Origin: Xanthobacteraceae bacterium | GTDB lineage: Bacteria > Pseudomonadota > Alphaproteobacteria > Rhizobiales > Xanthobacteraceae | Assembly (NCBI GenBank): GCA_028282095.1 | Contig: JANQIP010000280.1 | Location: 2,962 to 66,961 of the forward strand | Direction of reading: 5' to 3' | DNA: 64,000 nucleotides | In this document: in pieces, positions 1 to 64,000 of the stretch | Position numbering within the stretch: position 1 is the first letter of the stretch | Layout of the letters: every line of letters begins with the position of its first letter | Made by a program: the position numbers and the translations under genes | Notes under the pieces: generated by a model | What the model saw: the letters and a program-made list of their open reading frames with translations, nothing else | Database searches by the model: none | Told to the model about the DNA's origin: nothing

Positions 1-1096
1 CGCTGGGCAGCCGGCCGATGGCCTCATGGATGTCGGCCGACACCGCCGCGCGCAGCGCGCCGGTGCTCGCGAGCAGCTTGGCGATCGCGTCCGGCGCCTG
101 CGCTGCGATCGCGCTCGCCGCCGCATCGAGCACATCCAGCGCCGCCATCAGCCGCGCGCGCCAGGCCATCGCCTCCTGCCGCGACTCGTACGGAATCTCG
201 GCGACGCTGCGCGCGCCTTGCGCGAGGATCGCCGCACTCGCGCCGACCAGCACCGCGCGCTCGGGCAGCGACACGGCATCGAGCGCAGCAATCTCGGTCG
301 CGAGCGCCAATAGCATGGCCGCGCCATCGCGCGGGCCGAACACCGCGGACGCGATGGCCGGCGCTGTGGCGGGGGCAATCGCCGGCGCCGGCGCGCCGAT
401 CGCGAGCGTCGCGATCGGCTCGGGCAGTGCGGTCACGGCCGCGCCGAGCGATGCCGCGTCCGATGCTGCGCCGATCGCCGCGATCGGTGTCACCAGCGCC
501 CGCTCCACCGCATCGGCACCGCGTTGTCGCGCGGCCGCCGCCGACACCACTGCGGCCACGGTCTCTGCGCTCATGCGTGCCGCCGACCACAGCGCGACCG
601 GCAGCATTGCAGCCCCAGTGACGGCGGTGATCAGTGCCGCCCCGCGCACGCCGACCGATGCGAGCGCGCCGAGCAGCACCGGCAGTGTCGCCAGCGCAAG
701 CGGCGGCGGCTCGGCCGGCAGAAACCCGACACGGATGCGTGCGACCCGCAGCTCGGTTGCCGAGTAGGAGATCACGGCGGGCCGCGCCACGACGACGAGC
801 TGTTCGCCCGTCCACGGATGCAACAGCATGCCCGGTCCCGGCACATCGAACGCCGCGCGCAGCGCTTCGGCCTGCACCACATAGTCATCGCCGACCACGA
901 GCCCGATGATCTCAATGATTCCGCGATGCAGCCCGAGGTCCTCGATCGCCGCATGATCGAGGCCGGGGAACAGCGTGTGCACGATCCGCCGCCCGGCCTC
1001 GTGGCGCGCATCCGGGATGTAGAACGGCACGCCGCGGAACGCGCCCGGCAGCAGGCCGGGCAGCACCAGCTCGGGATCGATGTCGATGATGCTCAT
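1..1096 (-). CDS. DNA circularization protein N-like (Mu gpN family), N-terminal part; ORF runs off window
   Basis: Own translation from ATG at 1096 (TGATG overlap with tape-measure stop): MSIIDIDPELVLPGLLPGAFRGVPFYIPDARHEAGRRIVHTLFPGLDHAAIEDLGLHRG... I translated it without stops down to about position 600. Absent from the ORF track, consistent with no in-window stop. Position after tape measure as in Mu. Confidence 0.6.
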   Translation of the reverse strand, partial: MSIIDIDPELVLPGLLPGAFRGVPFYIPDARHEAGRRIVHTLFPGLDHAAIEDLGLHRGIIEIIGLVVGDDYVVQAEALRAAFDVPGPGMLLHPWTGEQLVVVARPAVISYSATELRVARIRVGFLPAEPPPLALATLPVLLGALASVGVRGAALITAVTGAAMLPVALWSAARMSAETVAAVVSAAAARQRGADAVERALVTPIAAIGAASDAASLGAAVTALPEPIATLAIGAPAPAIAPATAPAIASAVFGPRDGAAMLLALATEIAALDAVSLPERAVLVGASAAILAQGARSVAEIPYESRQEAMAWRARLMAALDVLDAAASAIAAQAPDAIAKLLASTGALRAAVSADIHEAIGRLPS

Positions 1097-2952
1097 CACG
1101 GCACCCCGAGCATCAGCCCGCGATCGGGGACGAGCGGCACGTCGCGGTGCTCGCTCTCCGCGCGCGTGACGCGCCCCGGCCCTTCGACGCTGACGACGAT
1201 GCGTCCACCGACCTTCTGCTCCGGCGCCGCGAGCGGCGCATAGCTCTTGCCGCCCGCGGCCTGCATCTGCATCTGCATTGGCATCGGCACCAGCGGCGTG
1301 CCGGCGCCCGAGAACATGCGCCGGACCCACTCGGGAATGAGGGAGTCCCACCATCGCGCGATACGCGTCGCCGCCGCGGAAAAGGCGCCCTCGATGCCCT
1401 CCCAAAGGCCCGCAAGAAAGCCTCTGATTGGCTCCCATTTTTGATAGAGCACAACCGCCGCTGCGCCGAGCGCGGTGACGGCTGCGACCACGGCCCAGAT
1501 CGGCGCACCGATCAGCGCGGCGATGCCGCCGGCGACCGCGACGACGGCAGTGGCCAGCACGCCGAACCCGCTCGCAATCGCAGGACCGAGCAGCCCGAGC
1601 GCGGTGGCGACCAGCAGCAGGCTGCCGCCCCAGGCGATCGCCTTGTCCACCGCGCCCGGCAACCTCGTGTCGAGCCAGTTGACCCCGGCCAGCAGGCTTT
1701 GCAGCGCGCTATTGAGCAAGGGCAGGTTCTCAACGAAAGCCCTGCCGACCCGGCGCGTCGCCTGTTCGCCCACCTCGGCGAAGCGCTCCAATTGCGGCGT
1801 CAGCCCGGCCATGCGCGAGCGGAAATCATCAGCGAGCACGCCCGTCCGCGGATCGCCGCGCATCGCCGTGACGATCTTGTCCTTGATCACGCGGAAGTCC
1901 GCTACCCCGGCCAGCATCGGAATGAGAAAATTCTTCACCTGCATGTCGCCGAACATCGCGGCGACCTCACCACCGCCGCGAATGGCGCGGATGCGCGCCG
2001 AGAGCGCGGCGATCTCCGCCGGATCGGTGATGCCGCCCTTTTTCGCGCGCGCCTGCAGCTCTTCGATTTCGGCGCTGGTCATGCCGGCGAGGTCGAGGAT
2101 TTTTTTGATCGCGGCTTCGATGGGGTTGATACCACCCCAGACCGCCTCTTCCATGGTGCCTCTTATGTCGACACCCCTTTTTTTGAAGTTTGCGATCGTC
2201 TCCTTGGAGAGGATTTTTGAGAGGAAGTTCTCGACATTCGTCGCCGCCTGCGCCGGCTCGGCGGCCGCACGCATGGCGATCTGCAGTGCCGCACCGATAT
2301 GCGCCACGGCCTCCTCGCCGGTGACGCCGAGATTGGCCAACAGCCCGGTCAGCCGCGGGAAGGCGCGCGCCATATCGGGTAGCTCGAACCGCCCTTCTTT
2401 GCCGCCGACGCCGAGGCCGGCGAAGACGTTCTCCATCCGCTCGGCCGCGATTCTGAGATTCTGGTTCAGCGCGACGGCCATGCGTGCCATGTCGGCGATC
2501 TCGGCGCCGGCCGCGGTGGCGGCGCGGCCTAGCTGCGGCATCAGCGTCGCGACGACATCGCGGTCGAGCCCGGCCGCGATCAGAATTTGCGCCGCCTCGG
2601 CAAGCTGGGTCGAGCGTTGCCCGACCTCGAGCGCCAGGCGCTCATAGCTGCGCGCCAGCGTCGTCACATCCGCCTGCATCGCGCGCGACACCGTGCCCGA
2701 CGTGATCGCGAGGTCGCGCAGCCTGGCGTCAAAATCCGCCGCGGCCTTAAGCGGCCCGACGAAGGAGAGGCCGGCGCCGAGCGCGCCGATGGCGCCGATC
2801 CGCCCGGCGAGGCCGGCGACGCGTGCGCTCATCGCGCTGATGCGACCGGTCAGCGCCGTGAGTCCTTGGACTCGCCCCGTGATCCGCTGCAGCGGGCCGG
2901 TGATGCGGTCGACCAGCCTCACCAGCACGGACAAAGCCATCTGCTTGTTCAC
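1096..2952 (-). CDS. tail tape measure protein
   Basis: 618 aa, Ala/Gly/Leu-rich helical protein with hydrophobic C-terminal segments. GTG start overlaps stop of the chaperone frameshift ORF (GTGA). Sits between chaperone and gpN-like gene. Confidence 0.8.
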   Translation of the reverse strand: MNKQMALSVLVRLVDRITGPLQRITGRVQGLTALTGRISAMSARVAGLAGRIGAIGALGAGLSFVGPLKAAADFDARLRDLAITSGTVSRAMQADVTTLARSYERLALEVGQRSTQLAEAAQILIAAGLDRDVVATLMPQLGRAATAAGAEIADMARMAVALNQNLRIAAERMENVFAGLGVGGKEGRFELPDMARAFPRLTGLLANLGVTGEEAVAHIGAALQIAMRAAAEPAQAATNVENFLSKILSKETIANFKKRGVDIRGTMEEAVWGGINPIEAAIKKILDLAGMTSAEIEELQARAKKGGITDPAEIAALSARIRAIRGGGEVAAMFGDMQVKNFLIPMLAGVADFRVIKDKIVTAMRGDPRTGVLADDFRSRMAGLTPQLERFAEVGEQATRRVGRAFVENLPLLNSALQSLLAGVNWLDTRLPGAVDKAIAWGGSLLLVATALGLLGPAIASGFGVLATAVVAVAGGIAALIGAPIWAVVAAVTALGAAAVVLYQKWEPIRGFLAGLWEGIEGAFSAAATRIARWWDSLIPEWVRRMFSGAGTPLVPMPMQMQMQAAGGKSYAPLAAPEQKVGGRIVVSVEGPGRVTRAESEHRDVPLVPDRGLMLGVP

Positions 2953-3113
2953 GACGCTTGCTCCTTGACGCGTTCATGGAGTGCGGCGATCGCGTCGTGC
3001 CAGAACATCGCGTCAGATGCGCTCATGCATTCGATCTCGCGGGCGGAGAATCCTGTATTGACGGCGAGCCCGCCGAGCATCACCGGCCAGTCGGCCGGCC
3101 AATGCCGAAAAAA
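2949..3113 (-). CDS. -1 frame extension of tail assembly chaperone (gpE-prime / GpE-family part), reached by programmed frameshift
   Basis: Own translation of the -1 frame after the slippery site: FFRHWPADWPVMLGGLAVNTGFSAREIECMSASDAMFWHDAIAALHERVKEQAS*. No internal stops. Its TGA overlaps the tape-measure GTG. Confidence 0.6.
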   Translation of the reverse strand, partial: FFRHWPADWPVMLGGLAVNTGFSAREIECMSASDAMFWHDAIAALHERVKEQAS

Positions 3114-3655
3114 CTCTCGACCACCTTCACCGCGTCCGCGATGTCCTCGCCGTCCAGGACATCGAACAGCGCGTTCATCACCGGCTCGCGCTGGCGCGCC
3201 GAGCGCGCCAACATGACCGCGCTCCGCGATGCCGGCGCCGCGGCGACGATCGCCCGCAGATCGGCACCGTTCAGCCGGTGAAATGTCAGTTGATCGAACC
3301 GCTGGCTGCGGACGCCCCGCGTCGCCGATCTGATCTGCAGCTCGCGCGGCGCGCGCAGCGGCAGCGTCACCGAGCCGTCGTTGTTGACGATCGCATGCGC
3401 CGGCAGCGCGGCTTCGCTCGATGCATCCTCGTCGACGATTCTCCCCGGCTCTTCATCGACAATCGCGGTCGGTCTCGAGAGTCCGGGAATTCCGATGGAG
3501 CCGATCGGCCCCACCGTACCGGCCGGTGGCCCACCCGCTTCCTCCCCTGCCAAAGGCGGGGGAGGGGGACCGTCCGCAGGACGGTGGAGGGGGCGCTCGG
3601 GGCGCTCGTCGACATCGACGACCACGTGCCCGTGCTCCGGATGCGGATGGGTCAT
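3080..3655 (-). CDS. tail assembly chaperone (Mu gp41 / P2 gpE-like), zero-frame product
   Basis: Start MTHPHPEHG at 3655 overlaps tube stop (ATGA). C-terminal half (LTFHRLNGADLRAI...VLDGEDIADAVKVVESFF) resembles gpE-type chaperones. Lies between tube and tape measure. N-terminal part contains a REP-like insert. Confidence 0.65.
   Translation of the reverse strand: MTHPHPEHGHVVVDVDERPERPLHRPADGPPPPPLAGEEAGGPPAGTVGPIGSIGIPGLSRPTAIVDEEPGRIVDEDASSEAALPAHAIVNNDGSVTLPLRAPRELQIRSATRGVRSQRFDQLTFHRLNGADLRAIVAAAPASRSAVMLARSARQREPVMNALFDVLDGEDIADAVKVVESFFGIGRPTGR
3107..3113 (-). promoter_or_regulatory. -1 programmed ribosomal frameshift slippery heptamer T TTT TTC
   Basis: Minus strand reads GAG AGT TTT TTC GGC in the zero frame (X XXY YYZ pattern), 25 nt before the zero-frame stop. 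The -1 frame stays open to the tape-measure start. Confidence 0.6.
3541..3594. repeat. GC-rich palindromic unit cluster, intragenic (tail chaperone)
   Basis: cctcccctgccaaaggcgggggagg plus ggaccgtccgcaggacggtgg hairpins. Confidence 0.7.
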
Positions 3656-4014
3656 GAAAGCACCTCCTCGTAATCGCCGGCGTTCCACTTGAGTTCGAGC
3701 TTGCCGCCCTCTCCGCCCGTCATCTCCGGGTGCTCGATGAGAAAAGCGTCGGGGAAGGTGAACGTCTGTCCCGTGTCGCAGATTACCTGCAGCTCGCCCT
3801 CGCCGGCGTCGTAGATGGCGGAGTAGCTCTGTCCGCGTTCGAGATGCGTGGTCGCGGTGATTTCGGAGGCCATGAATTCCTGCGCGCGGCCGACCTTGCG
3901 GCCGACGATCACGGGGTTGTTCTTCATGCCGCCGAGCTTGAGCTTAGCGCCTTTCTCGACCGGCACATTTTTGCCCCGCCAGGTGACGTCGATAATGCCG
4001 AGCATCTGCGCCAT
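3652..4014 (-). CDS. tail tube protein (Mu gpM-like)
   Basis: 120 aa directly downstream of the sheath gene and overlapping the chaperone start. Size and position typical of contractile-tail tube proteins. Confidence 0.7.
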   Translation of the reverse strand: MAQMLGIIDVTWRGKNVPVEKGAKLKLGGMKNNPVIVGRKVGRAQEFMASEITATTHLERGQSYSAIYDAGEGELQVICDTGQTFTFPDAFLIEHPEMTGGEGGKLELKWNAGDYEEVLS

Positions 4015-4035
4015 CGGCTGTCTCCTTCCTCAATC

Positions 4036-4092
4036 CGCTCCCGCCTCGCTTCGCTCGACTCCCTCTCCCGCTTGCGGGGGAGGGTTGGGGCG
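4036..4092. repeat. GC-rich palindromic unit, intergenic (sheath/tube)
   Basis: ccctctcccgcttgcgggggagggttgggg. Confidence 0.75.
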
Positions 4093-5559
4093 CTAAACCT
4101 GAAACTCCAGCGCCGCTGCCAGCACCATCAGATTGCCGATGATGCGCACCTGCTGGCTGGCGTTCAGCCTGTTGCGGTCGGTCGCATCGCGCAGGAATGT
4201 CGACTGCGCGACCGTCTCGCGTGCGCCCTCGATCCACCCCTGGCGCTCATAGAGCTTGCACCTCGCGGCCCAGGAGCCGTGCATACGCCGCGGCGTCACC
4301 ACCGCGTCGGAATGATTGGCGGCGATCGAGTCGTCATCCGCCAGCTTGTGCCGTGGATAGGTCGCGCTGACATAGCTCGCCCAATCGTAGCGGATGCGGC
4401 TCAGCGTCCGCGGCACCATGATGTCGAGCCACGCGCGATCGACACCGCCGAGGCTCGACAGATTGTAGGTGGTCACCACGCGATCGATGGCAACTGAGCC
4501 GTCGGCCGACACGGTGAAGGTCGACACGCCCGCCTTGAGCAGCAGGTCCTGCTCGGTCTCCGTCCATCGATCCGCCGCGCCTGGTGCGCTCACGCCGGGC
4601 AGCGCGAGGCCGCGCAATTGCCGTGCCGGATCGGCGGCGAGATGGTGCGTGGCGATGCCCGCGAGCGATGCCGCCCACGCCCACGGCGGCGTCGGCGAGT
4701 TCTTGGCACCGATGATCGAGATGTGCGGACTGTTGGTGATCCCGCCCACCGTCGTCAACGCGCCGAACGTGCCGCGCCCGCCGACATAGGCATGCGCGTC
4801 CTGTTTGCCCAGAGCCTCGTAGCGTGTCGCGAGATCGGCCGCGAGCGCCGCGAGATTGGTGTTGTCCGTCCATGGCACGACGATGTCCGTGAACCACTCG
4901 GCGGCGATCGCATCGAGCAGCGTCTGCACATCCGGGTTCGTGGTGCCACCGGTCATCGCAACGACGGCGCAGCTCGCGCCCGCCGGCATCGCATCGTCGA
5001 TGCGCGCATTGACGGCGAGGTGGATGGCGTTGCCCACTTCGCCTTTGTGCTTTGCCGTCACCGTGACCACTTCGGCGACCGCAGCGGCCGTGACCGCGAG
5101 GTCGGGGACGGCATTGAGCGCCGCGGCGGCGGCGGTTGCCATCTGCGCCGCGGTCGCTTCGTTGGCCACCGCGACCCGCACGCGCTGACCGGCGACATAG
5201 AGCGCGATGGTGCCCGCTGATGAGGCTGGACCGCCGAAGGTGAAGGTCCCGGCTGCGGCCTGGCCGCCGGCATCATCACCGATCGCGATGGCATAGACAT
5301 CGGATGTCTTGTTGGCCGCCTTGAACGCCTTGGCCATCGCCTCGCCGACCGAGCCCGCACCGAACAGTGCCGTGCCCTGCTCCGGCCGCGTCAACTGATA
5401 GAGTTGGCCGGCGGTCGCCGTACCCGTCCCCAGCATCTGGCACATGAGCAATGCACGCGCCGGAAACGGCAGCACGCCCACGCGATCGTAGTTCGGCCTC
5501 ACCTCGATCAGCACGCCGGGCTTGAGCCAGTCGTAGGGAATCTCGTTGAATTCCGGCAT
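4093..5559 (-). CDS. contractile tail sheath protein (Mu gpL-like)
   Basis: Start MPEFNEIPYDWLKPGVLIEV at 5559 with GGAGGAGG RBS. About 488 aa. The Arg-rich N-terminal extension in the 4093..5955 track ORF is rejected. Confidence 0.85.
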   Translation of the reverse strand: MPEFNEIPYDWLKPGVLIEVRPNYDRVGVLPFPARALLMCQMLGTGTATAGQLYQLTRPEQGTALFGAGSVGEAMAKAFKAANKTSDVYAIAIGDDAGGQAAAGTFTFGGPASSAGTIALYVAGQRVRVAVANEATAAQMATAAAAALNAVPDLAVTAAAVAEVVTVTAKHKGEVGNAIHLAVNARIDDAMPAGASCAVVAMTGGTTNPDVQTLLDAIAAEWFTDIVVPWTDNTNLAALAADLATRYEALGKQDAHAYVGGRGTFGALTTVGGITNSPHISIIGAKNSPTPPWAWAASLAGIATHHLAADPARQLRGLALPGVSAPGAADRWTETEQDLLLKAGVSTFTVSADGSVAIDRVVTTYNLSSLGGVDRAWLDIMVPRTLSRIRYDWASYVSATYPRHKLADDDSIAANHSDAVVTPRRMHGSWAARCKLYERQGWIEGARETVAQSTFLRDATDRNRLNASQQVRIIGNLMVLAAALEFQV

Positions 5560-5735
5560 CAATCCTCCTCCCAGAAGCGCCAAAAAAAGCCGTCCGGCTC
5601 CCGCCGCCATTCCCCGTCGCACACTTGGATGACGCCGCCGCACGCATTGAGATCGGGCCCGTCGTCCTCGTCGTCGCCCGTTGCGAACAACTCCATCAGT
5701 TGGTGCGGCGCCACGACGTCCTCGGTGCGGATCAT
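5559..5735 (-). CDS. small acidic hypothetical protein (58 aa)
   Basis: MIRTEDVVAPHQLMELFATGDDEDDGPDLNACGGVIQVCDGEWRREPDGFFWRFWEED. Its stop overlaps the sheath ATG (TGATG). Confidence 0.4.
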   Translation of the reverse strand: MIRTEDVVAPHQLMELFATGDDEDDGPDLNACGGVIQVCDGEWRREPDGFFWRFWEED

Positions 5736-5746
5736 GTTGTTGGCCC

Positions 5747-5977
5747 TCAGCGCTCCTCCTTCGTCTCTTCCCCTCCCCCCTTGAGGGGGAGGTCGGTCGG
5801 CGCAGCCGACCGGGAGGGGGATGCCTGCACCTCGACCAGGTCGCCGTCGGCGATGCGCCGGCGCACATATTGATCGAGCGCGACTTCTGCGCCCTCCGCC
5901 GGCCAGGGCGACCCGTCCGCCATGGGCACAGCGAGGCCGTGCGCCGGTCGCGCAAAAACCTTCGGTGGCTCCGTCAT
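5747..5977 (-). CDS. small hypothetical protein (Mu gp38 position) with REP-derived C-terminus
   Basis: Start MTEPPKVFARP at 5977 overlaps the upstream stop (ATGA). The C-terminal SPSRSAAPTDLPLKGGG is encoded by a palindromic element. Confidence 0.45.
   Translation of the reverse strand: MTEPPKVFARPAHGLAVPMADGSPWPAEGAEVALDQYVRRRIADGDLVEVQASPSRSAAPTDLPLKGGGEETKEER
5772..5834. repeat. 63-bp palindromic element, copy 1 (intragenic)
   Basis: cctccccccttgagggggaggtcggtcggcgcagccgaccgggaggggg...; near-identical to 13721-13783. Confidence 0.85.
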
Positions 5978-6537
5978 GGCCCCTCCACTTCGATGGTGTC
6001 GCTCGGCTCGCTCTCGCTTGAGAGGTCCCAATCCGAGACGAGCCGCAGGAAATCGTCGCTGGTTGCCAGCGCGGCAAGCACGTCGGCGAGGTCCGTTGTC
6101 ATGTCGAGTTCGATGGTGCCGATCGCGATCGACATGTCGCTCCAGCCGTCCGCAAAGGCCGAGCCGGCGCGGCTCACGAACAGCGTGCCGACGCCGTCGA
6201 CCTTGAGACCGCTGAGCAGCGCGGCGGCGATCAGCGTCGAGGAATAGAGCCCCGGCCCGAGCCTATCGCCCGTGAAGCGCGCCTCCCGGCCGGTGTTCTT
6301 GATCACGATGGTCAACGTGAATCCAAGCCGCCCCGTGATGCGGCGCCCGCTGGCCTGATCAACAGCGACCTCCCGCCACGCGAATCCGAGCCACGGCGTC
6401 GCCTTAGCGACGATCGACCGAAACTCCTCCAACGTTAGCGGGCTCGGTACCAACTCGAATGTCCATCGATCGTGCGCGAAAGCCGTGCGCAGCCGCGCCT
6501 CGACGGCCTGGTGCGTGGCGGTGATCGGGTCGACCAT
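5974..6537 (-). CDS. Mu gp37-like head-tail protein (DUF1834-like)
   Basis: Start MVDPITATHQAVEARL at 6537 (TGATG overlap). Position after the gp36-like gene. Confidence 0.5.
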   Translation of the reverse strand: MVDPITATHQAVEARLRTAFAHDRWTFELVPSPLTLEEFRSIVAKATPWLGFAWREVAVDQASGRRITGRLGFTLTIVIKNTGREARFTGDRLGPGLYSSTLIAAALLSGLKVDGVGTLFVSRAGSAFADGWSDMSIAIGTIELDMTTDLADVLAALATSDDFLRLVSDWDLSSESEPSDTIEVEGP

Positions 6538-6965
6538 CACAGCCCACCTCCCGCGCGCGAGCCGAACGTCGCATCGCGATCGGAGCTGCGCGCGCCGCTC
6601 GACGGCGCGATCGGTGCCGCGCCTTCGAGTGTCGCCTGGCCTGATGCAATTTTCTCCAGCCACGCGATGGTGTCACGCTGGGCGAGCCGCATCTGCTCGG
6701 TCGGCTCGCGGTCGCCGCCCATGGCGAGGTCGTAGCGCGCTAGCGTGCAAGCCGCGCGCACAATCACGTCCGGCACCGGCGCCGCGAGCGGGACGGTGTA
6801 GCGGCGGCGCAGATAGCTATCGATGCGCGCCGATGCATCGGCCAGCGCCTGCTCGATGCGCGCCGGGATGATCGTCTCGGGTAGCGGCCCATCGCCGGCC
6901 GAGAACCGCAGCACCTCCGTCTCGCCGAACCGCGAGACCATGTCGTCGACGCTCGCGTAGGTCAT
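6537..6965 (-). CDS. Mu gp36-like head-tail adaptor (DUF1320-like)
   Basis: MTYASVDDMVSRFGETEVLRFS...IEQALADASARIDSYLRRRYTVPL matches the typical DUF1320 N-terminal pattern. Confidence 0.7.
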   Translation of the reverse strand: MTYASVDDMVSRFGETEVLRFSAGDGPLPETIIPARIEQALADASARIDSYLRRRYTVPLAAPVPDVIVRAACTLARYDLAMGGDREPTEQMRLAQRDTIAWLEKIASGQATLEGAAPIAPSSGARSSDRDATFGSRAGGGL

Positions 6966-7303
6966 TGCGCCAGCTCCGCCGGTGTCTTACGGCGCCGTCC
7001 CCGCCCGCCCCGCCGTCGCCGCGGCGGCTCCTCACCTTCGCCGCGAGGAGCAAGCGGCAGCGTCGTCGGTTGTCCGCTCTCGACCTCCCGCGCCGCGGCG
7101 GCGATGAGATCGGCGACGGTCATCGCGCTCTCTGCCGTGCTCGGCAGCTCGATGCCGGCCCGTGTCTCGATCTCGCAGACGATGTTGAGGAGATCGAGTT
7201 CATCGACGCCGAGGTCCTCGGCGAGGTGGTCGTCTCGGCACACCTCGCCGGCGTCGCGCCCGAGCATGTCGGCCACCCCCTCGATGACGAGCTGCTCGAT
7301 CAT
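6962..7303 (-). CDS. acyl-carrier-protein-like protein with Ser-to-Glu at the phosphopantetheine site and Arg-rich tail
   Basis: MIEQLVIEGVADMLGRDAGEVCRDDHLAEDLGVDELDLLNIVCEIETRAGIELP aligns by eye to the ACP helix II motif DLGxDSLD, here DLGVDELD. C-terminal RRRRGGRGRRRK. ATGA overlap with the upstream gene. Confidence 0.55.
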   Translation of the reverse strand: MIEQLVIEGVADMLGRDAGEVCRDDHLAEDLGVDELDLLNIVCEIETRAGIELPSTAESAMTVADLIAAAAREVESGQPTTLPLAPRGEGEEPPRRRRGGRGRRRKTPAELAQ

Positions 7304-7488
7304 CGCGCCGGCTTCTCCTTCCACAGCATCGACGGCGGGAAGTCGGCCGTCAGGATGTCGTCCGCGCCATGCCACCAGCAGACGACCTTGCCCTCCTCGA
7401 CGGACGCCACCGTCATCGGCGGCCCGCCGCTGTTCAGCCGCACCACATCGCCCTGGGCGAAGGGTGCGTTCTTTGCGCGCGCGCTCAC
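7300..7488 (-). CDS. small DUF2158-like protein
   Basis: 62 aa; FAQGDVVRLNSGGPPMTVASVEEGKVVCWWH pattern typical of YodC/DUF2158. Confidence 0.5.
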   Translation of the reverse strand: MSARAKNAPFAQGDVVRLNSGGPPMTVASVEEGKVVCWWHGADDILTADFPPSMLWKEKPAR

Positions 7489-7937
7489 GGCACGCGCGAG
7501 ACGATCAGCTCGGGATCGTCCTCGATCGCAGCGACGTCCGCCTCGGAGAGCGCATCGAGCGGGATCACCGTCTCATGCGCGCCGAAGCTCATTCCCGCGC
7601 GCCGCCGCGACGTGCGCCTGGCGCGCACGATCAGCGACGCGCCCCCTCCACCGTCCTGCGGCAGGGGAGGATCATCCTTTCCTCCCCCGCGCCGAACGCG
7701 GGTGTTCCCGTGTTCGGCCCGACTTGGGCCGGGGGAGGTCGATCCGCGCAGCGGATCGGGAGGGGGCGGCGGCGGATCGGCCGGCTCCTCCGCGGGCGCC
7801 GACGCAACTTGCTCGCCCGTGCCTGCATCGATCGGCGATGCTTGCGCACCGCCGCCGGCGACCGCGACGTTCTCTGGCGCAGTCGCATCCGGGGCCTGCG
7901 CCCCCTCGGAATCGGATGGTTTGGTCTTGCGGGCCAT
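7485..7937 (-). CDS. hypothetical head-region protein with REP-like insert
   Basis: Start MARKTKPSDSE at 7937, just after the capsid stop. The middle (PLRGSTSPGPSRAEHGNTRVRRGGG) is encoded by palindromic units. Confidence 0.45.
   Translation of the reverse strand: MARKTKPSDSEGAQAPDATAPENVAVAGGGAQASPIDAGTGEQVASAPAEEPADPPPPPPDPLRGSTSPGPSRAEHGNTRVRRGGGKDDPPLPQDGGGGASLIVRARRTSRRRAGMSFGAHETVIPLDALSEADVAAIEDDPELIVSRVP
7691..7776. repeat. GC-rich palindromic unit cluster, intragenic (ORF 7485..7937)
   Basis: Contains gccgaacgcgggtgttcccgtgttcggc and gatccgcgcagcggatc hairpins. Confidence 0.75.
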
Positions 7938-7942
7938 GGCAC

Positions 7943-8839
7943 TCACACCGCCAGCCAGGGCACGACGAGCAGCTCGGCGGTGCCCTTCCATTCGTTGGTC
8001 TCACCGCCGGCGGCGTACTCGCTGTTGAGCAGCTTCCGTCCGGCGGACTCATTGGTCGGACCGACGATGAGGAGGCGCGGCATGATGCCGAGCGGGCGAC
8101 CGTAATCGCCCTTCATGCCGAGCAGCGCGGCCCGGGCCGCCGAGTAATAAGTCGCGTTGAGCGGCTGCTTCGAGCCCCACGCAAACTGCCAGAAGCCGAA
8201 CCCGACATTGTAACGAGCATCGACCCCGTAGCGGTATTCGCGCTTGTTGAAGACATTGTCGTCGTCGACCCGATCCATGGCGACGAACTGCGGCGCCTTG
8301 CGCATCTGGAACAGGATCGGCTTGAGCGCCCGTCGATCATCGATCAGGAACCAGGGCTCCCCCGCGCCGCCGTCGGTGTTGGCGACTGACACCTCGACGC
8401 CCGCTTCATTGAGCACGGGGTGGTCGGCGTCAAAATAGTTCTGCTTGTCGTAACACGCCGTGGTGAAGCCGGCCTTGAGCAGCGGCCAGACGAGCTGGTC
8501 AACATGGGCTCCGGTCGACATGCCCATCTCGGTGAACAGCGGCGTGTAGATTCCCAGATTGTCGTCCTCGATGTCGTCGCGATCGACGCCGATGGTCAGC
8601 TCGAACGGCCGGTTCTTGATCTTGTAGGCGTGCGTCGCGATGTTCTGGATGACGCGGTCCCCAATCCATTCGCGCATCGAGGGGATTTTGCCGAGCCAGC
8701 CATATTCCTCCTCGCGCGTCGACGAGGGCACCGTTGTAGCAACGCGCCCATACATCGACGCAGCCTGACCGAGACCGCCCTGGAAGGCAGTGCGGTAGCC
8801 GATATAGAGGCTGCGCAGATTGGCCTGATTGATGATCAT
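7943..8839 (-). CDS. major capsid protein (Mu gpT family)
   Basis: MIINQANLRSLYIGYRTAFQGGLG...EEEYGWLGKIPSMREWIGDRV is a classic Mu-like gpT N-terminus. 298 aa. Confidence 0.9.
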   Translation of the reverse strand: MIINQANLRSLYIGYRTAFQGGLGQAASMYGRVATTVPSSTREEEYGWLGKIPSMREWIGDRVIQNIATHAYKIKNRPFELTIGVDRDDIEDDNLGIYTPLFTEMGMSTGAHVDQLVWPLLKAGFTTACYDKQNYFDADHPVLNEAGVEVSVANTDGGAGEPWFLIDDRRALKPILFQMRKAPQFVAMDRVDDDNVFNKREYRYGVDARYNVGFGFWQFAWGSKQPLNATYYSAARAALLGMKGDYGRPLGIMPRLLIVGPTNESAGRKLLNSEYAAGGETNEWKGTAELLVVPWLAV

Positions 8840-8849
8840 GAGTGTCCCG

Positions 8850-9269
8850 TCAGATGCCGATGCCGGTGATGACCCAGACGCCCAGGTCGTCGACGTCCAC
8901 GATCTTGCCGGCGCGCGAGCGCGTGCCGGTGCCGTCGGTCTTGGCCACCGTTTGATCGTCGACGATGTAACAGTCGTCTCCGATCTCGGCGCGCGTGATC
9001 TCGTCGGCGGCAGCGGAGTTGGCCCAGCGATAGCAGCCGGACAGCGCTCGCACCCGGATATCGCCGTCGAGGCCGCCGGAGTTGTCGGCGCGGCGCTCCG
9101 CGCGGCCGAGCGCGATCAGGCCGGGCGCGGTAGCGCCGGGCACGCCAAGACCGGCGGCGTCGAGACAGACGAGCGCACCGCCATGGATCAGCGCTGCCCC
9201 CTTGACCGGCGGCTCGTGCAGGGCGCCGGCGCGCGAGGGCGTGTTGCGGTCGGCGGTGAGCGCGGTCAT
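8850..9269 (-). CDS. DUF2190-like head protein (decoration/cement candidate)
   Basis: 139 aa between the protease/scaffold and capsid genes. Gly/Ala-rich beta-type pattern. Confidence 0.45.
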   Translation of the reverse strand: MTALTADRNTPSRAGALHEPPVKGAALIHGGALVCLDAAGLGVPGATAPGLIALGRAERRADNSGGLDGDIRVRALSGCYRWANSAAADEITRAEIGDDCYIVDDQTVAKTDGTGTRSRAGKIVDVDDLGVWVITGIGI

Positions 9270-10387
9270 CGCGCGATCTCCTCGTTGTGGGCTTTGAGCT
9301 GCTCCCCATAGGCCTTTGGATCGAGGCCCATCAGCGCGCAGACTTCGCGATCCGTCTCGCTGAGGCCGTCGGCGCCGGGCTCGGTGCTCGCGCCGCGCCG
9401 GGCCCCGCCGTCATGCAGCGAGACCATGCCGGCAAGCTCTTTGGCGACGCCGTCCGGGTCTTTGACGTGGCGCTCGATGTAGTGGTCGCGCAGCGGCTTG
9501 ATCGGCTTGCCGCCGGCGATCGCGGCGTCGATCGCGCGAGTCGCGCGCTCCTTGGCGCGGTCGGCGTCCATTGTGTCGAGCTTCGTCTGCAGCTCGATCA
9601 CGGTCTTGGCGAGTTTGTCGGTGTCGGTGCCGCGTGTCTGTAGATGCTTGACCACCACGTCGGCCGTCGCGCTCTTCGCCGCGCTCGCGTCGAGCCCGGC
9701 TGCCTCGGCGATCCGGGCGAGGTCGGTGCTGCGCGCCTGCAGATGCGTGACCACGACGTCGGCCGTCGCATTCTGCGCCGCAGTGGCATCGAGACCGGCG
9801 GCCTTGGCGATGCGCTTGCGTTCGGCGCTGTGAGTCGCAATGGCGGTCTGCGCCGCGGTCGCGGCGGCGAGGATCGCCGCTTCGTCCGCATCCGCCGCGA
9901 GACCCAGTGCCGCGCGCAGCTTTGCCCACATGTCAGTGCTCCTCTGATGGAGTGTGGTGAGATTGAGATTCGGATCGTTCGTGAGCGACGCCCGCAACAG
10001 CTTCACCACGCGACCCGTGTCGCGCATCGAGACGATGGCCGGCGACAGGCCGCGATAAGCGCGGTCGGCGAGCAGCGCCCGGCCCGACTCGGTCCACTCG
10101 ACGCGCCCCCACAGCCCGTCGTCGCGCGCTTCCAGGGCGGTGATCCATCCGCGCGCCGGCGACGGCCGTCCGTCGCGGCCGGCGAGATCAATCGAATGGT
10201 TTTCGTCGATGGCGATCTTGCCGCCGGCCATCGAGGCCGCGATCACCGCTGGCGAATCGGCCAGTGTATAAGGGCCGCGGCCGTCCGCGCCGCGGAACGT
10301 GCCGGCCGGCACGAGGTGCACCCATTCGGGTGGTTCGGCGGCAGGCGCGGGCAGCGCGGAGAACAGCGTGGCGACCAGCTCGGGCAT
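9266..10387 (-). CDS. Mu gpI-like head protease/scaffold protein
   Basis: N-terminus VHLVPAGTFRGADGRGPYTL...IDENHS...ARGWITALEARDDGLWGRVEWT matches the Mu-like prophage I protein pattern. The Ala-rich C-terminal scaffold part carries a 99-bp tandem duplication. Confidence 0.85.
   Translation of the reverse strand: MPELVATLFSALPAPAAEPPEWVHLVPAGTFRGADGRGPYTLADSPAVIAASMAGGKIAIDENHSIDLAGRDGRPSPARGWITALEARDDGLWGRVEWTESGRALLADRAYRGLSPAIVSMRDTGRVVKLLRASLTNDPNLNLTTLHQRSTDMWAKLRAALGLAADADEAAILAAATAAQTAIATHSAERKRIAKAAGLDATAAQNATADVVVTHLQARSTDLARIAEAAGLDASAAKSATADVVVKHLQTRGTDTDKLAKTVIELQTKLDTMDADRAKERATRAIDAAIAGGKPIKPLRDHYIERHVKDPDGVAKELAGMVSLHDGGARRGASTEPGADGLSETDREVCALMGLDPKAYGEQLKAHNEEIAR
9638..9830 (-). 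repeat. 99-bp in-frame tandem duplication in the gpI scaffold region
   Basis: ctgtagatgcttgaccaccacgtcggccgtcgc... (9638) and ctgcagatgcgtgaccacgacgtcggccgtcgc... (9737). Peptide repeat AAGLDA(T/S)AA(Q/K)(N/S)ATADVVV(T/K)HLQ. Confidence 0.8.
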
Positions 10388-10419
10388 GCCGCGCTTATCG
10401 CAGATGGCGGATCGCCCGC

Positions 10420-10445
10420 GTCATGCCCGCCGCTGCGGGCATGAG
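10420..10445. repeat. GTCATGCCCGC-N4-GCGGGCATGA hairpin
   Basis: Second copy at 21190-21214. Confidence 0.7.
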
Positions 10446-10477
10446 CCATCCGCCTCAGGTCATCGGATAGCCCAGGC

Positions 10478-10560
10478 CATCCGTTCGTCCCCGCGCAAGC
10501 GGGGACCCAGTATATCTTGTCTTGCCAAGACTGGATTCCCGCTTTCGCGGGAATGAACGG
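10478..10560 (+). repeat. double-hairpin REP (GTCCCCGC..GCGGGGAC + ATTCCCGC..GCGGGAAT), copy in prophage
   Basis: Same element as 55026-55103 (+) and 57641-57717 (-). Confidence 0.85.
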
Positions 10561-10593
10561 AGGAGGAGTGCACCTGCAAGCGCAATCTCTAAT

Positions 10594-10649
10594 CTCCCTC
10601 TCCCGCTTGCGGGGGAGGGAGCTGAGCGTAGCGAAGCGGGAGGGGGCAC
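10594..10649. repeat. GC-rich palindromic unit, intergenic (gpI/gpG)
   Basis: ctccctctcccgcttgcgggggaggga.... Confidence 0.75.
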
Positions 10650-10656
10650 TGTTCTG

Positions 10657-11175
10657 TTATGGCTTGGTGGGAGTCGCGCGATCGAGCGCGTCGGTCACCG
10701 TCTCGGCGATGACGCGCTCGTCCTCCGGGCCGATGCCGAGATACGGGCGCGCCGGGATCGTCACCGACTTCGCCTTGACAACGCCCGAGGCGAGTCTGAA
10801 CACTAGGTGTGAGGCCTTCACCGGCACGATGGTGGCACCTTCCTGGTGCACCCGCGCGTGGATTTTGTTGGTGCCGACCTCTACCGCGTCGGGCGATGCG
10901 AGAAAGGTGATCGACCCCATCAGCCCGCCGCGCATCCCGGCCTCGCGCAGGATGCCGGGCCCGCGCTTGAGCGGCGCATAGGCGGGATGGAGGGGTGCCC
11001 AGGGATTACCGTCCGGGTCCACTGCGGCCTCGAACCGGTCATGGACATTGCGGACCAAGCCAGTGCCGATCGCCCGCATGACCGGCGTGGTGTTTTGGAG
11101 GGCTTTTTGGAGGGCCTGAAACGCCTTTAAGACGATTTGATCTTCGATCGACGTTTCGAGCGTGACGCCGACCAT
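10657..11175 (-). CDS. virion morphogenesis protein (Mu gpG-like)
   Basis: ...MRAIGTGLVRNVHDRFEAAVDPDGNPWAPL...TNKIHARVHQEGATI...IPARPYLGI matches the gpG family pattern. Confidence 0.8.
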   Translation of the reverse strand: MVGVTLETSIEDQIVLKAFQALQKALQNTTPVMRAIGTGLVRNVHDRFEAAVDPDGNPWAPLHPAYAPLKRGPGILREAGMRGGLMGSITFLASPDAVEVGTNKIHARVHQEGATIVPVKASHLVFRLASGVVKAKSVTIPARPYLGIGPEDERVIAETVTDALDRATPTKP

Positions 11176-11178
11176 CGG

Positions 11179-11439
11179 CTATTCCGGCCGCATCCCGATC
11201 AGGGTGCCGTCTTCGCCGACAATGGCGCGCGGACCGGCGTTTACAACCCTTGACCCCTGGACAATCGTGCCGTCCGGAAATTCGAGGCCGCCACCGACGA
11301 CTTCCTCTTCCCAGACGCGCTTAAACCCCGGCGTGTCGCCGCGCCGCATCTTGCGGCCGTCGACCTCGACGATCTCATCGCGCGGGTCAATGGGCGGGGT
11401 CTTCTGGTCCATGATAGTCCAGGATACGCCTGTTTTCAT
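11179..11439 (-). CDS. hypothetical protein (86 aa) between Mu F and G
   Basis: ATGA overlap with the Mu F stop; ends 4 nt before the gpG start. No domain recognised. Confidence 0.45.
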   Translation of the reverse strand: MKTGVSWTIMDQKTPPIDPRDEIVEVDGRKMRRGDTPGFKRVWEEEVVGGGLEFPDGTIVQGSRVVNAGPRAIVGEDGTLIGMRPE

Positions 11440-13181
11440 GCCGGCTCAAGCAGGACGCGCACCCGGTCGTCCGCTACCGTCTCGACATCCAGAATGCGCC
11501 AGCGCTGGCCGCGGGGAAATATGTACTCCGCCTCATAGTCGGTGCCGGGCAGGGCACGCATGCCCTTCTTGGCTCTTATGCTGAACACGACTGCGGGTGC
11601 CGGCGGTGCGACGGCGAAGGTCGCGAAGCCCTCGGCGGTCGAGCGCTCCACCGAGGCCGAAAAATAACCATCGTCCCGATACACAGCGCCCTTCGACATC
11701 AACGCCCGCTCAACGCTCGGAAACTTCTCGTCGAACTTGGAGCCGCGGTGGAGCAGCACATCGGTCTTCAGCGCCGACTGCTCGATCGCACTGTCGAGCT
11801 GTTGCGTCACCTGACGCCAGTCGCCGAGGGCGTTGTCCTCCGGCATTGCGCCGCCGGCGCGGCGGAGTTGATCGTTCCAGTTCGAGTAGCCGGCGCCGGT
11901 GTAGAACCGCCGCGCCGCTTTCTGGTCGGCATCCAAATACGTATCGAGCGCCTCGATCGCCGCCCGCTGATCGGCGAGCCCCGCCTCCTTGGTGACCGGC
12001 GTCCATTGCGCCGTCGTCTGCGGCTTGAGCATCGCCTTGGTCGCGCCGTCCTGGACGCGGCCGAGCGTGGGATCGCGCGGCACGACGGGCGACGGAGCTG
12101 ACGGCGGCGCGGCGGGGGCAGCCTTTTTCGGTCCTTTGGCCCCCTTGAGCGCATCGAGCCAGCTCGGCGTCGGCGGTGGCGTCGCCGGCGGTGCAGGCGG
12201 CGGTGTTTCCGGCGCCGGTGGCGTCGCGGGCTCGGGCTTGGGCGGAGGTGGCGGCGCAGCCGGCTTCGGCGGCGCTGGCGGAGGCGCGGCCTTGGCTTTC
12301 GGTTTTGCTTTGGCCTTCGGCGCTGGCTCGGGCTTGGGCGGAGGCGGCGGTGCAGGCGGCTTTGGCGGCGCTGGCGGAGGCGCGGCCTTGGGCTTCGGTT
12401 TTGCTTTGGCCTTCGGCGCCGGCTTGGGCTTCGCTTTCGGCGGCGGCGTGATCGGCGGCGGGTCGAGCGTTGCATTGGGCGGCAGCGATATGGGCGTCGC
12501 CTTCCACACCGCGCCGGGATTGTAGTCGAAGCTCGGATCGATGCCCTTTGGCACCTGATGGACCTGCCCCGTCTTGGGGTTTGTCCAGGCGCGCATCTCG
12601 GTGGGTGGCGCTTGGTCGGGACTGCTCTTGCCCTGGCGCGCGAGATCGCGTGCGGAGAGCACGCGCACCCGGCAGCCGCAGCGCCAGCCATTGGGCGGAT
12701 AATGCGTCTCCCACCACGAGTCGTCCGCGCGCAGTACCAGCCCGTTCCACGACAGGTGATCGAGGCGCGGGTGCAACGCGCCTGAATGGACGTACTGCCA
12801 ATAGGGGTATTGCGCGCGCGTCTCCGGCGCGGTCGCCTGGGCGTAGCGGCCAGCGCTGTAGGCCATTGACAGATTGGTCTCGTAGATGATGCGTGCGCGC
12901 CAGCCCGGCGTGCCGGTGTGCTTCCACCCGTGTTTCTTCACGATGGCGTCGAACTGCTTGCGGAAGTCGGCGAGCGTCGTGCCCTGCTCCAGCGCCTTCG
13001 TCACTTCGGCGCGGAAATCCTTGACCAGCGCTTCGGTCGCCGCGCCCGCAACCGTGAACGCCCGCGCATTGGCGCGCTGCCACACATCGGTCCAATGCGT
13101 CGACGTCGCATTGGTCTTCTCGGCAAAATACTGAATCGCCTCCTCGAACGGCAGCGACAGCGCCTTGACCGTCGTCGTCAT
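11436..13181 (-). CDS. Mu F-like head morphogenesis protein fused to a C-terminal ADP-ribosyltransferase (R-S-E type) domain
   Basis: N-terminus (start MTTTVKALSLPFEEAIQYF at 13181) has Mu F hallmarks: RIIYETNLSMAYSAGRY, HPRLDHLSWNGLVL, PPNGWRCGCRV. Then a Pro/Ala/Lys linker. C-terminus has FYTGAGYSNWNDQLR, LHRG, GYFSAS and YEAEYIFPRG (ExE). Confidence 0.85.
   Translation of the reverse strand: MTTTVKALSLPFEEAIQYFAEKTNATSTHWTDVWQRANARAFTVAGAATEALVKDFRAEVTKALEQGTTLADFRKQFDAIVKKHGWKHTGTPGWRARIIYETNLSMAYSAGRYAQATAPETRAQYPYWQYVHSGALHPRLDHLSWNGLVLRADDSWWETHYPPNGWRCGCRVRVLSARDLARQGKSSPDQAPPTEMRAWTNPKTGQVHQVPKGIDPSFDYNPGAVWKATPISLPPNATLDPPPITPPPKAKPKPAPKAKAKPKPKAAPPPAPPKPPAPPPPPKPEPAPKAKAKPKAKAAPPPAPPKPAAPPPPPKPEPATPPAPETPPPAPPATPPPTPSWLDALKGAKGPKKAAPAAPPSAPSPVVPRDPTLGRVQDGATKAMLKPQTTAQWTPVTKEAGLADQRAAIEALDTYLDADQKAARRFYTGAGYSNWNDQLRRAGGAMPEDNALGDWRQVTQQLDSAIEQSALKTDVLLHRGSKFDEKFPSVERALMSKGAVYRDDGYFSASVERSTAEGFATFAVAPPAPAVVFSIRAKKGMRALPGTDYEAEYIFPRGQRWRILDVETVADDRVRVLLEPA
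12229..12420 (-). repeat. 96-bp in-frame tandem duplication in the Pro/Ala/Lys linker of the Mu F-ART protein
   Basis: ggctcgggcttgggcggagg... starts at 12229 and again at 12325. Encodes PKPEPAPKAKAKPK(P/A)KAAPPPAPPKP(P/A)APPPP twice. Confidence 0.8.
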
Positions 13182-13236
13182 GCCCCCTCGCCCCGCGCCG
13201 ACTCGGACTGGGGAGAGGCGTCTGCACTTCCGCTCA

Positions 13237-13410
13237 CCTTTCCCCGCGCCGAACGCGGGTGTTCCCGTGTTCGGCCCAGTTTCGAGTGGCCCAAGTCGGG
13301 AACACCCGACTTGGGCTGGGGAGAGGTCGACGCGCGAAGCGCGGCGGGTGAGGGGCAATGCACAGCCCCCTCCCGTCTTGCTCCGCTCGTCGTCAGGGAG
13401 GGGGCGCGCA
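13237..13410. repeat. composite GC-rich palindromic cluster, intergenic (portal/Mu F)
   Basis: gccgaacgcgggtgttcccgtgttcggc, gcccaagtcgggaacacccgacttgggc and gtcgacgcgcgaagcgcggc units. Confidence 0.8.
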
Positions 13411-13419
13411 TCATCGCGC

Positions 13420-15096
13420 TCAGATCTCGTCGAGCAGCGCCGCCTCGCCGGCGAGATGCGCGAGCGCCATCGCCCGCGTCATCGCCTCAGTGAGGGCGTC
13501 GGCGGGGAGATCGAGCCGCGCCAGCCGGTCGGCGAGGTCCGCGAGATCGCTCGCATCATTGAATGCCGCGCGCACTTCGTCGGTCAGCCCGGCCATGGCG
13601 CCGGCCGCATCGGCCGCCAGCCGCTCGGTCAGCCGCTCGACATGGTCGGGCTCGGGAGACACCGCGTGCCGCGCGATGATGTGGCGGACCGTGTTGAGGC
13701 TTGCGCCATCATCAGTTTTACCTCCCCCCTTGAGGGGGAGGTCGGTCGGCGCAGCCGACCGGGAGGGGGGTGACTGCACCTCGTCGAGCGGGTTGGGGAG
13801 GGGGCCCGCCGGGGGCGGCGGTCGGCCGCCGATCACCTCGGCATCAGGCGCGGGCTCATCAAACCCGAGCCGGTCGCGCACCTGGCTCGCCTCGACCGTG
13901 AGGCCGTGCGGCCCGAGCTTTTCGAGGGCCGAGATCACCGTGTCGATCGGCGTCTCGTCCGGGCGGCCGACAACGATGCGCGGATATTTCCGCTGCGGCC
14001 CGAAATTGAACGCGATGATGCAGGGGACGAGCTGGCGCGTCAGCGTCGCCGAGATCATCTTGGCGTCGCTGCGCTCTAAATCCTCCTGGACCAGGCGATG
14101 CTCCTGGCCGACGGCATGGCCGCCGGCGATCGCATCGGTCGTCGCCGTCTGCCCGAGGACCAATTTGCTGATCTGCTGGTCCATCCAATTCGCGCGCTCG
14201 GCATAGAGCTGGCCGCCGCCGCCCGACTTCGCGCTCTCGACCGAGACGAACTCGATCTCCATCCCCTGCGGGATGATCGCGGCGCAGTCGCCGGCGATAT
14301 TGGCGACGGCGCGCCACAGAGTCTCTTTGTCGGCATCGGTTGCGGCCGGATGGTATTTGCCGACGCGGACGGGCATGCCGTAGTTCTGGCAGAAGATCGC
14401 CCAGTCCTTGATGGTGAACGCCTTGTACATCCATGCCCAGCTCGCCACGCGCGCGATGCCGGACCGGATGGTGAGGCCGCTCTTGGATGGATGCCTGTGG
14501 ATCAGGAACTTGTGGGGCGCGAGCGGCAGGCGACCGACACCGTCGAGCAACAGCGGCGTCTCATAGTCTGTTTGATCGAGCGCGAACCAACGCTGCGGCC
14601 GATAGGTGAGGGCGCGCGGCGCGACCAGGTCGGGCGCCGAGTCCCACTCGATCTCAACGATGGCGAGTCCTTTGCCCACCGCGTCCAGCATGTCGAATAG
14701 CGCGGCGTCGAGCACGCCCTCGCGCAGCCAGTCGCGCAGAAAATCCGCGTGCCCCACATGCTCGGCGTCATCGCTCGCCGACTCGACCGTGACCGGGAGC
14801 TGCGCGACCTGGCGCCGGCGTGTGCCGAGCACCGCGGCGTAGTGCAGGTCGCGCTCCTCGATATCCTCCGCCAACTCCAGGTATGAGAGCGGATCGCCGG
14901 CGGCGGCGGCGCGGTGGATGGCGGCGAGCCGTGAGGGTGTCAACCCCTCGGCGGGATGGCCGGAGATCGGCGAGCGCACGCCGGTGAGCGAGGGCCCGGC
15001 CTTGGGCGGACCGAACAGCTCGTCGAGGTCGATTCGCTCGCCATCCGGACCGAGGATGCGGGAGAGCCGCGGCATCAGTTGCCGCCCCGCCCGCAA
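13420..15096 (-). CDS. portal protein (Mu gp29 / DUF935 type)
   Basis: 558 aa. ...DPLSYLELAEDIEERDLHYAAVLGTRRRQV... is typical. The start may instead be the internal MPRLSRILG at 15075. Contains an in-frame REP-like insert near the C-terminus. Confidence 0.9.
   Translation of the reverse strand: MRAGRQLMPRLSRILGPDGERIDLDELFGPPKAGPSLTGVRSPISGHPAEGLTPSRLAAIHRAAAAGDPLSYLELAEDIEERDLHYAAVLGTRRRQVAQLPVTVESASDDAEHVGHADFLRDWLREGVLDAALFDMLDAVGKGLAIVEIEWDSAPDLVAPRALTYRPQRWFALDQTDYETPLLLDGVGRLPLAPHKFLIHRHPSKSGLTIRSGIARVASWAWMYKAFTIKDWAIFCQNYGMPVRVGKYHPAATDADKETLWRAVANIAGDCAAIIPQGMEIEFVSVESAKSGGGGQLYAERANWMDQQISKLVLGQTATTDAIAGGHAVGQEHRLVQEDLERSDAKMISATLTRQLVPCIIAFNFGPQRKYPRIVVGRPDETPIDTVISALEKLGPHGLTVEASQVRDRLGFDEPAPDAEVIGGRPPPPAGPLPNPLDEVQSPPSRSAAPTDLPLKGGGKTDDGASLNTVRHIIARHAVSPEPDHVERLTERLAADAAGAMAGLTDEVRAAFNDASDLADLADRLARLDLPADALTEAMTRAMALAHLAGEAALLDEI
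13721..13783. repeat. 63-bp palindromic element, copy 2 (intragenic, portal)
   Basis: Near-identical to 5772-5834. Confidence 0.85.
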
Positions 15097-15214
15097 AATC
15101 GTTTTTGAGGCACCTTAAAAGCCGCTAGAAGCCTCCGGAAAAATTGCCCGGCACCTCGGGGCCTCGAAATTTCCGGCGCACCACGCGGCGCCCTGGCGGC
15201 TCGTCCGGCGACTC

Positions 15215-15487
15215 TCATGTGGCAGGCTCGTCGTTGTAGGCGATCTTCGCCTGCTCGGCGCGGCTCATCTTGGTTGCGCGACTGGCCTCCACGAGGTCGC
15301 CTTTGAGCGGCAAGGCGTCTACGACGCCGAGCAAATCGCCGACTTCCTTGGCGAGCGCGTCACTGTTCACGCCATAGCTCGCCGGATCGCCATCCCAGCC
15401 GAAGCGCAGACACTTCGTGGCGGCCTGGATGACCTCGCCGCATTCCTCGATCAGGAGGATGAGCAGTTCGTCTCGCGTCACAGTCAC
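15215..15487 (-). CDS. small MazG-like nucleotide pyrophosphohydrolase
   Basis: LLIEECGEVIQAATKCLRFG...LAKEVGDLLGVVDAL is the all-alpha MazG EExxE-type pattern. 90 aa. Confidence 0.55.
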   Translation of the reverse strand: MTVTRDELLILLIEECGEVIQAATKCLRFGWDGDPASYGVNSDALAKEVGDLLGVVDALPLKGDLVEASRATKMSRAEQAKIAYNDEPAT

Positions 15488-15777
15488 CCCCTCTCTCGCG
15501 GCCGGTAAACGCGGCGCAGCTCGTCATTCTTGCGCTGGTGGTCCCTGATCGCCGGGCGCTGCCCTCTTTCTCTTCGGCCCTCTTCGAGGCCCGACTGGTA
15601 GGCCGCGGAAGTCTCTTCGTTGAGAACGAGCTGGAACTCCTCGGTGATGATGTCCTCGATGCGCGTCCATGCGCGCATCAAGGCGCGCTGGAACGGGCTT
15701 GCGGGCTTGCCCGTCTCGGCGAAGCGCGCGAGCGACGCCGCGGTCGCGCTCTTGCGTGGATTGCCGCCCGCGCTCAC
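15484..15777 (-). CDS. hypothetical protein
   Basis: 97 aa, overlaps neighbours by 4 nt at both ends. Confidence 0.4.
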   Translation of the reverse strand: MSAGGNPRKSATAASLARFAETGKPASPFQRALMRAWTRIEDIITEEFQLVLNEETSAAYQSGLEEGRRERGQRPAIRDHQRKNDELRRVYRPRERG

Positions 15778-17417
15778 AGCCGCCCCCTCAGCTCGCGCGG
15801 CCGGATGCGCCGAACGTCGCCATAGCCGCCCATGAAATCATCGCCGGCGCTCTCGCCCAGCGCGCGCGGCGCCGCGCCGACCGGCGTGTAGCCATAGGCG
15901 ATCGCGTCGGCGTCCATCGCCGCATTGGCGAGCACCAGCGCGATGGCGAAATCGCCGTGGCGCTTCCCGCCGTCGCCCCCCGTCGTGTGCGCATCGTCCG
16001 GCACCTTCGGCACGCCGCGCACCATCCGCACCTGGCGCAGATCGTCCTTGAGGTCGGCATCGCGCGGCAGCGCGATCGTCCGGTCCTCGAAGCGCCGCTT
16101 GAGTGGCGGCACGTTCGCGAGATACCAGGGCTGCGACGGCATCACCGCTTCGATCGCCAGCGGGCCGTATTTCTGGATCGCGTATTCAGCGAGTGCCTGG
16201 CCATTGCCACGCGCGTCATGTTGGCCGGCCGAGAACCGCGGCAGCCGGTCGGCGACATAGAACAGGATGCGCTCCTGCTCCCTGAACGGCGTGTTGCGTA
16301 GCTCGATCACGAACGGCGTGCGGCGGACGAGGTCGCGCCCTTCCGCCAGCGGTGCCATCACCGACAGGTCACCGCTGCGGGCGAAGTCGTAGCCATAGGC
16401 GTGGCGCAGTCGCGTATCGAGCTGCTTCAGTGCGGGGGCGACATGGTCGCGCAGCCAATCGTCGACGAATGACGCGCGCTCGTGATCGGAGCGCAGCTCG
16501 AAACCCTCCGGGCACACGAGGCGCAGCACCGGCGCGTCTACCGCTGTCATGCAGCTCTCGATCAACGCTGACGAAAAGTAGACGCCCTCACCCTGTGCCG
16601 GGATGCAGTCCAGCTCCTCGGCGGCGCCGTCGCCGTAATAAGCCCTGATCTCGGCGCGGAACTGCGCCTCCGCCTCGGGCGACCATTCCTTGCCGCGCAC
16701 CAGGCAGATGCGTTGATAGAGTCCCTGCTCCAGCGCATCGTCGAAGGTGCAACGCACGACTTTGCCCGGCCGGCGACCCTCGCGGATTTCCTGGATCAGC
16801 GCGTTGAATGGATTGTCGACGCCGTTATGCGTCGAAATCACGAGCACCTTGCCGCCCCAGATCAGCAGCGCCATCGCTGCCTTGAGCAGCGCCTCGGCGT
16901 CATCGTGGAAAGCGAACTCGTCGATGATCACATAGCCTTGTCGCCCGCGCAGCGAGCGCGGCCGCGACGACAGCGCCACGATCTCGAAGCCGGAGGCGAA
17001 GGTGATGCGGAATGCCTGAATGGCGCGCTCGGCGCCCTTCTCGCCTTCCTCGCGGAAGAGGAATTCGTCGACTGCGCTGCTCGCCGCCGCGAACGCCCGC
17101 GCCCACATGGCGCAGCAATCGATGAACTCGCGCGCCATGTCGAGATTGTACCCGATATAGAGCACGTCCATTCCGCCGCTGCTCTTCGCGGCGCCGGCGG
17201 TGAGCACGGCGTCGGCGCCGATTCCCCAGGTCGCCCCGATGCGGCGGGACTTGTCGGTCACGACGAGCGGATGCGATGCCGTCGCGCGGAGCATCGCGCC
17301 CTGATAGGGAAGCAGCACCTCGGGCAGGCTCACCCCGCGCAGCACCGGCGGCAGCTCGGCCAGCATCTCGCGGCGGTGGCGCGCCCAGTCCTCGGCGGTG
17401 ACGAGCAGCTCGGTCAT
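15774..17417 (-). CDS. terminase large subunit (Mu gp28-like)
   Basis: 547 aa. LLPYQGAMLRA...DKSRRIGATWG (Walker A-like). C-terminal nuclease-like region. Follows the DUF3486-like small subunit. Confidence 0.9.
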   Translation of the reverse strand: MTELLVTAEDWARHRREMLAELPPVLRGVSLPEVLLPYQGAMLRATASHPLVVTDKSRRIGATWGIGADAVLTAGAAKSSGGMDVLYIGYNLDMAREFIDCCAMWARAFAAASSAVDEFLFREEGEKGAERAIQAFRITFASGFEIVALSSRPRSLRGRQGYVIIDEFAFHDDAEALLKAAMALLIWGGKVLVISTHNGVDNPFNALIQEIREGRRPGKVVRCTFDDALEQGLYQRICLVRGKEWSPEAEAQFRAEIRAYYGDGAAEELDCIPAQGEGVYFSSALIESCMTAVDAPVLRLVCPEGFELRSDHERASFVDDWLRDHVAPALKQLDTRLRHAYGYDFARSGDLSVMAPLAEGRDLVRRTPFVIELRNTPFREQERILFYVADRLPRFSAGQHDARGNGQALAEYAIQKYGPLAIEAVMPSQPWYLANVPPLKRRFEDRTIALPRDADLKDDLRQVRMVRGVPKVPDDAHTTGGDGGKRHGDFAIALVLANAAMDADAIAYGYTPVGAAPRALGESAGDDFMGGYGDVRRIRPRELRGRL

Positions 17418-18082
17418 GAGCCCTCTCCCGCCGCGCTGCGCGCGTTATCCTCGCCCGCTTGCGGCTGATCGTGAGGGGGCGCCGTCACGCCGAGAATCCT
17501 TGCCTTGATCGTCTCGACCGTCTCGGCTGACAGTCCCTTGGCTGCGGCGACGGCATCGACGGCTTTGTTCGCGCGCGCCTGGACCTCCGCCTCGATCTTC
17601 CTGCGGCCGTCCGCGCTGATGCGTTTGGCCTCCTCCGCATGTTTGAGTGCGCGGCTCGTCTGCATCAGCATCTCGGCGGTGGCGCCGTCTGCGGCGATCT
17701 CGCCGGCATTGGAGAGCATCTCATGCAGCAGCGTCTTGATCGCCTCGGAGACCAGCAGCGTCACCGAGTCATCGCCCGCGCGATCGAGCTTCGGCGCCAG
17801 CACGGCCGCGATCTCGCGCGTCTCCGTCAATCGCCGGCCGAGCACGGCGAGCCTGAACGCCGTGCGATTGAATGCCGATCGCGAAATCTGCGGCGGATCG
17901 GTGACGCCGTTTTCCCACGCCGCGGCCTTGAGCGCTTCGTTGAACTCGGCGAGGATTTCGAGTTGCGGCTTTTTGCGCTCCTTGAGCGCGGCGAAGGCGG
18001 CGAGCCGCGCTTCGTCCGCCCACTCGGGGAGCTGGTCGATCGCCGACAGTCGTCCGCGGCCGCGGTGCTCGCGCTCGGTCAT
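17414..18082 (-). CDS. terminase small subunit-like protein (Mu gp27 / DUF3486-like)
   Basis: RGRLSAIDQLPEWADEARLAAFAALKERKKPQLEILAEFNEAL pattern. ATGA overlap with the large subunit. Confidence 0.7.
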   Translation of the reverse strand: MTEREHRGRGRLSAIDQLPEWADEARLAAFAALKERKKPQLEILAEFNEALKAAAWENGVTDPPQISRSAFNRTAFRLAVLGRRLTETREIAAVLAPKLDRAGDDSVTLLVSEAIKTLLHEMLSNAGEIAADGATAEMLMQTSRALKHAEEAKRISADGRRKIEAEVQARANKAVDAVAAAKGLSAETVETIKARILGVTAPPHDQPQAGEDNARSAAGEGS

Positions 18083-18366
18083 TGCGCTACCGCGCTATCG
18101 CGGCCCCCTCCCGTCTCGCTCCGCTCGACTCCCTCCCCCGCTTGCGGGGGAGGGTTGGGGAGGGGGCGTCGTCGTTTGTCCCGTGTAAGGTCATCGGCGG
18201 CGACACGCGCAGCCGAAAGCTCCCTCACCGACTCAATCCACCGGCGGTCCGCGGCGAGATCGCCCGGCGCGTCCCGCATCGCGGCGCGTGCCTCGCGCTC
18301 GGCGTCGATCGCCGCCAGCAGCCGGCGCACAGCACTCTTCAACTCGCGCAAGCTGCTTGAGCGCAT
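18079..18366 (-). CDS. hypothetical protein with REP-derived C-terminus
   Basis: 95 aa. The C-terminal PLPNPPPQAGEGVERSETGGG is encoded by a palindromic element. Confidence 0.4.
   Translation of the reverse strand: MRSSSLRELKSAVRRLLAAIDAEREARAAMRDAPGDLAADRRWIESVRELSAARVAADDLTRDKRRRPLPNPPPQAGEGVERSETGGGRDSAVAQ
18104..18167. repeat. GC-rich palindromic unit at ORF 18079..18366 C-terminus
   Basis: ccctcccccgcttgcgggggagggttggggaggggg. Confidence 0.75.
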
Positions 18367-18367
18367 G

Positions 18368-18670
18368 TCACGCCTCCGGCCGCGACGGCGCCTTTACTCC
18401 CTCGATCAGGCGCGCGCGAGAGAGATGATCCTCGCCCTTGGTCGTCAGTGTCGCGATGCGCACATTGCCCCCGGCGTCGGCGAGCGCGATCGCGCCCATA
18501 TCCGCGAGCCATCGCAGCTCGTCATGCACCCAATCGCGCGTGCGGTTGATTCCCCACGTCTCCAACTCTGCCCGCAGCAGCTCGGAGTTCAGCATGCCGC
18601 CGTCCTGGCGCGCGAGCGCCTGCAGGATGCGCAGCCGCGCCTCCTGCACGATGATGCGCGACATGCTCAT
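18368..18670 (-). CDS. hypothetical winged-helix-like protein
   Basis: Start MSMSRIIVQEARLRILQALA at 18670 (ATGA overlap). ArsR-like wHTH pattern. Confidence 0.45.
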   Translation of the reverse strand: MSMSRIIVQEARLRILQALARQDGGMLNSELLRAELETWGINRTRDWVHDELRWLADMGAIALADAGGNVRIATLTTKGEDHLSRARLIEGVKAPSRPEA

Positions 18671-19029
18671 CGCCCGCCGCGCTCCATCATCATCTCTTGC
18701 AGACGTGCGGAGATCGCGGAGACCGGCTTGAGTTGTTCGTGGAGCACGCGAATCTCGCCGCGCATTGTCTCCATCGAAACTTCGAGCCGGTGCGTCGCCT
18801 CCTTGTCCGGGAGGTGATCGAGCGCGTCGGACACGCGCGCCAGCCTCGCTTCGTTGCTGCCGAAGCGTTTTTCCATGTCGGTGCGGATGCTCCCCATCTC
18901 CGCGTCGTGAGCTATGAGACGTTTGTAGGTCCACCAGAACGCTGCAAAGATGACGCCGGCGACCGTCGTGGCCGCCGACCACATGAACGCGGCGCCCCTC
19001 CACGACATCTCGATTCCGCTGCCGTCCAC
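18667..19029 (-). CDS. membrane-anchored coiled-coil protein (i-spanin / DUF2730-like candidate)
   Basis: N-terminal TM (AAFMWSAATTVAGVIFAAFWW) followed by a charged helical region. Directly downstream of the endolysin. Confidence 0.5.
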   Translation of the reverse strand: MDGSGIEMSWRGAAFMWSAATTVAGVIFAAFWWTYKRLIAHDAEMGSIRTDMEKRFGSNEARLARVSDALDHLPDKEATHRLEVSMETMRGEIRVLHEQLKPVSAISARLQEMMMERGGR

Positions 19030-19044
19030 GTCAGTCTCCGCTAC

Positions 19045-20943
19045 TCACGGCAGCTCAATGCCCAGCTCGGCGGCGGTTTCCGGACCGACTTCGCCGTCGA
19101 TCACGAGGCCGCGCTCACGCTGAAGCGTCGATACGGCCGCCTCAGTTCTCGCGCCGAACGCGCCATCGATATCGCCGGGCGAATAACCCGCCGCCTTCAG
19201 CGCCTCCTGGATTTCGCGCACCTTGGACTCGCGCATGTTAGGCTGTCCGCGCGCGTAGATCGTCGCGGGTGCCGCGACGTCGACAGGATCGTGGCCGTCA
19301 TATGCGATCCACGGCACCAGGCCGCCGATGTCCCAGCGGCGGCCGCTGATCCGGTCGGCAACGATGCCCTCGCGCGTGGATTTAGCCTCGACAGTGCCAC
19401 CCTGGCCGTCGGAGATGGCGATGTGGCCGATACCCGATCGGCCCGGCCTGCGCAGGACAAAGGCGCCTGGCGTGGCCGCAGCCTCTTCGACCGTCAGGGC
19501 GACGCCGCGCTTGTTCACATCCTTCCAGAACGCGCCCGTGTAAGCGTCGGCGCTGCTCATCGGCGCGCTATTGTCGACGCACCCATACAGCCGCCCCGTC
19601 AGCCGGGCGATCAGGTAGGAGACGAACTCCGCGCAGTCCATTCCTTTATCTGCGGGATAGTTCGGATGGTCTTTTGGCACGCGCGCTCCGAGCACATACC
19701 GGCCACCGATATAGGTGCGCGCCAGCGCCAGCAGCTCCTCCCCGTTGACGACATCGTCGCCGACGCTTCCGTCGCGCAATCCTCGCTCGAACAGCGCGGC
19801 CTCGTCCTCTCGACGCCGCAGCAGCCCGCCCAAGCCCCGACCCTCCCAGAGCCGCTTCATCGAGCGGATTTCGCCGGGAATCTTCTCCCACGCCCGTGCC
19901 GCCATGTGTGCCTTGATGGCGCGCATCTCCCGATAGCGATCGAGGCCGTCGGGATCATTGGTGCGGTCGAAGGAGGGGCCGCGATTGTAGGTCAGCGACA
20001 CCAACGCGCCGCGACAGTCCCCCGGTAGTTCCTCGAAATTTGGCAGCGCGCGTTCGCACATTTCATAGAAGCGCGGCACCGTGTCCTGATCAAAGACCGC
20101 GACGGCGGCCTCCCACGGTACGTCGACGCTCTGAACGCGCGGCAGTAGGGCTCGCGCCGCCTTCCCTGTGACGCCGATGCAGCGTTCCAGGGATTTGATC
20201 ATGGCGTCCGAGAGCTTGCCGCGCCAATCCGCCCACAACTGCGCTTTGTCCGACACGCCGGCGCCGACATCGTACCCGATGCCGATGGTCACGCCCGACC
20301 GCCCCCCCGGCCAGGTCGGCCGCTGGTAGTCGCGCTCGTAGACCTCACGTGACGTGACCTCATGCTTGATCAGCATGTCCCGTGCGGCGACTGAGATCAG
20401 GCGCTCAGGCTTGGGCTCGGGTTCCGACGGCTCGACCGGCGACGGCCCAACAATCGGTGTAACCGGCTCGACAGGCGGAGCGATAGGATCGACCGGCAGA
20501 TCAATCGTTGCCCCCGGCCTCGCCAACAACCCGTCCTTCATCCGACTCCCGAGTGACGAGCCGAAGAAGAACATGAGCACCATGATCGCGCCGGCGCCCT
20601 GCAGGCCGAACGCCATGAACAGTAGGGACTCGCCGCCGCCGAAGGTCTTGCCGCCCGTCGCCAGCGCGACGATCACGGCTGCGCCAGTCCCGAGGAATCC
20701 GACGATCCACAGAAAGCTGATCGCCGGCACCACCCACGGCAGCCGAGGCGGAGCTGCCGGCACGGCCGGCGCCACCGGTCTCATCTGCGCGAGCGCGAGC
20801 GTCGCCAGCGTTGCGGGATCAGCGCCCGCGGTGGACGGTGGCGACGGGACGGAGCTTGGTTGAGCCGGCGGCGCGGCTTGTGCCGCGCCGCCGCGGATCA
20901 GCAGCGTGGAGATGAGCTGCGCGAGCGGAGACATGGGGCCCAC
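19045..20943 (-). CDS. multidomain membrane-anchored endolysin (lysozyme-like + NlpC/P60-like + PG-binding domain)
   Basis: N-terminal TM segments and a Pro-rich spacer. GVTIGIGYDVG...LVSLTYNRG lysozyme-like core. DCAEFVSYL...GHIAISDG (Cys/His peptidase). C-terminal VREIQEALKAAGYSPGDIDGAFGARTEAAV (PG_binding_1-like). Confidence 0.75.
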   Translation of the reverse strand: MGPMSPLAQLISTLLIRGGAAQAAPPAQPSSVPSPPSTAGADPATLATLALAQMRPVAPAVPAAPPRLPWVVPAISFLWIVGFLGTGAAVIVALATGGKTFGGGESLLFMAFGLQGAGAIMVLMFFFGSSLGSRMKDGLLARPGATIDLPVDPIAPPVEPVTPIVGPSPVEPSEPEPKPERLISVAARDMLIKHEVTSREVYERDYQRPTWPGGRSGVTIGIGYDVGAGVSDKAQLWADWRGKLSDAMIKSLERCIGVTGKAARALLPRVQSVDVPWEAAVAVFDQDTVPRFYEMCERALPNFEELPGDCRGALVSLTYNRGPSFDRTNDPDGLDRYREMRAIKAHMAARAWEKIPGEIRSMKRLWEGRGLGGLLRRREDEAALFERGLRDGSVGDDVVNGEELLALARTYIGGRYVLGARVPKDHPNYPADKGMDCAEFVSYLIARLTGRLYGCVDNSAPMSSADAYTGAFWKDVNKRGVALTVEEAAATPGAFVLRRPGRSGIGHIAISDGQGGTVEAKSTREGIVADRISGRRWDIGGLVPWIAYDGHDPVDVAAPATIYARGQPNMRESKVREIQEALKAAGYSPGDIDGAFGARTEAAVSTLQRERGLVIDGEVGPETAAELGIELP

Positions 20944-20946
20944 CGC

Positions 20947-21159
20947 TCAGTACTTCTGCCCGACCGGCGTGTTGGTCACGAAGCGCATGAAGACCGTGAT
21001 CGCGCCAGAGATGAAGAACGCCGTGGTCGGACCGACATACGATGCCCAGTCGACATCCCCGAGATAGCCGAGCGCTGCGGGGCCAATCGCGATGCCGAGC
21101 CCGACGACAATCGTCCGCCAGCCTTTCATGGCCGACTCCTTTGGTGTGAGGAACATCAA
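20947..21159 (-). CDS. small membrane protein (holin candidate)
   Basis: 70 aa with two hydrophobic helices, immediately upstream of the endolysin. Confidence 0.5.
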   Translation of the reverse strand: MMFLTPKESAMKGWRTIVVGLGIAIGPAALGYLGDVDWASYVGPTTAFFISGAITVFMRFVTNTPVGQKY

Positions 21160-21189
21160 TCCCGAAATTACGCGCCGCGCGGAAAAGCC

Positions 21190-21214
21190 GTCATGCCCGC
21201 GGCTGCGGGCATGC
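21190..21214. repeat. GTCATGCCCGC-N4-GCGGGCATGC hairpin between Mor and the lysis genes
   Basis: Copy of 10420-10445. Confidence 0.7.
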
Positions 21215-21249
21215 GCGCACGAGACCAGATCGCTGAGATGCTGCTGGCG

Positions 21250-21618
21250 CTATTCGGCTGCGTTGTTGAACAGGTCGTATTGCTTGGACGTCGCCTGCCG
21301 CCGGTCGAGGATTCGCCACACCGCGTCCTCGGTGCATCCGCATCGGCGGGCGATCTGCGCATAGCTCATGCCGCGCGCCTGGTAGGCGAGGGCCCGCCAC
21401 GTGCGCCCGAGCGGCACCTTCAAATAGCCGCGCCCGTAAATTTCCACGAGCCGGCGGGCCGCGGCCTCGCCCACAGTGTCGATCAGCCAAGGCAGGGCCG
21501 TCATCGGCACATACACGCGGTTGCCGCCGCGCGCCTCGATCAGCGCAAACGCTGCGTCGATGCCGATCGCATCGACCAGCGGCTGCAAGTCGGGAGTGGG
21601 TGGGGGGAGTGGCGTCAT
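21250..21618 (-). CDS. mor: Mor-family transcriptional activator
   Basis: ...ALIEARGGNRVYVP...LVEIYGRGYLKVP...MSYAQIARRCGCTEDAVWRIL is the Mor/C family C-terminal HTH pattern. Confidence 0.8.
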   Translation of the reverse strand: MTPLPPPTPDLQPLVDAIGIDAAFALIEARGGNRVYVPMTALPWLIDTVGEAAARRLVEIYGRGYLKVPLGRTWRALAYQARGMSYAQIARRCGCTEDAVWRILDRRQATSKQYDLFNNAAE

Positions 21619-21881
21619 TCGTCGCCACGCGGCGCGCGCCGCGCTGGCGCGGACTGCCGCTCCGGCGCGACTGTGGTGACGACGCCACCGCGCACCTGAT
21701 AGCGCAGCCCGTCGGCGACGATGGTGTACTCCGTCGCGCCGATCGCCGCGGCGCTTTCCGCTGCGCGGTCGAGTGCGTCAGCGATTGCGCCACGCACGGC
21801 CTCGATCTCGCCGCCGGCGGCGCGATCGATGAATCTCACCAGCGCATGGTCGGAGATGCGGAGGCGGCGCTCGGCGCTCAT
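21615..21881 (-). CDS. hypothetical protein
   Basis: Start MSAERRLRISDHALVRF at 21881 (ATGA overlap with the GcrA stop). Confidence 0.4.
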   Translation of the reverse strand: MSAERRLRISDHALVRFIDRAAGGEIEAVRGAIADALDRAAESAAAIGATEYTIVADGLRYQVRGGVVTTVAPERQSAPARRAPRGDE

Positions 21882-22342
21882 TTGTAGGCGCGGCCGGCGT
21901 GATGCGCGCAATAGGGCAGGCCGTCGACCGCCTTACCGCCGCAGAAGCCGAAGTCGGCCTCGCCCGGATCGCCGATCGGCCAGCGGCACGACTCGCGCTT
22001 GAGGTCCATCAGACTGCAACGGCTCGGCGCCACATCGTCGGGCGTATCGACCGGTGGCGGCTCAGGAGCGATCGGCGCGCTGACGACCTCCCGTGTCTGC
22101 ACCGCCGCCAGCGATCGCGCCGCCGGGCGTAGTCGAGGAGCAGGCACTCGCAGCGTCGTCGTCCGCGGCCGACCTGGGGGCCGCGTTACTCTGGTCGACC
22201 GACCCGCCAGGCCGAGCCGCTGCACCTTGCCGATGACGGCGCTGCGCGTGACACCGCCCAGTTCAATGGCGATGCGACCCGCGGAATGGCCGTCCTGCCA
22301 CATGTGCTTGAGCGTCGCGATACGCTCGTCGGTCCAGCTCAT
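21878..22342 (-). CDS. gcrA: GcrA-family cell-cycle regulator homologue (phage-encoded)
   Basis: MSWTDERIATLKHMWQDGHSAGRIAIELGGVTRSAVIGKVQRLGL...CRWPIGDPGEADFGFCG...YCAHHAGRAYK shows both conserved GcrA termini. Confidence 0.85.
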   Translation of the reverse strand: MSWTDERIATLKHMWQDGHSAGRIAIELGGVTRSAVIGKVQRLGLAGRSTRVTRPPGRPRTTTLRVPAPRLRPAARSLAAVQTREVVSAPIAPEPPPVDTPDDVAPSRCSLMDLKRESCRWPIGDPGEADFGFCGGKAVDGLPYCAHHAGRAYK

Positions 22343-23001
22343 CGCCGTCTCCTTTTCTTGGGCCCGCGCCGGGGCGAAGACTGCTTCTCGCCGCGCAGCC
22401 ACTGCAGCTCGCACGTCCAGACCTCGATGATTGTGGTGCTGTCCTCGCCTTGGAGCGGGCGCTCGCGCACGCGCGCGAGGAACACGCGATGCACCTCATC
22501 CCACGGCATCGTCAGCACGCCGCCGGGAAATTCCTCGTTGCCAAGCCGGACGGTCATCGGGTTGTCTCCAACAAACGGTGGGCGGAAGAACATCGGTGCG
22601 ATGCAGCCGCGGCACGGCACGAACGGCAGGACATGCGGTTTGCGCAGCACCAGTCCGACTCGCTCGTCGATGAACCAAGGACTGTCAGACTCGGTCACGA
22701 CATCGACCAGCTCCACTGTCCCGATGATGCCGCCGCGCGCGAGTTCACCGCGCTCCGGAATGGCGATGCCGGGAGGCAGCCGCGGTGCGATGACGCCCCG
22801 TGCATTGCTGTATTCGACGCGCGTCATCCCGACGGACGCGTGGATCATGATGCGCTCGCACCGCGCCGCGAGTTCGCGCGCGCGACGGACATGGGCGCTC
22901 GTCAGCGACCAGTCGCGGTTCTCGATGTCCTTGCCGCCATGGATGCAGGCCCAGGCCCAGGGCTGCCTCACCGACAGAGCGAGCGTGACCTCCGCGCTCA
23001 T
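22339..23001 (-). CDS. ASCH domain protein
   Basis: LALSVRQPWAWACIHGGKDIENRDW is the typical ASCH N-terminal motif. Confidence 0.7.
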   Translation of the reverse strand: MSAEVTLALSVRQPWAWACIHGGKDIENRDWSLTSAHVRRARELAARCERIMIHASVGMTRVEYSNARGVIAPRLPPGIAIPERGELARGGIIGTVELVDVVTESDSPWFIDERVGLVLRKPHVLPFVPCRGCIAPMFFRPPFVGDNPMTVRLGNEEFPGGVLTMPWDEVHRVFLARVRERPLQGEDSTTIIEVWTCELQWLRGEKQSSPRRGPKKRRRR

Positions 23002-23360
23002 GCGCCGCTCCTTTCGTCGCGCCGCGCAAGCGTCAGCAGCCGGAATTCAACGCTCTTGCGCGGCCGGCCGAGCGTGCGGGCGATGGCCGTGAGACCGAGA
23101 CCGTCCAGGCGGAGCCGGCTCAGCTCGGCGTCCTCGTCGGGTGTGAAGGCGCGGACCTCCCGGCCGTGGCGCATGACCACTGGGTATCGCCGCGTCTGGA
23201 CCCGTGATGGCTTGGGCGCCTCGGCTCCAGCCTGCAGGCATCGGAAATACACAGCGCCAAACGAGACGCCGAACTCGCGAGCGATAGCGCGATACGTCAT
23301 CCCGCGCTCGCGCATCGCGACCATGGCGTCGATCTCGGCGCCACTGAGTTGGCGTCTCAT
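22998..23360 (-). CDS. HTH DNA-binding protein (two HTH-like segments)
   Basis: Start MRRQLSGAEIDAM at 23360 (ATGA overlap). RERGMTYRAIAREFGVSFGAVY and GLGLTAIARTLGRPRKSV. Confidence 0.5.
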   Translation of the reverse strand: MRRQLSGAEIDAMVAMRERGMTYRAIAREFGVSFGAVYFRCLQAGAEAPKPSRVQTRRYPVVMRHGREVRAFTPDEDAELSRLRLDGLGLTAIARTLGRPRKSVEFRLLTLARRDERSGA

Positions 23361-24205
23361 GCCGCGCCCCCATCCGCGTCGACGCGGGCGAGCGTGTTGC
23401 GCAGCTTGCGCCCGAGCGCCGACTGCACCGCGCCGTAGTCGGCGTCCTCGAAAAAGCACCAGCCATTCTTCCAGGTGATTTTGAAAGCGTAGCGGCCGAG
23501 CCCGTCGGCGAGGGTCTCGCCCTCCAGCGGCTTCACCGCGCCGAGCGAGGAAAGGCGCTGCCACTGCGCATCGATCACCGCGCGCTTAAGTGCGGTCGGA
23601 TCGGCGTCTTTGTCGGCCGGCCATCCGACGCCGCCGCGCCTGAGCCAGCTTTTCAGCGCTTCGATCGCGCTATGCGCATCCTCGGGAGCGAGAAACTTGA
23701 CATGACTGACGCCGGTCTGACGCTGCAGGAATGACAGCATCGCGCGGTCGCTGCGGTCGCGCACCAGGCCGAGATCGTAGCCGGCGATCCACAATGCGCG
23801 CAGCTTGCCGCCGACCGGCGTGTCGAGGCCGGCGACCGCTCCTTTCGCCAGCGGAAGGTCTTGCCCCCTCCCGCGTCGCTGCGCTCCGCTCCCTCCCCCG
23901 CACCGAACACGGGTGTTCCCGTGTTCGGCCCAGTTTCGAGTGGCCCAAGTCGGGAACACCCGACTTGGGCTGACGCGGGTGTTCCCGTGTTCGGCACCGT
24001 CTTGAGTCTGCCCCGCCAATTCCTTGAGCGCGTCGATGACGCGCACCGCATCGGCCGCGGTGAGCAGCTTGGTAGACCGCACACCTGCCTGCGAGTCGAG
24101 GAATGCACGATAGGCGTCGTCATCCATGCCGACGCGGTTCTGCAGCGTGCGGATCGCCGTGATCTGCTTGGCGCTCACCATCGGGACGGGCGTGGCCGCG
24201 ATCAT
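23357..24205 (-). CDS. gemA: GemA-like regulatory protein (Mu gp16 / DUF1018) with large REP-like insert
   Basis: KQITAIRTLQNRVGMDDDAYRAFL and KLRALWIAGYDLGLVRDRSDRAMLSFLQRQTGVSHVKFL are the duplicated DUF1018 pattern. The central EHGNTRV...SRVFPTWAT segment is encoded by palindromic units. Confidence 0.75.
   Translation of the reverse strand: MIAATPVPMVSAKQITAIRTLQNRVGMDDDAYRAFLDSQAGVRSTKLLTAADAVRVIDALKELAGQTQDGAEHGNTRVSPSRVFPTWATRNWAEHGNTRVRCGGGSGAQRRGRGQDLPLAKGAVAGLDTPVGGKLRALWIAGYDLGLVRDRSDRAMLSFLQRQTGVSHVKFLAPEDAHSAIEALKSWLRRGGVGWPADKDADPTALKRAVIDAQWQRLSSLGAVKPLEGETLADGLGRYAFKITWKNGWCFFEDADYGAVQSALGRKLRNTLARVDADGGAA
23863..23997. repeat. composite GC-rich palindromic cluster, intragenic (GemA)
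   Basis: Two gccgaacacgggtgttcccgtgttcggc-type units flanking gcccaagtcgggaacacccgacttgggc. Confidence 0.8.
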
Positions 24206-25194
24206 GGCGCTCCGTCCTCGACGGTCGTCAAATCGGCTATGCCCTGCTCTCGCTTTCGGCTATGTCGGCGCGCCCATTCCTCACGTGGAATTGCCCGGAC
24301 GCGAGAGAACTCACGATCTGCCTCGACGTCGGCCGAATGGCCGAGACTCTCGGCGAGGCACTCAAGCGTCACCTGTGCCTGACCGATCTCGCGCGCAGCG
24401 TCGCCCGCCGGTCGCGAATAGACACGGTCCAGGATCGCATCGATGGTCGCGCGTGCGAGACCCTGCGTTTGCGCCAGTTCGATCGCTTCTTCGATGAAGC
24501 GCGCGGCGCGTTCATCCGCGTGCCGCGCGACGCCGCCGAATGTCTCGACAGCCCACTGCAGCACCGCACTAGGCCTCGGCACGGCGCCGTAGAACGCCGC
24601 GCCGAACACCGCCAGCGCTTCCGCATCCTTATCGCCCTCGCTCCAGCCTGAGCCGCAGAACGGACAATAGGTCCATCCGGGATCGATCCCGTTGTCGCAT
24701 TCGTCGCAGCGCAGCAGCGGCACATGGGGCGTAGGGGGCGTGTCGAATGCATCGAGATGGAGGAGCACGGCATCGGCGATGACGTCGTCGGCCGCCTCGC
24801 CATGCGCGTCGCAGAACTGCGCAAGCCGGTTCCGCAGCTCGGGCGGGAGCTGCCCCCTCCCCAACCCTCCCCCGCGCCGAACGCGGGTGCTCCCGTGTTC
24901 GGCTTCGTGTCGAGTGGCCCAAGTCGGGAACACCCGACTTGGGCTGGGGGAGGGAGCTGAATGCAGCGAAGCGGGAGGGGGCGGCTCGACGAGCCGCAAC
25001 GTACGCTGTCCGTACCGCGTCCAATCGACATAGCCGCGCGCCTTCAGCCCGCCGATTAGTCTGGCCACCGTCGATTTCGACTGGCAGCCGAGTGCGCGCA
25101 TCAGCTCGGTGTAGCTTGGCGAGCAGCCGTGCTCGGCGATGTAGCTGCGAATGATAGCGAGGCAGTCGGCCTGGCGCCGCGTGAGGCCCATCAT
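24202..25194 (-). CDS. LexA-type wHTH + zinc-ribbon + MazG-like (NTP pyrophosphohydrolase-like) fusion protein
   Basis: N-terminus LTRRQADCLAIIRSYIAEHGCSPSYTELMRALGCQSKSTVARLIGGLKARGYV (LexA DNA-binding domain pattern). CDECDN...YCPFCG. C-terminus LQWAVETFG...RAARFIEEAIELAQ...QAQVTLECLAESLG. A REP insert follows the wHTH. Confidence 0.6.
   Translation of the reverse strand: MMGLTRRQADCLAIIRSYIAEHGCSPSYTELMRALGCQSKSTVARLIGGLKARGYVDWTRYGQRTLRLVEPPPPASLHSAPSPSPSRVFPTWATRHEAEHGSTRVRRGGGLGRGQLPPELRNRLAQFCDAHGEAADDVIADAVLLHLDAFDTPPTPHVPLLRCDECDNGIDPGWTYCPFCGSGWSEGDKDAEALAVFGAAFYGAVPRPSAVLQWAVETFGGVARHADERAARFIEEAIELAQTQGLARATIDAILDRVYSRPAGDAAREIGQAQVTLECLAESLGHSADVEADREFSRVRAIPREEWARRHSRKREQGIADLTTVEDGAP
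24852..24982. repeat. composite GC-rich palindromic cluster, intragenic (LexA-DBD/MazG-like ORF)
   Basis: Same unit order as 13237-13410. Confidence 0.8.
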
Positions 25195-25706
25195 GATGCG
25201 GCCTCATCGAGTTCGAACGGTTTGATTTCGAACTCTTCGCCCGCCGATCCGATCGTTATGCCTTGGACGGCCCCGGCGACTTCGGGCTCCTTGAGCATCG
25301 CGTTCTTGTCGAGCTGCTCTTCGAAGCGCGTGGCGATGAATTGGTCGAGCTTGAAGAATTTCAATCGTGCGAGAATGTTCTTGACGGTGTCGCTGAACGT
25401 CACCTTCGCGGGACGACTGCGCCAAGAGACGGTCCCGGTCTCGAATCTCGCGGTCTTGCCCTTACCGCGGGTGAGGCGCTGGCGGTGCTCTGTGCAATAG
25501 GCTTCGAGACGCTCTCGTGAGGTCTTTCTCGCCTCTTCAAGTGGCGCGATTTGCTCGGCAACACGCGCCGCGATGTTCGCGATCCTGTTGTCTCCGTCTG
25601 CCTTGATCTGTGCGATCCGCCGCTCAAGCTTTCCGACGTTGGCGATCGCCGCCGCCGCTTGCTTGTCATTCCGCACATAGGGCGGCGGCTTCGGTCTTTT
25701 CGTCAT
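25191..25706 (-). CDS. gam: Gam-like host nuclease inhibitor (Mu Gam family)
   Basis: AAAAIANVGKLERRIAQIKADGDNRIANI...GKTARFETGTVSWR... is the characteristic Mu Gam pattern. 171 aa. Confidence 0.85.
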   Translation of the reverse strand: MTKRPKPPPYVRNDKQAAAAIANVGKLERRIAQIKADGDNRIANIAARVAEQIAPLEEARKTSRERLEAYCTEHRQRLTRGKGKTARFETGTVSWRSRPAKVTFSDTVKNILARLKFFKLDQFIATRFEEQLDKNAMLKEPEVAGAVQGITIGSAGEEFEIKPFELDEAAS

Positions 25707-26427
25707 CGGTCTCCTCCTCCACCGCGTAACCGAGCGCGGCGAGCGCGCCGGCGAGCGTGTCCGTCAGGGCGCGAGCGCTGTCGGCAAGCGCCGCTGCTTC
25801 TTCCGCCGCGCGCCGCTCGACTCCCTCCCCCGCACCGAACACGGGTGTTCCCGTGTTCGGCCCGACTTGGGCTGGAGGAGGGTTGGGGAGGGGGCGCTGC
25901 GCGCGCTCCATTGCGTCGACGGTGCTGAGCAGCCGGTAGGCGGTGGCGGCGATCTCCTCCAGCGCCAGCACGCGATCGGCCATGGCGACGATGGCGTCGA
26001 CCGATATGCCGAGCGCTTCGCGATTGGGATTGCGCATGATCTTTTCTGCGGCGGCGACGGCATCGGCGTCGCGATAGCGCGCGCCTTCTGTCGTGGCTGC
26101 GAGCGCGATCACGGCCTCGCGCGCCTCCGCCACCCGCGCGGCGAATGCAGGGTCAGCGGCGACCAATCTGTGCCCCGAGTCGAGGCCATGTTTGATTGTG
26201 GAGTGCTCGCGGTTGCCGAGCAGGCGCCCGATCGCACTGGTCGTCAGGGCTGTTTGCTCGCGCGCGAGCAGATAGACGACCCGGCGCGCGTCGACCAATC
26301 GGCCCTCGCGGCGGCCGGACAACAGCACGTGGCGGTCTATGCCCCACTGACTGGCGACCACGCGCACGATCAGCGCGACCGGGACTCGCACCGGCGGCTG
26401 GCGGCTCTCCGCAAGTGCGCCGCTCAT
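25666..26427 (-). CDS. DnaA C-terminal-domain-like HTH protein
   Basis: IVRVVASQWGIDRHVLLSGRREGRLVDARRVVYLLAREQTALTTSAIGRLLGNREHSTIKHGL resembles DnaA domain IV. ATGA overlap with the MuB stop. REP insert in the C-terminal half. Confidence 0.55.
   Translation of the reverse strand: MSGALAESRQPPVRVPVALIVRVVASQWGIDRHVLLSGRREGRLVDARRVVYLLAREQTALTTSAIGRLLGNREHSTIKHGLDSGHRLVAADPAFAARVAEAREAVIALAATTEGARYRDADAVAAAEKIMRNPNREALGISVDAIVAMADRVLALEEIAATAYRLLSTVDAMERAQRPLPNPPPAQVGPNTGTPVFGAGEGVERRAAEEAAALADSARALTDTLAGALAALGYAVEEETDDEKTEAAALCAE
25812..25894. repeat. GC-rich palindromic cluster, intragenic (DnaA-C-like ORF)
   Basis: ccctcccccgcaccgaacacgggtgttcccgtgttcggcccgacttgggc.... Confidence 0.8.
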
Positions 26428-27476
26428 CGCGCGCCCCCATTATGCCGGCGCCCGAGGTCGGGCAGGTCGCCGCCGCGATTCTCCCACGCCGCGCGCACCG
26501 CATCGGCGGTGAGCGGCAGCTCGTCGCCGGCGGCGAGCATCTGCGCCAGGACGAGCGTTTCCCTGATTTGGCCGAGCGCGCCGGGCTTCTTGCCGATCGC
26601 GCGGGCGAGCGCCACCACTTCGGCGTCGACAATCCCCCAGGCCGCGACATAGGTGTCGATGTCGCTCTGCAGCGGTGCCGTCCGATGCAGCCGCATCGAG
26701 AACCGGCGATGGAGCTGCGCGTATCCCGCCTTCGGTTCGTGCCCGCCAAACCGTCCATACAGTTCGTCATTGCCGAGCAGCACGATGCCGACGCTGTACT
26801 CGTCGTGCCAATAGCGGAGTTGGTTGACGGCGCTGTCGACGAGGTTCTGCGCCTCGTCGACGATCAGCAGGCATTGCCGCCCATTGCGCTTGAGGCGCTC
26901 GCCGATCGCTCGGTCCATCCGCGCGGGATTGCGTTCGGTGACATTCAGCGCCGTGCCGATATCGGCCAGCATCGCGCGCGTCGACGCCGTGGTCGGTCGC
27001 ATGGTGCACAGTGTCGTGTGCGGGCGCGTCGCCGCATAGTGACGGGCGGTAGCGGTCTTGCCGAGGCCGGGGCCGAGAACGACAAGCCCCATGCACGGTA
27101 GTGCTTGGGCGTAGGTGAAGAGGTCCACCAGCTCGTCGGCGGTTGGCGTCCTCACAAAATCCGGGATGGCGATATGGATGCGGAAGCGCGCCTGCTCGTC
27201 GAGTGAATCGAGCCAGCGCTCGACGCGCGCCGTCTGGTTTTTGATGACGCCGCCGTACGTCCCGTCATACCAGGGCGAGAATGTGCCGTCCGGGATGCCG
27301 GCGCGGCGCGCAACATCGGCCTTGGACCATCCTTTGCGCTCGGCGACGTCTTGCACCCGCTGGACGGTGCTGCGCCAGCGTTCGAGGTCGGCGGCTCCCA
27401 GACGGTCCGGCTCCTTGCGCGGCGGTGCCCACTCTCCGTTCTTTTTCGGCGCATCGTGATTCTGCACGTCGGTCAT
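26424..27476 (-). CDS. MuB-like AAA+ DNA transposition protein
   Basis: LVVLGPGLGKTATARHYAA (Walker A) and LLIVDEAQNL (Walker B). Directly downstream of the transposase. Confidence 0.85.
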   Translation of the reverse strand: MTDVQNHDAPKKNGEWAPPRKEPDRLGAADLERWRSTVQRVQDVAERKGWSKADVARRAGIPDGTFSPWYDGTYGGVIKNQTARVERWLDSLDEQARFRIHIAIPDFVRTPTADELVDLFTYAQALPCMGLVVLGPGLGKTATARHYAATRPHTTLCTMRPTTASTRAMLADIGTALNVTERNPARMDRAIGERLKRNGRQCLLIVDEAQNLVDSAVNQLRYWHDEYSVGIVLLGNDELYGRFGGHEPKAGYAQLHRRFSMRLHRTAPLQSDIDTYVAAWGIVDAEVVALARAIGKKPGALGQIRETLVLAQMLAAGDELPLTADAVRAAWENRGGDLPDLGRRHNGGAR

Positions 27477-29416
27477 GAGTCCTCCCCCCGCCGGCGGAAC
27501 GGCAGCACGTCGGCGTCACCGTCCTCGATCGCGCGCACGGCGCGCCCGAACGCTTCGGCGCCCGCCCACACCTGTTCGTCTTCCGGCTCGGCTTCGACTG
27601 CGCGCGTGGTGCGCCCGCCGGCGGCGACCAGGCGCACGGCCGCGGGCCGAGGCGGTGGCGCCTGCTCGGGTGGCGGCAGCATGCCGGCGAGATCGTCGAC
27701 CGAGAGCGCGAGCTCGCGGTCGCGCAGCTCGCGCAGCGCGCGCAGATAGTCGTTGCGCTTGCGCGCATGCGCGCGCCCGGCCTCTATGTCCGGGAATCCG
27801 GTACGCTCCAGGCACGGCGCCTCGCACACGAATCTGCCGTCGAGCGAATAGACCGCCACCGGCTCGAACAGCGCCGCGGGGTCGAAACGCACGGTCACGC
27901 GACGGCCGACGAGATCGCCCAGCGCCGCGTGCCAGTAGCGGTTCTGCGCGAGCCAGACCGAGCCGTCGGGTTTGCGGCAGGTGGTGCCGTCGGCGGCCAG
28001 CAGCAGCTCGCGAAGCTGCTCGGGGCTCGCGCGGCGGACCAGCGAACGCTCGTACGACTCCCGGAATGTCTGTTCAAAGCTGCGCCCGCGCGCGGTCGCG
28101 CTGGTGCGCCCCTCGCGCCGGTTATGCCGCGCGATCTGCTCGCCGACATGCGTTTCGAATTCCTCGATCGGAATCGCGCGCTGCCCGTAATTGTCGGGCT
28201 TGTGCTGCGGCGATCGCCCGGTATAGGCGCCGGCACAGGCGGGATGCCGCGCGATGTTTTCGGCGAGGTCGCGGAAGGCGCGTTCAACGGGCTTGGCCTG
28301 TCCGTGATAGGGGGTGACCCAACGGACCTGCACGCCGAGTCGGGTCAGTACGCCTTCGGGCTCCTCGGCGCGCACCTTGAATTTGTAGCGCGTCTTCGAT
28401 CCGCCGCTGATCCACTTGGATGCAAAGGCGCGGCCGTTGTCCATATAGGCGATCTCGGGAATCCCGTAGCTCGTCACCATGTCGGCGAGCGCGAGCCGCA
28501 CCGCGTGCCAGTTCTCTGTGCGATCGAGCCGCCAGCCGACGATCATGCCCGAGTAGACATCCTGGATCGCAAGGAGGGTCGGCCGCTCGACCTTGCCGTC
28601 CGCCATCCGCACGAACACGTCGAGCGTATGCCCGTCGGCATTGACCGCCTGCATCGCGTGGAACACCGAGCGGTCGCGCTGCTGCGCCGGATAGGTGCGT
28701 TTGGCAGCGTCGACGCCCTCGCGCGCCAGCACGCGGGCGGCGCGCGGAATCTCCCGCTCAAGGCGCCGTCGAAGGGTCTTTTGGGACGGTATGGGGCCCC
28801 AGCCCTGTGCCGGCGCTGCTTCCTCGACGAGGCGTCGGTAGCAGGCATCGAATGCCGGCTCCTCGCGTCGTAGGTAGTCGCGGATGAGAAATTGCCAGGC
28901 GCGATCGTCGCATTCCGCCGTCGCCGTCCGTCCGGCATGGCGCGGGGCGAGCGCCGCGAGTCGATGCTCGCGCGCAACGCCCGTCGCGCACCGGTGCCAG
29001 GTCCACACCGTCGATGCGGAGACGCCCGCCTCTCGGGCGGCGAGCGGGACGGCGGCGCGCAGCGGCATCGCCTGGCCGAGCAGCTCGATGCGCTCGATGA
29101 CGGACAAGCGTCGCAGCGCCTCGTCCTTGGCCTTGGCCGGGAGCCGCGCATAGCGGTCCCACTCGGCTTGCGCGCGCACCTGTGCGGGATCGGGCTGCGC
29201 GGCCTGCTGCTGCGCGAGCCAGCGCGCCTGCGTCTCGGCCGGCAGGCGTGAGACGTGGTATTCCCAGCCGCCGCCGCGGCCCTCGCGCTCGCGCGCGCGC
29301 CGGGGATCATCGCGCCAGTCCTCGCGCTCGATGACGAGGGCGAGGCCCTTCTCGCTCGCCGGCAGCGCCGGTGAGCCCAATGCGACGATTTCGGCGACGG
29401 TGAGCCACTCGCGCAT
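27473..29416 (-). CDS. MuA-like DDE transposase
   Basis: 647 aa. N-terminal Mu-type DNA-binding region (MREWLTVAEIVALGSP...). rve-like core (LDVFV...LAIQDVYSGMIVGW...IAYMDNGRAFAS...HGQAKPVERAF). Confidence 0.9.
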   Translation of the reverse strand: MREWLTVAEIVALGSPALPASEKGLALVIEREDWRDDPRRAREREGRGGGWEYHVSRLPAETQARWLAQQQAAQPDPAQVRAQAEWDRYARLPAKAKDEALRRLSVIERIELLGQAMPLRAAVPLAAREAGVSASTVWTWHRCATGVAREHRLAALAPRHAGRTATAECDDRAWQFLIRDYLRREEPAFDACYRRLVEEAAPAQGWGPIPSQKTLRRRLEREIPRAARVLAREGVDAAKRTYPAQQRDRSVFHAMQAVNADGHTLDVFVRMADGKVERPTLLAIQDVYSGMIVGWRLDRTENWHAVRLALADMVTSYGIPEIAYMDNGRAFASKWISGGSKTRYKFKVRAEEPEGVLTRLGVQVRWVTPYHGQAKPVERAFRDLAENIARHPACAGAYTGRSPQHKPDNYGQRAIPIEEFETHVGEQIARHNRREGRTSATARGRSFEQTFRESYERSLVRRASPEQLRELLLAADGTTCRKPDGSVWLAQNRYWHAALGDLVGRRVTVRFDPAALFEPVAVYSLDGRFVCEAPCLERTGFPDIEAGRAHARKRNDYLRALRELRDRELALSVDDLAGMLPPPEQAPPPRPAAVRLVAAGGRTTRAVEAEPEDEQVWAGAEAFGRAVRAIEDGDADVLPFRRRGEDS

Positions 29417-29943
29417 CAGCGGCCCTTTCGCATCTTGGCCGCCAGATCACCCGGTCCGCGGGGCGAGCGCAGCGAGCCTCGCGGCGGGCGACGCTTCAGC
29501 TCACGCTCCAGCGTGCGGATCATCTCGTCGAGTTGGCCGCGGCGTTGGCGCAGCGCACCGAGCTGGGCAAAATTCGCGTCCTCGCCGGCAATGACGATCA
29601 GGCCCTCGTCCTCGACCAGGACGTCCCACAGCCATGGCGCCTCGACCGCGCGGACGAAAGCCACGAACCGGCTGAGGCTGATCTCGTGTTCAGGCTTGGA
29701 CGCCGCGGTGTAGCTGTAGAGCGCGTCGGCGGTGATCTCGCGTCCGAGCATCTCGGACATGCGGGCGGCGACGACTGTCGCGTTGTCGGGACAATCCTTG
29801 AGCGCCTGCCCCATCGCCGTTTTGATGCGCAGCGAGAGGTCCGGCGAGCGCATCCGCTCGCCGCGCCGCCGCACCGGAAAGAGCACGGCGTCGTCGAACA
29901 GGTTGCCCTGGCCCGGATCGGATTTTTTGCGGTCCGCGCCCAC
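29416..29943 (-). CDS. hypothetical early protein
   Basis: 175 aa. Its stop overlaps the MuA ATG by 1 nt (TGATG). Confidence 0.45.
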   Translation of the reverse strand: MGADRKKSDPGQGNLFDDAVLFPVRRRGERMRSPDLSLRIKTAMGQALKDCPDNATVVAARMSEMLGREITADALYSYTAASKPEHEISLSRFVAFVRAVEAPWLWDVLVEDEGLIVIAGEDANFAQLGALRQRRGQLDEMIRTLERELKRRPPRGSLRSPRGPGDLAAKMRKGR

Positions 29944-29956
29944 TGATCATCACCGA

Positions 29957-30577
29957 TCAGTGTTGCGCGGGCGCAGCGCCGCGCGTCTTGCGGCGCGACA
30001 CCGAGGCGACTGTATCGCGGGCGACCGTCGGATCGACCCCGGCATGATCGAGCATGCGCCGGCGCGTGCGCGGCGCGGCCGCCGCCCACGTCGCGACAAA
30101 TGATTGGAACAGCCGCTCCTGCGGATCGCCTACGAGGAGCAGGCCGAGACCAACCATCGTCTCGTTGAATCGCGCGCGCGCCTGGAGTTCCCTGATCACC
30201 GCGGCGCGATCATTGCCGGTGAGGGCTGCGACGGTGCGCAGCGCCGCCGCATTGTCGGCGATCAGGCTGCCCCGCAGCGCCTCGACTTCGGCGGGCTCGA
30301 ACGCCTCGCCGAGCGCGACGGCGAGCTGAACAGCGCGCTCGGACAGGTTCAGCGCGTGCGCGGCGTCTGAACAAAACGAAATTGTTTGCGTCTTGATTTT
30401 TGCCCGGCGTGACGCGGACTTACGGTCGCCGCCATGTCGCGTCTCGGGATGAAGCGACTCATAGATGCGCTTACGCTCCGCTAGCAGCACCGCGAAATCG
30501 AGCGCGACCGGGCCATGGGTCAGCAGCTTTGCGTCGATCTCCGCCATGCGGCGGGCGAGGGCGTCGCTCTCCGTCAT
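29957..30577 (-). CDS. hypothetical early protein with HPETRHGGDRKS motif
   Basis: Start MTESDALARR at 30577 with GAGGAGGGG RBS and ATGA overlap. The motif is common in ParB-associated phage/plasmid proteins. Confidence 0.45.
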   Translation of the reverse strand: MTESDALARRMAEIDAKLLTHGPVALDFAVLLAERKRIYESLHPETRHGGDRKSASRRAKIKTQTISFCSDAAHALNLSERAVQLAVALGEAFEPAEVEALRGSLIADNAAALRTVAALTGNDRAAVIRELQARARFNETMVGLGLLLVGDPQERLFQSFVATWAAAAPRTRRRMLDHAGVDPTVARDTVASVSRRKTRGAAPAQH

Positions 30578-30990
30578 GCGCCCCTCCTCTGCTCGCGCGC
30601 GAGCCGCTCGCAGGCGCAATCCTCAAGCCGGACGGCATGGCTGACGGCGCGGTAGGGGTTGGCCGAGAACCGGCCGCAGTCGGGCCAGCTACAGGCCACC
30701 AGGTGCTCGGGCTCAGGCTCGGGCCTCCGGCCGATGAGGCTGCGGAGGGCGGTACCGATCATGCGCGCGCTCCGTCGCAATAGGTGGCCGGGCGGACGGG
30801 GCGAGGGTGGGTTTCCGCCGCCCGGCCGATCCGTCGCGTGGCTGTGGTCGGACCGCGCGACGAACGCCGAGATATCGTTGAGTGTGGTGGCCGGGCGGAC
30901 GGTGCGGGCGCCCGCCCGGCCTGTGCGTAGCGCCGAAGCCTTCGAGCGCGCGACGAACTCAAACAGCTTGCGGAGGGCGGCACCGATCAT
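30574..30990 (-). CDS. hypothetical Cys-containing early protein with internally duplicated start module
   Basis: ATGA overlaps at both ends. MIGAALRKLF... and the internal MIGTALRSLIGRRPEPEPEHLVACSWPDCGRF... The true product may be only the 62-aa distal part (30574..30762). Confidence 0.35.
   Translation of the reverse strand: MIGAALRKLFEFVARSKASALRTGRAGARTVRPATTLNDISAFVARSDHSHATDRPGGGNPPSPRPPGHLLRRSARMIGTALRSLIGRRPEPEPEHLVACSWPDCGRFSANPYRAVSHAVRLEDCACERLAREQRRGA
30786..30827 (-). repeat. GGCCGGGCGG...CCGCCCGGCC hairpin, copy 1 (early operon)
   Basis: Inverted repeat read directly from the sequence. Confidence 0.7.
30889..30921 (-). repeat. GGCCGGGCGG...CCGCCCGGCC hairpin, copy 2
   Basis: ggccgggcggacggtgcgggcgcccgcccggcc. 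Confidence 0.7.
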
Positions 30991-31490
30991 ATGCACCCTC
31001 CATCGAAATAGGTGGCCGGGCGGATGGTCCGCGCATCCGCCCGGCCTGCGCTGCGCGCGGCCGTCGAAGGAAAACCGCACGCAACGGATGGAGGAGGATC
31101 GGCGGCGATGGCGTCGAGGATCGCGGCCTTCGAGGCCGACGACATCCGGTAGCCCTCGCCATAAACGGTCTCGATGGTCGCGCTTGGACAGAGCCTCGCG
31201 ATTCTCTGCCGCAAATAACTGATCTGCGGGGCGACAATCGTCTCTTGCGAGACTGGCTCGGCGTTCCGGGCGCTCGCTACATGCAACGCCGCTTTCTTCA
31301 CCGCCAATGGTGCATGCCGCATCAAGAGCGTGAGCATCCTCTTCTGCGCGCCGGTTAACTGCCACGCGCGCGGGAACGGCTCTGGGACAGGGCGACACAG
31401 CTCGTCGACATGCCGCAGCCGCTCGCGCAGCTCGTCGTTTTCCGCGCGCAGCCGCGCGATTTCGGCCAGCAGTGAGTCGCCCGGCCTCAT
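30987..31490 (-). CDS. OmpR/PhoB-type winged-helix DNA-binding protein
   Basis: LTGAQKRMLTLLMRH...ISYLRQRIARL...IETVYGEGYRM resembles Trans_reg_C. N-terminal coiled coil. ATGA overlap upstream. Confidence 0.55.
   Translation of the reverse strand: MRPGDSLLAEIARLRAENDELRERLRHVDELCRPVPEPFPRAWQLTGAQKRMLTLLMRHAPLAVKKAALHVASARNAEPVSQETIVAPQISYLRQRIARLCPSATIETVYGEGYRMSSASKAAILDAIAADPPPSVACGFPSTAARSAGRADARTIRPATYFDGGCI
31024..31056 (-). repeat. GGCCGGGCGG...CCGCCCGGCC hairpin, copy 3
   Basis: ggccgggcggatggtccgcgcatccgcccggcc, inside the 3' end of the wHTH gene. Confidence 0.7.
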
Positions 31491-31783
31491 TTGCGCGGCC
31501 TCCGGCGACGACGCGGAGGCAGGCTGCAGCGCATGCGGCGCGGCGGCAGGCTGCAGCGCATCACCAGGGCCGCGAGCAGCAGCTTGTCGGCGAGATCGAT
31601 GAGCCCGCGCGCGGCAAGCTGATCGCGCACACGATGGATGTCGTCATGCGCGCCCCACAGTTGCTCGTCTTTCGCGCGCCGTGGATCGAACGCGCGGTCT
31701 ATCGCACGCAACTGCCGGCGCAGCTCGCGTGCCAGCTCGCCATAGAGGGGTCGCGCCTCGCGCGTGTGACCGCGCGCCGTCAC
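31487..31783 (-). CDS. hypothetical early protein (GTG start) with 27-bp tandem duplication
   Basis: Own translation: VTARGHTREARPLYGELARELRRQLRAIDRAF...VMRCSLPPRRMRCSLPPRRRRRPRK. GTGA and ATGA overlaps with the flanking genes. Confidence 0.35.
   Translation of the reverse strand: MTARGHTREARPLYGELARELRRQLRAIDRAFDPRRAKDEQLWGAHDDIHRVRDQLAARGLIDLADKLLLAALVMRCSLPPRRMRCSLPPRRRRRPRK
31508..31561 (-). repeat. 27-bp in-frame tandem duplication (MRCSLPPRR x2)
   Basis: gcggaggcaggctgcagcgcat / gcggcggcaggctgcagcgcat with a 27-nt period. Confidence 0.75.
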
Positions 31784-32193
31784 GGCTGCCCCCCCTCTTG
31801 CTCCTGCCGTGCGATCACGCGGCGCATCCGCCGCTCGAATTCGGGCGACGTGCTCGGCGGCGAGGTGCTCGGTCGCGGATAGGCGCAGGCGCCCGTCGCT
31901 CTCCTGATCTCGGCCGCGACCGCGTCGCGCCAGGCTTTGGCTTCGGCGCTCGCCCGCCCGTGGCCGATGTCGTAGCCGAGCGCATAGCCGATCGCCGCCA
32001 CGCACAGCACGGTCACCACCACCGCGAACCCGATGACGGACGCAAGCGGCTCGACCGGCATTTCGGCAGCCATGTCTGCAACGACCGGGAGGGAGGGCTC
32101 GGCATCGCGCAGCTCGCGCAAGCGCTGCAGATAGGCGTTGCGCGCCTCGACATGGGCGCGGGCGGCGGCGGCATCGGCAAAGCTCACCGGCAT
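31780..32193 (-). CDS. single-pass membrane protein (early)
   Basis: Start MPVSFADAAAARAH at 32193, 2 nt after the Ner-like stop. TM segment VIGFAVVVTVLCVAAIGYALGY. Confidence 0.4.
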   Translation of the reverse strand: MPVSFADAAAARAHVEARNAYLQRLRELRDAEPSLPVVADMAAEMPVEPLASVIGFAVVVTVLCVAAIGYALGYDIGHGRASAEAKAWRDAVAAEIRRATGACAYPRPSTSPPSTSPEFERRMRRVIARQEQEGGQP

Positions 32194-32195
32194 GT

Positions 32196-32531
32196 CTAAA
32201 CCCTCCGTCGCTTTGGACTGGATCGCCGGCGGTGGCCCGCGCATGGTGCGCGCGGCACGGACAGCGAGGGGATGACCGATGGTGCGGACGGCGGATAGCG
32301 CTCCGGCCACAGTTCCGCGGGCGCAACACCGAGGGCGGCGGCGATCGCCGCCTCGCCCGCGTAATGGCGGCGGAGCAGCGCGACCCTGGTGGCCGACGGC
32401 TCAAGGCCTGCGACGCGCGCCACGCCCAGGAGCGTGAGGCCTCGACGGCCAAGCTCGGACTTGATTGCGTGTTTGTCCCACCGGGTTACCGGCGGCGGCG
32501 CATGCCCGGCGGGCGCTGCTGCAGCAACCAT
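32196..32531 (-). CDS. ner: Ner-like (Nlp family) DNA-binding early regulator
   Basis: WDKHAIKSELGRRGLTLLGVARVAGLEPSATRVALLRRHYAGEAAIAAALGVAPAELWPERY matches the Ner/Nlp pattern. First gene of the early operon, divergent from the repressor. Confidence 0.8.
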   Translation of the reverse strand: MVAAAAPAGHAPPPVTRWDKHAIKSELGRRGLTLLGVARVAGLEPSATRVALLRRHYAGEAAIAAALGVAPAELWPERYPPSAPSVIPSLSVPRAPCAGHRRRSSPKRRRV

Positions 32532-32578
32532 TGATAAGCCCTTGACTCCCGGCCATGCCGGCCGGCTTTAGGGAGTCC

Positions 32579-32639
32579 ATAATCACGTATGTGAAGAGGA
32601 ATAATCACTCACGTGAATAATGTCAAGACGATTTATCAC
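32579..32639. promoter_or_regulatory. candidate operator repeats in the repressor/ner divergent control region
   Basis: ATAATCAC at 32579-32586 and 32601-32608; TTTATCAC at 32632-32639. On the minus strand a perfect TTGACA (32621-32626) plus a 17-nt spacer plus TATTCC could be the early promoter, overlapped by the repeats. Confidence 0.45.
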
Positions 32640-32647
32640 ACTCGCGA

Positions 32648-33310
32648 GTGCATGGCGTGGGCCGCAAGCGAAAAGAGATTGATGAAGCGTCGCTAACGCC
32701 ATTTCACCGGCGATTACAATCTATTATGTCAAATCAGACGCAGGCGGAGTTCGCTCGAAAGGCGGGAATATCGCAGGGAGGTCTCCATAGAATTCTTAGC
32801 GGAGGTGAACCAAACCTTGAAACATTAATCGCTCTTGCAAATGCCGGTGGAGTGTCTGTCGGCTGGCTTGCCGCCGATGAAGAGACATCCGCCGTCTCCC
32901 AGGCGGGAGAGATGCTGGTACGGCGTATGGCGTTCCGGGCATCAGCCGGTAGTACCGGCGCACTTGTGCTTCAAGATGAGCCGTCGCCAATTCCTCTTCC
33001 AGCGTCGCTGCTCGCCGAATTGGGATTGAAGCCGGTTACAGCCCGAGCGATGGAGGCGCAGGGCGATTCAATGAAGCCGACAATCGAAGATGGCGATCTG
33101 ATCCTGCTGGACGTTGCCGATCGAGAACTGCGCGATGACAAAATCTACGTGCTGACGATCAGCGACGAGGCCTTTCTCAAACGCCTGCGGCGCGAGCGCG
33201 GGAGATGGATGATGATCTCAGACAACCCGCGGTTTCCACCTGAGCCGATTCCTGCTGCGGAGGTGACGAGGGTCGTTGGCCGCGTCGTATGGGGCGGCAG
33301 GCGGTTGTAA
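32648..33310 (+). CDS. CI/LexA-type prophage repressor (XRE HTH + S24 peptidase domain)
   Basis: TQAEFARKAGISQGGLHRILSG (HTH). GDSMKPTIEDGDLILLD and FLKRL (Ser/Lys dyad pattern). GTG start at 32648, or alternatively ATG at 32726. Confidence 0.85.
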   Translation: MHGVGRKRKEIDEASLTPFHRRLQSIMSNQTQAEFARKAGISQGGLHRILSGGEPNLETLIALANAGGVSVGWLAADEETSAVSQAGEMLVRRMAFRASAGSTGALVLQDEPSPIPLPASLLAELGLKPVTARAMEAQGDSMKPTIEDGDLILLDVADRELRDDKIYVLTISDEAFLKRLRRERGRWMMISDNPRFPPEPIPAAEVTRVVGRVVWGGRRL

Positions 33311-33386
33311 GGGTTTAGCCGAACTGCCGCGCAACAGCTCAGCGAGTACGCTGCCCGCTCCACAACTTTCAAGGGGGAAAAGCGCC

Positions 33387-34502
33387 ATGGCAACGCCGTG
33401 GAGCGTTATGAATAACGAGGACAGGATAAAGGCCATCATCGGGGCGGTCGTAATCCTGCTCTTGGCTGTTTTCTTAATCGCGGGGCTATTGGCAGGAGCG
33501 CAGTCCGAACGCGAGAAGAAGGCGCAGTCACTCGAATTGCAGCAAGCAGTGGCTGCAAACGATCCAGTCCGCTTCGCCAAGGCGCTCGTTCCTGGAGCGG
33601 AGGCGGCGTTCGAGGGCAATCGCAATCCACAGACCGGGCTGATCGACCGGTTCTCGACGCTCACGGTCACATACAGTCTGGATCCGGTGCCGGACAGAAA
33701 CTGGCTTGCGCGAAATGCCTTCTTCCGGCGCGTGAGCGAGATTGTGCCGGCAGTGTTCGAGCGGTTTGACCACATCGAGGTCGTCGCCGTTAAGGGGACG
33801 GCGATGATGGTCGATGTCCGCGGGCACGAACGCCTCGACGAGGTTGCGAGCGTGACGTTCGCGCGCTCAAACTCTCGCGGCGTCAACTGGCCAAACGTGA
33901 AGCCTGAAAATGTCCCGCGGCTCGCGAACAAGCACTACCTGCACCCGCGCTTGGTCAGCGATCTTGCAGCGTCGGACCCGGTGCGCGCGACGTCGCGGAA
34001 GGATAGGCCGCGCCGGGATCGCATTTCCGCGCCAAGACCTGAGGCCGCCGCGGCTGGAGAGCTGGGCGGCGCAGTGGACAAGCTTGCTGATCGCCTCAAC
34101 GCAACATCCAAAAGGACGGGCATTTCATTCTCTATGGCGCTCCAGTCCTGCGAACGCGGCACGACTTGGACCTGCCAGTATCGCATCGGCAACTTCATTA
34201 CCGCGTATGCCCGGTCGACTGATGAGCCGCCCGCCTTGGCCGAGCTTCTGATGCAGTACACTGTCGACCGCACTATGGCCGCTGAAGGAGCAATGGAACT
34301 CCTTTATGCGATTGCCGTCGTGCTGAAGGAGCTTTCGCCGACGGCAACCAAAGAAGAGAACAGCCGGGTCTTGCAGGCTGTGGCCGAAGCTACGAGTAAT
34401 CCGGACCAACAGAGATCAGCCACCGCCGGCCGGGTGCAATATGTCGTAAAGCTCGATCCCGGAAACGGCTTGTGGATTTCGGCGACGTCACTAAGGCGAT
34501 AG
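33387..34502 (+). CDS. membrane-anchored hypothetical protein, co-directional with repressor (lysogeny cargo)
   Basis: Start MATPWSVMNNEDRIKAIIGAVVILLLAVFLIAGLLAGA (N-terminal TM). No domain recognised. Visibly lower GC. Followed by a rho-independent terminator. Confidence 0.55.
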   Translation: MATPWSVMNNEDRIKAIIGAVVILLLAVFLIAGLLAGAQSEREKKAQSLELQQAVAANDPVRFAKALVPGAEAAFEGNRNPQTGLIDRFSTLTVTYSLDPVPDRNWLARNAFFRRVSEIVPAVFERFDHIEVVAVKGTAMMVDVRGHERLDEVASVTFARSNSRGVNWPNVKPENVPRLANKHYLHPRLVSDLAASDPVRATSRKDRPRRDRISAPRPEAAAAGELGGAVDKLADRLNATSKRTGISFSMALQSCERGTTWTCQYRIGNFITAYARSTDEPPALAELLMQYTVDRTMAAEGAMELLYAIAVVLKELSPTATKEENSRVLQAVAEATSNPDQQRSATAGRVQYVVKLDPGNGLWISATSLRR

Positions 34503-34533
34503 CGCTTGCTCACCCCACTTTGAGCTGGTGTCA

Positions 34534-34557
34534 GCCCCGCTTCGGCGGGGTTTTTTG
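34534..34557 (+). terminator. rho-independent terminator after 33387..34502
   Basis: GCCCCGC TTCG GCGGGG followed by TTTTTTGTT. Confidence 0.75.
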
Positions 34558-34620
34558 TTGCGCGCGCGCCGCGCGCTCTACTTCCGCGTATTATTTTTTA
34601 CTTATTTTCTTCTTTTGCCA

Positions 34621-34648
34621 TTGCAGTAATCGTAAGATGTGATATAGT
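34621..34648 (+). promoter_or_regulatory. sigma70-like promoter of the cargo operon
   Basis: TTGCAG (34621-26), 16-nt spacer, TATAGT (34643-48) preceded by TGTGA. AT-rich upstream tract. Confidence 0.45.
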
Positions 34649-34675
34649 CAAATCATCAAAACGGAGGACAAAACG

Positions 34676-34792
34676 ATGAAGACCAAGCAAGCCAAGACAG
34701 TCGAGATCAACAAAGAGTTCTTCGAAAGAAAGAACACCTGGCTGACGGAGCTGCTGGAGAGGGCAAAAAAAGAGAAGGAAAGCAGGGAATAA
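34676..34792 (+). CDS. 38-aa charged helical micro-protein
   Basis: Own translation: MKTKQAKTVEINKEFFERKNTWLTELLERAKKEKESRE*. GGAGGA sits 7 nt upstream of the ATG. Sigma70-like promoter upstream. Too short for the ORF track. Confidence 0.4.
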   Translation: MKTKQAKTVEINKEFFERKNTWLTELLERAKKEKESRE

Positions 34793-34799
34793 AGAGAAG

Positions 34800-34817
34800 G
34801 GGCCCCGAAAGGGGCCC
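34800..34817 (+). other. GC hairpin between micro-ORF and 4-TM gene (attenuator-like, no T tract)
   Basis: GGGCCCC GAAA GGGGCCC, 7-bp stem, 8 nt after the micro-ORF stop. Confidence 0.4.
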
Positions 34818-34881
34818 ACCTATCCTGGACACCTTACCGGCGCTCGGCATCAGGCCGACCGCCACGGCAAAGGAGGCCGTT

Positions 34882-35376
34882 ATGACCACCGCCCACGTTA
34901 TTAAACTGCCGCGTCCGCGTTCCCGCCGCCGCAAGCTGGCCGAGCCGGCGAAGTCGAGCCGCGTGCGCGCCAAGCTGCGCCGTCAGGCCGTTGCCGCCGC
35001 GGCGGTCGCCGCGATCGGCCTGGTGCTCACCGCGCTGAGTCTCTCCCACCTCGCCCATGGCGTCGTCATCGTCACCGGCGTGCCGACCTGGCAGGCCTGG
35101 GCCACGGCGATCGGGTTCGATCTCTCGCTGATCGCGTTGGAGAGCGCCCAGCTCTGCGCATCCACCGAGGCCGTCAGGCGCGCGATCGCCCGCTACGCGC
35201 GGCCCAGCATCCTCGGCACCCTCGCCGGATCGGCGGCGATGAACGCCTTCGCCTTCTGTGAGGCCGTCTCGGGCTGGTGGCTCGCGCCGGCCATCGCCCT
35301 CGGCATCGCTATCCCGACGCTGATCTATGTCCTGACCCGCATTGCGGTCGCCCTATACATCGACTGTCAGCGCTAA
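34882..35376 (+). CDS. four-TM membrane protein with basic N-terminus (lysogeny cargo)
   Basis: AAGGAGG RBS. KLPRPRSRRRK tail, then four hydrophobic helices. Terminator follows. Confidence 0.6.
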   Translation: MTTAHVIKLPRPRSRRRKLAEPAKSSRVRAKLRRQAVAAAAVAAIGLVLTALSLSHLAHGVVIVTGVPTWQAWATAIGFDLSLIALESAQLCASTEAVRRAIARYARPSILGTLAGSAAMNAFAFCEAVSGWWLAPAIALGIAIPTLIYVLTRIAVALYIDCQR

Positions 35377-35402
35377 CGGCCTGCGGTCTGCGAAAATACC
35401 GA

Positions 35403-35427
35403 GGCCGGGCAGACGCCCGGCCTTTCG
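35403..35427 (+). terminator. terminator-like hairpin after 34882..35376
   Basis: GGCCGGGC AGAC GCCCGGCC TTTCG. Confidence 0.55.
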
Positions 35428-35619
35428 TGGCGGCGACGATTCCACTATATTTGTGCGGGTGGGCTAGGCCCAATTCTGCGTTGCGGGTAGCCAATTATCC
35501 CTGTGGCGCACCGTCTGATTGATTCAGCAGCATCATTAGAAGCTGGGCCATTTATCAGCGGTAGTCGGGGTTGGGGGCCCACCACTGGATTGGGAGCGCT
35601 AACCTACCCCTCGCCATAT

Positions 35620-35910
35620 ATGAGCGATCGAGATCACCCGGCCCCGCGGCCGCGAATGCCGCTCGACGAGCTGGTCCGTGCCGCGGAGACAATCTACGGT
35701 GGCGAGTGGCAGACGCCGCTCGCTGCCGATCTCCATGTTGCGCGGCGGACGGTTCAGCGCTGGGCAGCCGGCGATATGCAGCCGCCCGACGTGCGCGTCG
35801 AACTCGCCGATATCTGCCGCCGCCGGGCCGCCGCGCTTACCGAGCTGGCCGACCAGCTCGCCCCCCGCGCCCCCCGCGCCGACCAGGTCGCACGGCGCCA
35901 GCGCCGCTGA
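35620..35910 (+). CDS. small Cro/YdaS-like HTH candidate
   Basis: WQTPLAADLHVARRTVQRWAAGDMQPP looks like an HTH. Start uncertain (GTG 35503 or ATG 35620); weak RBS. Confidence 0.4.
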   Translation: MSDRDHPAPRPRMPLDELVRAAETIYGGEWQTPLAADLHVARRTVQRWAAGDMQPPDVRVELADICRRRAAALTELADQLAPRAPRADQVARRQRR

Positions 35911-36139
35911 CCAGCTCACCCTTGCCGCTGATGCCGGTTCACCATAGAATCACAGACTACTCCCACAGCCTGAAGCCTCACCCTCGGGTGAGGACCCGTT
36001 CCAGACGGTGGCTCAACAAAGAGTCTAGGGCTGCGGGACGCAAAACTTCAGAGTTCCCCGCCCGTCGCCCTCGCCCTCTTTGTCGGCCTATGCCGCTGAC
36101 GTGCCGCTTGTTTTTGCTTTTTGCTCGGCCCGCATCGCA

Positions 36140-36162
36140 AACTCTGAACTGAGTTCAGAGTT
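36140..36162. promoter_or_regulatory. perfect 11-1-11 palindrome AACTCTGAACT G AGTTCAGAGTT (protein-binding site candidate)
   Basis: Read directly from the sequence. A related half-site ACTTCAGAGTTC lies at 36045-36056. Confidence 0.4.
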
Positions 36163-36290
36163 CGGCCCCTTGATTTGGCCGCGGCCGACCACCGCCAGTC
36201 CACCTGTTCGGTCGCGGTCCCGCCCATTTTATCCTTATTTGAAGCGCTTTTGAGGGTCCCCCGAGGCGCTTTGAGGGCTCCTTGAGGCTT

Positions 36291-36346
36291 CCGCCCGTGC
36301 TATAGATTCAAGTGGGCAACAGCCCCGTCCGCTCCGGATTCAAGTG
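36291..36346 (-). other. two 24-bp direct repeats ending in GATTCAAGTG (candidate transposase-binding sites)
   Basis: ccgcccgtgctataGATTCAAGTG (36291-36314) and ccccgtccgctccgGATTCAAGTG (36323-36346), 32-bp phase. The reverse complement CACTTGAA also occurs in the Mu L1 end site as I recall it. Confidence 0.3.
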
Positions 36347-36388
36347 TCTAACCGCCGCCGCCATTTAGACCGCCCCGAGGCCGCAGAA

Positions 36389-36457
36389 ACCGGCCAACCA
36401 CGGGCATTCCCGGCCAATCCCGGAAAATCCCGGCCAATCCCGCCTGGTCCAGTTTCA
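36389..36457 (-). other. three 20-bp-phased direct repeats (CCGGCCAAYCVCGG) followed by a CA dinucleotide (candidate prophage terminus)
   Basis: ccggccaaccacgg (36390), cccggccaatcccgg (36409), cccggccaatcccgc (36429). Then ctggtccagtttCA at 36456-36457, so the phage-strand end would read TGAAACTGG.... Confidence 0.3.
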
Positions 36458-36537
36458 TGTGTCCCGTAACAGCCGCGGTCGCGTCCGGCACGGCAAATGG
36501 TGCGCGCAATCGCGCAATGAGGCAGCCAAGCAACGAT

Positions 36538-36659
36538 CTAGTGATGCGGCACCAACGCTTGGGCTCGTCTCATTGTGTTGGTGCCGCATCACAAAGTAAC
36601 GGATTAGCTAGTGTTCCTTACCTGACGGTCCGGGACCGGACCGTCAGAGAAGGAAACAC
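36538..36659 (+). repeat. family-B structured repeat (about 122 bp: 16-bp-stem hairpin + nested hairpin)
   Basis: GTGATGCGGCACCAAC..(20 nt)..GTTGGTGCCGCATCAC, then AGTGTTCC..TGACGGTCCGG GA CCGGACCGTCA..GGAACACT. Confidence 0.9.
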
Positions 36660-36674
36660 TGGGGACCACAGCCG

Positions 36675-38042
36675 ATGCCAGCGAGCGCCATCGATTCAGC
36701 GATCCTCGGCGGCATGTTCACGACCGAGCCGATGCGGCAGGTCTTCTCGGACGCCAATCGCATCCGCAAGTATCTCGAATTCGAGGCAGCGCTCGCGCGC
36801 GTCGAAGCGCGGCTTGGCATCATACCGCGGGAAGCGGCCGAGGAGATCGCGCGCCATTGCGCGGTCGAGACATTCGACCTCTCAACGCTTGGCGCCGAGA
36901 CCACCGCCATCGGCGCGCCGGTGCAGCCGGTGATCAACCAACTGATGCGGCTGTGCCGCGATGGCCACGGCGAATGGTGCCATTTCGGCGCGACGACCCA
37001 GGACGTCATGGACACCGCGACGATCCTGCAGATCGCCGAAGCGCTGGCGCTGATCGAGGCCGATCTCGCGGCAATCATGGCCGGGCTCGCAGCGCTCGCC
37101 CGCACCCATCGCGACACGGTGATGGCCGGGCGCAGCTATCTGCAGCACGCGGTGCCGATCACCTTCGGCTGCAAATCGGCGTCCTTGCTTGATGCATTTC
37201 TGCGCCACCGCCGGCGGCTCGACGAGATCAAGCCGCGCCTGCTGGTCGGCCAGTTCGGCGGCGCCGCCGGCACGCTCGCATCGCTGGGCGAGCGCGGGCT
37301 CGATGTGCGGGCGGCGTTGATGCGTGAGTTGAATCTCGGCGTGCCGGACATGTCCTGGCACGGCGCGCGCGACCGCATCGCCGAGATCGGCGCATTTCTT
37401 GGCTTACTCACTGCGAGCTGCGCCAAGCTCGCGCTCGATACCAAGCTCTTGATGCAGACCGAGGTCGAGGAGGCGTCCGAGCCGCTGCCACCGGGCCGCG
37501 GCTCGTCGAGCGCGATGCCGCACAAGCGCAATCCGGTCTCTGCGGCCTTGATCGGCGCGGCGGCGCCGCTGGTCCGCCAGCAGGTCGCCGCGTTGCTGGA
37601 GGCGATGGTCGCCGACCACGAGCGTGCCAGCGGCGCCTGGCAGATCGAGTGGATCGCCGTGCCGGACATCTTCTGCCTGACCGCCGGCGTGCTCGCGCAT
37701 ACGCACGCGCTTGCGAGCGAGCTTTCGGTCGATGCCGAACGGATGCGGGCCAATCTCGACATCACGCGTGGGCTGGTGTCGACCGAAGCGGTGGTGACAG
37801 GGCTGGCACCTCATCTTGGCCGCCAGCACGCCCATCGGCTGGTCTCGGCCATCTGCCGGGAGACGGCTGCCACCGGCCGACCGCTCGTCGATCGGCTCGC
37901 CGAGAACGAAGAAATCGCGCGCCACCTCGATCGGCCAGCGCTGACACGGCTCACCGATCCCGCAAATCACCTCGGCGCCGCCGGCGCGATGGTCGACCAT
38001 GTGCTCGCACTCTATGAGGAGGAGCAGCGGAAGTCTCGATAG
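36675..38042 (+). CDS. pcaB: 3-carboxy-cis,cis-muconate cycloisomerase / adenylosuccinate-lyase-family enzyme
   Basis: Fumarate-lyase signature GSSAMPHKRNP. 455 aa. N-terminal FSD..R.....FEAALA pattern of the PcaB-like subgroup. Exact specificity not determinable. Confidence 0.75.
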   Translation: MPASAIDSAILGGMFTTEPMRQVFSDANRIRKYLEFEAALARVEARLGIIPREAAEEIARHCAVETFDLSTLGAETTAIGAPVQPVINQLMRLCRDGHGEWCHFGATTQDVMDTATILQIAEALALIEADLAAIMAGLAALARTHRDTVMAGRSYLQHAVPITFGCKSASLLDAFLRHRRRLDEIKPRLLVGQFGGAAGTLASLGERGLDVRAALMRELNLGVPDMSWHGARDRIAEIGAFLGLLTASCAKLALDTKLLMQTEVEEASEPLPPGRGSSSAMPHKRNPVSAALIGAAAPLVRQQVAALLEAMVADHERASGAWQIEWIAVPDIFCLTAGVLAHTHALASELSVDAERMRANLDITRGLVSTEAVVTGLAPHLGRQHAHRLVSAICRETAATGRPLVDRLAENEEIARHLDRPALTRLTDPANHLGAAGAMVDHVLALYEEEQRKSR

Positions 38043-38458
38043 CGCCATCGCTCGTGCGCGTGCGTCACCGCGGTAGTCGGGCGTCGTCGCCTGCGTAACG
38101 GTGCTGAGCCCGAACACATGATGCCGGCGACATCACCGCTCGTTAATGGGCGAACGAAAGCTGCTGCCTCACTGAAGCTGCGCCAGATGGCCTTAAGCGA
38201 CATGATCGAACCACGCATCGTTGAGGCGCTGGCCTGCGGTCGGCTCCTCAGATTGCGCGAGCGTTGATGCGCTCGGTTGTCTGACACGGTCCGGCTTCCC
38301 ACATAGCGGGACATACGCGCTCCCCTCCGAACGATTCGGACGCGGCGCTGTGCGACATTGTGCGCTCGCGCCGTGTTCGGTTAACCGGTTGCGTTTCTCC
38401 GACCATGCTCACGGCCTGGTGCCGCCGGCGATCGCCGGGAAACACAAAAAGGTTTGTC

Positions 38459-38929
38459 ATGTTCAATGCACTTAAGACGCTGTTCGACGACTTGACGGGT
38501 GGTGCCAAACCGCCCGAAGGCTTCGGCGACAACGATGTTAGGGTCGCGACCGCCGCGCTCATGGTGCATGTGGCGACGCTCGACGGGACGCTGTCGGCGG
38601 AGGAACGCGAGAAGCTGCACGGTCTGCTCAAGACGCGCTTCAAGCTCAGCGATGCCGAGACTTCGGAACTGATCGACGCCGCCGTCGAAGCCGATCGCGA
38701 AGCCGTCGACTTCTATCGCTTCACCAGCCTCTTGATGCGCAATCTCGATGAGGAGCAACGCCGCCGCATCGTCGCGATGATGTGGGAATTGGCCTACACC
38801 GACGGCAATATCAGCGAGTTCGAGGACAATGTCATGTGGCGGGTCGCCGACCTTCTTGGCGTATCCAACCGCGAGCGCATCGAGCTCCGTCGCGCGGTGG
38901 CGAATGGCCAACGCAACACGAATGCTTGA
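38459..38929 (+). CDS. TerB-family (tellurite-resistance-like) protein
   Basis: Start MFNALKTLFDDL at 38459. VATAALMVHVATLDGTLSAEEREKL...MMWELAYTDGNISEFEDNVMWRVADLLGVS. Confidence 0.75.
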   Translation: MFNALKTLFDDLTGGAKPPEGFGDNDVRVATAALMVHVATLDGTLSAEEREKLHGLLKTRFKLSDAETSELIDAAVEADREAVDFYRFTSLLMRNLDEEQRRRIVAMMWELAYTDGNISEFEDNVMWRVADLLGVSNRERIELRRAVANGQRNTNA

Positions 38930-39169
38930 GGCATGAACGAAGAAACCGTGATCATACACAAAACAGCGATCGCAGGCCGGTGGGTCGCATTTCCTGTTGG
39001 CAAGGCTGTTTCAACATCGCAGGAACTGATTTAACGTTGCCTTCAACGCGCCGTCATGAAAAAATGCGTCATAGAATGGAGCACGATGACGGAAGAACCG
39101 TATAGCGATAGAGGATACGCCGTTCCGGAGTGACCTTCACAGAAGAACCTTACCGCCATCTCCGAAATT

Positions 39170-40057
39170 ATGGGATTTTCTACTGCATTCATGGGCAAGA
39201 GCAAACCGGTCCTCCTGATTCTCCATCAGAAACACTCGACCCCGGGTCGCGTCGGCCTTCATCTGAAGGCGCGCGGCGTGCCGATGGACGTGCGCCGCCC
39301 GCGCTTCGGCGAGCCGTTGCCGGAGACGCTTGCCGAGCATGCCGGGGTCATTGTGTTCGGCGGGCCGATGAGCGCCAACGATCCGGACGACTATATCCGC
39401 GACGAGATCGATTGGCTCGCCGTGCCGCTCAAGGAGCGCAAGCCGCTGCTCGGTATCTGCCTCGGTGCGCAGATGCTCGCCAAGCAACTTGGTGGGAGCG
39501 TCGCCTTCCATCCCGAAGGCAAGGCAGAGATCGGCTATTACCCGATCCGACCGACGGCGGCCGGATTGAGCTTCTGCAAGGACTGGCCGGGCCATGTGTA
39601 TCAGTGGCACCGCGAGGGTATCGATCTGCCGCACGGCGCGCGCCTTCTTGCGCGCGGCGACATGTTCAAGGTGCAGGCTTTCGCCTATGGACCCGCGGCC
39701 TACGGCATTCAATTCCATGCCGAGGTGACGCATGCGATGATGTGCCGGTGGACGACGCTTGCGCATGACCGGATGTCGCTGCCCGGCGCCAAGCCGCGGG
39801 CTGAGCATTTCACCGACCGTCCGGTCTATGACGGCGTGATTCGTTCGTGGTTCACCGCTTTTCTCGACCGCTGGATGGCGCCGGAAGCGGCGCCGGCACC
39901 GGACGGGGTTTCGCCCTCGCATGCCAAGCCCCGACTTGCCGCCGCCGCTTCCCCGAGCCTGGCTGCGGGTATGGTCAGTGCGGATATGGCAGAGCTGCCG
40001 GACCCGGTCGTGGCCGATGTCGACGGCTGGTGGAGCCGAGGGGACTTGAACCCCTGA
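39170..40057 (+). CDS. class I glutamine amidotransferase (GMP-synthase-like domain protein)
   Basis: GICLGAQMLA (nucleophile Cys) and IQFHAEV (His/Glu). The Ala/Pro-rich C-terminal tail overlaps the antisense tRNA-Ala by 30 nt. Confidence 0.75.
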   Translation: MGFSTAFMGKSKPVLLILHQKHSTPGRVGLHLKARGVPMDVRRPRFGEPLPETLAEHAGVIVFGGPMSANDPDDYIRDEIDWLAVPLKERKPLLGICLGAQMLAKQLGGSVAFHPEGKAEIGYYPIRPTAAGLSFCKDWPGHVYQWHREGIDLPHGARLLARGDMFKVQAFAYGPAAYGIQFHAEVTHAMMCRWTTLAHDRMSLPGAKPRAEHFTDRPVYDGVIRSWFTAFLDRWMAPEAAPAPDGVSPSHAKPRLAAAASPSLAAGMVSADMAELPDPVVADVDGWWSRGDLNP

Positions 40058-40103
40058 CCTCCGCAGTGCGATTGCGGCGCTCTCCCAACTGAGCTACGGC
40101 CCC
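40028..40103 (-). tRNA. tRNA-Ala (anticodon CGC), CCA encoded
   Basis: Hand-folded reverse complement: GGGGCCG TA GCTC AGTTGGGA GAGC G CCGCA ATCGCAC TGCGG AGGTC AGGGG TTCAAGT CCCCT CGGCTCC A CCA. G3:U70 Ala identity pair. 76 nt. Confidence 0.9.
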
Positions 40104-40171
40104 GCGCTTGCATGCGTCAGGTTAGTCCGCAGGCAGCGATGCGGCCATTTAGGTGCGCGGTCCGGAGGGTG

Positions 40172-40552
40172 TCAAGGGAGAGCGCCGCGGCAGTGTCTCA
40201 GTTTGAAATCTAGTTGTCGTGTGTATGCTTGCCGGCGACGCGGATTGAGAACACGATCCACACTCTGCGCGATTTCTTCCATGCCCATCCGTCTTGCAAG
40301 AGGGATAAGGATCAGCAGTTGGAGGACTAGAATCGCTATCGGCCCGCCGAAGCTGGGCATCACTGTGAAAAACACTACGTCGAACAAGAGAATGAACAAG
40401 ATGACGAATATGAACCGTTCTTCTCTGCGAGCATCACGTTCGTTGGTAAGTGCTTCTTGGAGTTCTGCAATCTGCTGATCCCGCTTCGTCGGCTGGTCGG
40501 TTAGTAACGCACTAAAATCCTCATCGCTATCCGGTTTTTTGTCGAGCGGCAT
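40172..40552 (-). CDS. small two-TM membrane protein (candidate toxin partner of the Panacea protein)
   Basis: 126 aa. Acidic/charged N-terminus, then FIFVILFILLFDVVFFTVMPSFGGPIAILVLQLLILIPL. Overlaps the upstream gene by 26 nt. Low GC. Confidence 0.5.
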   Translation of the reverse strand: MPLDKKPDSDEDFSALLTDQPTKRDQQIAELQEALTNERDARREERFIFVILFILLFDVVFFTVMPSFGGPIAILVLQLLILIPLARRMGMEEIAQSVDRVLNPRRRQAYTRQLDFKLRHCRGALP

Positions 40553-40988
40553 CTAATCGTTCCTTGTACTCCGCAAGGATGTCCCCATTCGGGATAATGA
40601 TGTTTCGCTTGCCGGGCATGTAGTTCTTATCCCATGCGCCACCGACGCGATGCGTAATTGCCACCAACCTGCCGGGCGTGGCCTCGGACAATTCGTCCAC
40701 TGCCTGATCAAGGATTGCGGCCTGAGGCCCCTCAGGAATGTCCGGTTCGAACCTGAAGATGTTGCCAACGGGGGATGAGCCAAACATCTTGACGTGGTGA
40801 TACAGTGTTGGATGGACAGGTCCATAATCCCAAGCTTCAAAGTGGCCTGAAACCAATGGTTTTCCTTCATGTTCACCCATGTAGAGCATGTGAGCCAAGT
40901 AGAGCATCTTTTGTAGTTCCAGATTGGACAAAGACCATCCGGAACGTTCCGCCATTCGCTTTGCTGCGGCCACCACGGAAACGGTCAT
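40527..40988 (-). CDS. Panacea-domain (DUF4065, SocA/GepA-like) protein, candidate antitoxin
   Basis: Start MTVSVVAAAKRMAE at 40988 with GGAG RBS. SNLELQKMLYLAHMLYMGEHEGKPLVSGHFEAWDYGPVHPTLYHHVK is the typical DUF4065 pattern. Confidence 0.7.
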   Translation of the reverse strand: MTVSVVAAAKRMAERSGWSLSNLELQKMLYLAHMLYMGEHEGKPLVSGHFEAWDYGPVHPTLYHHVKMFGSSPVGNIFRFEPDIPEGPQAAILDQAVDELSEATPGRLVAITHRVGGAWDKNYMPGKRNIIIPNGDILAEYKERLDAARQKTG

Positions 40989-41152
40989 TGGTGTCTCCAG
41001 GCTATTGTTCTTCTTCCGTTCATATGCACCAAGATTGAGTCGGCGCTGGGCTCTTTCAAGATCCGCTCCGGTTTTTTCGCCTTCCACGTTTCGGCAGCGC
41101 CGTACCGCGCGCCTGCAACCGGCCGCGAGAGTGCGGTGCTTCGGGTTCCTTC

Positions 41153-41200
41153 TCGCATGATCTTGTCCGAGACGTCTGCAGCTTCTTTGTCCGACATAAG
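41153..41200 (-). repeat. family-A repeat, degenerate hairpin-1 only
   Basis: gcatgatcttgtccgagacgtctgcagcttctttgtccgac. Confidence 0.5.
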
Positions 41201-41298
41201 AGCAACGCTCAAGGAGTCATGCCTCGGCTTGGTTCGAGGCGCTTGCCGCATCGCGGCAGGACCGGTACATCTCGCCTGTTCTGTCGCGAGAGCCTGTC

Positions 41299-41589
41299 AT
41301 GCTGGAACTCCTGAACTTCATTAACCTACTCCTGAACCTCTACATCTACATCTTGATCGCGGCCGCCGTTCTGAGCTGGCTGATCGCGTTCAATGTCGTC
41401 AACACCCGCCACGGCGTGGTCGCGATGATCGCCGAGTTCCTCTACCGGATCACCGAGCCGGTACTGGCGCCGATCCGGCGGATGCTCCCCAATCTCGGCG
41501 GAATCGACATTTCGCCGGTGATCGTCATCCTGATCATCGTCTTCATCCAGTCGGTCATCCTGCCGAATTTCGCCAGGGCGCTCATTTGA
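41299..41589 (+). CDS. yggT: YggT-family membrane protein
   Basis: [18 protein letters not shown]...[32 protein letters not shown]. Confidence 0.85.
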
Positions 41590-41924
41590 GACCGGGAGGC
41601 GGCGGGGGTGGGAACGCGCCATGGACGATTGCGGCTGACGGGGTGATCGTAACGGTACGCTCGATGCCACGCGGCGGGCGTGACGCGCTCGACGGGGTGC
41701 AGATCTTGGCCGACGGCCGGGCGGTATTGAAGGCGCGCGTGCGCGCGGCCACGCGCGGGGGTGAGGCGAATGCAGCGCTCGTCGGTCTTCTTACCAAGGC
41801 CATGCAGGTCGCTCCCGGTCGGATCGCCGTCGTCGCGGGGCAAAGCGCTCGGATCAAACGGGTGAAGGTCGACGGACCGGGAGCGGAGCTTGCGCGCGCT
41901 CTAGCGCACGGACGGACGGCATGA
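41586..41924 (+). CDS. DUF167 (YggU-like) protein
   Basis: [20 protein letters not shown]...[48 protein letters not shown]. Follows yggT, as is common. Confidence 0.75.
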
Positions 41925-42805
41925 GCGCATATGTGATCGACGGGAAGGCGATCGCCGCCGAACTCGGCGGAAGAATCGCCGGCGCGGTGGAACGGCTGCG
42001 CACCGAGCATGGGATCACCCCGCATCTCGCGGTGGTCCTGGTCGGCCACGATCCCGCGAGCGAAACCTATGTACGCAACAAGACCGCCAAGACCGCCGCG
42101 GCCGGCATGCGAACGTCGCTGCACCGGTTGTCCGAGACGGTCGCCGAGAGCGACCTTGTGGCGCTGGTCACTCAGTTGAACGCCGATCCGGACATCCACG
42201 GGGTTCTGGTGCAGCTGCCGCTGCCGCCGCAGATCGATGCGCGCAACGTGGTCGCCGCGATCGCACCGGCCAAGGATGTCGACGGGTGCCATCCGCTGTC
42301 TGCGGGTCTTCTGGCGACCGGCATGCCGGGGATCAGGCCATGCACGCCGCTCGCCTGCATCAGGTTGGCGAAGACGGTCCACGCCTCTCTCGTCGGAATC
42401 GAGGCGGTCATCATCGGCCGTTCCAATCTGGTCGGAAAGCCGCTTGCCCATTTGCTGCTTGCGGAAGATGCAACGGTGACGGTGGCGCACTCCAAGACCC
42501 ATGACCTTGCGGCAGTCGCCCGGCGCGCCGACTTGCTGTTCGTTGCCGTCGGCCGGGCGGCCCTCGTCACCCGCGACTTCGTCAAGCCGGGCGCAACGGT
42601 CATCGATGTCGGCATCAGCCGTATCGCGGCCGAGGGCGGCCGCACCCGGCTCGCCGGCGACGTCGCTTTCGCGCAGGTGCAAGACATAGCCGGCGCGATC
42701 ACACCGGTGCCGGGCGGGGTGGGACCGATGACGATCGCCTGCCTGATGCTCAATACGGTGCGCGCGACCTGCACGGCGGCCGGGCTTTCGGCGCCGGAGA
42801 TCTAG
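41921..42805 (+). CDS. folD: bifunctional methylenetetrahydrofolate dehydrogenase/cyclohydrolase
   Basis: IDGKAIA...LAVVLVGHDPASETYVRNK...HGVLVQLPLP...VIGRSNLVGKPLAHLLL...PGGVGPMTIACLMLNT. Confidence 0.92.
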   Translation: MSAYVIDGKAIAAELGGRIAGAVERLRTEHGITPHLAVVLVGHDPASETYVRNKTAKTAAAGMRTSLHRLSETVAESDLVALVTQLNADPDIHGVLVQLPLPPQIDARNVVAAIAPAKDVDGCHPLSAGLLATGMPGIRPCTPLACIRLAKTVHASLVGIEAVIIGRSNLVGKPLAHLLLAEDATVTVAHSKTHDLAAVARRADLLFVAVGRAALVTRDFVKPGATVIDVGISRIAAEGGRTRLAGDVAFAQVQDIAGAITPVPGGVGPMTIACLMLNTVRATCTAAGLSAPEI

Positions 42806-42908
42806 GACAAAGCAGGTGCAAACACGCACCGAGCGGGCGGAGCCGTGCGGCGCAAAGAAACGCTGGCATGCGCGCTCGTCCCAGGGGGCACGAGCAACAC
42901 AATAAAGG

Positions 42909-43121
42909 TCAGGAGACGACCAGGTTGACCGCTTTCGGCCCCTTGCCCTTCTTGTCGGGCTCTACATCAAAGCTGATGCGCTGTCCTTCATTGAGCGTCT
43001 TCAGCCCCGCGCGTTCGACCGCGGTGATGTGCACGAACACATCGCGGCCCCCGTCGTCCGGCTTGATGAACCCGTAGCCGCGTTCGCTATTGAAAAACTT
43101 GACCGTACCGCCCATTGCCAT
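42909..43121 (-). CDS. cspA: cold-shock protein (CspA family)
   Basis: GTVKFFNSERGYGFIKPDDGGRDVFVHITAV (RNP1/RNP2 motifs). Start MAMGG at 43121. Confidence 0.9.
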   Translation of the reverse strand: MAMGGTVKFFNSERGYGFIKPDDGGRDVFVHITAVERAGLKTLNEGQRISFDVEPDKKGKGPKAVNLVVS

Positions 43122-43615
43122 CCGGACGCTCCTAATCCCCACATTCCGGCACCGCCCGCCTGCAAGGCGCAACGGCCCGGCTCACCACGACACCGCAGGA
43201 GCGTCGGCCTTCATCCGCCCGTTCTCTCCATCGGCTTCCCGCAGGGATGGAGCGCCAAAGCCCCATCAAAGACTAACATACCGAATGGACACTAAAAAGG
43301 GGCGCGCATGGCCGTAGGTCGCAACTCGGCAGCATCTTCGATGTCGCTCGGCGCCGGCATGCGCATTGCGCCACTCGCAAATATCGCGCGAAGGCAACCG
43401 CAGCATGCCGTTTGTTGCACGGATGTTCGAATGCGTCAGCGTCGATCGAAGGTCGGGCTCGCAAATTCACGATGCCGTGCGTCGCCAGTGAAGGCTCTTC
43501 CGGCTGCTTGAAGACCCAAGGCGCCCGGAGCCACCGCCGGCCGCCTCAAAGCGTCTTTGAGCCCGTCGTTGCACCGCCTGCTCCGGTCCCCGCCCGTCCG
43601 ATCGGCGCCGAATTT

Positions 43616-44470
43616 CTAGTCTTCTCCTGCCGCTCCGCCTTCTGACAATCCGTCACTTGCCGATCTGCTACTTGCTCGCTCATCGTGTGCCGGCTCACCG
43701 CGCACCGGCTGATCGCGTGCCGGCCCGCCGCGCACCGGCGGCATGGCGAGGCGCTGGCGCCGGCAGGTCCGGCGATCGACTTCCAAGCAGGCTCGAAACC
43801 GGAAATCCCGGCTAAGGCAGATCCGGACCTCGCGCAGACGGGTCCTGTCGCATCGCACGGCGATGCCGTCCGCCGAAAGGCCGGGATTTGCTTTGATGAA
43901 AGCCCTTTCCACCTCTCCCGGGGTCACGGTGAGCGCCGTCGTCAGCTCGATATAGTCGGGTGGAATCTTGACCAATGCACGGGCCTTGCGCACGGCCTGG
44001 AAATAGCGGCGGGCGGAAAGCCCGGAGCAGACTCCGTGACGGTCCCACTGGTGGTAGACGAGCCGCCGGCTCGGCATCAGATCGAGCATAGCAGCGACAA
44101 TCCTGCGGTTGAGGCGCGGGGCCGGCACCTGGCAGTATTCCGGGAATCCCTTCACATATTGCGGCCAAAGGCCGTGGACGATGAAGGAATAGGGTCGCGT
44201 ACCGCTGCATTGCAGGTTGCCGCGGCGGCGTCGTTCCGGCCGATCGGACGCTTGTTGGCCCCGGCGGGCTGCGCGTTCTGCCGTCGCTGCGCAATAGGAC
44301 GGAGACCAGGACAGCGCGAGGACATAGAAATCAAATTCGCCCGGCGCGTTCTGCCGCCCGTCCTGCGCCGCCGCCTCGCTTACTCCGACGACAAAAAAAC
44401 CGAGCCAAGCGGCCAACACCGCTGCAATAAACGGGCGAACCATTGATTTTCCCACCTGCGATACAATCAC
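43616..44470 (-). CDS. ribonuclease T2-family protein with signal peptide
   Basis: FDFYVLALSWSPSYC, FIVHGLWPQ (CAS I) and YHQWDRHGVCSG (CAS II). The start may be the internal MVRPFIAAVLAAW at 44443. Confidence 0.8.
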   Translation of the reverse strand: MIVSQVGKSMVRPFIAAVLAAWLGFFVVGVSEAAAQDGRQNAPGEFDFYVLALSWSPSYCAATAERAARRGQQASDRPERRRRGNLQCSGTRPYSFIVHGLWPQYVKGFPEYCQVPAPRLNRRIVAAMLDLMPSRRLVYHQWDRHGVCSGLSARRYFQAVRKARALVKIPPDYIELTTALTVTPGEVERAFIKANPGLSADGIAVRCDRTRLREVRICLSRDFRFRACLEVDRRTCRRQRLAMPPVRGGPARDQPVRGEPAHDERASSRSASDGLSEGGAAGED

Positions 44471-44539
44471 AACAACAATAACTCAGGAGCGTGAACATTT
44501 AAAGAACAAAGACGCGGCAACAAGCGCGGCCAGTGATCT

Positions 44540-46045
44540 TCATTGCGGGCGCAACATTCCCCAACCGACCCGCAGGAGCGGCATGCGGCCCTGAATGTCA
44601 TAGGTGAAGGCGCGCGGCACTTCCGGCACCAGGTCGGGATAGCGCGCCTTGATCTCGGGCGGCGGCGCGCCGGACGCGTTGGTTGCCCGCCACACGATGA
44701 TGCCGCCTTTACGACGCAGATCATCGGCGTTCACCCAGGGGCTGCGCTCCGGCGTGCTGTCGAAAAACAGGCTCGGCCGTGCCGGCGCGCCGAGCGCAAC
44801 AAGCGCCGCAAGGCGCGGGTCGCCGGTCACGATCGGCAGCGGCTTGCCGGTGCGCCGCGCGAAGGTCTCGCCGAAGAAGCGCCCGATCGCCTTGGCCGGC
44901 TGCGCGGTCTGCATCGGCGTGCTGACGACGAAGGGCATGGTCGCAAGCCGTACCGCCGCGAAAACGGGTGGTGCCAGCAGCAACACACTCCAGGCGAGAG
45001 CCACGAGCCACTGTCGGTGCAATTCGATCGTCGTTCCCGCAAGCACGATGATGGCGAGCCCTGAGAGCACGACATTGGGGCTCATGCCGCCGATGGGCTG
45101 GCCCTCGCCCAGCGAGGCTCCGAGGATCGTCGCCGTCAGCGGCAGGGCGATAGCGAAAAACAGGACAAACCGCCGCTCGAACGAGCTGAGTAGGGGACGT
45201 CGAAAGACCGGAACCTTCTCTCGGGCAGTGCTCCCCCAGCCAAGCGCGAGCGCGACCAGCACCAGTGCGCCGGCATGGACGAGCGCAAGCGCCGCGAGTT
45301 GACGCCCCCATAGCGCGAATGGACTCGCGCCGGCGCGGACGGTGCTCAACCGGTCGGACCAGATCTTGCCCATGCCCGAGACGTCGACCCAGAGCAGGTG
45401 AGGAAACACGATCACCATCATCAGAATGGCTGCGATCCAGGGCTCGACCGTGAGCAGCATCGTCCGCCCGCGCCGGGTCGCGATGGTGAACACGGCCATC
45501 GTGGTGAACAGGATGATGCCGCCATGGGTGGTCAGCATGAGCAGGCCAAGATCGACCGCCAATAGGTACCAGTAGCTGCGCCGGCTTTCCCCGATCGCGC
45601 GCCAGAAATGCAGCAAAGCGAGCGCGGTGAGCGGCATCGCCAGAATAGGTGAGCCGAAATTCGGTGTCGGCAGCGCGAAGGAGGCGATGCCGACCATGAG
45701 AAGCACGGCCATCGCCGCCTGCTGCGCACCGACGATCGCTTCACCAAGGCGGAACACCGCCAAATAGGTGACGACGACGCAGGCTTGAGCGAGCAGATAG
45801 ACGCCCGGCATGCCGGCGATGACAAAGGCGATGTCGGCGAGCCAGCCGGCGAGCGGCGGTCCCCAATAGGAACCGAGATTGAACTCATGTCCGACGGCGA
45901 TGGTGATCGGCAGATTGCCGGGCGGGGCGGAGTAGAACAGCACCGGCACAAGCCACCACAGCGCGGCCTGCGCGAGCGCGGCCCCCCACACCATAGCGCG
46001 CGGGTGCGAACGCAGGAGCTCGACGAATAGGGCGACGTGGAGCAT
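44540..46045 (-). CDS. polytopic membrane protein, GT39/ArnT-like glycosyltransferase candidate
   Basis: 501 aa with many TM helices in the N-terminal two thirds and a soluble C-terminal domain. Confidence 0.55.
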   Translation of the reverse strand: MLHVALFVELLRSHPRAMVWGAALAQAALWWLVPVLFYSAPPGNLPITIAVGHEFNLGSYWGPPLAGWLADIAFVIAGMPGVYLLAQACVVVTYLAVFRLGEAIVGAQQAAMAVLLMVGIASFALPTPNFGSPILAMPLTALALLHFWRAIGESRRSYWYLLAVDLGLLMLTTHGGIILFTTMAVFTIATRRGRTMLLTVEPWIAAILMMVIVFPHLLWVDVSGMGKIWSDRLSTVRAGASPFALWGRQLAALALVHAGALVLVALALGWGSTAREKVPVFRRPLLSSFERRFVLFFAIALPLTATILGASLGEGQPIGGMSPNVVLSGLAIIVLAGTTIELHRQWLVALAWSVLLLAPPVFAAVRLATMPFVVSTPMQTAQPAKAIGRFFGETFARRTGKPLPIVTGDPRLAALVALGAPARPSLFFDSTPERSPWVNADDLRRKGGIIVWRATNASGAPPPEIKARYPDLVPEVPRAFTYDIQGRMPLLRVGWGMLRPQ

Positions 46046-46183
46046 CGGCGGAGTGGTTCCAGGCGGGTCGCTCGTGCCGCGGCACGGCGCCGGGCAGGGT
46101 CTTCTGTTTTGGACCCGGAAGCAATGACGGGATCACCGACTTATAGAAACATTTTCCGGCGAACCCATTCCTCGGGTTGGGTC

Positions 46184-46238
46184 CTAGTGATGCGGCACCA
46201 ACGCTTGGGCTCGTCTCATTGTGTTAGTGCCGCATTAC
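46184..46238 (+). repeat. family-B repeat, hairpin-1 only (abuts family-A copy)
   Basis: ctagtgatgcggcaccaacgcttgggctcgtctcattgtgttagtgccgcattac. Confidence 0.85.
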
Positions 46239-46339
46239 AGAGCATGATTGCTTCAGGTTGAATCAATCACGCTCTCTTTCTCTTTCTTTGGTCGCATAAT
46301 CGTACCCGTAAAAGTCTGCAACTTTTCGGGATCATGCTC
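46239..46339 (-). repeat. family-A intergenic repeat (about 100 bp, two hairpins + purine-rich spacer)
   Basis: ...gctctctttctctttctttggtcgcataatcgtacccgtaaaagtctgcaacttttcgggatcatgctc. Confidence 0.85.
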
Positions 46340-46382
46340 GAGGTAGGAACCGGTTCGCCGGCGGAACATTCATTGACCTAGC

Positions 46383-46476
46383 GCGCGATCGCTTCAGACC
46401 GAACAATCGCGCTCTCTTTGTCTTTGTTTTTTCGCATAATCCTATGCGAAACATCTGCAATTTTTCGGGATCGCGC
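46383..46476 (-). repeat. family-A repeat
   Basis: cgcgatcgcttcagaccgaacaatcgcgctctctttgtctttg...ctgcaatttttcgggatcgcg. Confidence 0.8.
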
Positions 46477-46544
46477 GTCAGAAAACAGAACGAATTTGTC
46501 GCGATGGAAACGGAACTCGCCGGTCTTGGGTCCGATCGCCGGAC

Positions 46545-47327
46545 TCAAACCGTACGGGCCCGTCGAAGCGGCAAGCCCTTTCCGGTTGCCGCTTCCATCG
46601 ACGCATCGTTTGACCCGTTCCGTCCGGCCTCGAGCGGCAGCACGCCGTCGGCGGCATCCGGCGCGTTTCCGCAGGCCAGCGCGACAGGGGCGAAGGATCG
46701 GCGATGATGGATGGTGGGCCCCAGCCGTGAGAGCGCCGCAGCGTGCTCGGGAACGCTATAGCCCATGTGCCGCTCGAAGCCGTAGCCCGGATGGGCCGCT
46801 CCGACCTGCGCCATCAGCCGGTCGCGTGCGACCTTGGCGATGATGGAGGCCGCCGCAATCGAGAGCACCAGCGCATCGCCGGTGATCACCGCCACGCAAT
46901 CGCAGCCGGCCTCGATGCGGTCGCTGCCGTCGACGAAGACGAGCTGCGGCACCGTCGGCAGCGCCTTCACCGCCCGCGCGAGCGCCCACAGCGAAGCCTG
47001 CCGGATATTGTCGCGATCAATGCGTTCACGCGAGGCGACGGCGATACCGACTTCGGCACTGGCGCAGATGCGCGCGTAAAGGACTTCACGCCGCACCGCC
47101 GTGAGTTTTTTTGAGTCGTCGAGCCCGCGCGGGATGCGCTTGGGGTCGAGAATCACCGCTGCAGCGACCACGGGACCGGCGAGCGGGCCACGGCCTGCCT
47201 CGTCGCAGCCGGCGACCGGCCACAGGCCGCGCCTGAGCGCGGCGCGCTCGCGCTTGAAGGTCGGCCGCACCGGCTCCTCCCCAAGCGGCAGGCGCGGCGC
47301 GGCGGCTTTGGCAGGCTTGCGACCCAT
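46545..47327 (-). CDS. rnhB: ribonuclease HII
   Basis: Start [11 protein letters not shown] at 47327 with [33 protein letters not shown]...DSKKLT...DGS.... Confidence 0.9.
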
Positions 47328-47741
47328 CGCCTCCTCACGACAAGGATTCTGCCTATAGCGCGAAGCAGGCGACGCGATCCACCCCACGAGCGGAATCAGA
47401 CTTGCAAATTCTATCACTGCCACGAGCGGTTTCAGAGCGACGGCGATCCTGATATTGTCTTCGCTCGTTCTTCTCATGTATTGGCGGCAACGAACCGACC
47501 TCATACTTCCAACAAAGAAGAACGGAGTGCAAAAATGATCTGGGGAAAAAAGGCACGGCTTCTGAACGCTTGTCTCTCCCCGATGAGCTTGTGATCGTTA
47601 CACGAGAATTGCCCGGCAACGTGATCACTCGCAGCTTACGGTCCGACGTCTTTCAGGATGCGCTTCGCGCGGCAGAGACCGTCTTGAGGGCGCAGAAACG
47701 TTCGGCTCGCGCCGCCGCCGCCGAGGAAGAGTGCTCTAAGC

Positions 47742-48890
47742 TTAGAAAAGGCTCAGCTGTTCCGGCTGCGGATGGGGCGGTCGGAAATGCGCGGTCGTAA
47801 GCTCGGTCTTGTGCTTGTTGAGGCCCAGTCTTGTACAAGCGGTCTCGAACCGTCGGCCGAGCATCCACGCATAGGGGCCGCTTCCGCTCATGCGTTTGCC
47901 GAAGCGGGAGTCATAGTCCTTGCCGCCACGCATCTGGCGGATGAGCGCGAACACGTGTTGCTCGCGATCGGGGAAGTTGGCGGCGAGCCATTCGCGGAAC
48001 AGGTCGCGCAATTCGAGCGGCAGGCGCAACAGCACATAGCCGGCGCCTTCGACGCCCGCTGCGGCGGCGGCATCGAGAATGCGTTCGATCTCGGCGTCGT
48101 TGATCGCCGGGATCACCGGCGCGACCATGACCGAAGTGGGCACGCCGGCGGCGGAAAGGCCGCGGAGCGCTGCCAGTCGGCGCGGCGGCGTGGGGGCGCG
48201 TGGCTCCATCACGCGGGCGAGCTTTGCATCGAGCGTCGTGACCGAGATAGCGACGCGCACGAGCGCGCGGCTCGCCATGCGCGCAAGGATGTCGAGGTCG
48301 CGCAGGATCAAATCCGACTTGGTGACGATGCCCACCGGGTGGTTCGCTCTGTCCAGCACCTGAAGAATGCGGCGCATCAGCTCATAGCGGCGTTCGATCG
48401 GCTGATAGGGGTCGGTGTTGGTTCCGATCGCGATCGTGCGCGGGACGTAGGTCCGCGCCGATATTTCGCGTTCGAGCAGCTCCGCCGCCTCCGGCTTGAC
48501 GAAGAGCTTCGACTCGAAATCGAGGCCGGGCGACAGCCCGAGATAGGCATGGGTCGGTCGTGCAAAACAGTAGACACAGCCATGTTCGCAACCGCGATAG
48601 GGGTTGATCGAACGGTCGAAGGAAATGTCCGGGGAATCGTTGCGCGTGATGACCTTGCGGGCGGTGTCGGTCGTCACGGTGGTCGCAAACGGCGGCAGGT
48701 CTTCGAGGCTCTGCCAGCCATCGTCGAACGCGATGCGGGCGACCGGCTCGTAACGGCCGCTCGCATTTGACAGGGCGCCGCGTCCGCGTCGGCGCTTCGC
48801 CTCGACCGCGGTTCCGCGCAAAGCGTCCGGCGCCGCCGGTGCTGGCTCCGGCGGCAGACGGCGGGCCGTTGCGGACGAGGAACGAGTCAT
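47742..48890 (-). CDS. radical SAM protein (PA0069-like family)
   Basis: GRGALSNASGRYE...INPYRGCEHGCVYCFARPTH (CxxxCxxC). Confidence 0.8.
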   Translation of the reverse strand: MTRSSSATARRLPPEPAPAAPDALRGTAVEAKRRRGRGALSNASGRYEPVARIAFDDGWQSLEDLPPFATTVTTDTARKVITRNDSPDISFDRSINPYRGCEHGCVYCFARPTHAYLGLSPGLDFESKLFVKPEAAELLEREISARTYVPRTIAIGTNTDPYQPIERRYELMRRILQVLDRANHPVGIVTKSDLILRDLDILARMASRALVRVAISVTTLDAKLARVMEPRAPTPPRRLAALRGLSAAGVPTSVMVAPVIPAINDAEIERILDAAAAAGVEGAGYVLLRLPLELRDLFREWLAANFPDREQHVFALIRQMRGGKDYDSRFGKRMSGSGPYAWMLGRRFETACTRLGLNKHKTELTTAHFRPPHPQPEQLSLF

Positions 48891-48960
48891 GCCCTTTAGC
48901 TAACACGAGATGCGAACATATAAAGAACAAAAAAGCGTGAGCCGGAATGGTTGACATCCG

Positions 48961-49017
48961 TCACCAACACGATGAGACGAGCTCAAGCGTTGGTGCCGCC
49001 GCATCACAGGGCGCGAC
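48961..49017 (-). repeat. family-B repeat, hairpin-1 (inverted, partial)
   Basis: tcaccaacacgatgagacgagctcaagcgttggtgccgccgcatcac. Confidence 0.8.
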
Positions 49018-49065
49018 TTGCCCATTCCCGTGCAATCAGCACAAACCTGGGTCACAGATCAGCCC

Positions 49066-49188
49066 CTAGTGATGCGGCACCAACGCTTGAGCCCGTCTCA
49101 TTGTGTTGGTGCCGCATCACAAAGTAACAGATTAGCTAGTGTTCCGGGCTGACGGTCCGGGATCGGACCGTCAGAGTCGGAACACTAG
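49066..49188 (+). repeat. family-B repeat, full
   Basis: ctagtgatgcggcaccaacgcttgagcccgtctcattgtgttggtgccgcatcacaaagtaacagattagctagtgttcc...ggaacactag. Confidence 0.9.
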
Positions 49189-49200
49189 GAGCGACCGACA

Positions 49201-49782
49201 ATGTTGAGCGTCGTCATCCCGACCCGCGATTGCGATCGTGTGCTTGTGCGCACGCTCGCAGCATTGGTCGATGGCTCTGTCCGCGGCCTTGTGCGCGATG
49301 TGGTGATCGCCGACGGTGGCTCGAGCGATGAGACGCTTGAAGTTGCCGAAATCGCCGGTTGCGACCCCCTCGTCTCAAATGCGCCGCTCGCTGCGCGATT
49401 GCGCGAAGCGGCGGCCGCGGCGCGCGGCGGGTGGCTATTGTTCCTGCGGCCGGGAAGCGTGCTGGAACCGGGCTGGGTGGATGCGGCTGCCCGCTTCATC
49501 GAGCAAACGGATGGGCTTTCTGCCGAAGCATCCGGTGCGGTTTTCCGCAATGCCCGGGTGCCTGGCCAGCCATTCTTCGCCGAGCTCGCAGCGCTCGTGA
49601 AGTCGGCCCTTGCCGAGCGGGCGCACCCACAGCAGGGCCTGATCATCAGCCGTGCCGCCTATGACCGGCTCGGTGGCCATCGCGACGGCGTTGCCGATCC
49701 CGAGGCCGACCTGCTGCGCCGGCTTGGCCGGCGCCGGCTCATTGTGTTGAGCAGCGCGGTCACGCAGCTCGAACATGCTTGA
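49201..49782 (+). CDS. family 2 glycosyltransferase-like protein
   Basis: MLSVVIPTRDCDRVL...VVIADGGSSDET...WLLFLRPGSVLEPGW. Confidence 0.7.
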   Translation: MLSVVIPTRDCDRVLVRTLAALVDGSVRGLVRDVVIADGGSSDETLEVAEIAGCDPLVSNAPLAARLREAAAAARGGWLLFLRPGSVLEPGWVDAAARFIEQTDGLSAEASGAVFRNARVPGQPFFAELAALVKSALAERAHPQQGLIISRAAYDRLGGHRDGVADPEADLLRRLGRRRLIVLSSAVTQLEHA

Positions 49783-49850
49783 GCTGCTAGATCGTTGACT
49801 CACGCAACAGATTGCGTGACTTTGTCATCGACTAGCTTCCGAAGGAACCG

Positions 49851-50780
49851 ATGACGCAGCCCGATATCGCGGCGCGCGTGACCGCCGTGCGCCGCTTCAA
49901 TCGCTTCTACACCCATCGAATCGGCCTCTTGAAGGACGGGCTGTTCGACACCGGCTTTTCGCTGAGCGAGGCACGTGTGCTCCACGAACTCGCCCACACG
50001 CCGGAGCTGACCGCAACCGCGATCGCCGCAACGCTCGGTCTCGATGCCGGCTATCTCAGCCGCATTCTGCGCGGTCTTGCGAAAGCGGGCCTGATCACCC
50101 GCAAGATCTCGCCACGCGACCGGCGACAGACTTTCCTCGCGCTCAGCGCAAAGGGCCGCGCCGCCTTCAAGACGCTCGACCGCGGCTCCCAGCAGTTGAT
50201 CGCGGCCATGCTGAAAACCCTTCCCGAACCGCGCCAGCGGCGCGTGATCGAAGCCATGCGCACCATCGAAACGGCGCTCGATCCGCAGGAAGCGCCCGCG
50301 CCGGTCGTCACGATACGTCCGCACCGGATCGGTGATCTGGGCTGGGTCATGTCGAGCCACGCGACGCGATATGGCGAGGAATATGGTTGGCGCGGCAACT
50401 TCGAGACCCTGATCGCCGAGATCATCGTCCAAGTGCTACGTGAGTTCGATCCCGCGCGCGAGCGCGGCTGGATTGCCGAGATGGACGGCGAGCCGGTCGG
50501 GTCGATATTCGTGGTCAATGCCGGTGAGGATATCGCCAGGCTGCGCCTGCTAATGATCGAGCCGCATGCGCGCGGCCTCGGTCTCGGCCGTCGCCTTGTG
50601 GACGAGTGCATTCGCTTCGCACGCGAGGCCCGCTATCGTCGCATCACGCTGTTTACGCATAGCGTGCTCACCGTCGCGCGGGCGCTCTATCTGAGCGCTG
50701 GCTTCCGTCTGGTGCGAGAGGAACCGTACCGCAGCTTCGGCCACGATCTCATCGGCGAGACCTGGGACCTCGATCTTTGA
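49851..50780 (+). CDS. MarR-family HTH fused to GNAT acetyltransferase
   Basis: N-terminus FSLSEARVLHELAHTPELTATAIAATLGLDAGYLSRILRGL. C-terminus LMIEPHARGLGLGRRLVDECIRFAR (acetyl-CoA binding motif). Confidence 0.8.
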   Translation: MTQPDIAARVTAVRRFNRFYTHRIGLLKDGLFDTGFSLSEARVLHELAHTPELTATAIAATLGLDAGYLSRILRGLAKAGLITRKISPRDRRQTFLALSAKGRAAFKTLDRGSQQLIAAMLKTLPEPRQRRVIEAMRTIETALDPQEAPAPVVTIRPHRIGDLGWVMSSHATRYGEEYGWRGNFETLIAEIIVQVLREFDPARERGWIAEMDGEPVGSIFVVNAGEDIARLRLLMIEPHARGLGLGRRLVDECIRFAREARYRRITLFTHSVLTVARALYLSAGFRLVREEPYRSFGHDLIGETWDLDL

Positions 50781-50782
50781 AG

Positions 50783-50876
50783 TATGCCTGCGAAAAGCTG
50801 GCAGGCTTTGCGGACAAGATCATGCAACAAACAAACAGAAAGAGAGCGCGGCTGATTCAAGCTGAAGCCATCGCGG
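50783..50876 (+). repeat. family-A repeat
   Basis: tgcctgcgaaaagctggcaggctttgcggacaagatcatgcaacaaacaaacagaaagagagcgcggctgattc.... Confidence 0.8.
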
Positions 50877-50894
50877 TTTCGGCGTTGCGCTTGA

Positions 50895-51458
50895 TCAGAT
50901 CGTTTCGCCTCTCCCCTTCGGCCGGCGCAGATGCTCGTCGAGCCGCGGCATGATCTCGACGAAGTTGCACGGCTGATAACGGTAATCGAGTTGATGGACG
51001 AGGATGCTGTCCCAGGCATCCTTGCAGGCATTGGGCGAGCCGGGCAGGCAGAAGACATAGGTCGCGCGCACGACACCCGCGGTCGCCCGCGTCTGGATCG
51101 CCGAGGTGCCGATCTTCTGAAAGCTCACCAACAAGAACAGCGTGGCAAAGCCATCCATCTTTTTCTCGAACAGCGGCTCGACCGCCTCGGGGGTGACGTC
51201 GCGACCGGTGAAACCGGTGCCGCCGGTGGTGATCACGACGTCGATTTCCGCATCAGCAATCCAGGTCTCGACGCGGCTGCGGATGGCGGCGACATCGTCG
51301 GGAACGATCGCGCGGTCGGCGACCGTGTGGCCAGCGGCGACGATGCGCTGGGCGAGTACCGTGCCCGACGTGTCGCCTTCACGCGTGCGCGTGTCCGACA
51401 CGGTGAGCACGGCGATTTTCAACGGAACGAATTGGCGGCTCTCGTCCAGTCCGGTCAT
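50895..51458 (-). CDS. moaB: molybdenum cofactor biosynthesis protein B
   Basis: KIAVLTVSDTRTREGDTSG...DVVITTGGTGFTGRDVTPEA. Confidence 0.85.
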   Translation of the reverse strand: MTGLDESRQFVPLKIAVLTVSDTRTREGDTSGTVLAQRIVAAGHTVADRAIVPDDVAAIRSRVETWIADAEIDVVITTGGTGFTGRDVTPEAVEPLFEKKMDGFATLFLLVSFQKIGTSAIQTRATAGVVRATYVFCLPGSPNACKDAWDSILVHQLDYRYQPCNFVEIMPRLDEHLRRPKGRGETI

Positions 51459-51508
51459 TGTAACGATCCTTCGGGCGGCCCCGCGGGCAAGGGGCAGCGA
51501 ATAGCGTT

Positions 51509-51608
51509 AGAGCGCGATTGCTTCCCCTTGAACCAGTCGCGCTCCCTCTCTCTTTGTTTGTCGCATGATCTTGTCCGAAAAGCCCGCCAGTTTTTCGGGA
51601 TCACGCTC
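51509..51608 (-). repeat. family-A repeat
   Basis: agagcgcgattgcttcc...cgcgctccctctctctttgtttgtcgcatgatcttgtccgaaaagcccgccagtttttcgggatcacgctc. Confidence 0.85.
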
Positions 51609-51755
51609 TAAAGACTGGCAGCGCGCCGACCGCAACGCCATTCTCGGCTCACGTCCGCAAGAACGCGTTCGTTCGCCCGGCAATATGGCCGCGAAGAGAT
51701 TCCGGCGCCAGTAGGTCGTCGCAATTAAGCGCATTTTTACTTTGGAGCGGCATAG

Positions 51756-54189
<2,434 letters not shown>

Positions 54190-54197
54190 ATGCCGCT

Positions 54198-54800
54198 ATG
54201 ACAGAGCCATGCAGGATGGACAAGCCGCGCCGTAGCCGAGCCCGCCCGCTCGCGGATTTCGTCGGAAAGTACCTTTCCGATACGTTCGCGCGGCGCGGCT
54301 TTGCCGCGACCGAGATCGTGACTCATTGGGAGGAGATTGCGGGCGCGGATATCGCCGCCCATTGCGAGCCGATCAAGATCGAGTGGCCGCGCCGGCGCGG
54401 TTCAGCCGATGCCGAACCGGCGACGCTCGTCCTGCGGGTCGAGGGACCGGCGGCGATCGAAGTCCAGCACCAGGCCGCCGTGCTTGCACAGCGTGTCAAT
54501 CGCTTCTTCGGCTGGCCGGCCATCGGCCGCGTCGTGCTGCGGCAAGCGCCGTTGCGGCGGCGGCGATCGCGGACCGTGTCGCCGCAGCTCGACCCGGAAA
54601 GGGTTGCGGCGCAGGCTCAGCACCTCTCCCACATCGCCGATGACGATCTGCGTGGCGCGCTTGCCCGTCTCGGCGCAGCACTGGAGCATGATCCCGAAAA
54701 GTTGACAGACTTTTCGGACAAGATCATGCGACCAAACAAAGATAAGGAGAGCGCGGTTGATTCGAGGGGAAGCAATCGTACTTCAAAGAGCGAAACATGA
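54198..54800 (+). CDS. DUF721-domain protein (DciA-like)
   Basis: PLADFVGKYLSDTFARRGFAATEIVTHWEEIAG...LVLRVEGPAAIEVQHQAAVLAQRVNRFFG. The last ~35 codons are encoded by a family-A repeat. Confidence 0.7.
   Translation: MTEPCRMDKPRRSRARPLADFVGKYLSDTFARRGFAATEIVTHWEEIAGADIAAHCEPIKIEWPRRRGSADAEPATLVLRVEGPAAIEVQHQAAVLAQRVNRFFGWPAIGRVVLRQAPLRRRRSRTVSPQLDPERVAAQAQHLSHIADDDLRGALARLGAALEHDPEKLTDFSDKIMRPNKDKESAVDSRGSNRTSKSET
54684..54786 (+). repeat. family-A repeat (overlaps the 3' end of the DUF721 ORF)
   Basis: gagcatgatcccgaaaagttgacagacttttcggacaagatcatgcgaccaaacaaagataaggagagcgcggttgattc.... Confidence 0.85.
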
Positions 54801-55025
54801 AACGTAGCGACATGAAAACGCTGCTCGCCACGAACGTGCGACAGGCCCACCGCCATTCTCCAGCTACGCTGTTTCCGGCGGATCAGATTGGTCACGAATG
54901 ATGTCGCGACCGACGCTCTTGCTTGGATCGTAGCGCAGGCATGCTTGCGTAGCCTGCGCCGGCTTTCATGCGCGCGATCCGGGAGGGGATGGCTGTCGAG
55001 TAGAGGCGGCTGTCGAGTAGCTCTT

Positions 55026-55103
55026 GATCCGTTCGTCCCCGCGAAAGCGGGGACCCAGGATACTCTGCCAAGATTGGATTCCCGCTTTCGCGGGAATGAC
55101 CGG
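55026..55103 (+). repeat. double-hairpin REP (chromosomal copy)
   Basis: gatccgttcgtccccgcgaaagcggggaccc...ggattcccgctttcgcgggaatgaccgg. Confidence 0.85.
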
Positions 55104-55167
55104 AATCAGCGGACTGAAACAGCCAATCCCCCAACCCGCGCCCCCTTTTTGGGAGAGGTAGTCGGCA

Positions 55168-55761
55168 TTACGGATCGAGCTCGGTATCCCAGTAAAGATA
55201 GTCGAGCCAGCTCTCATGCAGGTAATTGGGCGGGAACATGCGTCCGTTCCGGTGCAGATGATGCACGGACGGCTGGAACGGCGTCAGGCTCGGCCACATG
55301 CCGGATTCAGACGGCGTCTTGTTGCCTTTGCGCAGGTTGCAATTGGCGCAGGCGGTCACGACGTTCGACCACGTGGTTTGGCCGCCGCGCGATCGCGGCA
55401 GCAGATGGTCGAAGGTGAGGTCTTCGTCGGAGCCGCAATATTGGCAGGCGAAGCGGTCGCGCAGGAAGACGTTGAACCGGGTGAAAGCAGGATTGGTCGA
55501 CGGTTTCACAAAGGTCTTCAAGGAGACGACGCTGGGCAGCTTTATCTCGATGCTCGGGCTATGCACCGCTTTGTCGTAATGGGCGATAATGTTCACCCGA
55601 TCGAGAAACACGGCCTTGATCGCGTCTTGCCAGCACCACAGCGAGAGAGGGTAATAGCTCAGCGGACGGAAGTCCGCGTTGAGCACGAGAGCCGGCCATC
55701 CGTTCGGCGATACGTGCGCGTTCAAACCGCTTCCACCTCTGTTGCCGGATTGCTCCGACAA
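55168..55761 (-). CDS. HNH endonuclease
   Basis: CQYCGSDEDLTFDHLLPRSRGGQTTWSNVVTACANCNLRKG. Confidence 0.85.
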   Translation of the reverse strand: MSEQSGNRGGSGLNAHVSPNGWPALVLNADFRPLSYYPLSLWCWQDAIKAVFLDRVNIIAHYDKAVHSPSIEIKLPSVVSLKTFVKPSTNPAFTRFNVFLRDRFACQYCGSDEDLTFDHLLPRSRGGQTTWSNVVTACANCNLRKGNKTPSESGMWPSLTPFQPSVHHLHRNGRMFPPNYLHESWLDYLYWDTELDP

Positions 55762-55850
55762 CGCACAGCATCCAAGTCAACGCCTCCCGTGAGAATATTT
55801 ATAGAGGGGCGTGACAGGATTGTGAAGCGAAGCCGCAACTCGGCGCAAAA

Positions 55851-55890
55851 GCATGATCCCGAAAAGTTGGCGGACCTTTCGGACAAGACC
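55851..55890 (+). repeat. family-A repeat, hairpin-1 only
   Basis: gcatgatcccgaaaagttggcggacctttcggacaagacc. Confidence 0.75.
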
Positions 55891-55942
55891 CTGCAGCCGT
55901 AAAGAGAGTATTCTGCCGCTTGTGTGCCACAATTCGGCCGGC

Positions 55943-56617
55943 TCAACCCGCGCGGAACCGGCGGGCGAGGAACTCGCCGCCGTGTCGCAGCCCTTCCGGA
56001 TCGATGCCGTGGCCAACGCCGTAGGCCATGTGCCACTCGACCGGGATGGCGAGCGCATCGAGCCCGCGAGTCGCAAGAAAAAGCGCCTGGGCTGGGATCA
56101 AATCGTCCTCCGAGCCGTGCAGGAGCAGGACCGGCGGGCGGGCGCGGATATCGTCCTTGACCGTCTCCGGTGCGCCGCCGTCCGGCAGCACGAATATCCC
56201 CGAATAGCCGACGATGGCCCGCGGTGCGACAGCGCGGCGCAAGCCGACATGCAGCGCCATCATGGTGCCCTGGCTGAAGCCGACCAGCGCCATCGCATTC
56301 GCGGGAAGGTTGCGCCGCTTGAGTTCCGAATCGAGAAATCGGTCGAGCACCGGCGCGGCGGAATTGACGCCTTTCCAGCGCTCGTTGGCTTCGCGGAAGG
56401 TGAGCGGAAACCACTCGCGGCCCATTGGCGCCTGGCCGCATGGCCGCGGCGCATGCGGCGAGACGAAGGCGGCGTCCGGCAGCAAATCCTGCCACATCCG
56501 ACCGATCTCGATGAGATCATTGCCATCGGCGCCATAGCCGTGGAGGAAAACCACGAGTTGGCGGGCCGGTCCGCGCGAGCGCGGCTCTAGCCGGGGACCG
56601 TCGATCTCTGCGGCCAC
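55943..56617 (-). CDS. alpha/beta hydrolase (phospholipase/carboxylesterase family)
   Basis: LVVFLHGYGADGNDL...GFSQGTMMAL...LLLHGSEDDLIP...GHGI. Confidence 0.8.
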   Translation of the reverse strand: MAAEIDGPRLEPRSRGPARQLVVFLHGYGADGNDLIEIGRMWQDLLPDAAFVSPHAPRPCGQAPMGREWFPLTFREANERWKGVNSAAPVLDRFLDSELKRRNLPANAMALVGFSQGTMMALHVGLRRAVAPRAIVGYSGIFVLPDGGAPETVKDDIRARPPVLLLHGSEDDLIPAQALFLATRGLDALAIPVEWHMAYGVGHGIDPEGLRHGGEFLARRFRAG

Positions 56618-56632
56618 ATATCCCTCCTATAG

Positions 56633-56729
56633 TGTGATCCGGAAAAGCTGCAGACTTTTCGGGCAAGATCAGGCGACAAGACAAAGACAAGAAGAGCGCG
56701 ATCGATTCAAGGAGAAGCAATCGCGCTTC
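56633..56729 (+). repeat. family-A repeat
   Basis: gtgatccggaaaagctgcagacttttcgggcaagatcaggcgacaagacaaagacaagaagagcgcgatcgattc.... Confidence 0.85.
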
Positions 56730-56763
56730 TTAACACGCGGTTGGCGCCAAAACGGTCGCCGCG

Positions 56764-57543
56764 TCAGCGGCATTCCCGTTTACCGCCTTCACGGTGAGCG
56801 GAAGGGCCAAGCGACATCGTCGCACTTGCTTCAACGCGAGCTGAAGCCGTGGCCGGAGAAGACGAAGCCAGAATCGGATCACGGCGTTTGACCGCGCGAT
56901 AATAGGACCACAAAAGGAAGGCCGCCACTCCGCGCCACGGGCGCCACGGCTCGGCGAGAATACCCGCAGCTTTGACATTCGGCCGCTCGGCGAGCGCGAA
57001 TGCAAGCCGCATTGCCTCCTGCAAAGCAAGGTCGCCGGCCGGCCAGGCATCGGCATGACCGAGGCAGAACAGGAGATAGCTGTCGGCGGTCCAGGGTCCG
57101 ATCCCGTGCACGGCGATGAGGGCGCGGTGGGCGGCATCGGCCTCCATTTCGGGGAGCGCGTCGAGGTCGAGCTTGCCGGTCGCAATAGCGGCCGCGATCG
57201 CCTTCACGGCACGGATTTTCGCATCCGACAGTCCGAGCCGCTTGAGGCGGGCGGTGCGGGCGCGGCGCAGCGCCTCGGGGGCGAACGGATCATAGGCATC
57301 GGCAAGCCGCGACCAGATCGCCCCCGCGCTCGCGGTCGAGAGCTGCTGGCCGACCACGGTCGCGACCAGGCCGGCAAAGCCGGCGGGCCGTCGGCGTAAC
57401 GGCGGCCGTCCGGCGGCCTCAAGCACGTCGGCAAGCCGCGGGTCTGTTTCGATCAGGAACGCGAGACCCCGGTCGAGATCGGCTTCGCTGTCGATACGGT
57501 GCGCCATCGGCCTAAAAAGTGGGTCGGAGGATGTCGGATGCAA
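56764..57543 (-). CDS. alkA: DNA-3-methyladenine glycosylase II-like (HhH-GPD)
   Basis: VVGQQLSTASAGAIWSRL...GLSDAKIRAVKAIA...HGIGPWTADSYLLFCLGHADAWPAGDLAL. The start may be the internal M at 57507. Confidence 0.8.
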   Translation of the reverse strand: MHPTSSDPLFRPMAHRIDSEADLDRGLAFLIETDPRLADVLEAAGRPPLRRRPAGFAGLVATVVGQQLSTASAGAIWSRLADAYDPFAPEALRRARTARLKRLGLSDAKIRAVKAIAAAIATGKLDLDALPEMEADAAHRALIAVHGIGPWTADSYLLFCLGHADAWPAGDLALQEAMRLAFALAERPNVKAAGILAEPWRPWRGVAAFLLWSYYRAVKRRDPILASSSPATASARVEASATMSLGPSAHREGGKRECR

Positions 57544-57640
57544 AGAGATGCGAGGCTGCGTCTGCCCAGCCCAGGCTTCTGCTTCCTCCCGTTTGGACGT
57601 TTACGCGGGAGGGGGCGGGCGGTACTTCGTCCGCCAAGTT

Positions 57641-57717
57641 CGTTCATTCCCGCGAAAGCGGGAATCCAGTTTTCTTGCCAAATTCTGGGTCCCCGCTTGC
57701 GCGGGGACGAACGGATC
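57641..57717 (-). repeat. double-hairpin REP (chromosomal copy, inverted)
   Basis: cgttcattcccgcgaaagcgggaatcc...gggtccccgcttgcgcggggacgaacggatc. Confidence 0.85.
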
Positions 57718-57767
57718 AGCAACTGTCGCGATCCGATGCCCTCCTCAAGGCCGTGTCGCTCGACGGG

Positions 57768-59549
57768 TCAGGCGGCCTCGCCCTCGCGAACGCGCTTAAG
57801 CCGTTGCTCCTGAGAGACATAGGCCTGCGCCGCTGCCGACTGGAACAATTCGCGCGAGCTGACCTCCTCGTCCTCTTCGACCGGGGTGATGGCAAGATCG
57901 CGATATTCGTAGCGCTTGGGATCGTGCTTGATGCTTAGATAGATGCGGCGCAAGCGTAGATAGGTGTAGATCCAGCGGGCGTTCTTGACCAAGGTCTCCC
58001 AAGCGAATTTCGGATAGAACGACCAGACCGGTTCGCGCGGGAATGTCGGGCGGCGGTCGCGGCGGAACTTCATCCGCAAAAAACCGCTTTCGAGCGGATG
58101 CAACTTCTCGATCTCGATCGAGCATTTGAACCAAGTGATGGCGAACAAAGTGGCGCCGAACCCATGCAGCGCCGCCGCGCGGCGCATCACGGTCGTCACG
58201 TGCTCGGTCGAATAGAAGCTCTCCCACGCCTGCTCATAGGCGCGCGTCCATTCCTCGCGCGACATCAGCGGATGACCGGTGGTGATGTGGAACAGGTCGT
58301 ATTTGTTGAGGTCGGGATCCATCCAGACGCCGCCGCGGAACAGTTTTTTGTGATCCTCCGAGCCCGGCAGCGGCGTGAGGTAGAAGAACTCCAGCACGTC
58401 GACCGGCAATTCGCGCTTGATGATCTCGATCTCGCGTGCAACCGACTCAGGTGTGTCGCCGGGAAAGCCGATGATATAGCCGGCATAGGTCAGGATGCTG
58501 GCCTGCTGCCAGGCGAGCAGCATCTGCCGGTATTCGGTGATCTTGTTCTGCTTTTTCTTCGCCGCGGCGAGGTTGTCCGGGTTGATGTTCTCAAGGCCGA
58601 TGAACACCCGCTTCACGCCTGCGCGGCGGCATTTCTCGACGAAACGCGGCGTCCGGTAGCAGAGCGTGTCGACCTGGATGATGAAGCTGAAATCCATCTG
58701 CTCGACTTCGCGCAGATAGATCAGCCGGTCGAGAATGATCTCCCAGTCCTTGTTGCGGGCGAAATTGTCGTCGGTGATGAAGAAGCGCGACAGCCCCTGG
58801 GCGATGTTCTCGCGCACGATCTTTTCGATATCGTCGGGCGAGCGTCGGCGCGAGGTGCGCCCCTGCACATTGATGATGGTGCAGAACGAGCACTGAAAGG
58901 GGCATCCACGCCCGGCATCGAAGCTGGTCACCGCGCCCGCCGTGCGGGTCACGCGCTCACGCCCCAGAAACGGGATGGAAACGCCCTCGATGCCGGGCAG
59001 GTCCTTCATAAAGTTATAGAGCGGCTTCAACTCGCCGATATAGGCGTCGTGCAGCACCTCCTCCAGGCGCCCTTCGGCTTCGCCGGCGAAGATGGAAAGG
59101 CCCATGGCCTGCGCCTCGCGCAGCGCGTCGTCGTCGCCGTCGATCATCGAAATGACGCCCGACATGTGGAAGCCGCCAATGCCGACCTGGATGCCCATTG
59201 CGCGTAGCGGGCGGGCGATATCGAGCGCGCGCGGGGTCTGGTTCGATTGCACGCCAACCAGCATCACCATGCCGGCGTCGGCCGCGCGGATCATCCGCGC
59301 CAGCCGCTCGGGCCGGATGCGCGTGTTACTCTCGTCGAACGCATGAATCTCGATGTCGACATTCGCGCCGAGCACCTGTTCGTCGGCGAGCTCGCGGGCA
59401 AGACCGTAAATACAGGCGAGCGAGTTCGACGGAATCGCCGAGCGGAACCACTGGATCACATAGCCGTCGTCGTCGTAATGGGTCGGCTTGACCAGGACGA
59501 GACAGAATCGCTTGCGCGCGCGGGCATCCGGCTCGGGGGGCATCAACAT
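57768..59549 (-). CDS. B12-binding-domain radical SAM protein
   Basis: 593 aa. N-terminal Rossmann-like B12-binding region. GRGCPFQCSFCT (CxxxCxxC). Confidence 0.75.
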   Translation of the reverse strand: MLMPPEPDARARKRFCLVLVKPTHYDDDGYVIQWFRSAIPSNSLACIYGLARELADEQVLGANVDIEIHAFDESNTRIRPERLARMIRAADAGMVMLVGVQSNQTPRALDIARPLRAMGIQVGIGGFHMSGVISMIDGDDDALREAQAMGLSIFAGEAEGRLEEVLHDAYIGELKPLYNFMKDLPGIEGVSIPFLGRERVTRTAGAVTSFDAGRGCPFQCSFCTIINVQGRTSRRRSPDDIEKIVRENIAQGLSRFFITDDNFARNKDWEIILDRLIYLREVEQMDFSFIIQVDTLCYRTPRFVEKCRRAGVKRVFIGLENINPDNLAAAKKKQNKITEYRQMLLAWQQASILTYAGYIIGFPGDTPESVAREIEIIKRELPVDVLEFFYLTPLPGSEDHKKLFRGGVWMDPDLNKYDLFHITTGHPLMSREEWTRAYEQAWESFYSTEHVTTVMRRAAALHGFGATLFAITWFKCSIEIEKLHPLESGFLRMKFRRDRRPTFPREPVWSFYPKFAWETLVKNARWIYTYLRLRRIYLSIKHDPKRYEYRDLAITPVEEDEEVSSRELFQSAAAQAYVSQEQRLKRVREGEAA

Positions 59550-59636
59550 CGATTTCTCCTCGTTCCCGCCGACCTATAGCATGGTCTCATGCGAACGAAA
59601 GGCGGGGCGCGGCCGTCCGCCGCGTTTCGTGATCGG

Positions 59637-59735
59637 AGCATGATCCCGAAAAGTTGCGGACTTTTCGGACAAGATCATGCGATAAAACAAAGAGAAAGAG
59701 AGCGCGATTGACTTTAACCTGAAGAATCGCGCTCC
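59637..59735 (+). repeat. family-A repeat (abuts family-B copy)
   Basis: gagcatgatcccgaaaagttgcggacttttcggacaagatcatgcgataaaacaaagagaaagagagcgcgattgac...gaatcgcgctc. Confidence 0.9.
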
Positions 59736-59853
59736 AGTGTTCCGACTCTGACGGTCCGATCCCGGACCGTCAGCCCGAAACACTCGCTAATCCGATACTT
59801 TGTGATGCGGCACCAACACGATGAGACGGGCTCAAGCGTTGGTGCCGCATCAC
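59736..59853 (-). repeat. family-B repeat, full, inverted (abuts family-A copy)
   Basis: agtgttccgactctgacggtccgatcccggaccgtcagcccgaaacact...gtgatgcggcaccaacacgatgagacgggctcaagcgttggtgccgcatcac. Confidence 0.9.
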
Positions 59854-59867
59854 TGGCAGGCCCGTTC

Positions 59868-60500
59868 TCAGCGGCGGAGGACGAAGCTCTGTGGGTCTTG
59901 GCGCGTTTCCCAGCCCGCGCGTTCGAGTTCCGGTGTGTCGCTCACGCACAGCGGGTAGCCCAGACAGAAATAGCCGATGAAACGCCAGCTCGGCGGAACA
60001 TCGAGGATGTCGCTGACGCGGGCGGGATCGAGGATCGAGACCCAGCCCAGGCCGATTCCGTCCGCACGCGCCGCAAGCCAGAGCGTGTGGATGGCGGTCA
60101 CAACGGAGTACTCGGCCATTTCCGGCATGGTCCTGCGGCCTAGTCCATGTCCCGTCATGGTCTCGCGGTCGGCGAACACGGCAAGCTGGCAGGGGGCTTC
60201 CTTCAGGCCGTCGAGTTTTAGGGTCGCATAGCGGGCCGCCCGCTCGCCGCTGTAAGAGCGGAGCGCGTCGGCGTTGCAGGCGGCGAAATCCTCGACGATG
60301 CCTTTGCGGCGTGCAGGATCGTCGACGATCACGAACCGCCATGGTTGGCTCAGTCCGACCGAAGGAGCAAGACACGCCACTTCAATCAGCCGTTCGAGCG
60401 TGCCCGCGGGCAAAGGGTCGGTGCGAAAGCGGCGCACGTCGCGCCGCCAGACCAGGAGATCGCGCAGACGCGCGCGGAAGGCGTCGTCGAAACTCGTCAT
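59868..60500 (-). CDS. bluB: 5,6-dimethylbenzimidazole synthase (BluB, nitroreductase fold)
   Basis: Start MTSFDDAFRARLRDLLVWRRDVRRF at 60500. ...APSVGLSQPWRFVIV.... Confidence 0.8.
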   Translation of the reverse strand: MTSFDDAFRARLRDLLVWRRDVRRFRTDPLPAGTLERLIEVACLAPSVGLSQPWRFVIVDDPARRKGIVEDFAACNADALRSYSGERAARYATLKLDGLKEAPCQLAVFADRETMTGHGLGRRTMPEMAEYSVVTAIHTLWLAARADGIGLGWVSILDPARVSDILDVPPSWRFIGYFCLGYPLCVSDTPELERAGWETRQDPQSFVLRR

Positions 60501-60565
60501 TCCGGCTTGGTCAGGTTGCCGTGTGAAGGCCTCGGCACGCGATCGCTCCAGGTGAGTCGATCGTG

Positions 60566-60645
60566 CCCTCTTTGTCTTCTTGCATGATCTTGTCCGAAAA
60601 GTCTGCAACTTTTCCGACTGGATCATGCGACAAAACAAATAGAAG
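60566..60645 (-). repeat. family-A repeat (partial)
   Basis: cctctttgtcttcttgcatgatcttgtccgaaaagtctgcaacttttccgactggatcatgc. Confidence 0.8.
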
Positions 60646-60680
60646 TCAAAAGATTAGCTAGTGTGTGATCGCGCTCGGGT

Positions 60681-61658
60681 CTAATGCAGGCGCGGCGATT
60701 TCACGTAGCTCTGCCGGTCGGTGGAATCGACCCAGATTTCGAACGTTTCGCCATCGCGCAGCACGCTGAGCGGCACATTCACGCCGGCCTCGCCCAGCGA
60801 CCAGATGGCGCGATAAAACTGCGCAAGAGTCGAAACCTTCACGCCGCCGACGGCAAGGACGAAATCGCCTTGACGTAAATCGGCCTGCTGCGCCGGTCCG
60901 TCTTCGGCGAGCCCGACGATAACGACCGTGTCCTCCATTTCGGTGGCATAGAGCCCGAGCCACGGCCGCGCCGGCCGCTTGGGTCGGCCATAAGTCAACA
61001 TATCGTCGAGGACGGAATCCAACAGGTCGATCGGGACGATCATGTTGATATGCTGAGTGACGTCCGGTTCGCGCCGTTGTTCGAGTTGAAGCGAGCCGAT
61101 GCCGAGGAGGTCGCCTTTGGGTCCGATCAGCGCCGCTCCGCCCCAATGCGGATGCGCCGGCGCGGTGAAGATCGCATCGTCAAGCACATACTCCCAATAG
61201 CCGGCGAATTCCTGCCGGGCGACGATGCGTGCGGCGACCGAGCGGTGCGCGCCGCCGGCGCCGCCGACCACGACATACTCGCCGACACCCGCCTCGCCCG
61301 AACGACCGAGCGGAAGCGCCGGCAGATCGAGCGCACCCAGCGCCTGGACGAGGCCGAAGCCGGTGTCCTGGTCATAGGCGAGCGCATGGCCGGGCACTGT
61401 GCGGCCTTCGGCGGTCCGCAGCCACACCGATTCCGCTTCGATGATGAGATAGCCGATGGTCAGGATCAGGCCATTGTCGCGGATAAGGACGCCATTGCCT
61501 GCTCGCTCGGTGCCGAGCACACCGGCGGTAAAGGCGTCGTGCGGCGCTCGCGCCTGCAGCCCTAGAACCGAGGACAGCGCGGCGTCGAGGTCATAGTCAT
61601 AATCGCTCGCCTTCGGCCGGACCGAAGGCGACACCCTCCAATTGCTTGGCGACGGCAT
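60681..61658 (-). CDS. S1C (DegP/HtrA)-fold + PDZ protein apparently lacking the catalytic triad
   Basis: The trypsin-fold pattern is recognisable, but TIGYLI stands where TNxHV is expected, DTGFGLV where D(L/I)A(V/L)L is expected, and HPHWGGAAL where GNSGG(A/P)L is expected. C-terminal PDZ-like segment (GLYATEMEDTVVIVGL...GDFVLAVGG). Confidence 0.65.
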   Translation of the reverse strand: MPSPSNWRVSPSVRPKASDYDYDLDAALSSVLGLQARAPHDAFTAGVLGTERAGNGVLIRDNGLILTIGYLIIEAESVWLRTAEGRTVPGHALAYDQDTGFGLVQALGALDLPALPLGRSGEAGVGEYVVVGGAGGAHRSVAARIVARQEFAGYWEYVLDDAIFTAPAHPHWGGAALIGPKGDLLGIGSLQLEQRREPDVTQHINMIVPIDLLDSVLDDMLTYGRPKRPARPWLGLYATEMEDTVVIVGLAEDGPAQQADLRQGDFVLAVGGVKVSTLAQFYRAIWSLGEAGVNVPLSVLRDGETFEIWVDSTDRQSYVKSPRLH

Positions 61659-61680
61659 CGATCATCTCCGGGTGGAGGGG

Positions 61681-61750
61681 ACGCTCTTAATTCTCTTTGT
61701 TTGGTCGCATGATCTATCCGAAAAGTCTCCAACTTTTCGGGATCATGCTT
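61681..61750 (-). repeat. family-A repeat (partial)
   Basis: ttctctttgtttggtcgcatgatctatccgaaaagtctccaacttttcgggatcatgc. Confidence 0.8.
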
Positions 61751-62095
61751 AGCAGGAGGCACATCCTCAGGCAACCAACCATGCAACGTGCGGCTGATCA
61801 GTTTGGAGGCAAACTATGCCAATGCTGGGGATTCGTTTTCCTCCTGCTGCACGCCATATGCATATTGGCGCTTTGATCAGGTTGCGAAATCTGCTTCCGG
61901 GAAACAAGCAGCAGGTTGGACGCCTGTCAATCGGCTTGCTACTCTAGCGCGTTTGTGCTCGCAGGGGAAAGATGCGGGAGGACACTCCGTCTTCTCCGGC
62001 GCTTGTTCCGGTTGGTGCCGTTCTTGTCGAGGCCGACAGAGCTGCTGCCGATAAGGGCCGCAACCTGAATTCTGCCGGCGTGCCGGAGTTCCTCC

Positions 62096-62135
62096 GAGCA
62101 TGATCTTATCCGAAAAGTTGGCGGACTTTTCAAAT
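62096..62135 (+). repeat. family-A repeat, hairpin-1 only
   Basis: gagcatgatcttatccgaaaagttggcggacttttcaaa. Confidence 0.7.
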
Positions 62136-62279
62136 TGTGTAACGCCATCGCAATCCGCGCCTTTCAGCTTACGCAAGCCTATCATCGGTGCTGCGTGCCG
62201 AGTAGAGATCGGGAAGCGGAAGCAATCTTCAAAAGATGCGTGTGATAGTCGTGGCACAGTTGAATCGTCGGCGGGAAGA

Positions 62280-63248
62280 ATGAGCGGATACGACGACATC
62301 AGCCGGGCAACCGTTGAACTGACGGCCGTCATCATCACCATGAGAGACGGGGAACCCTGTGTCTTGGCCGTCGACGCGCCGGACCGGTCCGCATTGGCTC
62401 TTCCCTCGGGTCCGTTGCAGTCGGGGCACCGGACCTTGCAAGCGGGCGTCCGCAGTTGGGTTGAGAAGCAGACCGGCCAAGAGCTGGGCTATATCGAACA
62501 ATTGTACACCTTCGGCGACCGGCATGGGCGGGCCTTAGCCGTCCCCCATCACCGAACGATTTCGATCGCATACCTCGCCCTTGTCTGCGCTGGCGACGAT
62601 GTCGCCTCGGACACTCGGCCGTGGCGGCGCTGGTACGCTTTCTTTCCTTGGGAGGACCATCGAAGCGGCCGGCCGTCGGCCAGTGGCCCATTGCTCCGCC
62701 GTCTCGGCCAGTGGGCGCGAAAGTCTGGCAGATTGAACGATCCCGACTGCAGGGAGCGCGTCGGTCTTACCTTCGGCATCGGGGATACGCCTTGGGACGA
62801 GGAGCGAGCCTTGGAACGCTATGAGATGCTCTATGAAGCTGATCTCGTTCCCGAGGCAGCCTCTGATCGAGGAGACGAGGCGCCAACAACGAAATCGAAC
62901 CCGGCTGGCGTTCCAATGTTCTCCGATCACCGCCGTATCCTCGCGACGGCAATCAGCCGCATCCGCGCCAAGATCAAATATCGGCCCGTCCTATTCGAGC
63001 TCATGCCTGCGAGCTTCACCTTGCTCCAATTGCAGAAGGCCGCAGAGGCTTTGTCCGGCATGTCTCTCCATAAGCAGAACTTCAGGCGCCTGATCGCCCA
63101 GCAGTCCCTTGTCGAAGAAACCGGTGAACTGGCCATCGACACGGGCGGCCGCCCTGCCAAGCTGGTGCGTTTCCGCAAGGAAGCGACGCTCGAGCAGCCT
63201 ACTCCGGGCGTCCGTCTCAAGGCGACCCGTCGGGGCGCTTACCCTTGA
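62280..63248 (+). CDS. nadQ: NadQ-like NAD-biosynthesis transcriptional regulator (Nudix-like N-domain + wHTH)
   Basis: Start MSGYDDISRAT at 62280. Nudix-like N-terminal half. C-terminus FTLLQLQKAAEALSG...NFRRLI...GRPAKLVRF (wHTH). Directly upstream of nadA with palindromic sites in between. Confidence 0.7.
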   Translation: MSGYDDISRATVELTAVIITMRDGEPCVLAVDAPDRSALALPSGPLQSGHRTLQAGVRSWVEKQTGQELGYIEQLYTFGDRHGRALAVPHHRTISIAYLALVCAGDDVASDTRPWRRWYAFFPWEDHRSGRPSASGPLLRRLGQWARKSGRLNDPDCRERVGLTFGIGDTPWDEERALERYEMLYEADLVPEAASDRGDEAPTTKSNPAGVPMFSDHRRILATAISRIRAKIKYRPVLFELMPASFTLLQLQKAAEALSGMSLHKQNFRRLIAQQSLVEETGELAIDTGGRPAKLVRFRKEATLEQPTPGVRLKATRRGAYP

Positions 63249-63266
63249 CATCCGCCGACAAGCCCT

Positions 63267-63289
63267 CTTATGCTCAAGATAAGCATAAG
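63267..63289. promoter_or_regulatory. candidate NadQ operator 1
   Basis: CTTATGCT CAAGATA AGCATAAG inverted repeat between nadQ and nadA. Confidence 0.5.
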
Positions 63290-63320
63290 GTCGGCTGGTC
63301 CGGCCTTTTTCTTCCCCGAT

Positions 63321-63343
63321 CTAATGCTCGTCTTGAGCATAAG
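63321..63343. promoter_or_regulatory. candidate NadQ operator 2
   Basis: CTAATGCTCGTCTTGAGCATAAG equals the reverse complement of site 1 with 3 mismatches. Ends 10 nt before the nadA ATG. Confidence 0.5.
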
Positions 63344-63353
63344 AGGTCTTTCC

Positions 63354-64000
63354 ATGCCGATTCTGATGAACGAATTCGACGGTTTGCCATTCACAGAAGC
63401 CGTCGCGGCCCGAACGACCGATGTCTTCGAACGCGTCAAAGATGTCATCTTGGCAGCCGAGTGGCCTCTGGTCGCCCCGGAGATCGACGCGATCCGGCGC
63501 CTCAAGGGCGAGCGCAATGCGATCGTGCTGGCCCACAACTATCAAACGCCGGACATCTTTCATGGGGTCGCCGATATCGTCGGGGACTCGCTCGCGCTCG
63601 CCCGACGCGCGGCGGAAACCGACGCCGACGTGATCGTCCAAGCCGGCGTTCACTTCATGGCCGAGACGGCGAAGCTCGTTAATCCGGACAAGACCGTCCT
63701 GCTGCCCGACCTTCAGGCGGGCTGTTCGCTCGCCGCCTCGATCACCGGGGCGGATGTCCGCCTGTTGCGGGAGGCTTATCCGGGCGTGCCCATCGTCACC
63801 TATGTCAACACATCGGCCGAAGTGAAGGCGGAAGCTGACATCTGCTGCACATCCGGCAACGCGGTGCAGATCGTCGAGTCGCTCAACGCCCCGCGCGTCA
63901 TCATGCTGCCGGACGAATACCTCGCCAGCTTTGTCGCCGGCAAGACCGACGTGGAGATCATCCGCTGGCATGGCCGCTGCGAGGTGCATGAGCGCTTCAC
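63354..64000 (+). CDS. nadA: quinolinate synthase, N-terminal part (runs off window)
   Basis: Own translation: [13 protein letters not shown]...[15 protein letters not shown]...[30 protein letters not shown]...[21 protein letters not shown]...GRCEVHERF. Not in the ORF track because there is no stop in the window. Confidence 0.9.

Follow-up and report, generated by a model that had tools for sequence, protein, structure and literature searches.

A Mu-like prophage of intact appearance in a Xanthobacteraceae bacterium carries GC-rich palindromic repeats at about a dozen places, and seven or eight of the copies lie in-frame inside prophage genes; more than half of the copies are coding. The window, that is, the whole stretch of 64,000 nt analyzed here, belongs to contig JANQIP010000280.1, and all coordinates are relative to it. 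The repeats form a family of nested palindromes, the genic copies are insertions relative to homologous genes, the reading frame is kept, the sites are variable linkers, and the same sites are occupied in sister phages.

The original prediction that hairpin units recur along the prophage was confirmed. The three motifs that it quoted had 3 to 6 copies each at ≤3 mismatches (0 expected from 100 shuffles), while GGGAGGGGG had 15 copies against 0.53 expected, 14 of them within 3.5 to 26 kb. All the loci listed were joined by direct-repeat families D1, D3, D4, D8, D9, D12, and D20. The basic unit is a C5/G5-armed scaffold hairpin, which may be “empty” or “filled” in its loop. The scaffold (ca. 54 to 64 nt) is itself a dispersed repeat. 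Its inverted arms, rich in C5/G5 and in the case of the outer pair just ca. 10 nt long, accompany an inner hairpin (CCCTCCCCCGC-loop-GGGGGAGGG) and a small side hairpin. The filling is a REPIN-like doublet of ca. 69 nt formed by hairpins A and B, the inner part of one being the reverse complement of that of the other, and the alignment of empty and filled copies places this doublet within the inner loop of the scaffold. Copies within the prophage are 92 to 100% identical to one another, and their folding stability reaches z values of −9.2. These units probably belong to the REP/REPIN/BIME kind of palindromic repeats, nested and non-autonomous.

Whether a copy lies within a gene was judged by homology on both sides, using homologues from 156 related Mu-like loci. 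All seven copies proposed to lie within open reading frames (ORFs) turned out to be in-frame, RPE-like insertions: homologues lacked the stretch, none carried equivalent residues, and the copies matched one another at the DNA level. The tail assembly chaperone (TAC) gene (3080..3655, minus strand; 191 amino acids [aa]) contains a 54-nt scaffold-type element at 3538..3596, composed of CCTCCCCTGCC-AAA-GGCGGGGGAGG, a CCGTCC-GCA-GGACGG hairpin, and GGAGGGGGC, and encoding approximately RPLHRPADGPPPPPLAGEE. The actual start codon is ATG 3655, sharing an ATGA with the tube stop codon, and the gene called independently on Logan contig L077 has the same 191 aa. In the alignment with L012 and L020, the conserved N-terminal HVVVDVDE is matched and a gap of 26 to 31 aa falls exactly at the repeat. 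The same element subtype recurs in the portal linker of phage L280. In the gp38-like gene (5747..5977, minus strand; 76 aa, with DUF2635 over aa 10 to 52), a 63-nt element of family D20 at 5772..5834 (CCTCCCCCC-TTGA-GGGGGAGG, a TCGGTCGGC-GCA-GCCGACCG hairpin, and GGGAGGGGG) forms the C-terminal tail (..EVQASPSRSAAPTDLPLKGGGEE..). A 94% identical 63-nt element, also of D20, is found with a GGTTGGGGAGGGGGC arm at 13721..13805 in the Mu-type portal gene (13420..15096, minus strand), where it encodes ..GPLPNPLDEVQSPPSRSAAPTDLPLKGGGK.. at aa ca. 428 to 458, a hypervariable linker preceding the conserved C-terminal ca. 100 aa; this insert ends at ca. 13805, beyond the 13783 initially proposed. ORF 7937..7485 holds a composite element at 7639..7776, extending past the 7691-7776 first delimited and made of an inverted 54-nt-type end (7639-7660), hairpin A (7691-7718), a partial hairpin B, and a scaffold arm with a GATCCGC-GCA-GCGGATC hairpin. 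Here, the repeat occupies a variable Pro-rich middle, between a conserved MARKTKP N terminus and a FluMu_N-like C terminus.

The remaining three insertions lie in further minus-strand genes. GemA (23357..24205) has 282 aa, compared with ca. 220 to 235 aa in homologues, and its 135-nt element (23863..23997; z, −5.9), consisting of a scaffold arm, hairpin A, hairpin B, and a second hairpin A, encodes 45 aa (AEHGNTRVSPSRVFPTWATRNWAEHGNTRVRCGGGSGAQRRGRGQ) that are missing from 22/22 aligned homologues; the Pfam profile of 119 positions is stretched over 164 aa. The structure model predicts this insert as coil (pLDDT of <50) between confident helices. The 330-aa ORF with a LexA DNA-binding domain (LexA-DBD; 24202..25194) contains a complete filled composite (24852..24982; −93.9 kcal/mol; z, −9.2) in the order outer arm, side hairpin, inner arm, hairpin A, spacer, hairpin B, inner arm, and outer arm, which adds ca. 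40 to 45 aa relative to L001 and L013. The 253-aa DnaA_C-domain ORF (25666..26427) has a scaffold filled with hairpin A and a partial hairpin B at 25795..25894, read in a different frame (RPLPNPPPAQVGPNTGTPVFGAGEGVERR) and adding ca. 31 aa relative to L001.

Other copies lie between genes. Empty scaffolds were found at 4036..4092, between the sheath stop and the tube start (side hairpin, CCCTCTCCCGC-TTGC-GGGGGAGGG, and TTGGGG), and at 10594..10647, between genes G and I (CCCTCTCCCGC-TTGC-GGGGGAGGG, side hairpin, and GGGAGGGGGC; D9). The element at 13237..13410 (z, −6.4), between the portal and a Mu F-like gene, is a filled variant with hairpin A (13248-13275), a 13-nt spacer, and hairpin B (13289-13316), and a separate GCCCCCTCCC..GGGAGGGGGC hairpin lies at 13365-13405. 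Other parts of the proposed set had to be reassigned. The complete empty 64-nt scaffold at 18104..18167 (z, −4.9), between a 100-aa gene and gp27, was not upheld as intergenic, since it falls in the C-terminal tail of a candidate 95-aa ORF (18079..18366) with tight start/stop overlaps at both ends, and it is possibly an eighth in-frame case. Within 10420-10649, only the scaffold belongs to the family. The doublet at 10478..10561 (CGTCCCCGCG..CGGGGAC / TTCCCGC..GCGGGAAT; D18), in the same G-I spacer, is of a different, host-type CGTC-tagged family, a REP class already described (PMC3733652), with further copies in the host flank at 55028-55104 and 57640-57715. The palindrome CATGCCCGC-N4-GCGGGCATG at 10420..10444, upstream of gene I, and its second copy at 21190..21214, downstream of a Mor-like gene and upstream of the lysis genes, were rejected as family members, as related prophages have both of them, conserved at equivalent map positions; they are putative phage regulatory palindromes.

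Three other Mu-like phages (L280, L281, and L078) carry other subtypes at the same linkers as the window. The portal linker, the LexA-DBD site, and the GemA linkers are occupied in these sister phages by different subtypes and in different orientations, with at least eight in-frame cases among the three, and scaffold arms are >90% identical among phages of different samples. Judged from sequence, a clade of related Mu-like phages (the window, L280, and L281, plus L078) has been repeatedly colonized at the same linkers. The modules of the window elements (A/B hairpin cores and scaffold inner hairpins) were absent from the 156 related Mu-like loci (2.83 Mb), bar one chance 12-mer, and a broader hairpin scan of these loci gave a single scaffold-like hairpin, a small one in the G-I spacer of L001. 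In L001 and L013, the closest uncolonized relatives, the gene set is the same and the G-I spacer is likewise 270 nt long, with no elements in it apart from this L001 hairpin.

The doublet family also exists in cellular DNA. At least 120 metagenome contigs from soil or peat carry it with the same architecture; most of the copies there are intergenic, and ca. 3% lie in-frame within cellular genes, namely dnaE2, an imuA-like gene, and a hydantoinase. Free stem positions were Watson-Crick paired in 106/116 unique metagenome copies, revealing stem covariation, and the doublet was centered in several different outer palindromes, depending on the contig. The 31-kb prophage has 11 scaffold sites, whereas its own host flank, 32 kb of adjacent core genes, has a single one, a ca. 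11-fold difference in element density. In metagenome DNA that bears the family, the figure is 0.53 per 10 kb, and the density in the prophage is ca. 7 times as high (Poisson P, about 1e-6). Passive invasion followed by filtering is insufficient by itself to explain this excess. An alternative is that the elements are carried and amplified within the transposable-phage lineage, the phages thereby shuttling REP-type repeats from host to host as vehicles instead of being passive targets of their present host's repeats. The density, the near identity of the copies within the prophage and of the arms across phages, and the GC content (68% in the prophage and 62% in the flank) speak for it, as does the repertoire of the flank, where 4.4 sites per 10 kb belong to other repeat families, most of them (GATCATGC..CGAAAAG and GTGATGCGGCACCAAC) absent from the prophage, with the exception of the single CGTC-type doublet. 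However, the family occurs in clearly cellular contexts, that doublet implies host-to-phage traffic, the related loci are nearly devoid of modules, and the host comparison covers 32 kb only. We therefore consider a vehicle role rather unlikely. Of the two origins initially offered, invasion by host REPs and a tolerant phage lineage, the evidence leans toward both being partly true, because the family is cellular and widespread in metagenomes and the phage clade is recurrently colonized at the same linkers. Searches of the metagenome and viral collections and of the adjacent 32 kb of host DNA gave no copy of hairpin A in the exact subtype of the window, and hence a host source of these particular copies is conjectural.

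Co-option by the phage would be another possibility, with the elements acting as RNA hairpins that stabilize, attenuate, or pause transcripts, as DNA sites for gyrase or other host factors, or as useful peptide linkers. The structures are very stable, and the same linkers are occupied in four phages. REP/BIME elements of Escherichia coli bind gyrase. The largest intergenic cluster here is in the G-I spacer, and the central strong gyrase site of Mu maps near genes G and I (PMC10052514). Nevertheless, a given site holds different subtypes and orientations, conserving neither sequence nor strand, L001 and L013 do with practically no elements in the equivalent spacer, and the peptides are of low complexity, the single one modeled (GemA) being predicted as disordered. 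Co-option thus appears improbable.

The frame was kept in 6/6 window insertions having conserved downstream sequence, and likewise in the further cases of L280, L281, and L078, when the neutral chance is 1/3 per event. The complete 131-nt element has no stops in 5/6 frames, and elsewhere stops are rare. Inserts are 57 to 77% P+G+S+R+A+T and sit in poorly conserved linkers or tails. The notion of a decaying remnant, in which open frames are a high-GC accident and in-frame copies mark pseudogenes or precede true starts, draws on the frequency of long spurious ORFs in 68% GC DNA and on the PHROG and Pfam matches of the TAC and sheath ORFs, which start downstream of the mechanical ORF start (the upstream extension of the sheath ORF is indeed spurious), but it is already largely refuted and very improbable given the same-frame homology on both sides of the insert in TAC, ORF 7485..7937, portal, GemA, LexA-DBD, and DnaA_C, the intact ATGA start/stop couplings, the full-length Pfam coverage of all Mu hallmark genes, and the in-frame cases of the other phages. 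On this sequence evidence, the recognizable prophage ORFs with inserts are not decayed.

The explanation that we find most convincing overall, and likely to be correct, is that REP/REPIN/BIME-type repeats entered Mu-like phages and persisted in-frame as passengers. The source would be the doublet family that soil Alphaproteobacteria widely carry, mostly between genes, with repeated entry of copies into a clade of Mu-like transposable phages and the inner loop of the scaffold as the landing site for the A/B doublet. Most landing sites would be coding because the phage genome has almost no intergenic space. With purifying selection as a presumed filter, the survivors would be copies that keep the frame, are stop-free, and fall in disordered linkers or tails; nearly all six frames are stop-free because the arms are G/C-only. 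Persisting copies would be translated as unstructured Pro/Gly/Ser/Arg-rich spacers of 18 to 45 aa, probably without function for the phage. Movement may depend on a trans-acting, hairpin-recognizing enzyme working on single-stranded DNA. Mobility is deduced only from the distribution, since no transposase able to move the elements lies within the window and no target-site duplication is visible at the copies.

In order to put these elements into perspective, we compared them with known repeats. BIMEs and RIMEs (bacterial and Rhizobium-specific intergenic mosaic elements) are, by description, similar mosaics that combine several palindromic modules, whose order and orientation vary, but they are intergenic by definition, unlike most prophage copies. 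MITEs with in-frame genic insertions (ERIC, Correia, and cyanobacterial; PMC10969869) are likewise small, non-coding, bounded by inverted repeats, and capable of translational fusions; here, in contrast, we found no target-site duplication and no parent insertion sequence, and the outer arms are very short. REPs and REPINs (Bertels and Rainey, PMC3116915; PMC3733652) share the short imperfect palindromes, inverted doublets folding into a longer hairpin, stem covariation, dispersed high copy number, and occasional intragenic copies, with dnaE2 and repair genes as notable sites (as in L132 and L140 here). Unlike GTAG- and CGTC-tagged REPs (PMC3733652), hairpins A and B have neither tag, the true CGTC doublet being separate, and no RAYT gene was seen near them; moreover, descriptions of REPINs have them residing in the chromosome and inherited vertically, whereas the copies here are concentrated in phage genomes. 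The RPEs of Rickettsia (Ogata et al., summarized in PMC10969869 and PMC3733652) are also palindromes of ca. 50 to 150 nt with several subfamilies, inserted in-frame in many unrelated genes as peptide segments compatible with function. Their sequences are unrelated and AT-rich rather than GC-rich, they lack the nesting of a doublet in a scaffold loop, and they reside in an obligate intracellular genome instead of a free-living soil alphaproteobacterial lineage and its Mu-like phages, in which cellular copies are mostly intergenic. Intragenic REPs have also been documented outside Rickettsia, including in dnaE2 and repair genes (PMC3733652). The in-frame repeats of this prophage represent a known phenomenon, that of Rickettsia RPEs and intragenic REPs, in a new setting.

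The window carries the Mu-like prophage from position 1 to ~31 kb (66 to 72% GC, genes on the minus strand) and core host genes, including those for adenylosuccinate lyase and FolD and a tRNA, from 32 to 64 kb (59 to 66% GC). The Mu-type gene set is complete, comprising MuA, MuB, GemA, a Mor-like protein, an endolysin, gp27, the large terminase, the Mu portal, Mu F, G, protease I, the major head protein T, gp36, a DUF2635 (gp38-like) protein, sheath, tube, tail assembly chaperone (TAC), and tape measure, and the family matches are full-length throughout. GemA relatives were found in Afipia, Nitrobacter, Bradyrhizobium, Rhodopseudomonas, Pseudolabrys, and Rhodoplanes, so the host may belong to, or be close to, Nitrobacteraceae or Xanthobacteraceae. 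Some genes have peculiarities of their own. The Mu F-like protein (11436-13181, minus strand) has a long Pro/Ala/Lys-rich tandem repeat (PAPKAKAKPK..) at 12166-12413 with a 96-nt period and, beyond it, an extra C-terminal domain shared with L013, one of the two closest uncolonized relatives. The Mu I protease/scaffold gene contains an internal 99-nt tandem duplication (77% identity, 9605-9802), and a 58-aa ORF (MIRTEDVV..FWEED; 5559-5735, minus strand) with a good GC3 signal, found neither in relatives nor by family matching, lies between the gp38 and sheath genes, its stop overlapping the sheath start.

The three palindromic units quoted in the original prediction were present in 3 to 6 copies each at ≤3 mismatches, versus 0 expected from shuffles, and GGGAGGGGG was observed 15 times (0.53 expected), with 14 of these 15 within 3.5 to 26 kb. 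All the loci listed there were joined by direct-repeat families with 62 to 100% identity, and none of the elements matched an Rfam family. Structurally, they are nested palindromes with two components, a scaffold and a doublet. The scaffold (~64 nt) consists of an outer arm GCCCCCTCCC, an inner hairpin CCCTCCCCCGC-(TTGC)-GGGGGAGGG, a small side hairpin, and the outer arm GGGAGGGGGC, and is found empty at 4036-4092, 10594-10647, and 18104-18167. In the doublet (~69 nt), a 13-nt spacer joins hairpin A (GCCGAACGCGGGTGTTCCCGTGTTCGGC) to hairpin B (GCCCAAGTCGGGAACACCCGACTTGGGC). Alignment of empty and filled forms placed the doublet exactly inside the inner loop of the filled scaffolds (13237-13345 and 24852-24982); at 7680-7776, 23863-23997, and 25795-25894, the filled form is partial or rearranged. 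A second scaffold type of 54 to 63 nt, CCTCCCCCC-TTGA-GGGGGAGG followed by a GC hairpin and GGGAGGGGG, is found at 3538-3596, 5772-5834, and 13721-13783, of which the last two share 94% identity and have sharp ends. The A and B arms (28 to 34 nt) are 76 to 79% complementary across a spacer of 11 to 13 nt, and since their inner parts, CGGGTGTTCCCG and CGGGAACACCCG, are exact reverse complements, the doublet is REPIN-like, that is, two inverted hairpins with a short spacer that can form one long hairpin. The complete 131-nt element had a predicted fold of -93.9 kcal/mol (z = -9.2), and the remaining elements had z values from -2.1 to -6.4. Scaffolds occur in either orientation, with hairpin A on the same strand in 6/6 window copies, and the elements are nearly stop-free in all six frames.

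Seven copies had been predicted to lie inside genes without breaking the frame, in the manner of Rickettsia palindromic elements (RPEs). Using local tblastn and MAFFT, we compared these genes with 76 related Mu-like loci from genomes and 80 from IMG/VR, the closest being Rhodoplanes prophages (75% portal identity). In all seven genes, the copy was in-frame and the homologues had nothing equivalent. TAC homologues, which begin at a Met overlapping the tube stop codon (ATGA) and share HxV(I/V)D(L/V)DE, lack 26 to 31 residues exactly at the window repeat. In the gp38-like protein, DUF2635 (aa 10 to 52) is followed by a tail formed by the 63-nt element, and homologue tails are unrelated. The element in ORF 7937..7485 lies inside a variable Pro-rich middle, between a conserved MARKTKP.. 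start and a FluMu_N-like C terminus, and that of the portal is in a hypervariable linker past ..VIGGR, with a conserved C-terminal region of ~100 aa downstream. A 45-aa block of GemA was missing from 22/22 aligned homologues, the protein having 282 aa versus mostly ~220 to 235 aa among the 120 best database homologues. In the LexA-DBD ORF (24202-25194, minus strand), ~40 to 45 residues between ..LRLVE and LPPELRNRL.. were missing in L001 and L013, the closest uncolonized relatives, and ~31 residues of the DnaA_C ORF (25666-26427, minus strand) were missing in L001. The alternative that the TAC and gp38 repeats are merely 5' of the true starts, raised by Pfam/PHROG coordinates, was overturned by alignment with the related loci L012 and L020 and was also countered by the ATGA coupling and a third-frame search; only the sheath ORF had a spurious upstream extension. 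GC3 frame plots were too noisy over the elements to settle the frame.

In six of the seven genes, conserved sequence continued downstream of the insert in the same frame, which at 1/3 per event would be unlikely under neutral decay (about 0.001). Together with the full-length family matches, this largely answers the concern that the affected ORFs might be decayed pseudogenes. The inserts are 57 to 77% P+G+S+R+A+T. An AlphaFold2 model of GemA (66-sequence alignment; mean pLDDT, 83.9), the one insert modeled, placed aa 72 to 114 in a predicted coil with a pLDDT of <50 between helices with a pLDDT of >90, and the other inserts are located in alignment-variable linkers or tails. Predicted peptides spanning inserts include ..SAAPTDLPLK.. 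(portal), ..PADGPPPPPLAGEE.. (TAC), and ..VFPTWATR.. (GemA). The copy at 18104-18167, listed as intergenic in the original prediction, turned out to lie within the tail of a 95-aa ORF (18079-18366, minus strand) that is coupled to both neighboring genes and gave no match in a family search, and it is a possible eighth in-frame case. At the position of this ORF there is a GapR-like gene in L281 and noncoding DNA in L280, two other colonized phages.

The A, B, and scaffold modules were absent from 156 related Mu-like loci (2.83 Mb), a generic hairpin scan detecting a single case, in L001. Along similar lines, G5AG3-type motifs numbered 30 in the window prophage, and no locus of the 156 had three or more. 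Besides the window prophage, three phages are colonized. The first, the IMG/VR contig L078 (large terminase 73% identical), was picked up solely by the hairpin pattern; its GemA has an in-frame scaffold at the window's GemA linker in the opposite orientation and an in-frame A/B doublet near the C terminus, its portal linker holds one hairpin, and further scaffold copies lie just 5' of the gp27-like and large-terminase genes and between portal and Mu F. The second, L280 (portal 77% and GemA 62% identical to the window), has two in-frame hairpins in the LexA-DBD ORF, one hairpin in GemA linker 2, and one in the portal linker, the latter at the window's site as a 54-nt subtype in the opposite orientation, and a further copy forms the C-terminal tail of its portal. 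In L281, the LexA-DBD ORF has an empty 64-nt scaffold at the site of the window's filled one, and GemA linker 2 has another subtype. Subtypes and orientations differ at shared linkers, and the same few linkers have thus been hit independently; a strong permissive-site filter would produce this pattern, as would a target preference. As a separate observation, the LexA-DBD ORF has 330 aa versus 157 to 171 aa in L280 and L281 and runs on into a zinc ribbon and a phrog_8593-like domain, which suggests a fusion with downstream genes that are separate in relatives. L077, a short-read Logan contig (SRR20820736) of the same prophage, starts and stops at repeats, as multicopy sequence would, and has two more scaffold motifs outside the window start (4297-4305 and 6114-6122 of the contig), one between DNA-circulation and baseplate genes and one after gp45.

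Beyond phages, the exact window subtype of hairpin A gave no match in IMG/VR and JGI metagenomes, so a stem-tolerant pattern, GAACNCGGGTGTTCCCGNGTTC, was required. It was found in at least 120 soil or peat contigs, mostly in intergenic positions. REPs in general are high-copy, dispersed over the host genome, and mostly extragenic. Among the matches listed, the architecture was the same as in the window: an AT-rich spacer separated hairpin A from hairpin B (CAAGTCGGAAACATCCGACTTG), with a C-rich arm before A and a G-rich arm after B, the latter often followed by GGGGAGGGGGG..CCCCCCTCCC. The two free stem positions were Watson-Crick paired in 106 of 116 unique copies. Some contigs had the A/B doublet at the center of quite different outer palindromes, an arrangement suggesting that the doublet inserts into hairpin loops. 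With respect to flanking genes, hairpin A showed no orientation bias (20 versus 16 in unidirectional contexts), and so the constant orientation of the window copies argues only weakly (P about 0.03) for a strand-specific process. A coding-signature test, which recovers 2/4 known in-gene window copies, detected in-frame copies in 3 of 91 testable cases, in genes for a DnaE2-type polymerase, an ImuA-like protein, and a hydantoinase/oxoprolinase (L132, about 293-314; L140, 4183-4204; L145, 1765-1786). The first two agree with the published preference of intragenic REPs for dnaE2 and repair genes (PMC3733652). The composite element had no BLASTN match in 50,697 INPHARED phage or 72,556 PLSDB plasmid records, to which low-complexity filtering may contribute, and a protein word-index search with the repeat-encoded peptides gave nothing useful.

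The elements are probably non-autonomous repeats, moved in trans, filtered by purifying selection, and inert. A hairpin-recognizing enzyme would move them; purifying selection on a functional phage would leave only frame-preserving, stop-free copies in disordered linkers; and the retained copies would be translated as inert spacers. IS200/IS605 and RAYT enzymes act on single-stranded DNA in a strand-specific mode. Loop nesting, and the fact that hairpin A keeps to one strand while scaffolds flip (n = 6), are consistent with such a process, which we infer may operate here. REPINs go together with a single-copy RAYT gene (a Y1 transposase) that has REPs on its flanks; no Y1 transposase was present among the window ORFs scanned.

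The original prediction had also offered invasion by host REPs as an explanation. One host-type doublet did enter the prophage (see below), but the density of the nested family is not fully accounted for in this way. Per 10 kb, the prophage has 3.55 scaffold sites; the 32-kb host flank, with one scaffold motif and no A/B copies, has 0.31, and 378 kb of family-bearing metagenome contigs, with the seeded element left out, have 0.53. The prophage thus had 11 scaffold sites versus 1.6 expected (Poisson P = 1.3e-6), so passive invasion from the present chromosome falls short of fully explaining the load. This excess is in line with carriage or amplification of the elements within the phage lineage, an explanation that we consider rather unlikely. 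The host flank has 4.4 dispersed-repeat sites per 10 kb, but of other families, and phage relatives have a median of 0; these are k=18 site counts that, with motif and hairpin scans, replaced a k=14 repeat-coverage comparison confounded by GC content. One host-flank palindrome family has perfect 16-nt arms (GTGATGCGGCACCAAC..GTTGGTGCCGCATCAC; four copies at 36538-36617, 46184-46263, 49066-49145, and 59802-59853), and another, GATCATGC..CCGAAAAGT..ACTTTTCGG..GATCATGC, has at least 10 copies over 41149-62127 (e.g., 50781, 54685, 55850, 56630, 59636, 60568-60642, and 61699) and 0 in the prophage. In metagenome contigs L085 and L099, the A/B doublet is nested in GATCATGC-type arms. At 63260-63350 in host DNA, arms of 35 nt (86% complementary) around a 21-nt loop form an inverted repeat that is AT-richer than its surroundings.

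The predicted intergenic copies were of mixed nature. Those at 4036-4092, 10594-10647, and 13237-13345 are scaffolds, while the hairpins at 10420-10444 and 21190-21214 are outside the repeat family. The latter share CATGCCCGC-N4-GCGGGCATG (cores 10422-10443 and 21192-21213), which is found at the same map positions in related prophages (L010, L029, L033, L035, L040, and others), namely, the G-I spacer, 5' of lysis genes, and after the TAC; they are conserved phage cis-elements. They are plausibly binding sites for a late-promoter activator, a reading based on the arrangement of the Mu PI and Plys promoters. The stretch 10420-10649, given as one range in the original prediction, breaks up into this phage palindrome, a separate CGTC-tagged REP doublet (10478-10561), and the scaffold at 10594-10647. 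The CGTC doublet recurs twice in the host flank, which means that the prophage has taken up at least one host-type repeat. Holding this doublet and the scaffold, the G-I spacer (10388-10656, 269 nt; relatives' median, 85 nt; L001 and L013, ~271 nt) is the largest intergenic element cluster of the prophage. Co-option of the elements as RNA structure, gyrase sites, or useful linkers is possible but unsupported, for although this cluster is near the place, close to genes G and I, where the central strong gyrase site of Mu maps (PMC10052514), elements at shared sites agree neither in sequence nor in orientation, and the closest relatives have a G-I spacer of ~270 nt without elements, bar a small scaffold-like hairpin in L001.

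With regard to known systems, the GTAG- and CGTC-tagged REP superfamilies have a tetranucleotide tag at one palindrome end (PMC3733652), while GCCGAACGCGGGTGTTCCCGTGTTCGGC and GCCCAAGTCGGGAACACCCGACTTGGGC have neither tag. As in MITEs, terminal inverted repeats (outer arms GCCCCCTCCC/GGGAGGGGGC) close the 64- and 131-nt elements. MITEs also have target-site duplications and a related autonomous insertion sequence; here, no parent insertion sequence was found, no target-site duplication was visible where the 63-nt pair ends sharply, and no orthologous empty site was near enough for a DNA-level comparison. The likeness to RPEs lies in frame-keeping insertion within seven ORFs, absence from orthologues, and location in regions compatible with the fold (predicted disorder in GemA and variable linkers or tails in the others), and sequence homology to Rickettsia RPE-1 to RPE-10 is implausible given a base composition of about 80% GC. 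In-frame palindromic repeats are known as Rickettsia RPEs and as intragenic GTAG and CGTC REPs (PMC10969869, PMC3733652). The original prediction had been aware of no description of such dense coding-region colonization in a Mu-like phage. For REP or MITE copies in-frame in phage genes, we found no report in the literature searched, which is not proof of absence, and we found no prior description of the nested element family itself.

This family densely and repeatedly colonizes coding linkers in a clade of Mu-like phages. To our knowledge, in-frame gene colonization by palindromic repeats is textbook for Rickettsia only, with scattered chromosomal cases elsewhere. Here, the affected phage appears intact, its portal and tail chaperone are among the proteins hit, and the same linkers are involved in four phages. 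This colonization marks the places where Mu-type proteins naturally tolerate insertions, and it amounts to a natural experiment in which selection sorts mobile-element copies by frame, stop absence, and disorder. It is also a warning for annotation and assembly, as public short-read contigs of the phage break at repeats and repeat-derived peptides swell the "hypothetical" sequence. Finally, it raises the possibility that transposable phages concentrate REP-type elements and shuttle them between genomes. We regard it as a tentative and somewhat doubtful idea that Mu-like phages of soil Alphaproteobacteria preferentially harbor REP/REPIN-type palindromic repeats and spread them horizontally; on this view, the elements may pile up in the phage at several times chromosomal density, may land in the few permissive linkers of the portal, GemA, the LexA-like protein, and the tail chaperone, and may travel with the virion to new hosts. 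If true, this would contradict the prevailing view of such repeats as strictly vertical chromosomal residents, and phage structural and regulatory proteins would be a continual trial site for repeat-derived peptide segments.

Follow-up and report, generated by a model that had tools for sequence, protein, structure and literature searches.

A MuF-like head protein fused to a predicted ADP-ribosyltransferase, with a candidate immunity gene downstream, in a Mu-like prophage of Rhodoplanes

A single gene in a Mu-like (transposable) prophage joins a minor head protein to a predicted ADP-ribosyltransferase (ART). The locus was analyzed in a stretch of 64,000 nucleotides (the window) of a genome that belongs to the genus Rhodoplanes and comes from a coral metagenome. 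The original prediction regarded the protein as a capsid-packaged enzyme that is ejected with the DNA, and the sequence comparisons below supported this interpretation. From these comparisons, it is probable that the locus is a MuF-family polymorphic toxin of the prophage, with an ART that would be packaged, ejected and, in the producing cell, held inactive by a small protein.

Domain layout of the MuF-ART protein

The head module was ordered as small terminase gp27, TerL, portal, MuF-ART, small ORF, gpG, protease/scaffold gpI and major head gpT, with MuA, MuB, Gam and GemA upstream of it. The MuF-ART gene was thereby placed between Portal_Mu and gpG, the packaging and head-module location typical of MuF polymorphic toxins. 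The features of the locus are collected in Table 1. The TGA stop codon of the gene was located at 11436-11438. The ATG at 13181 was the likely start, because the homologues begin at the same MTTTV/VTTTV position as the window's protein. An upstream TTG start at 13358 (640 aa) was rejected on the same ground, and its 59 extra codons cross a repeated element.

Table 1. Positions in the window of the MuF-ART gene, its parts and its neighbors
Feature	Position	Strand	Details
Mu gpG-like virion morphogenesis protein	10657..11175	(-)	PF05069, 2.7e-36
77-aa acidic ORF	11179..11412	(-)	pI 4.8; candidate non-enzymatic immunity protein
Exchangeable cassette	11249..11994	(-)	ART catalytic domain and N-terminal ~55 residues (two-thirds) of the small ORF
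MuF-ART polymorphic toxin gene (predicted)	11436..13181	(-)	open frame, 581 aa, 63 kDa, pI 9.7
C3/VIP2-type ADP-ribosyltransferase domain (predicted)	11439..11996	(-)	residues 396-581 (186 residues); Pfam 411-577
ART catalytic codons (predicted)	R479 11745-11747; S508 11658-11660; S510 11652-11654; E550 11532-11534; E552 11526-11528	(-)	
Pre-toxin junction motif	11997..12047	(-)	G.T..M..P.[TS]T[AS].W.P; residues 379-395; low model confidence
Pro/Ala/Lys-rich linker, strongly basic	12078..12467	(-)	residues 239-368; composition scan
96-bp tandem repeat, 2.2 copies	12225..12431	(-)	32-aa units KPKPAPKAKAKPKPKAAPPPAPPKPPAPPPPP / KPEPAPKAKAKPKAKAAPPPAPPKPAAPPPPP; TRF
N-terminal MuF / SPP1 gp7-like minor head domain (predicted)	12486..13175	(-)	residues 3-232
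Mu-type portal protein	13420..15096	(-)	PF06074, 5.4e-98

The original prediction expected Phage_Mu_F and an ADPrib-type ART family in a Pfam search, and both were found above their cut-offs. Phage_Mu_F (PF04233) matched residues 55-172 (12666-13019) with an E of 4.5e-16 (60 bits, cut-off 29.6), and ADPrib_exo_Tox (PF03496) matched residues 411-577 with an E of 7.3e-12 (45.5 bits, cut-off 23.4). Likewise, among the PHROGs, phrog_220 (minor head protein and DNA pilot) covered residues 3-232 (E = 2.2e-87), and phrog_3895 (ADP-ribosyltransferase exoenzyme toxin) covered residues 412-575 (E = 1.6e-06). The Alt-like phrog_802 matched residues 410-496 weakly (E = 0.031), and the exoenzyme-toxin families matched more strongly. 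Of the Mu F / SPP1 gp7 hallmarks claimed for the N-terminal part, the quoted motif PPNGWRCGCRV was present at residues 162-172, alongside the Phage_Mu_F match. These matches identify the N-terminal MuF domain, at the level of sequence, as a predicted minor head protein of the phage head module.

The two parts are joined by a basic Pro/Ala/Lys spacer, in which an in-frame 32-aa duplication sits. The presence of such a linker was predicted correctly, but its length was put at ~110 aa; windows with at least 70% P+A+K spanned ~130 aa, which is somewhat longer. Residues 240-376 consisted of 80% P+A+K, with a pI of 10.5. The predicted 96-bp tandem duplication was found by TRF as well (91% matches). 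Of the 96 bases in the two full units, 8 differed, which altered 5 codons synonymously and 3 non-synonymously. As an alternative, the long linker and its duplication might have arisen during assembly, or the fusion might be a wrongly joined or decaying gene without function. The window belongs to a metagenome-assembled genome of 287 contigs, and GC-rich low-complexity repeats carry a risk of misassembly. However, a separate Logan assembly of run X1 was identical over 2.2 kb (11100-13269, with 0 differences and 0 gaps), although it is probably built from the same reads and is not independent data. Furthermore, the sister strain L015, from another sample, possessed a similar doubled linker architecture, all 581 codons were open with every catalytic residue intact, and 9 homologous MuF-ART fusions are known in other samples. 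An artefact or a functionless gene is exceedingly improbable.

Catalytic residues and fold of the ART domain

The ordered motifs of C3/VIP2-type ARTs proposed for the C-terminal part were all located: FYTGAGYSNWNDQLR at residues 426-440, LHRG at 477-480, GYFSAS at 505-510 and YEAEYIFPRG at 549-558. The five predicted catalytic residues (R479, S508, S510, E550 and E552) were invariant in 9/9 of the closest homologues. Among 147 wider relatives, R479 was kept in 144, S508 in 146 and S510 (S or T) in 143, and the two glutamates E550 and E552 were kept in 139 and 143, respectively. The ExE glutamates, whose loss among orthologues would have told against an ART, were conserved in both sets.

A PDB sequence search with the ART gave a single marginal match, 8za7_B (E = 0.04), and the domain could be placed only by a search with its fold. 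The AlphaFold model of the C-terminal domain (pLDDT 83.4, pTM 0.80) contained four helices followed by eight strands. With Foldseek against the PDB, the best match was 8za7_B, and C3bot, CDTa, iota Ia and Tre1 (6dre_B) were matched too, all with a probability of 1.00. The superposition on C3 and iota toxin suggested with the original prediction gave a C3/VIP2-type ART fold, with TM values of 0.66-0.71 to C3bot, CDTa and iota Ia. The TM was also ~0.7 to two bacterial ART toxins whose structures were determined together with those of their immunity proteins, and the E values were 3.3e-12 for 8za7 (Listeria) and 2.6e-9 for 6dre (Tre1). In addition, R479, S508/S510 and E550/E552 aligned to the R, STT and EAE of 8za7_B. 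The fold matches in BFVD were VIP2-like ARTs, MuF fusions and Alt. Sequence and model together identify the C-terminal 186 residues as a predicted R-S-ExE mono-ADP-ribosyltransferase of the C3/VIP2 type, with the predicted catalytic set intact. Arginine is the predicted target residue, given the arginine specificity of ExE-type ARTs in this clade.

The same fold might also serve an NAD(P)+ glycohydrolase, which would kill by NAD depletion and modify no protein. ART-fold polymorphic toxins acting as NADases exist, such as the Tne5 Rhs toxin, and NADase side activity is common among ARTs. However, the domain conserves a Y-x6-N..LR helix motif alongside the full R-S-ExE set, a combination typical of protein-arginine transferases, and the closest solved folds (C3, iota Ia, CDTa, Tre1 and the Listeria ART) are protein-modifying transferases. 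An NADase of this kind is very unlikely here, and the domain is discussed below as a predicted protein-arginine transferase.

The downstream small ORF and the exchangeable cassette

A small ORF (<150 aa) was present directly downstream of the ART, as in the MuF toxin family. It encodes 77 aa, or 86 aa from an alternative start at 11439, which forms an ATGA overlap with the toxin stop codon. It was directly downstream of the ART in 10/10 loci carrying this ART subfamily, on backbones of at least four kinds (Mu-like, siphovirus-type, Phage_portal_3 and DUF4055/P22-coat). The small ORF does not belong to the general set of Mu head genes. Of 61 related genomes, 9 carried this MuF, and only 2 of those 9 carried this ART. 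Among 401 genomes of the order, sampled separately, the small ORF occurred in the window's genome and, as a weak match, in one other. Searches gave no Pfam or PHROG match, a best E of 3.1 in the PDB fold search, and no sequence homologues outside a small alphaproteobacterial and metagenomic set; none of the known immunity proteins was detectably similar. The model was moderate (pLDDT 74, pTM 0.43).

The small ORF was found to vary together with the ART. Over 9 loci only, its pairwise identity tracked that of the ART (Spearman 0.57, Mantel p 0.017) but not that of the MuF part (0.12, p 0.30). The C-terminal ~22 residues (AGPRAIVGxDGTLIGMRPE) were nearly invariant across all backbones. Such an end is unexpected in a pure specificity determinant, so the small ORF may have a second, shared role. 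To judge from its position and its co-variation with the ART, the 77-aa ORF most likely encodes a non-enzymatic immunity protein.

Comparison with the sister strain delimited the variable unit. Between the window and L015, the DNA identity of ~90% fell to ~50-58% at ~12000 and recovered at ~11281, and 698 unrelated bases replaced the cassette of Table 1. The replacement joint 11248/11995 was also found in a Logan contig of run X2. Judging from these alignments, the ART and the N-terminal part of the small ORF are swapped as a single cassette in the sister strain. At the protein level, the N-terminal parts of the window and L015 were 88% identical and the ARTs 44%; for L006 and L008, the values were 96% and 50%, respectively. 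In addition, the same MuF (81% identity) was followed in genome G015 by a C-terminal domain other than an ART, in which HEFGHH occurs. A variable predicted toxin domain was found on a conserved N-terminal part, which is the behavior of polymorphic toxins. Just upstream of the cassette breakpoint lies the pre-toxin junction motif. It was present in 8/8 homologues searched, besides the window's own protein, and among 153 proteins it was confined to the closest ART subfamily.

A word-index protein search with the ART region returned only 3 relatives, and one with the ART alignment returned none, because candidates of domain length were swamped. A scan of metagenome contigs gave no match, and a scan of genome contigs gave R. 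tepidamans only, whose strain DSM 9987 has an orthologous prophage (locus L005).

We tentatively propose, at somewhat less than even confidence, that the 77-aa protein founds a new non-enzymatic family of ART immunity. Its variable N-terminal two-thirds would set the specificity for the cognate ART allele, and its near-invariant C-terminal third, together with the G.T..M..P.TTA.W.P motif, would frame a portable cassette recombining between unrelated phage head proteins. The small ORFs of L016, L012 and L013, which lack a toxin partner, would then be orphan immunity genes protecting against incoming MuF-ART phages.

Proposed mechanism and comparison with known systems

MuF polymorphic toxins were described by Jamet et al. 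2017 (BMC Biol 15:75; PMC5576092), with ARTs making up 14% of 191, and capsid loading and ejection by analogy with the T4 ADP-ribosyltransferase was already proposed there. Furthermore, many Alt/VIP2 ARTs fused to MuF were reported by Iyer et al. 2022 (PMC9503650). The present locus shares with the toxins of the former survey an N-terminal MuF domain, a variable C-terminal toxin, a position in a temperate-phage head module and a small downstream ORF (PMC5576092). However, toxin-bearing MuF proteins in that survey were mostly from Firmicutes, and those of Proteobacteria mostly had C-terminal extensions without a known domain (PMC5576092). Unlike this majority, the window has a clear ART, a Mu-type (transposable) prophage of an alphaproteobacterium and a TonB-like Pro/Ala/Lys spacer.

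According to the 2024 paper on Bxa, the Apk2 proteins and then Bxa were the only MuF toxins characterised, and travel of the toxin domain in the capsid has never been directly shown for MuF toxins (JBC 2024, PMC11699363). [quoted passage not shown] Specific for arginine and lethal to bacteria, it is neutralised by adjacent immunity proteins, one of them a small protein that acts by binding (PMC11699363). The window likewise has a MuF-ART fusion in the head region with an adjacent small ORF. Bxa was absent among the close sequence relatives of the window's protein, and the small ORF is set apart from the Bxa immunity proteins by the Pfam, PHROGs and PDB-fold negatives rather than by direct comparison. 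Moreover, the second immunity protein of Bxa is an ADP-ribosylhydrolase of the ARH1 family encoded in linkage with it, whereas the window's locus has no linked ARH: no ADP-ribosylhydrolase (PF03747) was found in the prophage, and the sole copy in the genome was on contig C208.

Fusions of MuF to a VIP2-like ART are routinely annotated in cultured Microbacterium phages, and GenBank entries of Microbacterium, Gordonia and Mycobacterium phages read 'MuF-like minor capsid & VIP2-like ADP-ribosyltransferase toxin'. These actinobacteriophages have the same two-domain fusion and the same ART fold, but the identity was only ~32% over half of the ART domain, the phages are lytic or temperate, and the linkers are different. 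The closest solved antibacterial ART toxins are those of the Tre1-Tri1 pair (Serratia, PDB 6dre) and the Listeria ART-ARH pair (PDB 8za7). Both belong to the R-S-E type, like the window's predicted ART, and each has an immunity protein as its partner. However, they use T6SS or T7SS-type delivery rather than a phage head, and their immunity proteins are ARH-type hydrolases (Tri1 has ~400 aa), compared with a 77-aa protein here.

In the proposed mechanism, the MuF-ART protein would be made late, and its MuF domain would bring it into the prohead. In the producing cell, the small protein would bind the ART domain and keep it inactive. At the next infection, the toxin would exit the capsid along with the DNA, and the ART would then attach ADP-ribose to arginines in one or several host proteins. 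Cells without the cognate immunity gene might be poisoned, or the outcome of infection might be biased.

T4 Alt, a capsid-packaged RNA polymerase ART that is injected with the DNA, shares the ART fold with the window's domain. It is targeted by an N-terminal capsid-targeting sequence, which is removed by the prohead protease, and has no MuF fusion partner; its effect is to modulate the target rather than to kill. The ejected ART of the window might similarly be a non-killing host-takeover enzyme acting on, for example, RNA polymerase, with the small ORF serving as a chaperone or adaptor during packaging. The weak phrog_802 match and the presence of Alt-type RNA polymerase ADP-ribosylases in the viral fold matches are consistent with this, the small ORF's invariant C-terminal third would suit a shared structural partner, and a lytic producer dies anyway, so the need for immunity is not obvious. 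However, sequence similarity to Alt was marginal and gave no membership of its family, ADPrib_exo_Tox and the 'exoenzyme toxin' PHROG being far stronger. Furthermore, between near-identical MuF backbones the ART diversifies and is exchanged jointly with the N-terminal two-thirds of the small ORF, a pattern that marks an arms race between toxin and immunity rather than a conserved function in takeover. Bxa, the one characterised MuF-ART, also kills bacteria and needs its immunity proteins (PMC11699363). A takeover enzyme is rather unlikely, and a polymorphic toxin with a candidate immunity protein is preferred.

Proteins of the MuF-ART kind are already described, and the window is a new example with no new mechanism; how MuF toxin systems work is still poorly understood, and this locus leaves that knowledge unchanged. 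What is added here is the downstream 77-aa ORF, its co-divergence with the ART and the cassette exchange in the sister strain. The locus provides a clear proteobacterial, Mu-type MuF-ART, mapped boundaries of a naturally exchanged ART and small-ORF cassette in strains from the same coral metagenome set, and a candidate immunity family without known relatives. The gene pair is compact (~560 bp and ~230 bp) and has a natural second allele in L015, which makes it suited to cross-immunity work.

Lone copies of the small ORF were also observed in rearranged Mu-like elements, being intact in L016 and truncated in L012 and L013.

The MuF-ART fusion and its prophage

The gene at 11436-13181 (minus strand) encodes a protein of three parts, a Phage_Mu_F head domain, a Pro/Ala/Lys linker and an ADP-ribosyltransferase (ART) domain. 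The original prediction of a Mu F-like head protein fused to an ART-type domain was confirmed: Pfam returned Phage_Mu_F and ADPrib_exo_Tox, both above cut-off (see table), and the motifs quoted for the protein were all found, in the predicted order and place. The ORF ending at 11436 is open back to a TTG at 13358. All homologues start at the equivalent of ATG 13181 (MTTTVKALSLPF), which was therefore taken as the start and gives a 581-aa product. The 640-aa ORF from the TTG was rejected as spurious, since it reads through the palindromic REP-like repeat upstream of ATG 13181.

The element carrying MuF-ART is a Mu-like transposable prophage. In its head module, MuF-ART and then a small ORF are ordered between the portal and gpG, and GemA, Gam, MuB and the MuA transposase lie farther upstream of this module. 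The window's contig, C65, belongs to a 4.67 Mb genome in 287 contigs, the reads behind it came from coral metagenomes, and the same-genus genome G004 has an orthologous MuF-ART gene. Summed contig depth in the source metagenome rose from ~68 to >11,000 at the REP-like element in the spacer before MuF-ART, indicating that it is highly repeated. Since the gpG/protease spacer also holds repeats, at least two spacers of the head operon contain such elements.

Table. Features of the prophage region and of the MuF-ART protein
Feature	Position	Strand	Details
DnaA-type early-region protein	25666-26427	-	253 aa; DnaA C-terminal helix-turn-helix domain (3.1e-14); between Gam and MuB
Lysis-type protein	19045-20943	-	632 aa; PG_binding_1 domain solid; pesticin/lysozyme-like and NlpC/P60 matches weak, both under Pfam cut-offs
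Mu gp27-like small terminase	17414-18082	-	
Large terminase	15774-17417	-	
97-aa ORF	15484-15777	-	family not recognised; between large terminase and portal
MazG-like pyrophosphohydrolase	15215-15487	-	90 aa; phrog_4856, 2.5e-14; between large terminase and portal
Mu-type portal	13420-15096	-	
Portal/MuF-ART spacer	13182-13419		238 bp; palindromic REP-like element, especially 13242-13300
gpG/Phage_tail_S	10657-11175	-	
gpG/protease spacer	10388-10656		270 bp; GC-rich hairpin repeats of host intergenic-repeat type, e.g. cccgcaagcgggagaggg, cccgcgaaagcgggaat
gpI protease-scaffold	9266-10387	-	
phrog_1731 head protein		-	listed between gpI protease-scaffold and gpT
gpT major head protein	7943-8839	-	
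Phage_Mu_F	residues 55-172		Pfam E 4.5e-16, 60 bits (cut-off 29.6)
phrog_220 'minor head protein and DNA pilot'	residues 3-232		PHROGs 2.2e-87
ADPrib_exo_Tox	residues 411-577		Pfam E 7.3e-12, 45.5 bits (cut-off 23.4)
phrog_3895 'ADP-ribosyltransferase exoenzyme toxin'	residues 412-575		PHROGs

The MuF toxins have been studied previously. Jamet et al. (2017, PMC5576092) defined the class and proposed head loading and delivery with the DNA, citing the T4 ADP-ribosyltransferases. Iyer et al. (2022, PMC9503650) describe numerous Alt/VIP2 ARTs as MuF fusions, and Bxa is an experimentally characterised MuF-ART (PMC11699363). Furthermore, the ART domain matched 15 cultured Microbacterium phages at ~32% identity, and for many of the genes concerned the annotation reads 'MuF-like minor capsid & VIP2-like ADP-ribosyltransferase toxin' or the like. 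Accordingly, the earlier interpretation, a MuF-ART fusion predicted to be packaged in the capsid and ejected with the DNA, is supported as right, yet the class was already established. The new content is modest: a small-ORF family without prior characterisation and the mapped boundaries of an exchanged cassette.

Conservation and fold of the ART domain

With residues 395-581 as the query, HMMER run exhaustively retrieved 569 relatives at E<=1e-3 and two at E<=1e-30, so the window's ART subfamily is rare. Of the ten closest ART-domain relatives scanned, five had MuF as well, and several carried at least two ART copies. The catalytic set is intact. Across 147 aligned ART domains, R479 was conserved in 144, S508 in 146, S510 (as S or T) in 143, and the ExE glutamates E550 and E552, on whose conservation the prediction depended, in 139 and 143, respectively. 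Y427 (137/147), N436 (140/147) and R440 (140/147) of the upstream helix were similarly retained, and all these residues were invariant among the nine closest homologues. In this clade, an ExE-type ARTT motif goes with arginine as the acceptor, and the motif predicts the same acceptor for the window's ART.

The AlphaFold2 model of the domain, built on the nine closest homologues (pLDDT 83.4, pTM 0.80), has the ART fold. Foldseek matched it to the Listeria ART toxin of an ART-ARH pair (8za7_B, E 3.3e-12), C3bot, C3stau, C3lim, Plx2a, C3larvin, the enzymatic components of CDT and iota toxin, and Tre1 (6dre_B), all with probability 1.00 and the top ones with TM ~0.6-0.7; the expected likeness to the C3 family and iota toxin was thus borne out. 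The best viral-model matches were 'VIP2-like ADP-ribosyltransferase toxin', 'ADP-ribosyltransferase domain and MuF-like fusion protein', 'minor capsid protein' and Alt-type RNA polymerase ADP-ribosylases.

Cassette exchange and the small downstream ORF

The window's ART subfamily was found at nine further loci. Mu-like backbones carry it at L005 (Rhodoplanes tepidamans DSM 9987), L010, L014, L015 (a sister strain) and L001, and a siphovirus-type head module, whose MuF aligns locally with that of the window at <12% identity, at L006 and L008/L009, the latter being two copies of a single Rhodovulum MAG locus. L002 is a Phage_portal_3-type phage, and in L031 the phage combines a DUF4055 portal with a P22-like coat. 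The N-terminal part and linker were 88% identical between the window and L015 and the ART 44%; for L006 and L008 the values were 96% and 50%. The window/L015 DNA identity was ~90% down to coordinate ~12000, 47-68% (mostly 50-58%) over 11999-11282, and ~79% again from 11281 onward. In Logan contigs, the replacement joint comprised window 11249-11994 (746 bases) against 698 unrelated bases in a sister-sample contig, a cassette swap seen in nature that spans the ART and the N-terminal ~55 residues of the small ORF. Judged from these comparisons, MuF-ART behaves as a polymorphic toxin.

The small ORF belongs to a family of 59-80 aa lying directly downstream of the ART in 10/10 loci; a profile search gave 16 members, all without names or Pfam domains. 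The window's member has 77 aa from ATG 11412, or 86 aa from an ATG overlapping the toxin TGA as ATGA, and is acidic (pI 4.8). It had no match in Pfam or PHROG, and no PDB neighbour was found for its model (pLDDT 74). The C-terminal ~22 residues (AGPRAIVGxDGTLIGMRPE) hardly vary on any backbone. Pairwise identities of the co-inherited small ORF co-varied with ART-domain identities (Spearman 0.57, Mantel p 0.017) and did not track the MuF part (Spearman 0.12, Mantel p 0.30). Homologous MuF occurred in 9 of 61 related genomes and the window's ART in only 2 of the 61, and a separate sample of 401 genomes of the order yielded the small ORF from the window's genome plus one weak match in another genome; it is therefore not a general Mu-like head gene. 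The simplest reading is a putative cognate immunity protein blocking the ART via binding. This role would resemble that of one of the two Bxa immunity proteins, shown to block by binding (PMC11699363). Whereas Bxa, Tre1 and the Listeria ART each have a linked ADP-ribosylhydrolase, the window's prophage has none; the genome's one ARH is on another contig.

SPP1 gp7 and Mu gpF are portal-associated minor head proteins. By analogy with these and T4 Alt, the MuF domain would provide the route into the prohead, the small protein would neutralise the toxin in the producing cell, and the toxin would leave the capsid along with the DNA, after which the ART would ADP-ribosylate arginines of host proteins.

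Lone small ORFs were observed at L016:2115-2402, L012:4594-4923 and L013:5001-5351, in rearranged Mu-like elements, on the strand opposite the head genes; tblastn found no MuF-ART in these elements. At L016 the ORF is complete and extended at its N-terminus, and in the L012 and L013 copies other sequence takes the place of the C-terminal part. These lone copies may represent orphan immunity genes or what deletions left behind. In addition, G015, another genome of the genus, has an 81%-identical MuF (L020, contig C16, 607-2202, minus strand) with a different ~270-aa C-terminal domain, which contains a HEFGHH (HExxH-type) motif and had no Pfam match. A different small ORF (138 aa, no recognised family) overlaps its end. 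This protein may be a metallopeptidase-type MuF toxin.

Linker, junction motif and middle modules

P+A+K made up >=70% of linker residues 239-368 and 80% of residues 240-376 (pI 10.5). Tandem Repeats Finder detected the predicted 96-bp duplication at 12225-12431, with 2.2 copies and 91% matches. The units are in frame (32 aa each), and the two full ones differ at 8 bases; of the codon changes, 5 are synonymous and 3 non-synonymous. An assembly artefact was ruled out, because 11100-13269 was identical, with zero differences, in Logan's separate assembly of the source run and the L015 linker is similarly doubled. The basic, Pro-rich spacer of ~130 aa is probably an extended flexible tether. Other loci have Ala/Lys/Glu-rich helical spacers or extra domains instead, so the spacer sequence as such is not essential.

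The motif G.T..M..P.[TS]T[AS].W.P (residues 379-395) lies just ahead of the recombination breakpoint and was matched in the window's protein and all eight homologues searched; P0005, the L031 protein, has the matching core PKTTAVW just upstream of its ART. The motif falls in the low-confidence start of the model (mean pLDDT 42 and 69 in the first ten-residue blocks), and may be a processing site or a recombination anchor.

L014 (residues ~300-375) and L002 (~525-600), proteins otherwise unrelated, share a middle module between linker and junction motif, AHGGNF..A.G..GKF...FGFSSK...W.K.G.LP, and thus the pre-toxin region is itself modular. P0003 (L001:2714-4870; 718 aa) has a ~250-aa middle domain between MuF and ART that weakly resembles a HipA_C-like kinase (E 0.006, under the cut-off); one head protein would then carry two effector domains. 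P0005 (L031:3001-7293), a 1430-aa MuF protein with a 62-aa small-ORF family member encoded next after it, carries a HINT/intein-like (pretoxin-HINT) domain between MuF and a C-terminal ART of the window's subfamily, which suggests autoproteolytic payload release in some lineages.

What the first reader, a model, noticed from the sequence alone, without database searches (positions are those of the whole stretch)
33387..35910. Lower-GC cargo cluster on the repressor strand between the prophage repressor and the phage end (candidate superinfection-exclusion or defence module)
Four ORFs lie downstream of, and co-directional with, the S24 repressor. They are opposite to all lytic genes. The first is a 371-aa N-terminally anchored membrane protein with no domain I can recognise, followed by a strong terminator. 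The second is a 38-aa charged micro-protein with its own sigma70-like promoter (34621-34648) and GGAGGA RBS. A GC hairpin follows it. The third is a 164-aa four-TM protein with a poly-Arg N-terminus. The fourth is a small Cro/YdaS-like HTH candidate. The region is visibly AT-richer than the rest of the prophage. The position is analogous to lambda rexA/rexB, where a cytoplasmic or anchored sensor and a 4-TM protein sit next to cI and are expressed in lysogens. That makes an abortive-infection or exclusion function plausible. None of the proteins matches a defence family I know, so it could be undescribed.
Basis: inference. Interest (0 to 1): 0.68.

Follow-up and report, generated by a model that had tools for sequence, protein, structure and literature searches.

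The report
Repressor-linked membrane cargo of Mu-like prophage
The stretch between the repressor and the left end of a Mu-like prophage holds several independently exchangeable accessory genes for cell-envelope proteins of unknown families; they are plausible but untested blockers of incoming phages, and they are not a lambda Rex-like pair.

Summary
The four ORFs are real and lie inside a Mu-like prophage. I mapped its left end at 36471 by comparison with related contigs. They do not form one module.

- **ORF1 (371 aa):** it sits directly behind the S24 repressor in all six lineages that carry it, with no terminator between the two genes. It has a membrane anchor and two domains that most likely face the periplasm. 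The first domain is conserved. The second is variable and optional. Both belong to uncharacterised families of exported proteins.
- **The repressor-downstream slot:** in related Mu-like viral contigs, 17 of 22 carry an unrelated signal-peptide, lipoprotein or anchored protein at this position. Only 3 of 206 background ORFs have such an N-terminus.
- **ORF2 (38 aa):** it lies after a strong terminator, behind a separate promoter-like site, and is replaceable.
- **ORF3:** a conserved four-helix membrane protein found alone in other prophages, on a plasmid, and beside recombinases.
- **ORF4:** a small helix-turn-helix protein, only occasionally linked to ORF3.

No protein matches PADLOC, Pfam, PDB, RexA, RexB or SieA. 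Only ORF1 and ORF2 are low-GC; ORF3 and ORF4 are not. Envelope-level superinfection exclusion is the best guess, but it is inferred from position and predicted topology only. The Rex-like pair model is not supported.

The parts
32648..33310 (+). HTH + peptidase-S24 prophage repressor (context). It is divergent from the ner-like gene at 32196-32531 (-).
   Evidence: Pfam Peptidase_S24 6.7e-22 and HTH_3 7.4e-10; phrog_4 4.8e-42. Ner-like HTH_35 1.3e-21. Homologues in L009 and L001 support a start near 32648.
33387..34502 (+). ORF1, 371 aa. Layout: N-terminal membrane anchor (aa 17-35), conserved domain (about aa 50-200), Arg/Pro-rich linker, variable C-terminal domain (about aa 226-371) with a Cys-x9-Cys-x-Tyr motif. 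It starts 76 bp after the repressor stop, with no terminator between.
   Evidence: It has five homologues among 5.8 billion proteins, all directly downstream of an S24 repressor of a Mu-like prophage. Alignment. A profile search finds each domain as stand-alone exported proteins. AlphaFold2 gives pLDDT 80-93 for the N-domain and a poor C-domain.
34533..34560 (+). Intrinsic terminator ending the repressor-ORF1 transcription unit.
   Evidence: 8-bp stem, 6 of them GC pairs, followed by TTTTTGTT. Conserved in L001 and L005.
34621..34648 (+). Promoter-like site (TTGCAG-N16-TGaTATAGT) in a 41-48% GC spacer.
   Evidence: Read from the sequence. The flank 34531-34658 is 91% identical in L001. It is below the threshold of the consensus scan.
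34676..34792 (+). ORF2, a 38-aa charged helical micro-protein. It is a replaceable cassette together with the GC hairpin at 34800-34817.
   Evidence: GGAGGA Shine-Dalgarno sequence; GC by codon position 0.38/0.28/0.72. L001 and L005 carry unrelated 51-aa and 61-aa ORFs at the same place between conserved flanks. It is a singleton cluster in the protein collection.
34882..35376 (+). ORF3, 164 aa. It has an Arg-rich N-terminus followed by four long helices, and the family motif LSLSHLAHG. A hairpin follows at 35402-35423.
   Evidence: At least 265 homologues, none with a Pfam domain. AlphaFold2 pLDDT 89.9. Against L001, 41 of 51 nucleotide differences fall at codon position 3. It is found as a lone reverse-strand gene in other prophages, next to IS21 or a resolvase, and on plasmid pRX1.
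35620..35910 (+). ORF4, a small helix-turn-helix-like protein. It is 96 aa from ATG 35620, or 84 aa from ATG 35656 as called in the source collection.
   Evidence: phrog_12690 7e-11 and phrog_3626 9.5e-8; Pfam HTH hits are below threshold. Orthologue in L001 with 30 of 46 differences at position 3. The 84-aa form is the one on record. ORF4-like genes follow ORF3 homologues in only 3 of 77 other loci.
36238..36471 (+). Conserved Mu-type left end of the prophage, with three direct ATTCAAGTG-like repeats (36306, 36338, 36453) and a terminal ...ACA.
   Evidence: Alignment with the ends of L002, L003, L004 and L009, which stop or diverge at 36471. Repeat positions. A host REP-like element begins at 36540.

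Best explanation
**Shown**
- The 3.1 kb between the S24 repressor and the Mu-type left end (36471) is a stack of separately exchangeable accessory units on the repressor strand, not one system.
- Unit 1 is ORF1. Nothing separates it from the repressor gene.
- Unit 2 lies behind a terminator and a separate promoter-like site. It holds a replaceable micro-ORF (ORF2) and ORF3, a conserved four-helix protein that travels alone among prophages, plasmids and recombinase-linked elements of Hyphomicrobiales.
- ORF4 is a small HTH protein, only occasionally linked to ORF3.

**Inferred: ORF1 topology and expression**
- ORF1 is probably co-transcribed with the repressor.
- ORF1 is a bitopic inner-membrane protein. 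Its conserved N-domain and its variable, optional C-domain both face the periplasm.
- It fills a slot that, in Mu-like phages with S24 repressors, almost always holds some exported, lipoprotein or anchored protein.
- ORF3 sits in the inner membrane (inferred from the predicted helices and hydrophobicity).

**Inferred: function**
- These units are expressed in the lysogen.
- ORF1 acts at the envelope to stop superinfecting phages, probably at genome entry. It would work like the exported Ltp/Sie2009-type exclusion proteins encoded in lysogeny modules. Its variable C-domain would set target specificity.
- ORF3 acts independently as an inner-membrane exclusion or defence factor comparable in kind to P22 SieA.
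For: **Context**
- The prophage has MuA, MuB, Gam and Ner genes.
- The end at 36471 was mapped against four independent contigs.

**ORF1**
- All six lineages place it 73-97 bp after the repressor stop.
- No terminator precedes it, and a strong one follows.
- Comparing the window with L001 shows a mosaic. The repressor is 50% identical at the protein level, the ORF1 N-domain 94%, the ORF1 C-domain 30%, ORF2 unrelated and ORF3 95%.
- The C-domain is absent in two lineages.

**Extracytoplasmic location of ORF1's domains**
- 52 of 54 N-domain relatives and 22 of 31 C-domain relatives have a hydrophobic segment N-terminal to the domain.
- Some relatives have a zinc-ribbon or SHOCT module before the TM helix.
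- 34 of 35 C-domain proteins keep a Cys-x(5-13)-Cys-x-aromatic motif, and most have exactly two Cys.

**The repressor-downstream slot**
- 17 of 22 non-redundant Mu-like viral contigs carry an ORF with an N-terminal signal or anchor directly after the repressor. The background is 3 of 206 early-operon ORFs.
- These proteins are mostly unrelated to one another and include lipoboxes.
- One (L033) is a stand-alone member of the ORF1 C-domain family.

**ORF3**
- It has at least 265 homologues under purifying selection.
- It occurs as a lone reverse-strand gene in the head region of a Rhodoplanes Mu-like prophage and in the tail region of another prophage.
- It also occurs next to IS21, next to serine recombinases and RHH genes, and on plasmid pRX1 beside a MobQ relaxase.

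**Precedents**
- Ltp is a lipoprotein encoded in the lysogeny module that blocks DNA injection (PMC3952083).
- P22 SieA is a 164-aa inner-membrane protein, encoded on the reverse strand, that blocks injection (PMC10883804).
- In the transposable phage Fc02, the lysogen transcript covers the repressor and a downstream accessory gene (PMC9936078).
Against: - There is no functional or expression data of any kind.
- No sequence or fold similarity to any known exclusion or defence protein was found. This covers PADLOC, Pfam and NCBIfam, PDB sequence profiles and Foldseek against PDB and BFVD.
- The best PDB fold hit for ORF1 is a T6SS immunity protein at E 0.066, which is not significant.
- Position next to a repressor plus export is compatible with many other lysogenic-conversion roles.
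- The close ORF1 family is tiny: six lineages, and none in IMG/VR, the JGI contigs, or the phage or plasmid collections.
- ORF1's topology rests on homologues and motifs, not on experiment.
- The flanking charges around ORF1's TM helix are uninformative (my count from the sequence).
Confidence: 0.42

Rival explanations
1. Lysogenic-conversion genes unrelated to phage exclusion. ORF1 and ORF3 would be envelope proteins that change host physiology, for example surface properties, stress tolerance, or interactions with other cells or with conjugative elements. They would benefit the lysogen or the carrying element without blocking phages.
For: - The positional and topological evidence is the same as for the best explanation.
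- ORF3 is also carried by a plasmid and by IS/recombinase-linked elements, not only by phages.
- No similarity to any defence family was found.
Against: - The extreme diversity of the proteins filling the repressor-downstream slot fits an arms race better than a housekeeping benefit.
- So does the domain-level mosaicism of ORF1: N-domain 94% identical and C-domain 30% identical between two phages.
- The characterised occupants of comparable positions that I checked are exclusion proteins.
Confidence: 0.27
2. A lambda RexA/RexB-like two-component abortive-infection system. ORF1 would sense infection and activate the four-helix ORF3 as a membrane channel.
For: - There is a superficial likeness. 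A larger protein and a four-helix membrane protein of about 160 aa lie downstream of, and co-directional with, an S24 repressor.
- ORF1, a small ORF and ORF3 occur together in 3 of 6 ORF1 lineages.
Against: - A terminator and a separate promoter lie between the two genes.
- ORF1 occurs without ORF3 in L002/L003, L004 and L009.
- ORF3 occurs without ORF1 in about 90 loci.
- ORF1's domains are inferred to be periplasmic.
- hhalign probabilities are 0.1% against RexA and 0.3% against RexB.
Confidence: 0.04
3. ORF3-ORF4, perhaps with ORF2, is a selfish maintenance or regulatory cassette. A membrane-active toxin or effector would be controlled by an adjacent small HTH or peptide partner. It would stabilise the carrying element rather than defend against phages.
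For: - ORF3 is often followed by some small HTH protein, either ORF4-like or unrelated, or preceded by a divergent RHH protein.
- It lies beside VapBC on pRX1.
- ORF3 spreads among unrelated mobile elements.
Against: - The partners are inconsistent. ORF4-like genes follow ORF3 in only 3 of 77 loci.
- In the Rhodoplanes prophage, ORF3 stands alone.
- ORF3 is strongly conserved, with buried polar residues (His56, His59, Asp80, Glu87, Asn121). That pattern is not typical of simple pore-forming toxins.
Confidence: 0.12
4. The genes serve the phage's own life cycle, for example control of induction, lysis timing, or release or adsorption of progeny. They would then not be dispensable cargo.
For: - ORF1's N-domain is highly conserved and is always tied to the repressor.
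Against: - ORF2, ORF3 and ORF4 are missing from three related phage lineages whose ends are otherwise conserved.
- Most related Mu-like phages carry unrelated proteins in the ORF1 slot.
- The orientation is opposite to all lytic genes.
Confidence: 0.08

Closest known systems
Ltp (Streptococcus phage TP-J34) and Sie2009-type lactococcal superinfection-exclusion proteins
   Same: [quoted passage not shown]
- The product is tethered to the outer face of the cytoplasmic membrane by an N-terminal lipid or anchor, where it blocks DNA injection (PMC3952083).
- ORF1 shares the position, the N-terminal anchor and the inferred outward-facing domains.
   Different: - No sequence or fold similarity was found.
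- The host here is Gram-negative and the phage is a transposable Mu-like one.
- ORF1 has two domains, with an optional and highly variable second domain.
- Function is untested.
P22 SieA
   Same: - SieA is a 164-aa inner-membrane protein.
- Its gene is on the reverse strand in the late region and has its own promoter.
- It is expressed from the prophage, and SieA alone is sufficient to block DNA injection (PMC10883804).
- ORF3 is 164 aa with four predicted helices.
- In other prophages, ORF3 sits as a lone reverse-strand gene among head or tail genes.
   Different: - hhalign probability is 0.2%.
- ORF3 is also carried by a plasmid and by IS/recombinase-linked elements.
- No phenotype is known for ORF3.
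Lambda RexA/RexB
   Same: - The accessory genes are co-directional with and downstream of the S24 repressor.
- One product is a four-helix membrane protein of about 150 aa.
   Different: - There is no homology.
- The genes are not one operon.
- They are not co-inherited.
- ORF1 is inferred to be exported, whereas RexA is cytoplasmic (my own knowledge).
Accessory genes flanking the repressor of Pseudomonas B3-like transposable phages (Fc02 olg1 and e4; Ps56 genes 9 and 10)
   Same: - These are transposable phages with a repressor divergent from ner.
- The lysogen transcript covers the repressor plus neighbouring accessory ORFs.
- Some of those ORFs exclude superinfecting phages.
- e4, downstream of the repressor, is variably present (PMC9936078).
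- Regions of genomic plasticity in Mu-like phages are described as morons (PMC4378225).
   Different: - I did not compare these Pseudomonas proteins with the window's proteins, so their relatedness is untested.
- e4 has no assigned function.
- The excluding genes lie upstream of the repressor or in the early operon, not downstream of the repressor.

Membership tests
Mu-like transposable prophage (context) | DDE transposase MuA, MuB ATPase, Ner and Gam, with the repressor divergent from the early operon | tested here: met
   Pfam DDE_2 2.4e-49, HTH_Tnp_Mu_2, Mu-transpos_C, Phage-MuB_C 1.6e-17, Phage_Mu_Gam 2.4e-31 and HTH_35 1.3e-21.
Mu-like transposable prophage (context) | A defined end that terminates in CA, with repeated subterminal sites, beyond which relatives have unrelated flanks | tested here: met
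   Alignment A1 shows conservation up to ...ACA at 36471, after which the sequences diverge or the contig ends. Three direct ATTCAAGTG-like repeats lie within 160 bp. The right end lies outside the window, so a target-site duplication could not be checked.
Lambda Rex (RexA + RexB) | Sequence or profile homology of the membrane partner to RexB and of the other partner to RexA | tested here: not met
   hhalign of the ORF3 family against RexB gives probability 0.3%. The ORF1 family against RexA gives 0.1%.
Lambda Rex (RexA + RexB) | Two genes in one operon with the repressor, inherited together | tested here: not met
   A terminator at 34533-34552 and a separate promoter-like site lie between ORF1 and ORF3. 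ORF1 occurs without ORF3 in 3 of 6 lineages. ORF3 occurs without ORF1 in about 90 loci.
P22 SieA family | Homology to one of the SieA sequence types | tested here: not met
   hhalign of the ORF3 family against P22 SieA gives probability 0.2%. Only one SieA type was tested.
P22 SieA family | A polytopic inner-membrane protein that is expressed from the prophage and blocks DNA injection | not testable with these tools
   Four predicted helices and moron-like placement are compatible. Localisation and phenotype need experiments.
Ltp/Sie2009-type exported exclusion proteins | Gene in the lysogeny module next to the repressor, on the repressor strand | tested here: met
   ORF1 starts 76 bp after the repressor stop. 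The arrangement is the same in all six lineages.
Ltp/Sie2009-type exported exclusion proteins | N-terminal lipobox, signal peptide or anchor, with the functional domain outside the cytoplasmic membrane | tested here: inconclusive
   A single N-terminal TM helix is present. Outward orientation is inferred from homologues with signal peptides, from zinc-ribbon or SHOCT modules preceding the TM helix, and from a conserved Cys pair. There is no experimental topology.
Ltp/Sie2009-type exported exclusion proteins | Sequence or fold relationship to Ltp or Sie2009 | tested here: inconclusive
   Pfam, PHROGs and NCBIfam returned no family with an exclusion annotation, and Foldseek against PDB and BFVD returned only non-significant or uncharacterised matches. 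No direct comparison with an Ltp or Sie2009 sequence was run.
Known anti-phage defence systems (PADLOC-DB v2) | Any protein of the cluster matches a defence-system model | tested here: not met
   ORF1, ORF2, ORF3 and ORF4 gave no hit at E up to 1.
Cro/CI/YdaS-type HTH (ORF4) | A match to an HTH family above its curated threshold | tested here: inconclusive
   Phage_CI_repr scores E 0.029 (15.2 bits; cut-off 22). HTH_3 scores 0.19. phrog_12690 (7e-11) and phrog_3626 (9.5e-8) have no assigned function.

The most novel reading that the evidence does not exclude
Mu-like phages with S24 repressors keep a dedicated 'exported-protein slot' immediately downstream of the repressor. The slot is filled by rapidly exchanged periplasmic, lipoprotein or anchored proteins that act as superinfection-exclusion factors. 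ORF1 would be a modular two-domain member: a conserved scaffold domain plus a swappable specificity domain with a disulfide loop. Separately, the ORF3 family (LSLSHLAHG motif, at least 265 members) would be an undescribed inner-membrane exclusion or defence protein shared by prophages, plasmids and transposable elements of soil Hyphomicrobiales.
Probability: 0.28. Interest if true: 0.6.

Novelty: new variant of a known kind. Interest (0 to 1): 0.4.

Why it matters
If ORF1 and ORF3 do exclude phages, they would add at least three protein families with no current annotation to the list of envelope-level exclusion factors: the ORF1 N-domain, the ORF1 C-domain and the ORF3 family.

They would also give a simple positional rule for finding more. 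In Mu-like phages, the gene right after the S24 repressor usually has a signal peptide or anchor (17 of 22 loci).

The domain swapping in ORF1 would offer a natural experiment on how target specificity evolves.

If they do not exclude phages, this is ordinary prophage cargo of unknown function.

Tried and rejected
**Searches that found no informative match**
- Rfam, with permissive E-values, over 32400-36700 returned only the terminator as a chance RsmY fragment.
- Foldseek of the ORF3 model against PDB was not significant.
- Foldseek of the ORF1 model against PDB was not significant. Against BFVD it matched one uncharacterised siphovirus protein at 2e-7.
- Profile searches of PDB sequences with the ORF1 N-domain and ORF3 alignments found nothing.
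- A Pfam scan of all 115 ORF3-family members gave only scattered sub-threshold hits.
- Pfam on ten stand-alone relatives of the ORF1 domains found no domain family. PHROGs returned only unknown-function families: phrog_8263, phrog_25008 and phrog_23546.
- tblastn of ORF1 and ORF3 against the phage collection found no match. ORF1 against plasmids also found no match.
- ORF4 against phages gave weak hits to unannotated or hypothetical ORFs.
- Scans of IMG/VR and the JGI metagenome contigs for ORF1 relatives found none.

**Approaches that failed or gave little**
- A joint alignment of ORF1 with relatives of both domains misaligned the C-domain proteins, so I discarded it.
- The N-domain alignment was too diverse for a pattern scan.
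- The third homologue search hit its candidate cap and added only six proteins.
- I could not map the prophage's other end. The window starts inside the prophage, and no inverted match to the left end was found.

**Ideas considered and dropped**
- I considered that the 75-bp element at 35458-35532 is a structured RNA. The fold z-score is -0.87 and there is no covariation.
- I considered an antisense ORF over ORF4 (35599-35919, -). It has no family hits, and substitutions against L001 concentrate at position 3 of the + frame.
- ORF3 resembles Pfam DUF2637 from my memory of that family. No Pfam hit supports this, so it is only a lead.

Full report
**Setting**

The window's first ~36.5 kb is a high-GC (66-71%) Mu-like prophage. 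A MuA-type DDE transposase lies at 27473-29416 and a MuB-type ATPase at 26424-27476. Gam lies at 25191-25706, and a Ner-like winged-helix protein lies at 32196-32531. All of these are on the - strand, as are the remaining long ORFs with coding-type GC3. The HTH plus peptidase-S24 repressor (32648-33310, +) diverges from ner.

The window begins inside the prophage, so only the repressor-side end can be studied.

**Where the phage ends**

This decides whether the four ORFs are phage cargo at all. Homologues of ORF1 led to nine Logan contigs. The last ~150-230 bp of four of them (L002, L003, L004, L009) align with window 36238-36471.

They then stop, or continue with unrelated sequence, exactly after ...GTTTCATGTGTCC(N)5ACA. 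In the window this is ...GTAACA|GCCGCGG at 36471. Three direct ATTCAAGTG-like repeats sit at 36306, 36338 and 36453. I read these as transposase-binding sites; that is inference.

A host REP-like repeat starts at 36540 and recurs at four other places in the host part of the window. A fumarate-lyase-like host gene follows at 36675. So 33311-36471 is the left arm of the prophage, and the finding lies inside it.

**The observation**

The four ORFs, the terminator, the Shine-Dalgarno sequence, the hairpins and the hydrophobic segments are all as described.

Two corrections are needed.
- Low GC applies to the repressor (58%), ORF1 (61%) and the ORF2 region (41-48%). It does not apply to ORF3 (70%) or ORF4 (74%).
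- ORF4's start is uncertain. It is either 35620, whose MSDR codons are conserved in L001, or 35656, which is the 84-aa form on record.

All four frames look coding.
- Against the L001 orthologues, ORF3 has 41 of 51 nucleotide differences at codon position 3 and only 8 amino-acid changes.
- ORF4 has 30 of 46 differences at position 3.
- The ORF1 N-terminal half has 18 of 28 at position 3.
- ORF2 has no orthologue. Its GC by codon position (0.38/0.28/0.72) and its GGAGGA favour translation.

**ORF1**

Only five homologues exist among 5.8 billion clustered proteins. Every one lies 73-97 bp downstream of, and co-directional with, the S24 repressor of a Mu-like prophage that has ner on the other side. 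No terminator is predicted between the repressor and ORF1, and a canonical one follows ORF1. Co-transcription with the repressor is therefore likely, though it is inferred.

The alignment shows a membrane helix, a strongly conserved domain (about residues 50-200, with dozens of invariant positions) and an Arg/Pro-rich linker. A C-terminal domain follows that is poorly conserved, and it is missing altogether in two lineages of 216 and 209 aa.

I ran a full HMMER search of 1.84 billion representative proteins with this profile. It found 228 proteins at E below 1e-3. These match either the N-domain or the C-domain, never both, and are typically 150-250 aa. So ORF1 is a fusion of two domains that otherwise live as separate small proteins.

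The two domain families have these properties.
- 52 of 54 N-domain relatives have a hydrophobic segment in front of the domain. So do 22 of 31 C-domain relatives.
- Several relatives place a zinc ribbon or a SHOCT module before the membrane helix.
- 34 of 35 C-domain proteins keep a Cys-x(5-13)-Cys-x-aromatic motif, and most have exactly two cysteines. In the window the motif is CERGTTWTCQY.

From this I infer that both ORF1 domains face the periplasm.

Neither domain has a Pfam family. PHROGs links them only to families of unknown function. AlphaFold2 gives a confident alpha/beta N-domain (pLDDT 80-93) and a poor C-domain. Foldseek finds nothing significant in the PDB. In BFVD it finds one uncharacterised siphovirus protein.

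**A general slot behind the repressor**

I scanned IMG/VR with an alignment of the six repressors and obtained 80 loci. Among those that also carry Ner, MuA or MuB relatives and have at least 400 bp after the repressor, there are 23 non-redundant loci.
- 22 have an ORF of at least 90 aa starting within 250 bp of the repressor stop.
- 17 of those ORFs begin with a hydrophobic signal or anchor segment.
- By comparison, only 3 of 206 ORFs on the early-operon strand do so.

The proteins are mostly unrelated to one another. They include classical signal peptides and lipoboxes such as LNGC and LAGC. One (L033/L034) is a stand-alone member of the ORF1 C-domain family, at E 3e-13. L041 and L050 look similar to that family by eye.

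ORF1 is thus one occupant of a position that, in this phage group, is regularly given to an exported protein. The hydrophobicity test is crude and should be repeated with a proper predictor.

**ORF2, ORF3 and ORF4**

After the terminator comes an AT-rich spacer with a promoter-like TTGCAG-N16-TGaTATAGT. This flank (34531-34658) is 91% identical in L001.

The segment that follows holds ORF2 and its hairpin. In L001 it is replaced by an unrelated 51-aa ORF, and in L005-L008 by a 61-aa ORF. Similarity resumes at ORF3. The L005-L008 contigs break off inside the start of an ORF3 homologue. So the order ORF1, small ORF, ORF3 occurs in three of six lineages.

The other three lineages (L002/L003, L004, L009) go from ORF1 to the phage end in about 500 bp and lack ORF2, ORF3 and ORF4.

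ORF3 belongs to a family of at least 265 proteins of about 160 aa, with no Pfam domain. The family has the near-invariant motif LSLSHLAHG. It also has conserved polar residues in the helices: His56, His59, Asp80, Glu87 and Asn121. The model shows four long helices with pLDDT 89.9 and has no structural neighbour in the PDB.

Its genomic contexts are varied.
- It is a lone reverse-strand gene between head genes of a Rhodoplanes Mu-like prophage.
- It is a reverse-strand gene among tail genes of another prophage.
- It lies next to an IS21-type transposase pair and a resolvase.
- It lies on Methylocapsa plasmid pRX1, between VapBC and a MobQ relaxase.
- In soil metagenome contigs, its recurrent neighbours are a divergent RHH protein (11 loci), serine recombinases (7 loci) and assorted small HTH proteins.

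An ORF4-like gene follows ORF3 in only 3 of 77 loci with enough downstream sequence, in addition to the window and L001. ORF3 is therefore an independently mobile single-gene unit, and ORF4 is an occasional companion.

**Testing the Rex analogy and other memberships**

I fetched lambda rexA and rexB and P22 sieA and compared them by profile.
- ORF3 family against RexB: probability 0.3%.
- ORF3 family against SieA: probability 0.2%.
- ORF1 family against RexA: probability 0.1%.

PADLOC gives no hit for any of the four proteins. Add the terminator between ORF1 and ORF3, their separate inheritance and the inferred periplasmic location of ORF1's domains. Together, these leave the sensor-plus-channel pair model unsupported.

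**What it most likely does**

Shown:
- the placement on the repressor strand inside the prophage;
- the unit structure;
- the mosaicism between two phages (repressor 50% identical, ORF1 N-domain 94%, ORF1 C-domain 30%, ORF2 unrelated, ORF3 95%);
- the variable presence of the units;
- the family distributions.

Inferred:
- expression in the lysogen;
- the outward topology of ORF1, and the membrane location of both proteins (from predicted helices and hydrophobicity);
- the function.

The closest functional precedents are these.
- Exported exclusion proteins encoded in lysogeny modules. Ltp is a lipoprotein on the outer face of the membrane that blocks DNA injection (PMC3952083).
- P22 SieA, a 164-aa inner-membrane protein encoded on the reverse strand, which alone blocks the ejection-protein conduit (PMC10883804).
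- The B3-like transposable phage Fc02. Its lysogen transcript spans the repressor and neighbouring accessory genes, some with exclusion activity (PMC9936078).

I therefore favour envelope-level superinfection exclusion, with ORF1's variable C-domain setting specificity and ORF3 acting on its own. My confidence is about 0.4, because nothing here tests function. The main rival is a lysogenic-conversion role unrelated to phages.

**Verdict**

The proteins are new families in a familiar kind of genomic niche. The interest is moderate. It lies mainly in the repressor-downstream exported-protein slot and in the widespread ORF3 family.

Noticed in passing
window 35458-35532; L001 9852-9925: A 75-bp element is 89% identical between the two prophages but sits upstream of ORF4 in the window and downstream of ORF4 in L001. 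In both it is preceded by a -10-like TATATT/TAGAAT. At the window position corresponding to L001's (35922-35950), a promoter-like TTGCCG-N17-TAGAAT is conserved, but the sequence after it differs. It may be a mobile leader or regulatory element.
   Followed up: partly
window 36140-36162 (partial third copy at about 36045-36057): A perfect palindrome, AACTCTGAAC-TGA-GTTCAGAGTT, lies about 310 bp inside the phage left end, with a further half-site upstream. It could be a protein-binding site, for example for the repressor, a host factor or the transposase enhancer.
   Followed up: no
window 36540-36615; also 46186-46245, 48951-48999, 49068-49186, 59736-59854: A host REP-like inverted-repeat element (76-119 nt, 86-96% complementary between copies) recurs in the host part of the window. 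The prophage end lies only about 70 bp from one copy.
   Followed up: no
window 10596-10648, 13288-13354, 18103-18154, 23862-23930, 24855-24902, 25803-25882: GC-rich repeats of the type CCCTCCCCCGCTTGCGGGGGAGGG are scattered through the prophage, apparently between genes.
   Followed up: no
L010 8861-10330 (Rhodoplanes sp. TEM Mu-like prophage): The Mu F-like head protein next to the ORF3 homologue carries an ADP-ribosyltransferase toxin domain (Phage_Mu_F + ADPrib_exo_Tox). This suggests an injected effector fused to a virion protein.
   Followed up: no
window 24202-25194 (-), 25666-26427 (-), 30987-31490 (-): The early operon encodes three unusual DNA-binding proteins. One has a LexA-type DNA-binding domain fused to zinc ribbons. 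One has a DnaA C-terminal HTH. One has an OmpR-type Trans_reg_C winged helix.
   Followed up: no
L163 and L167 (metagenome contig Ga0209062_1000182, positions about 27.7 kb and 90 kb): Two ORF3 homologues with the same match length and identity (55%) to ORF3 lie 62 kb apart on one 235-kb contig. One genome can therefore carry several copies, which fits ORF3 riding on repeated mobile elements.
   Followed up: no
L031-L110 (IMG/VR loci with related S24 repressors): In many of these contigs the repressor lies 0-1.6 kb from the contig end. This is consistent with complete Mu-like genomes whose assemblies stop at the transposon end. It offers a simple way to map ends in this phage group.
   Followed up: partly
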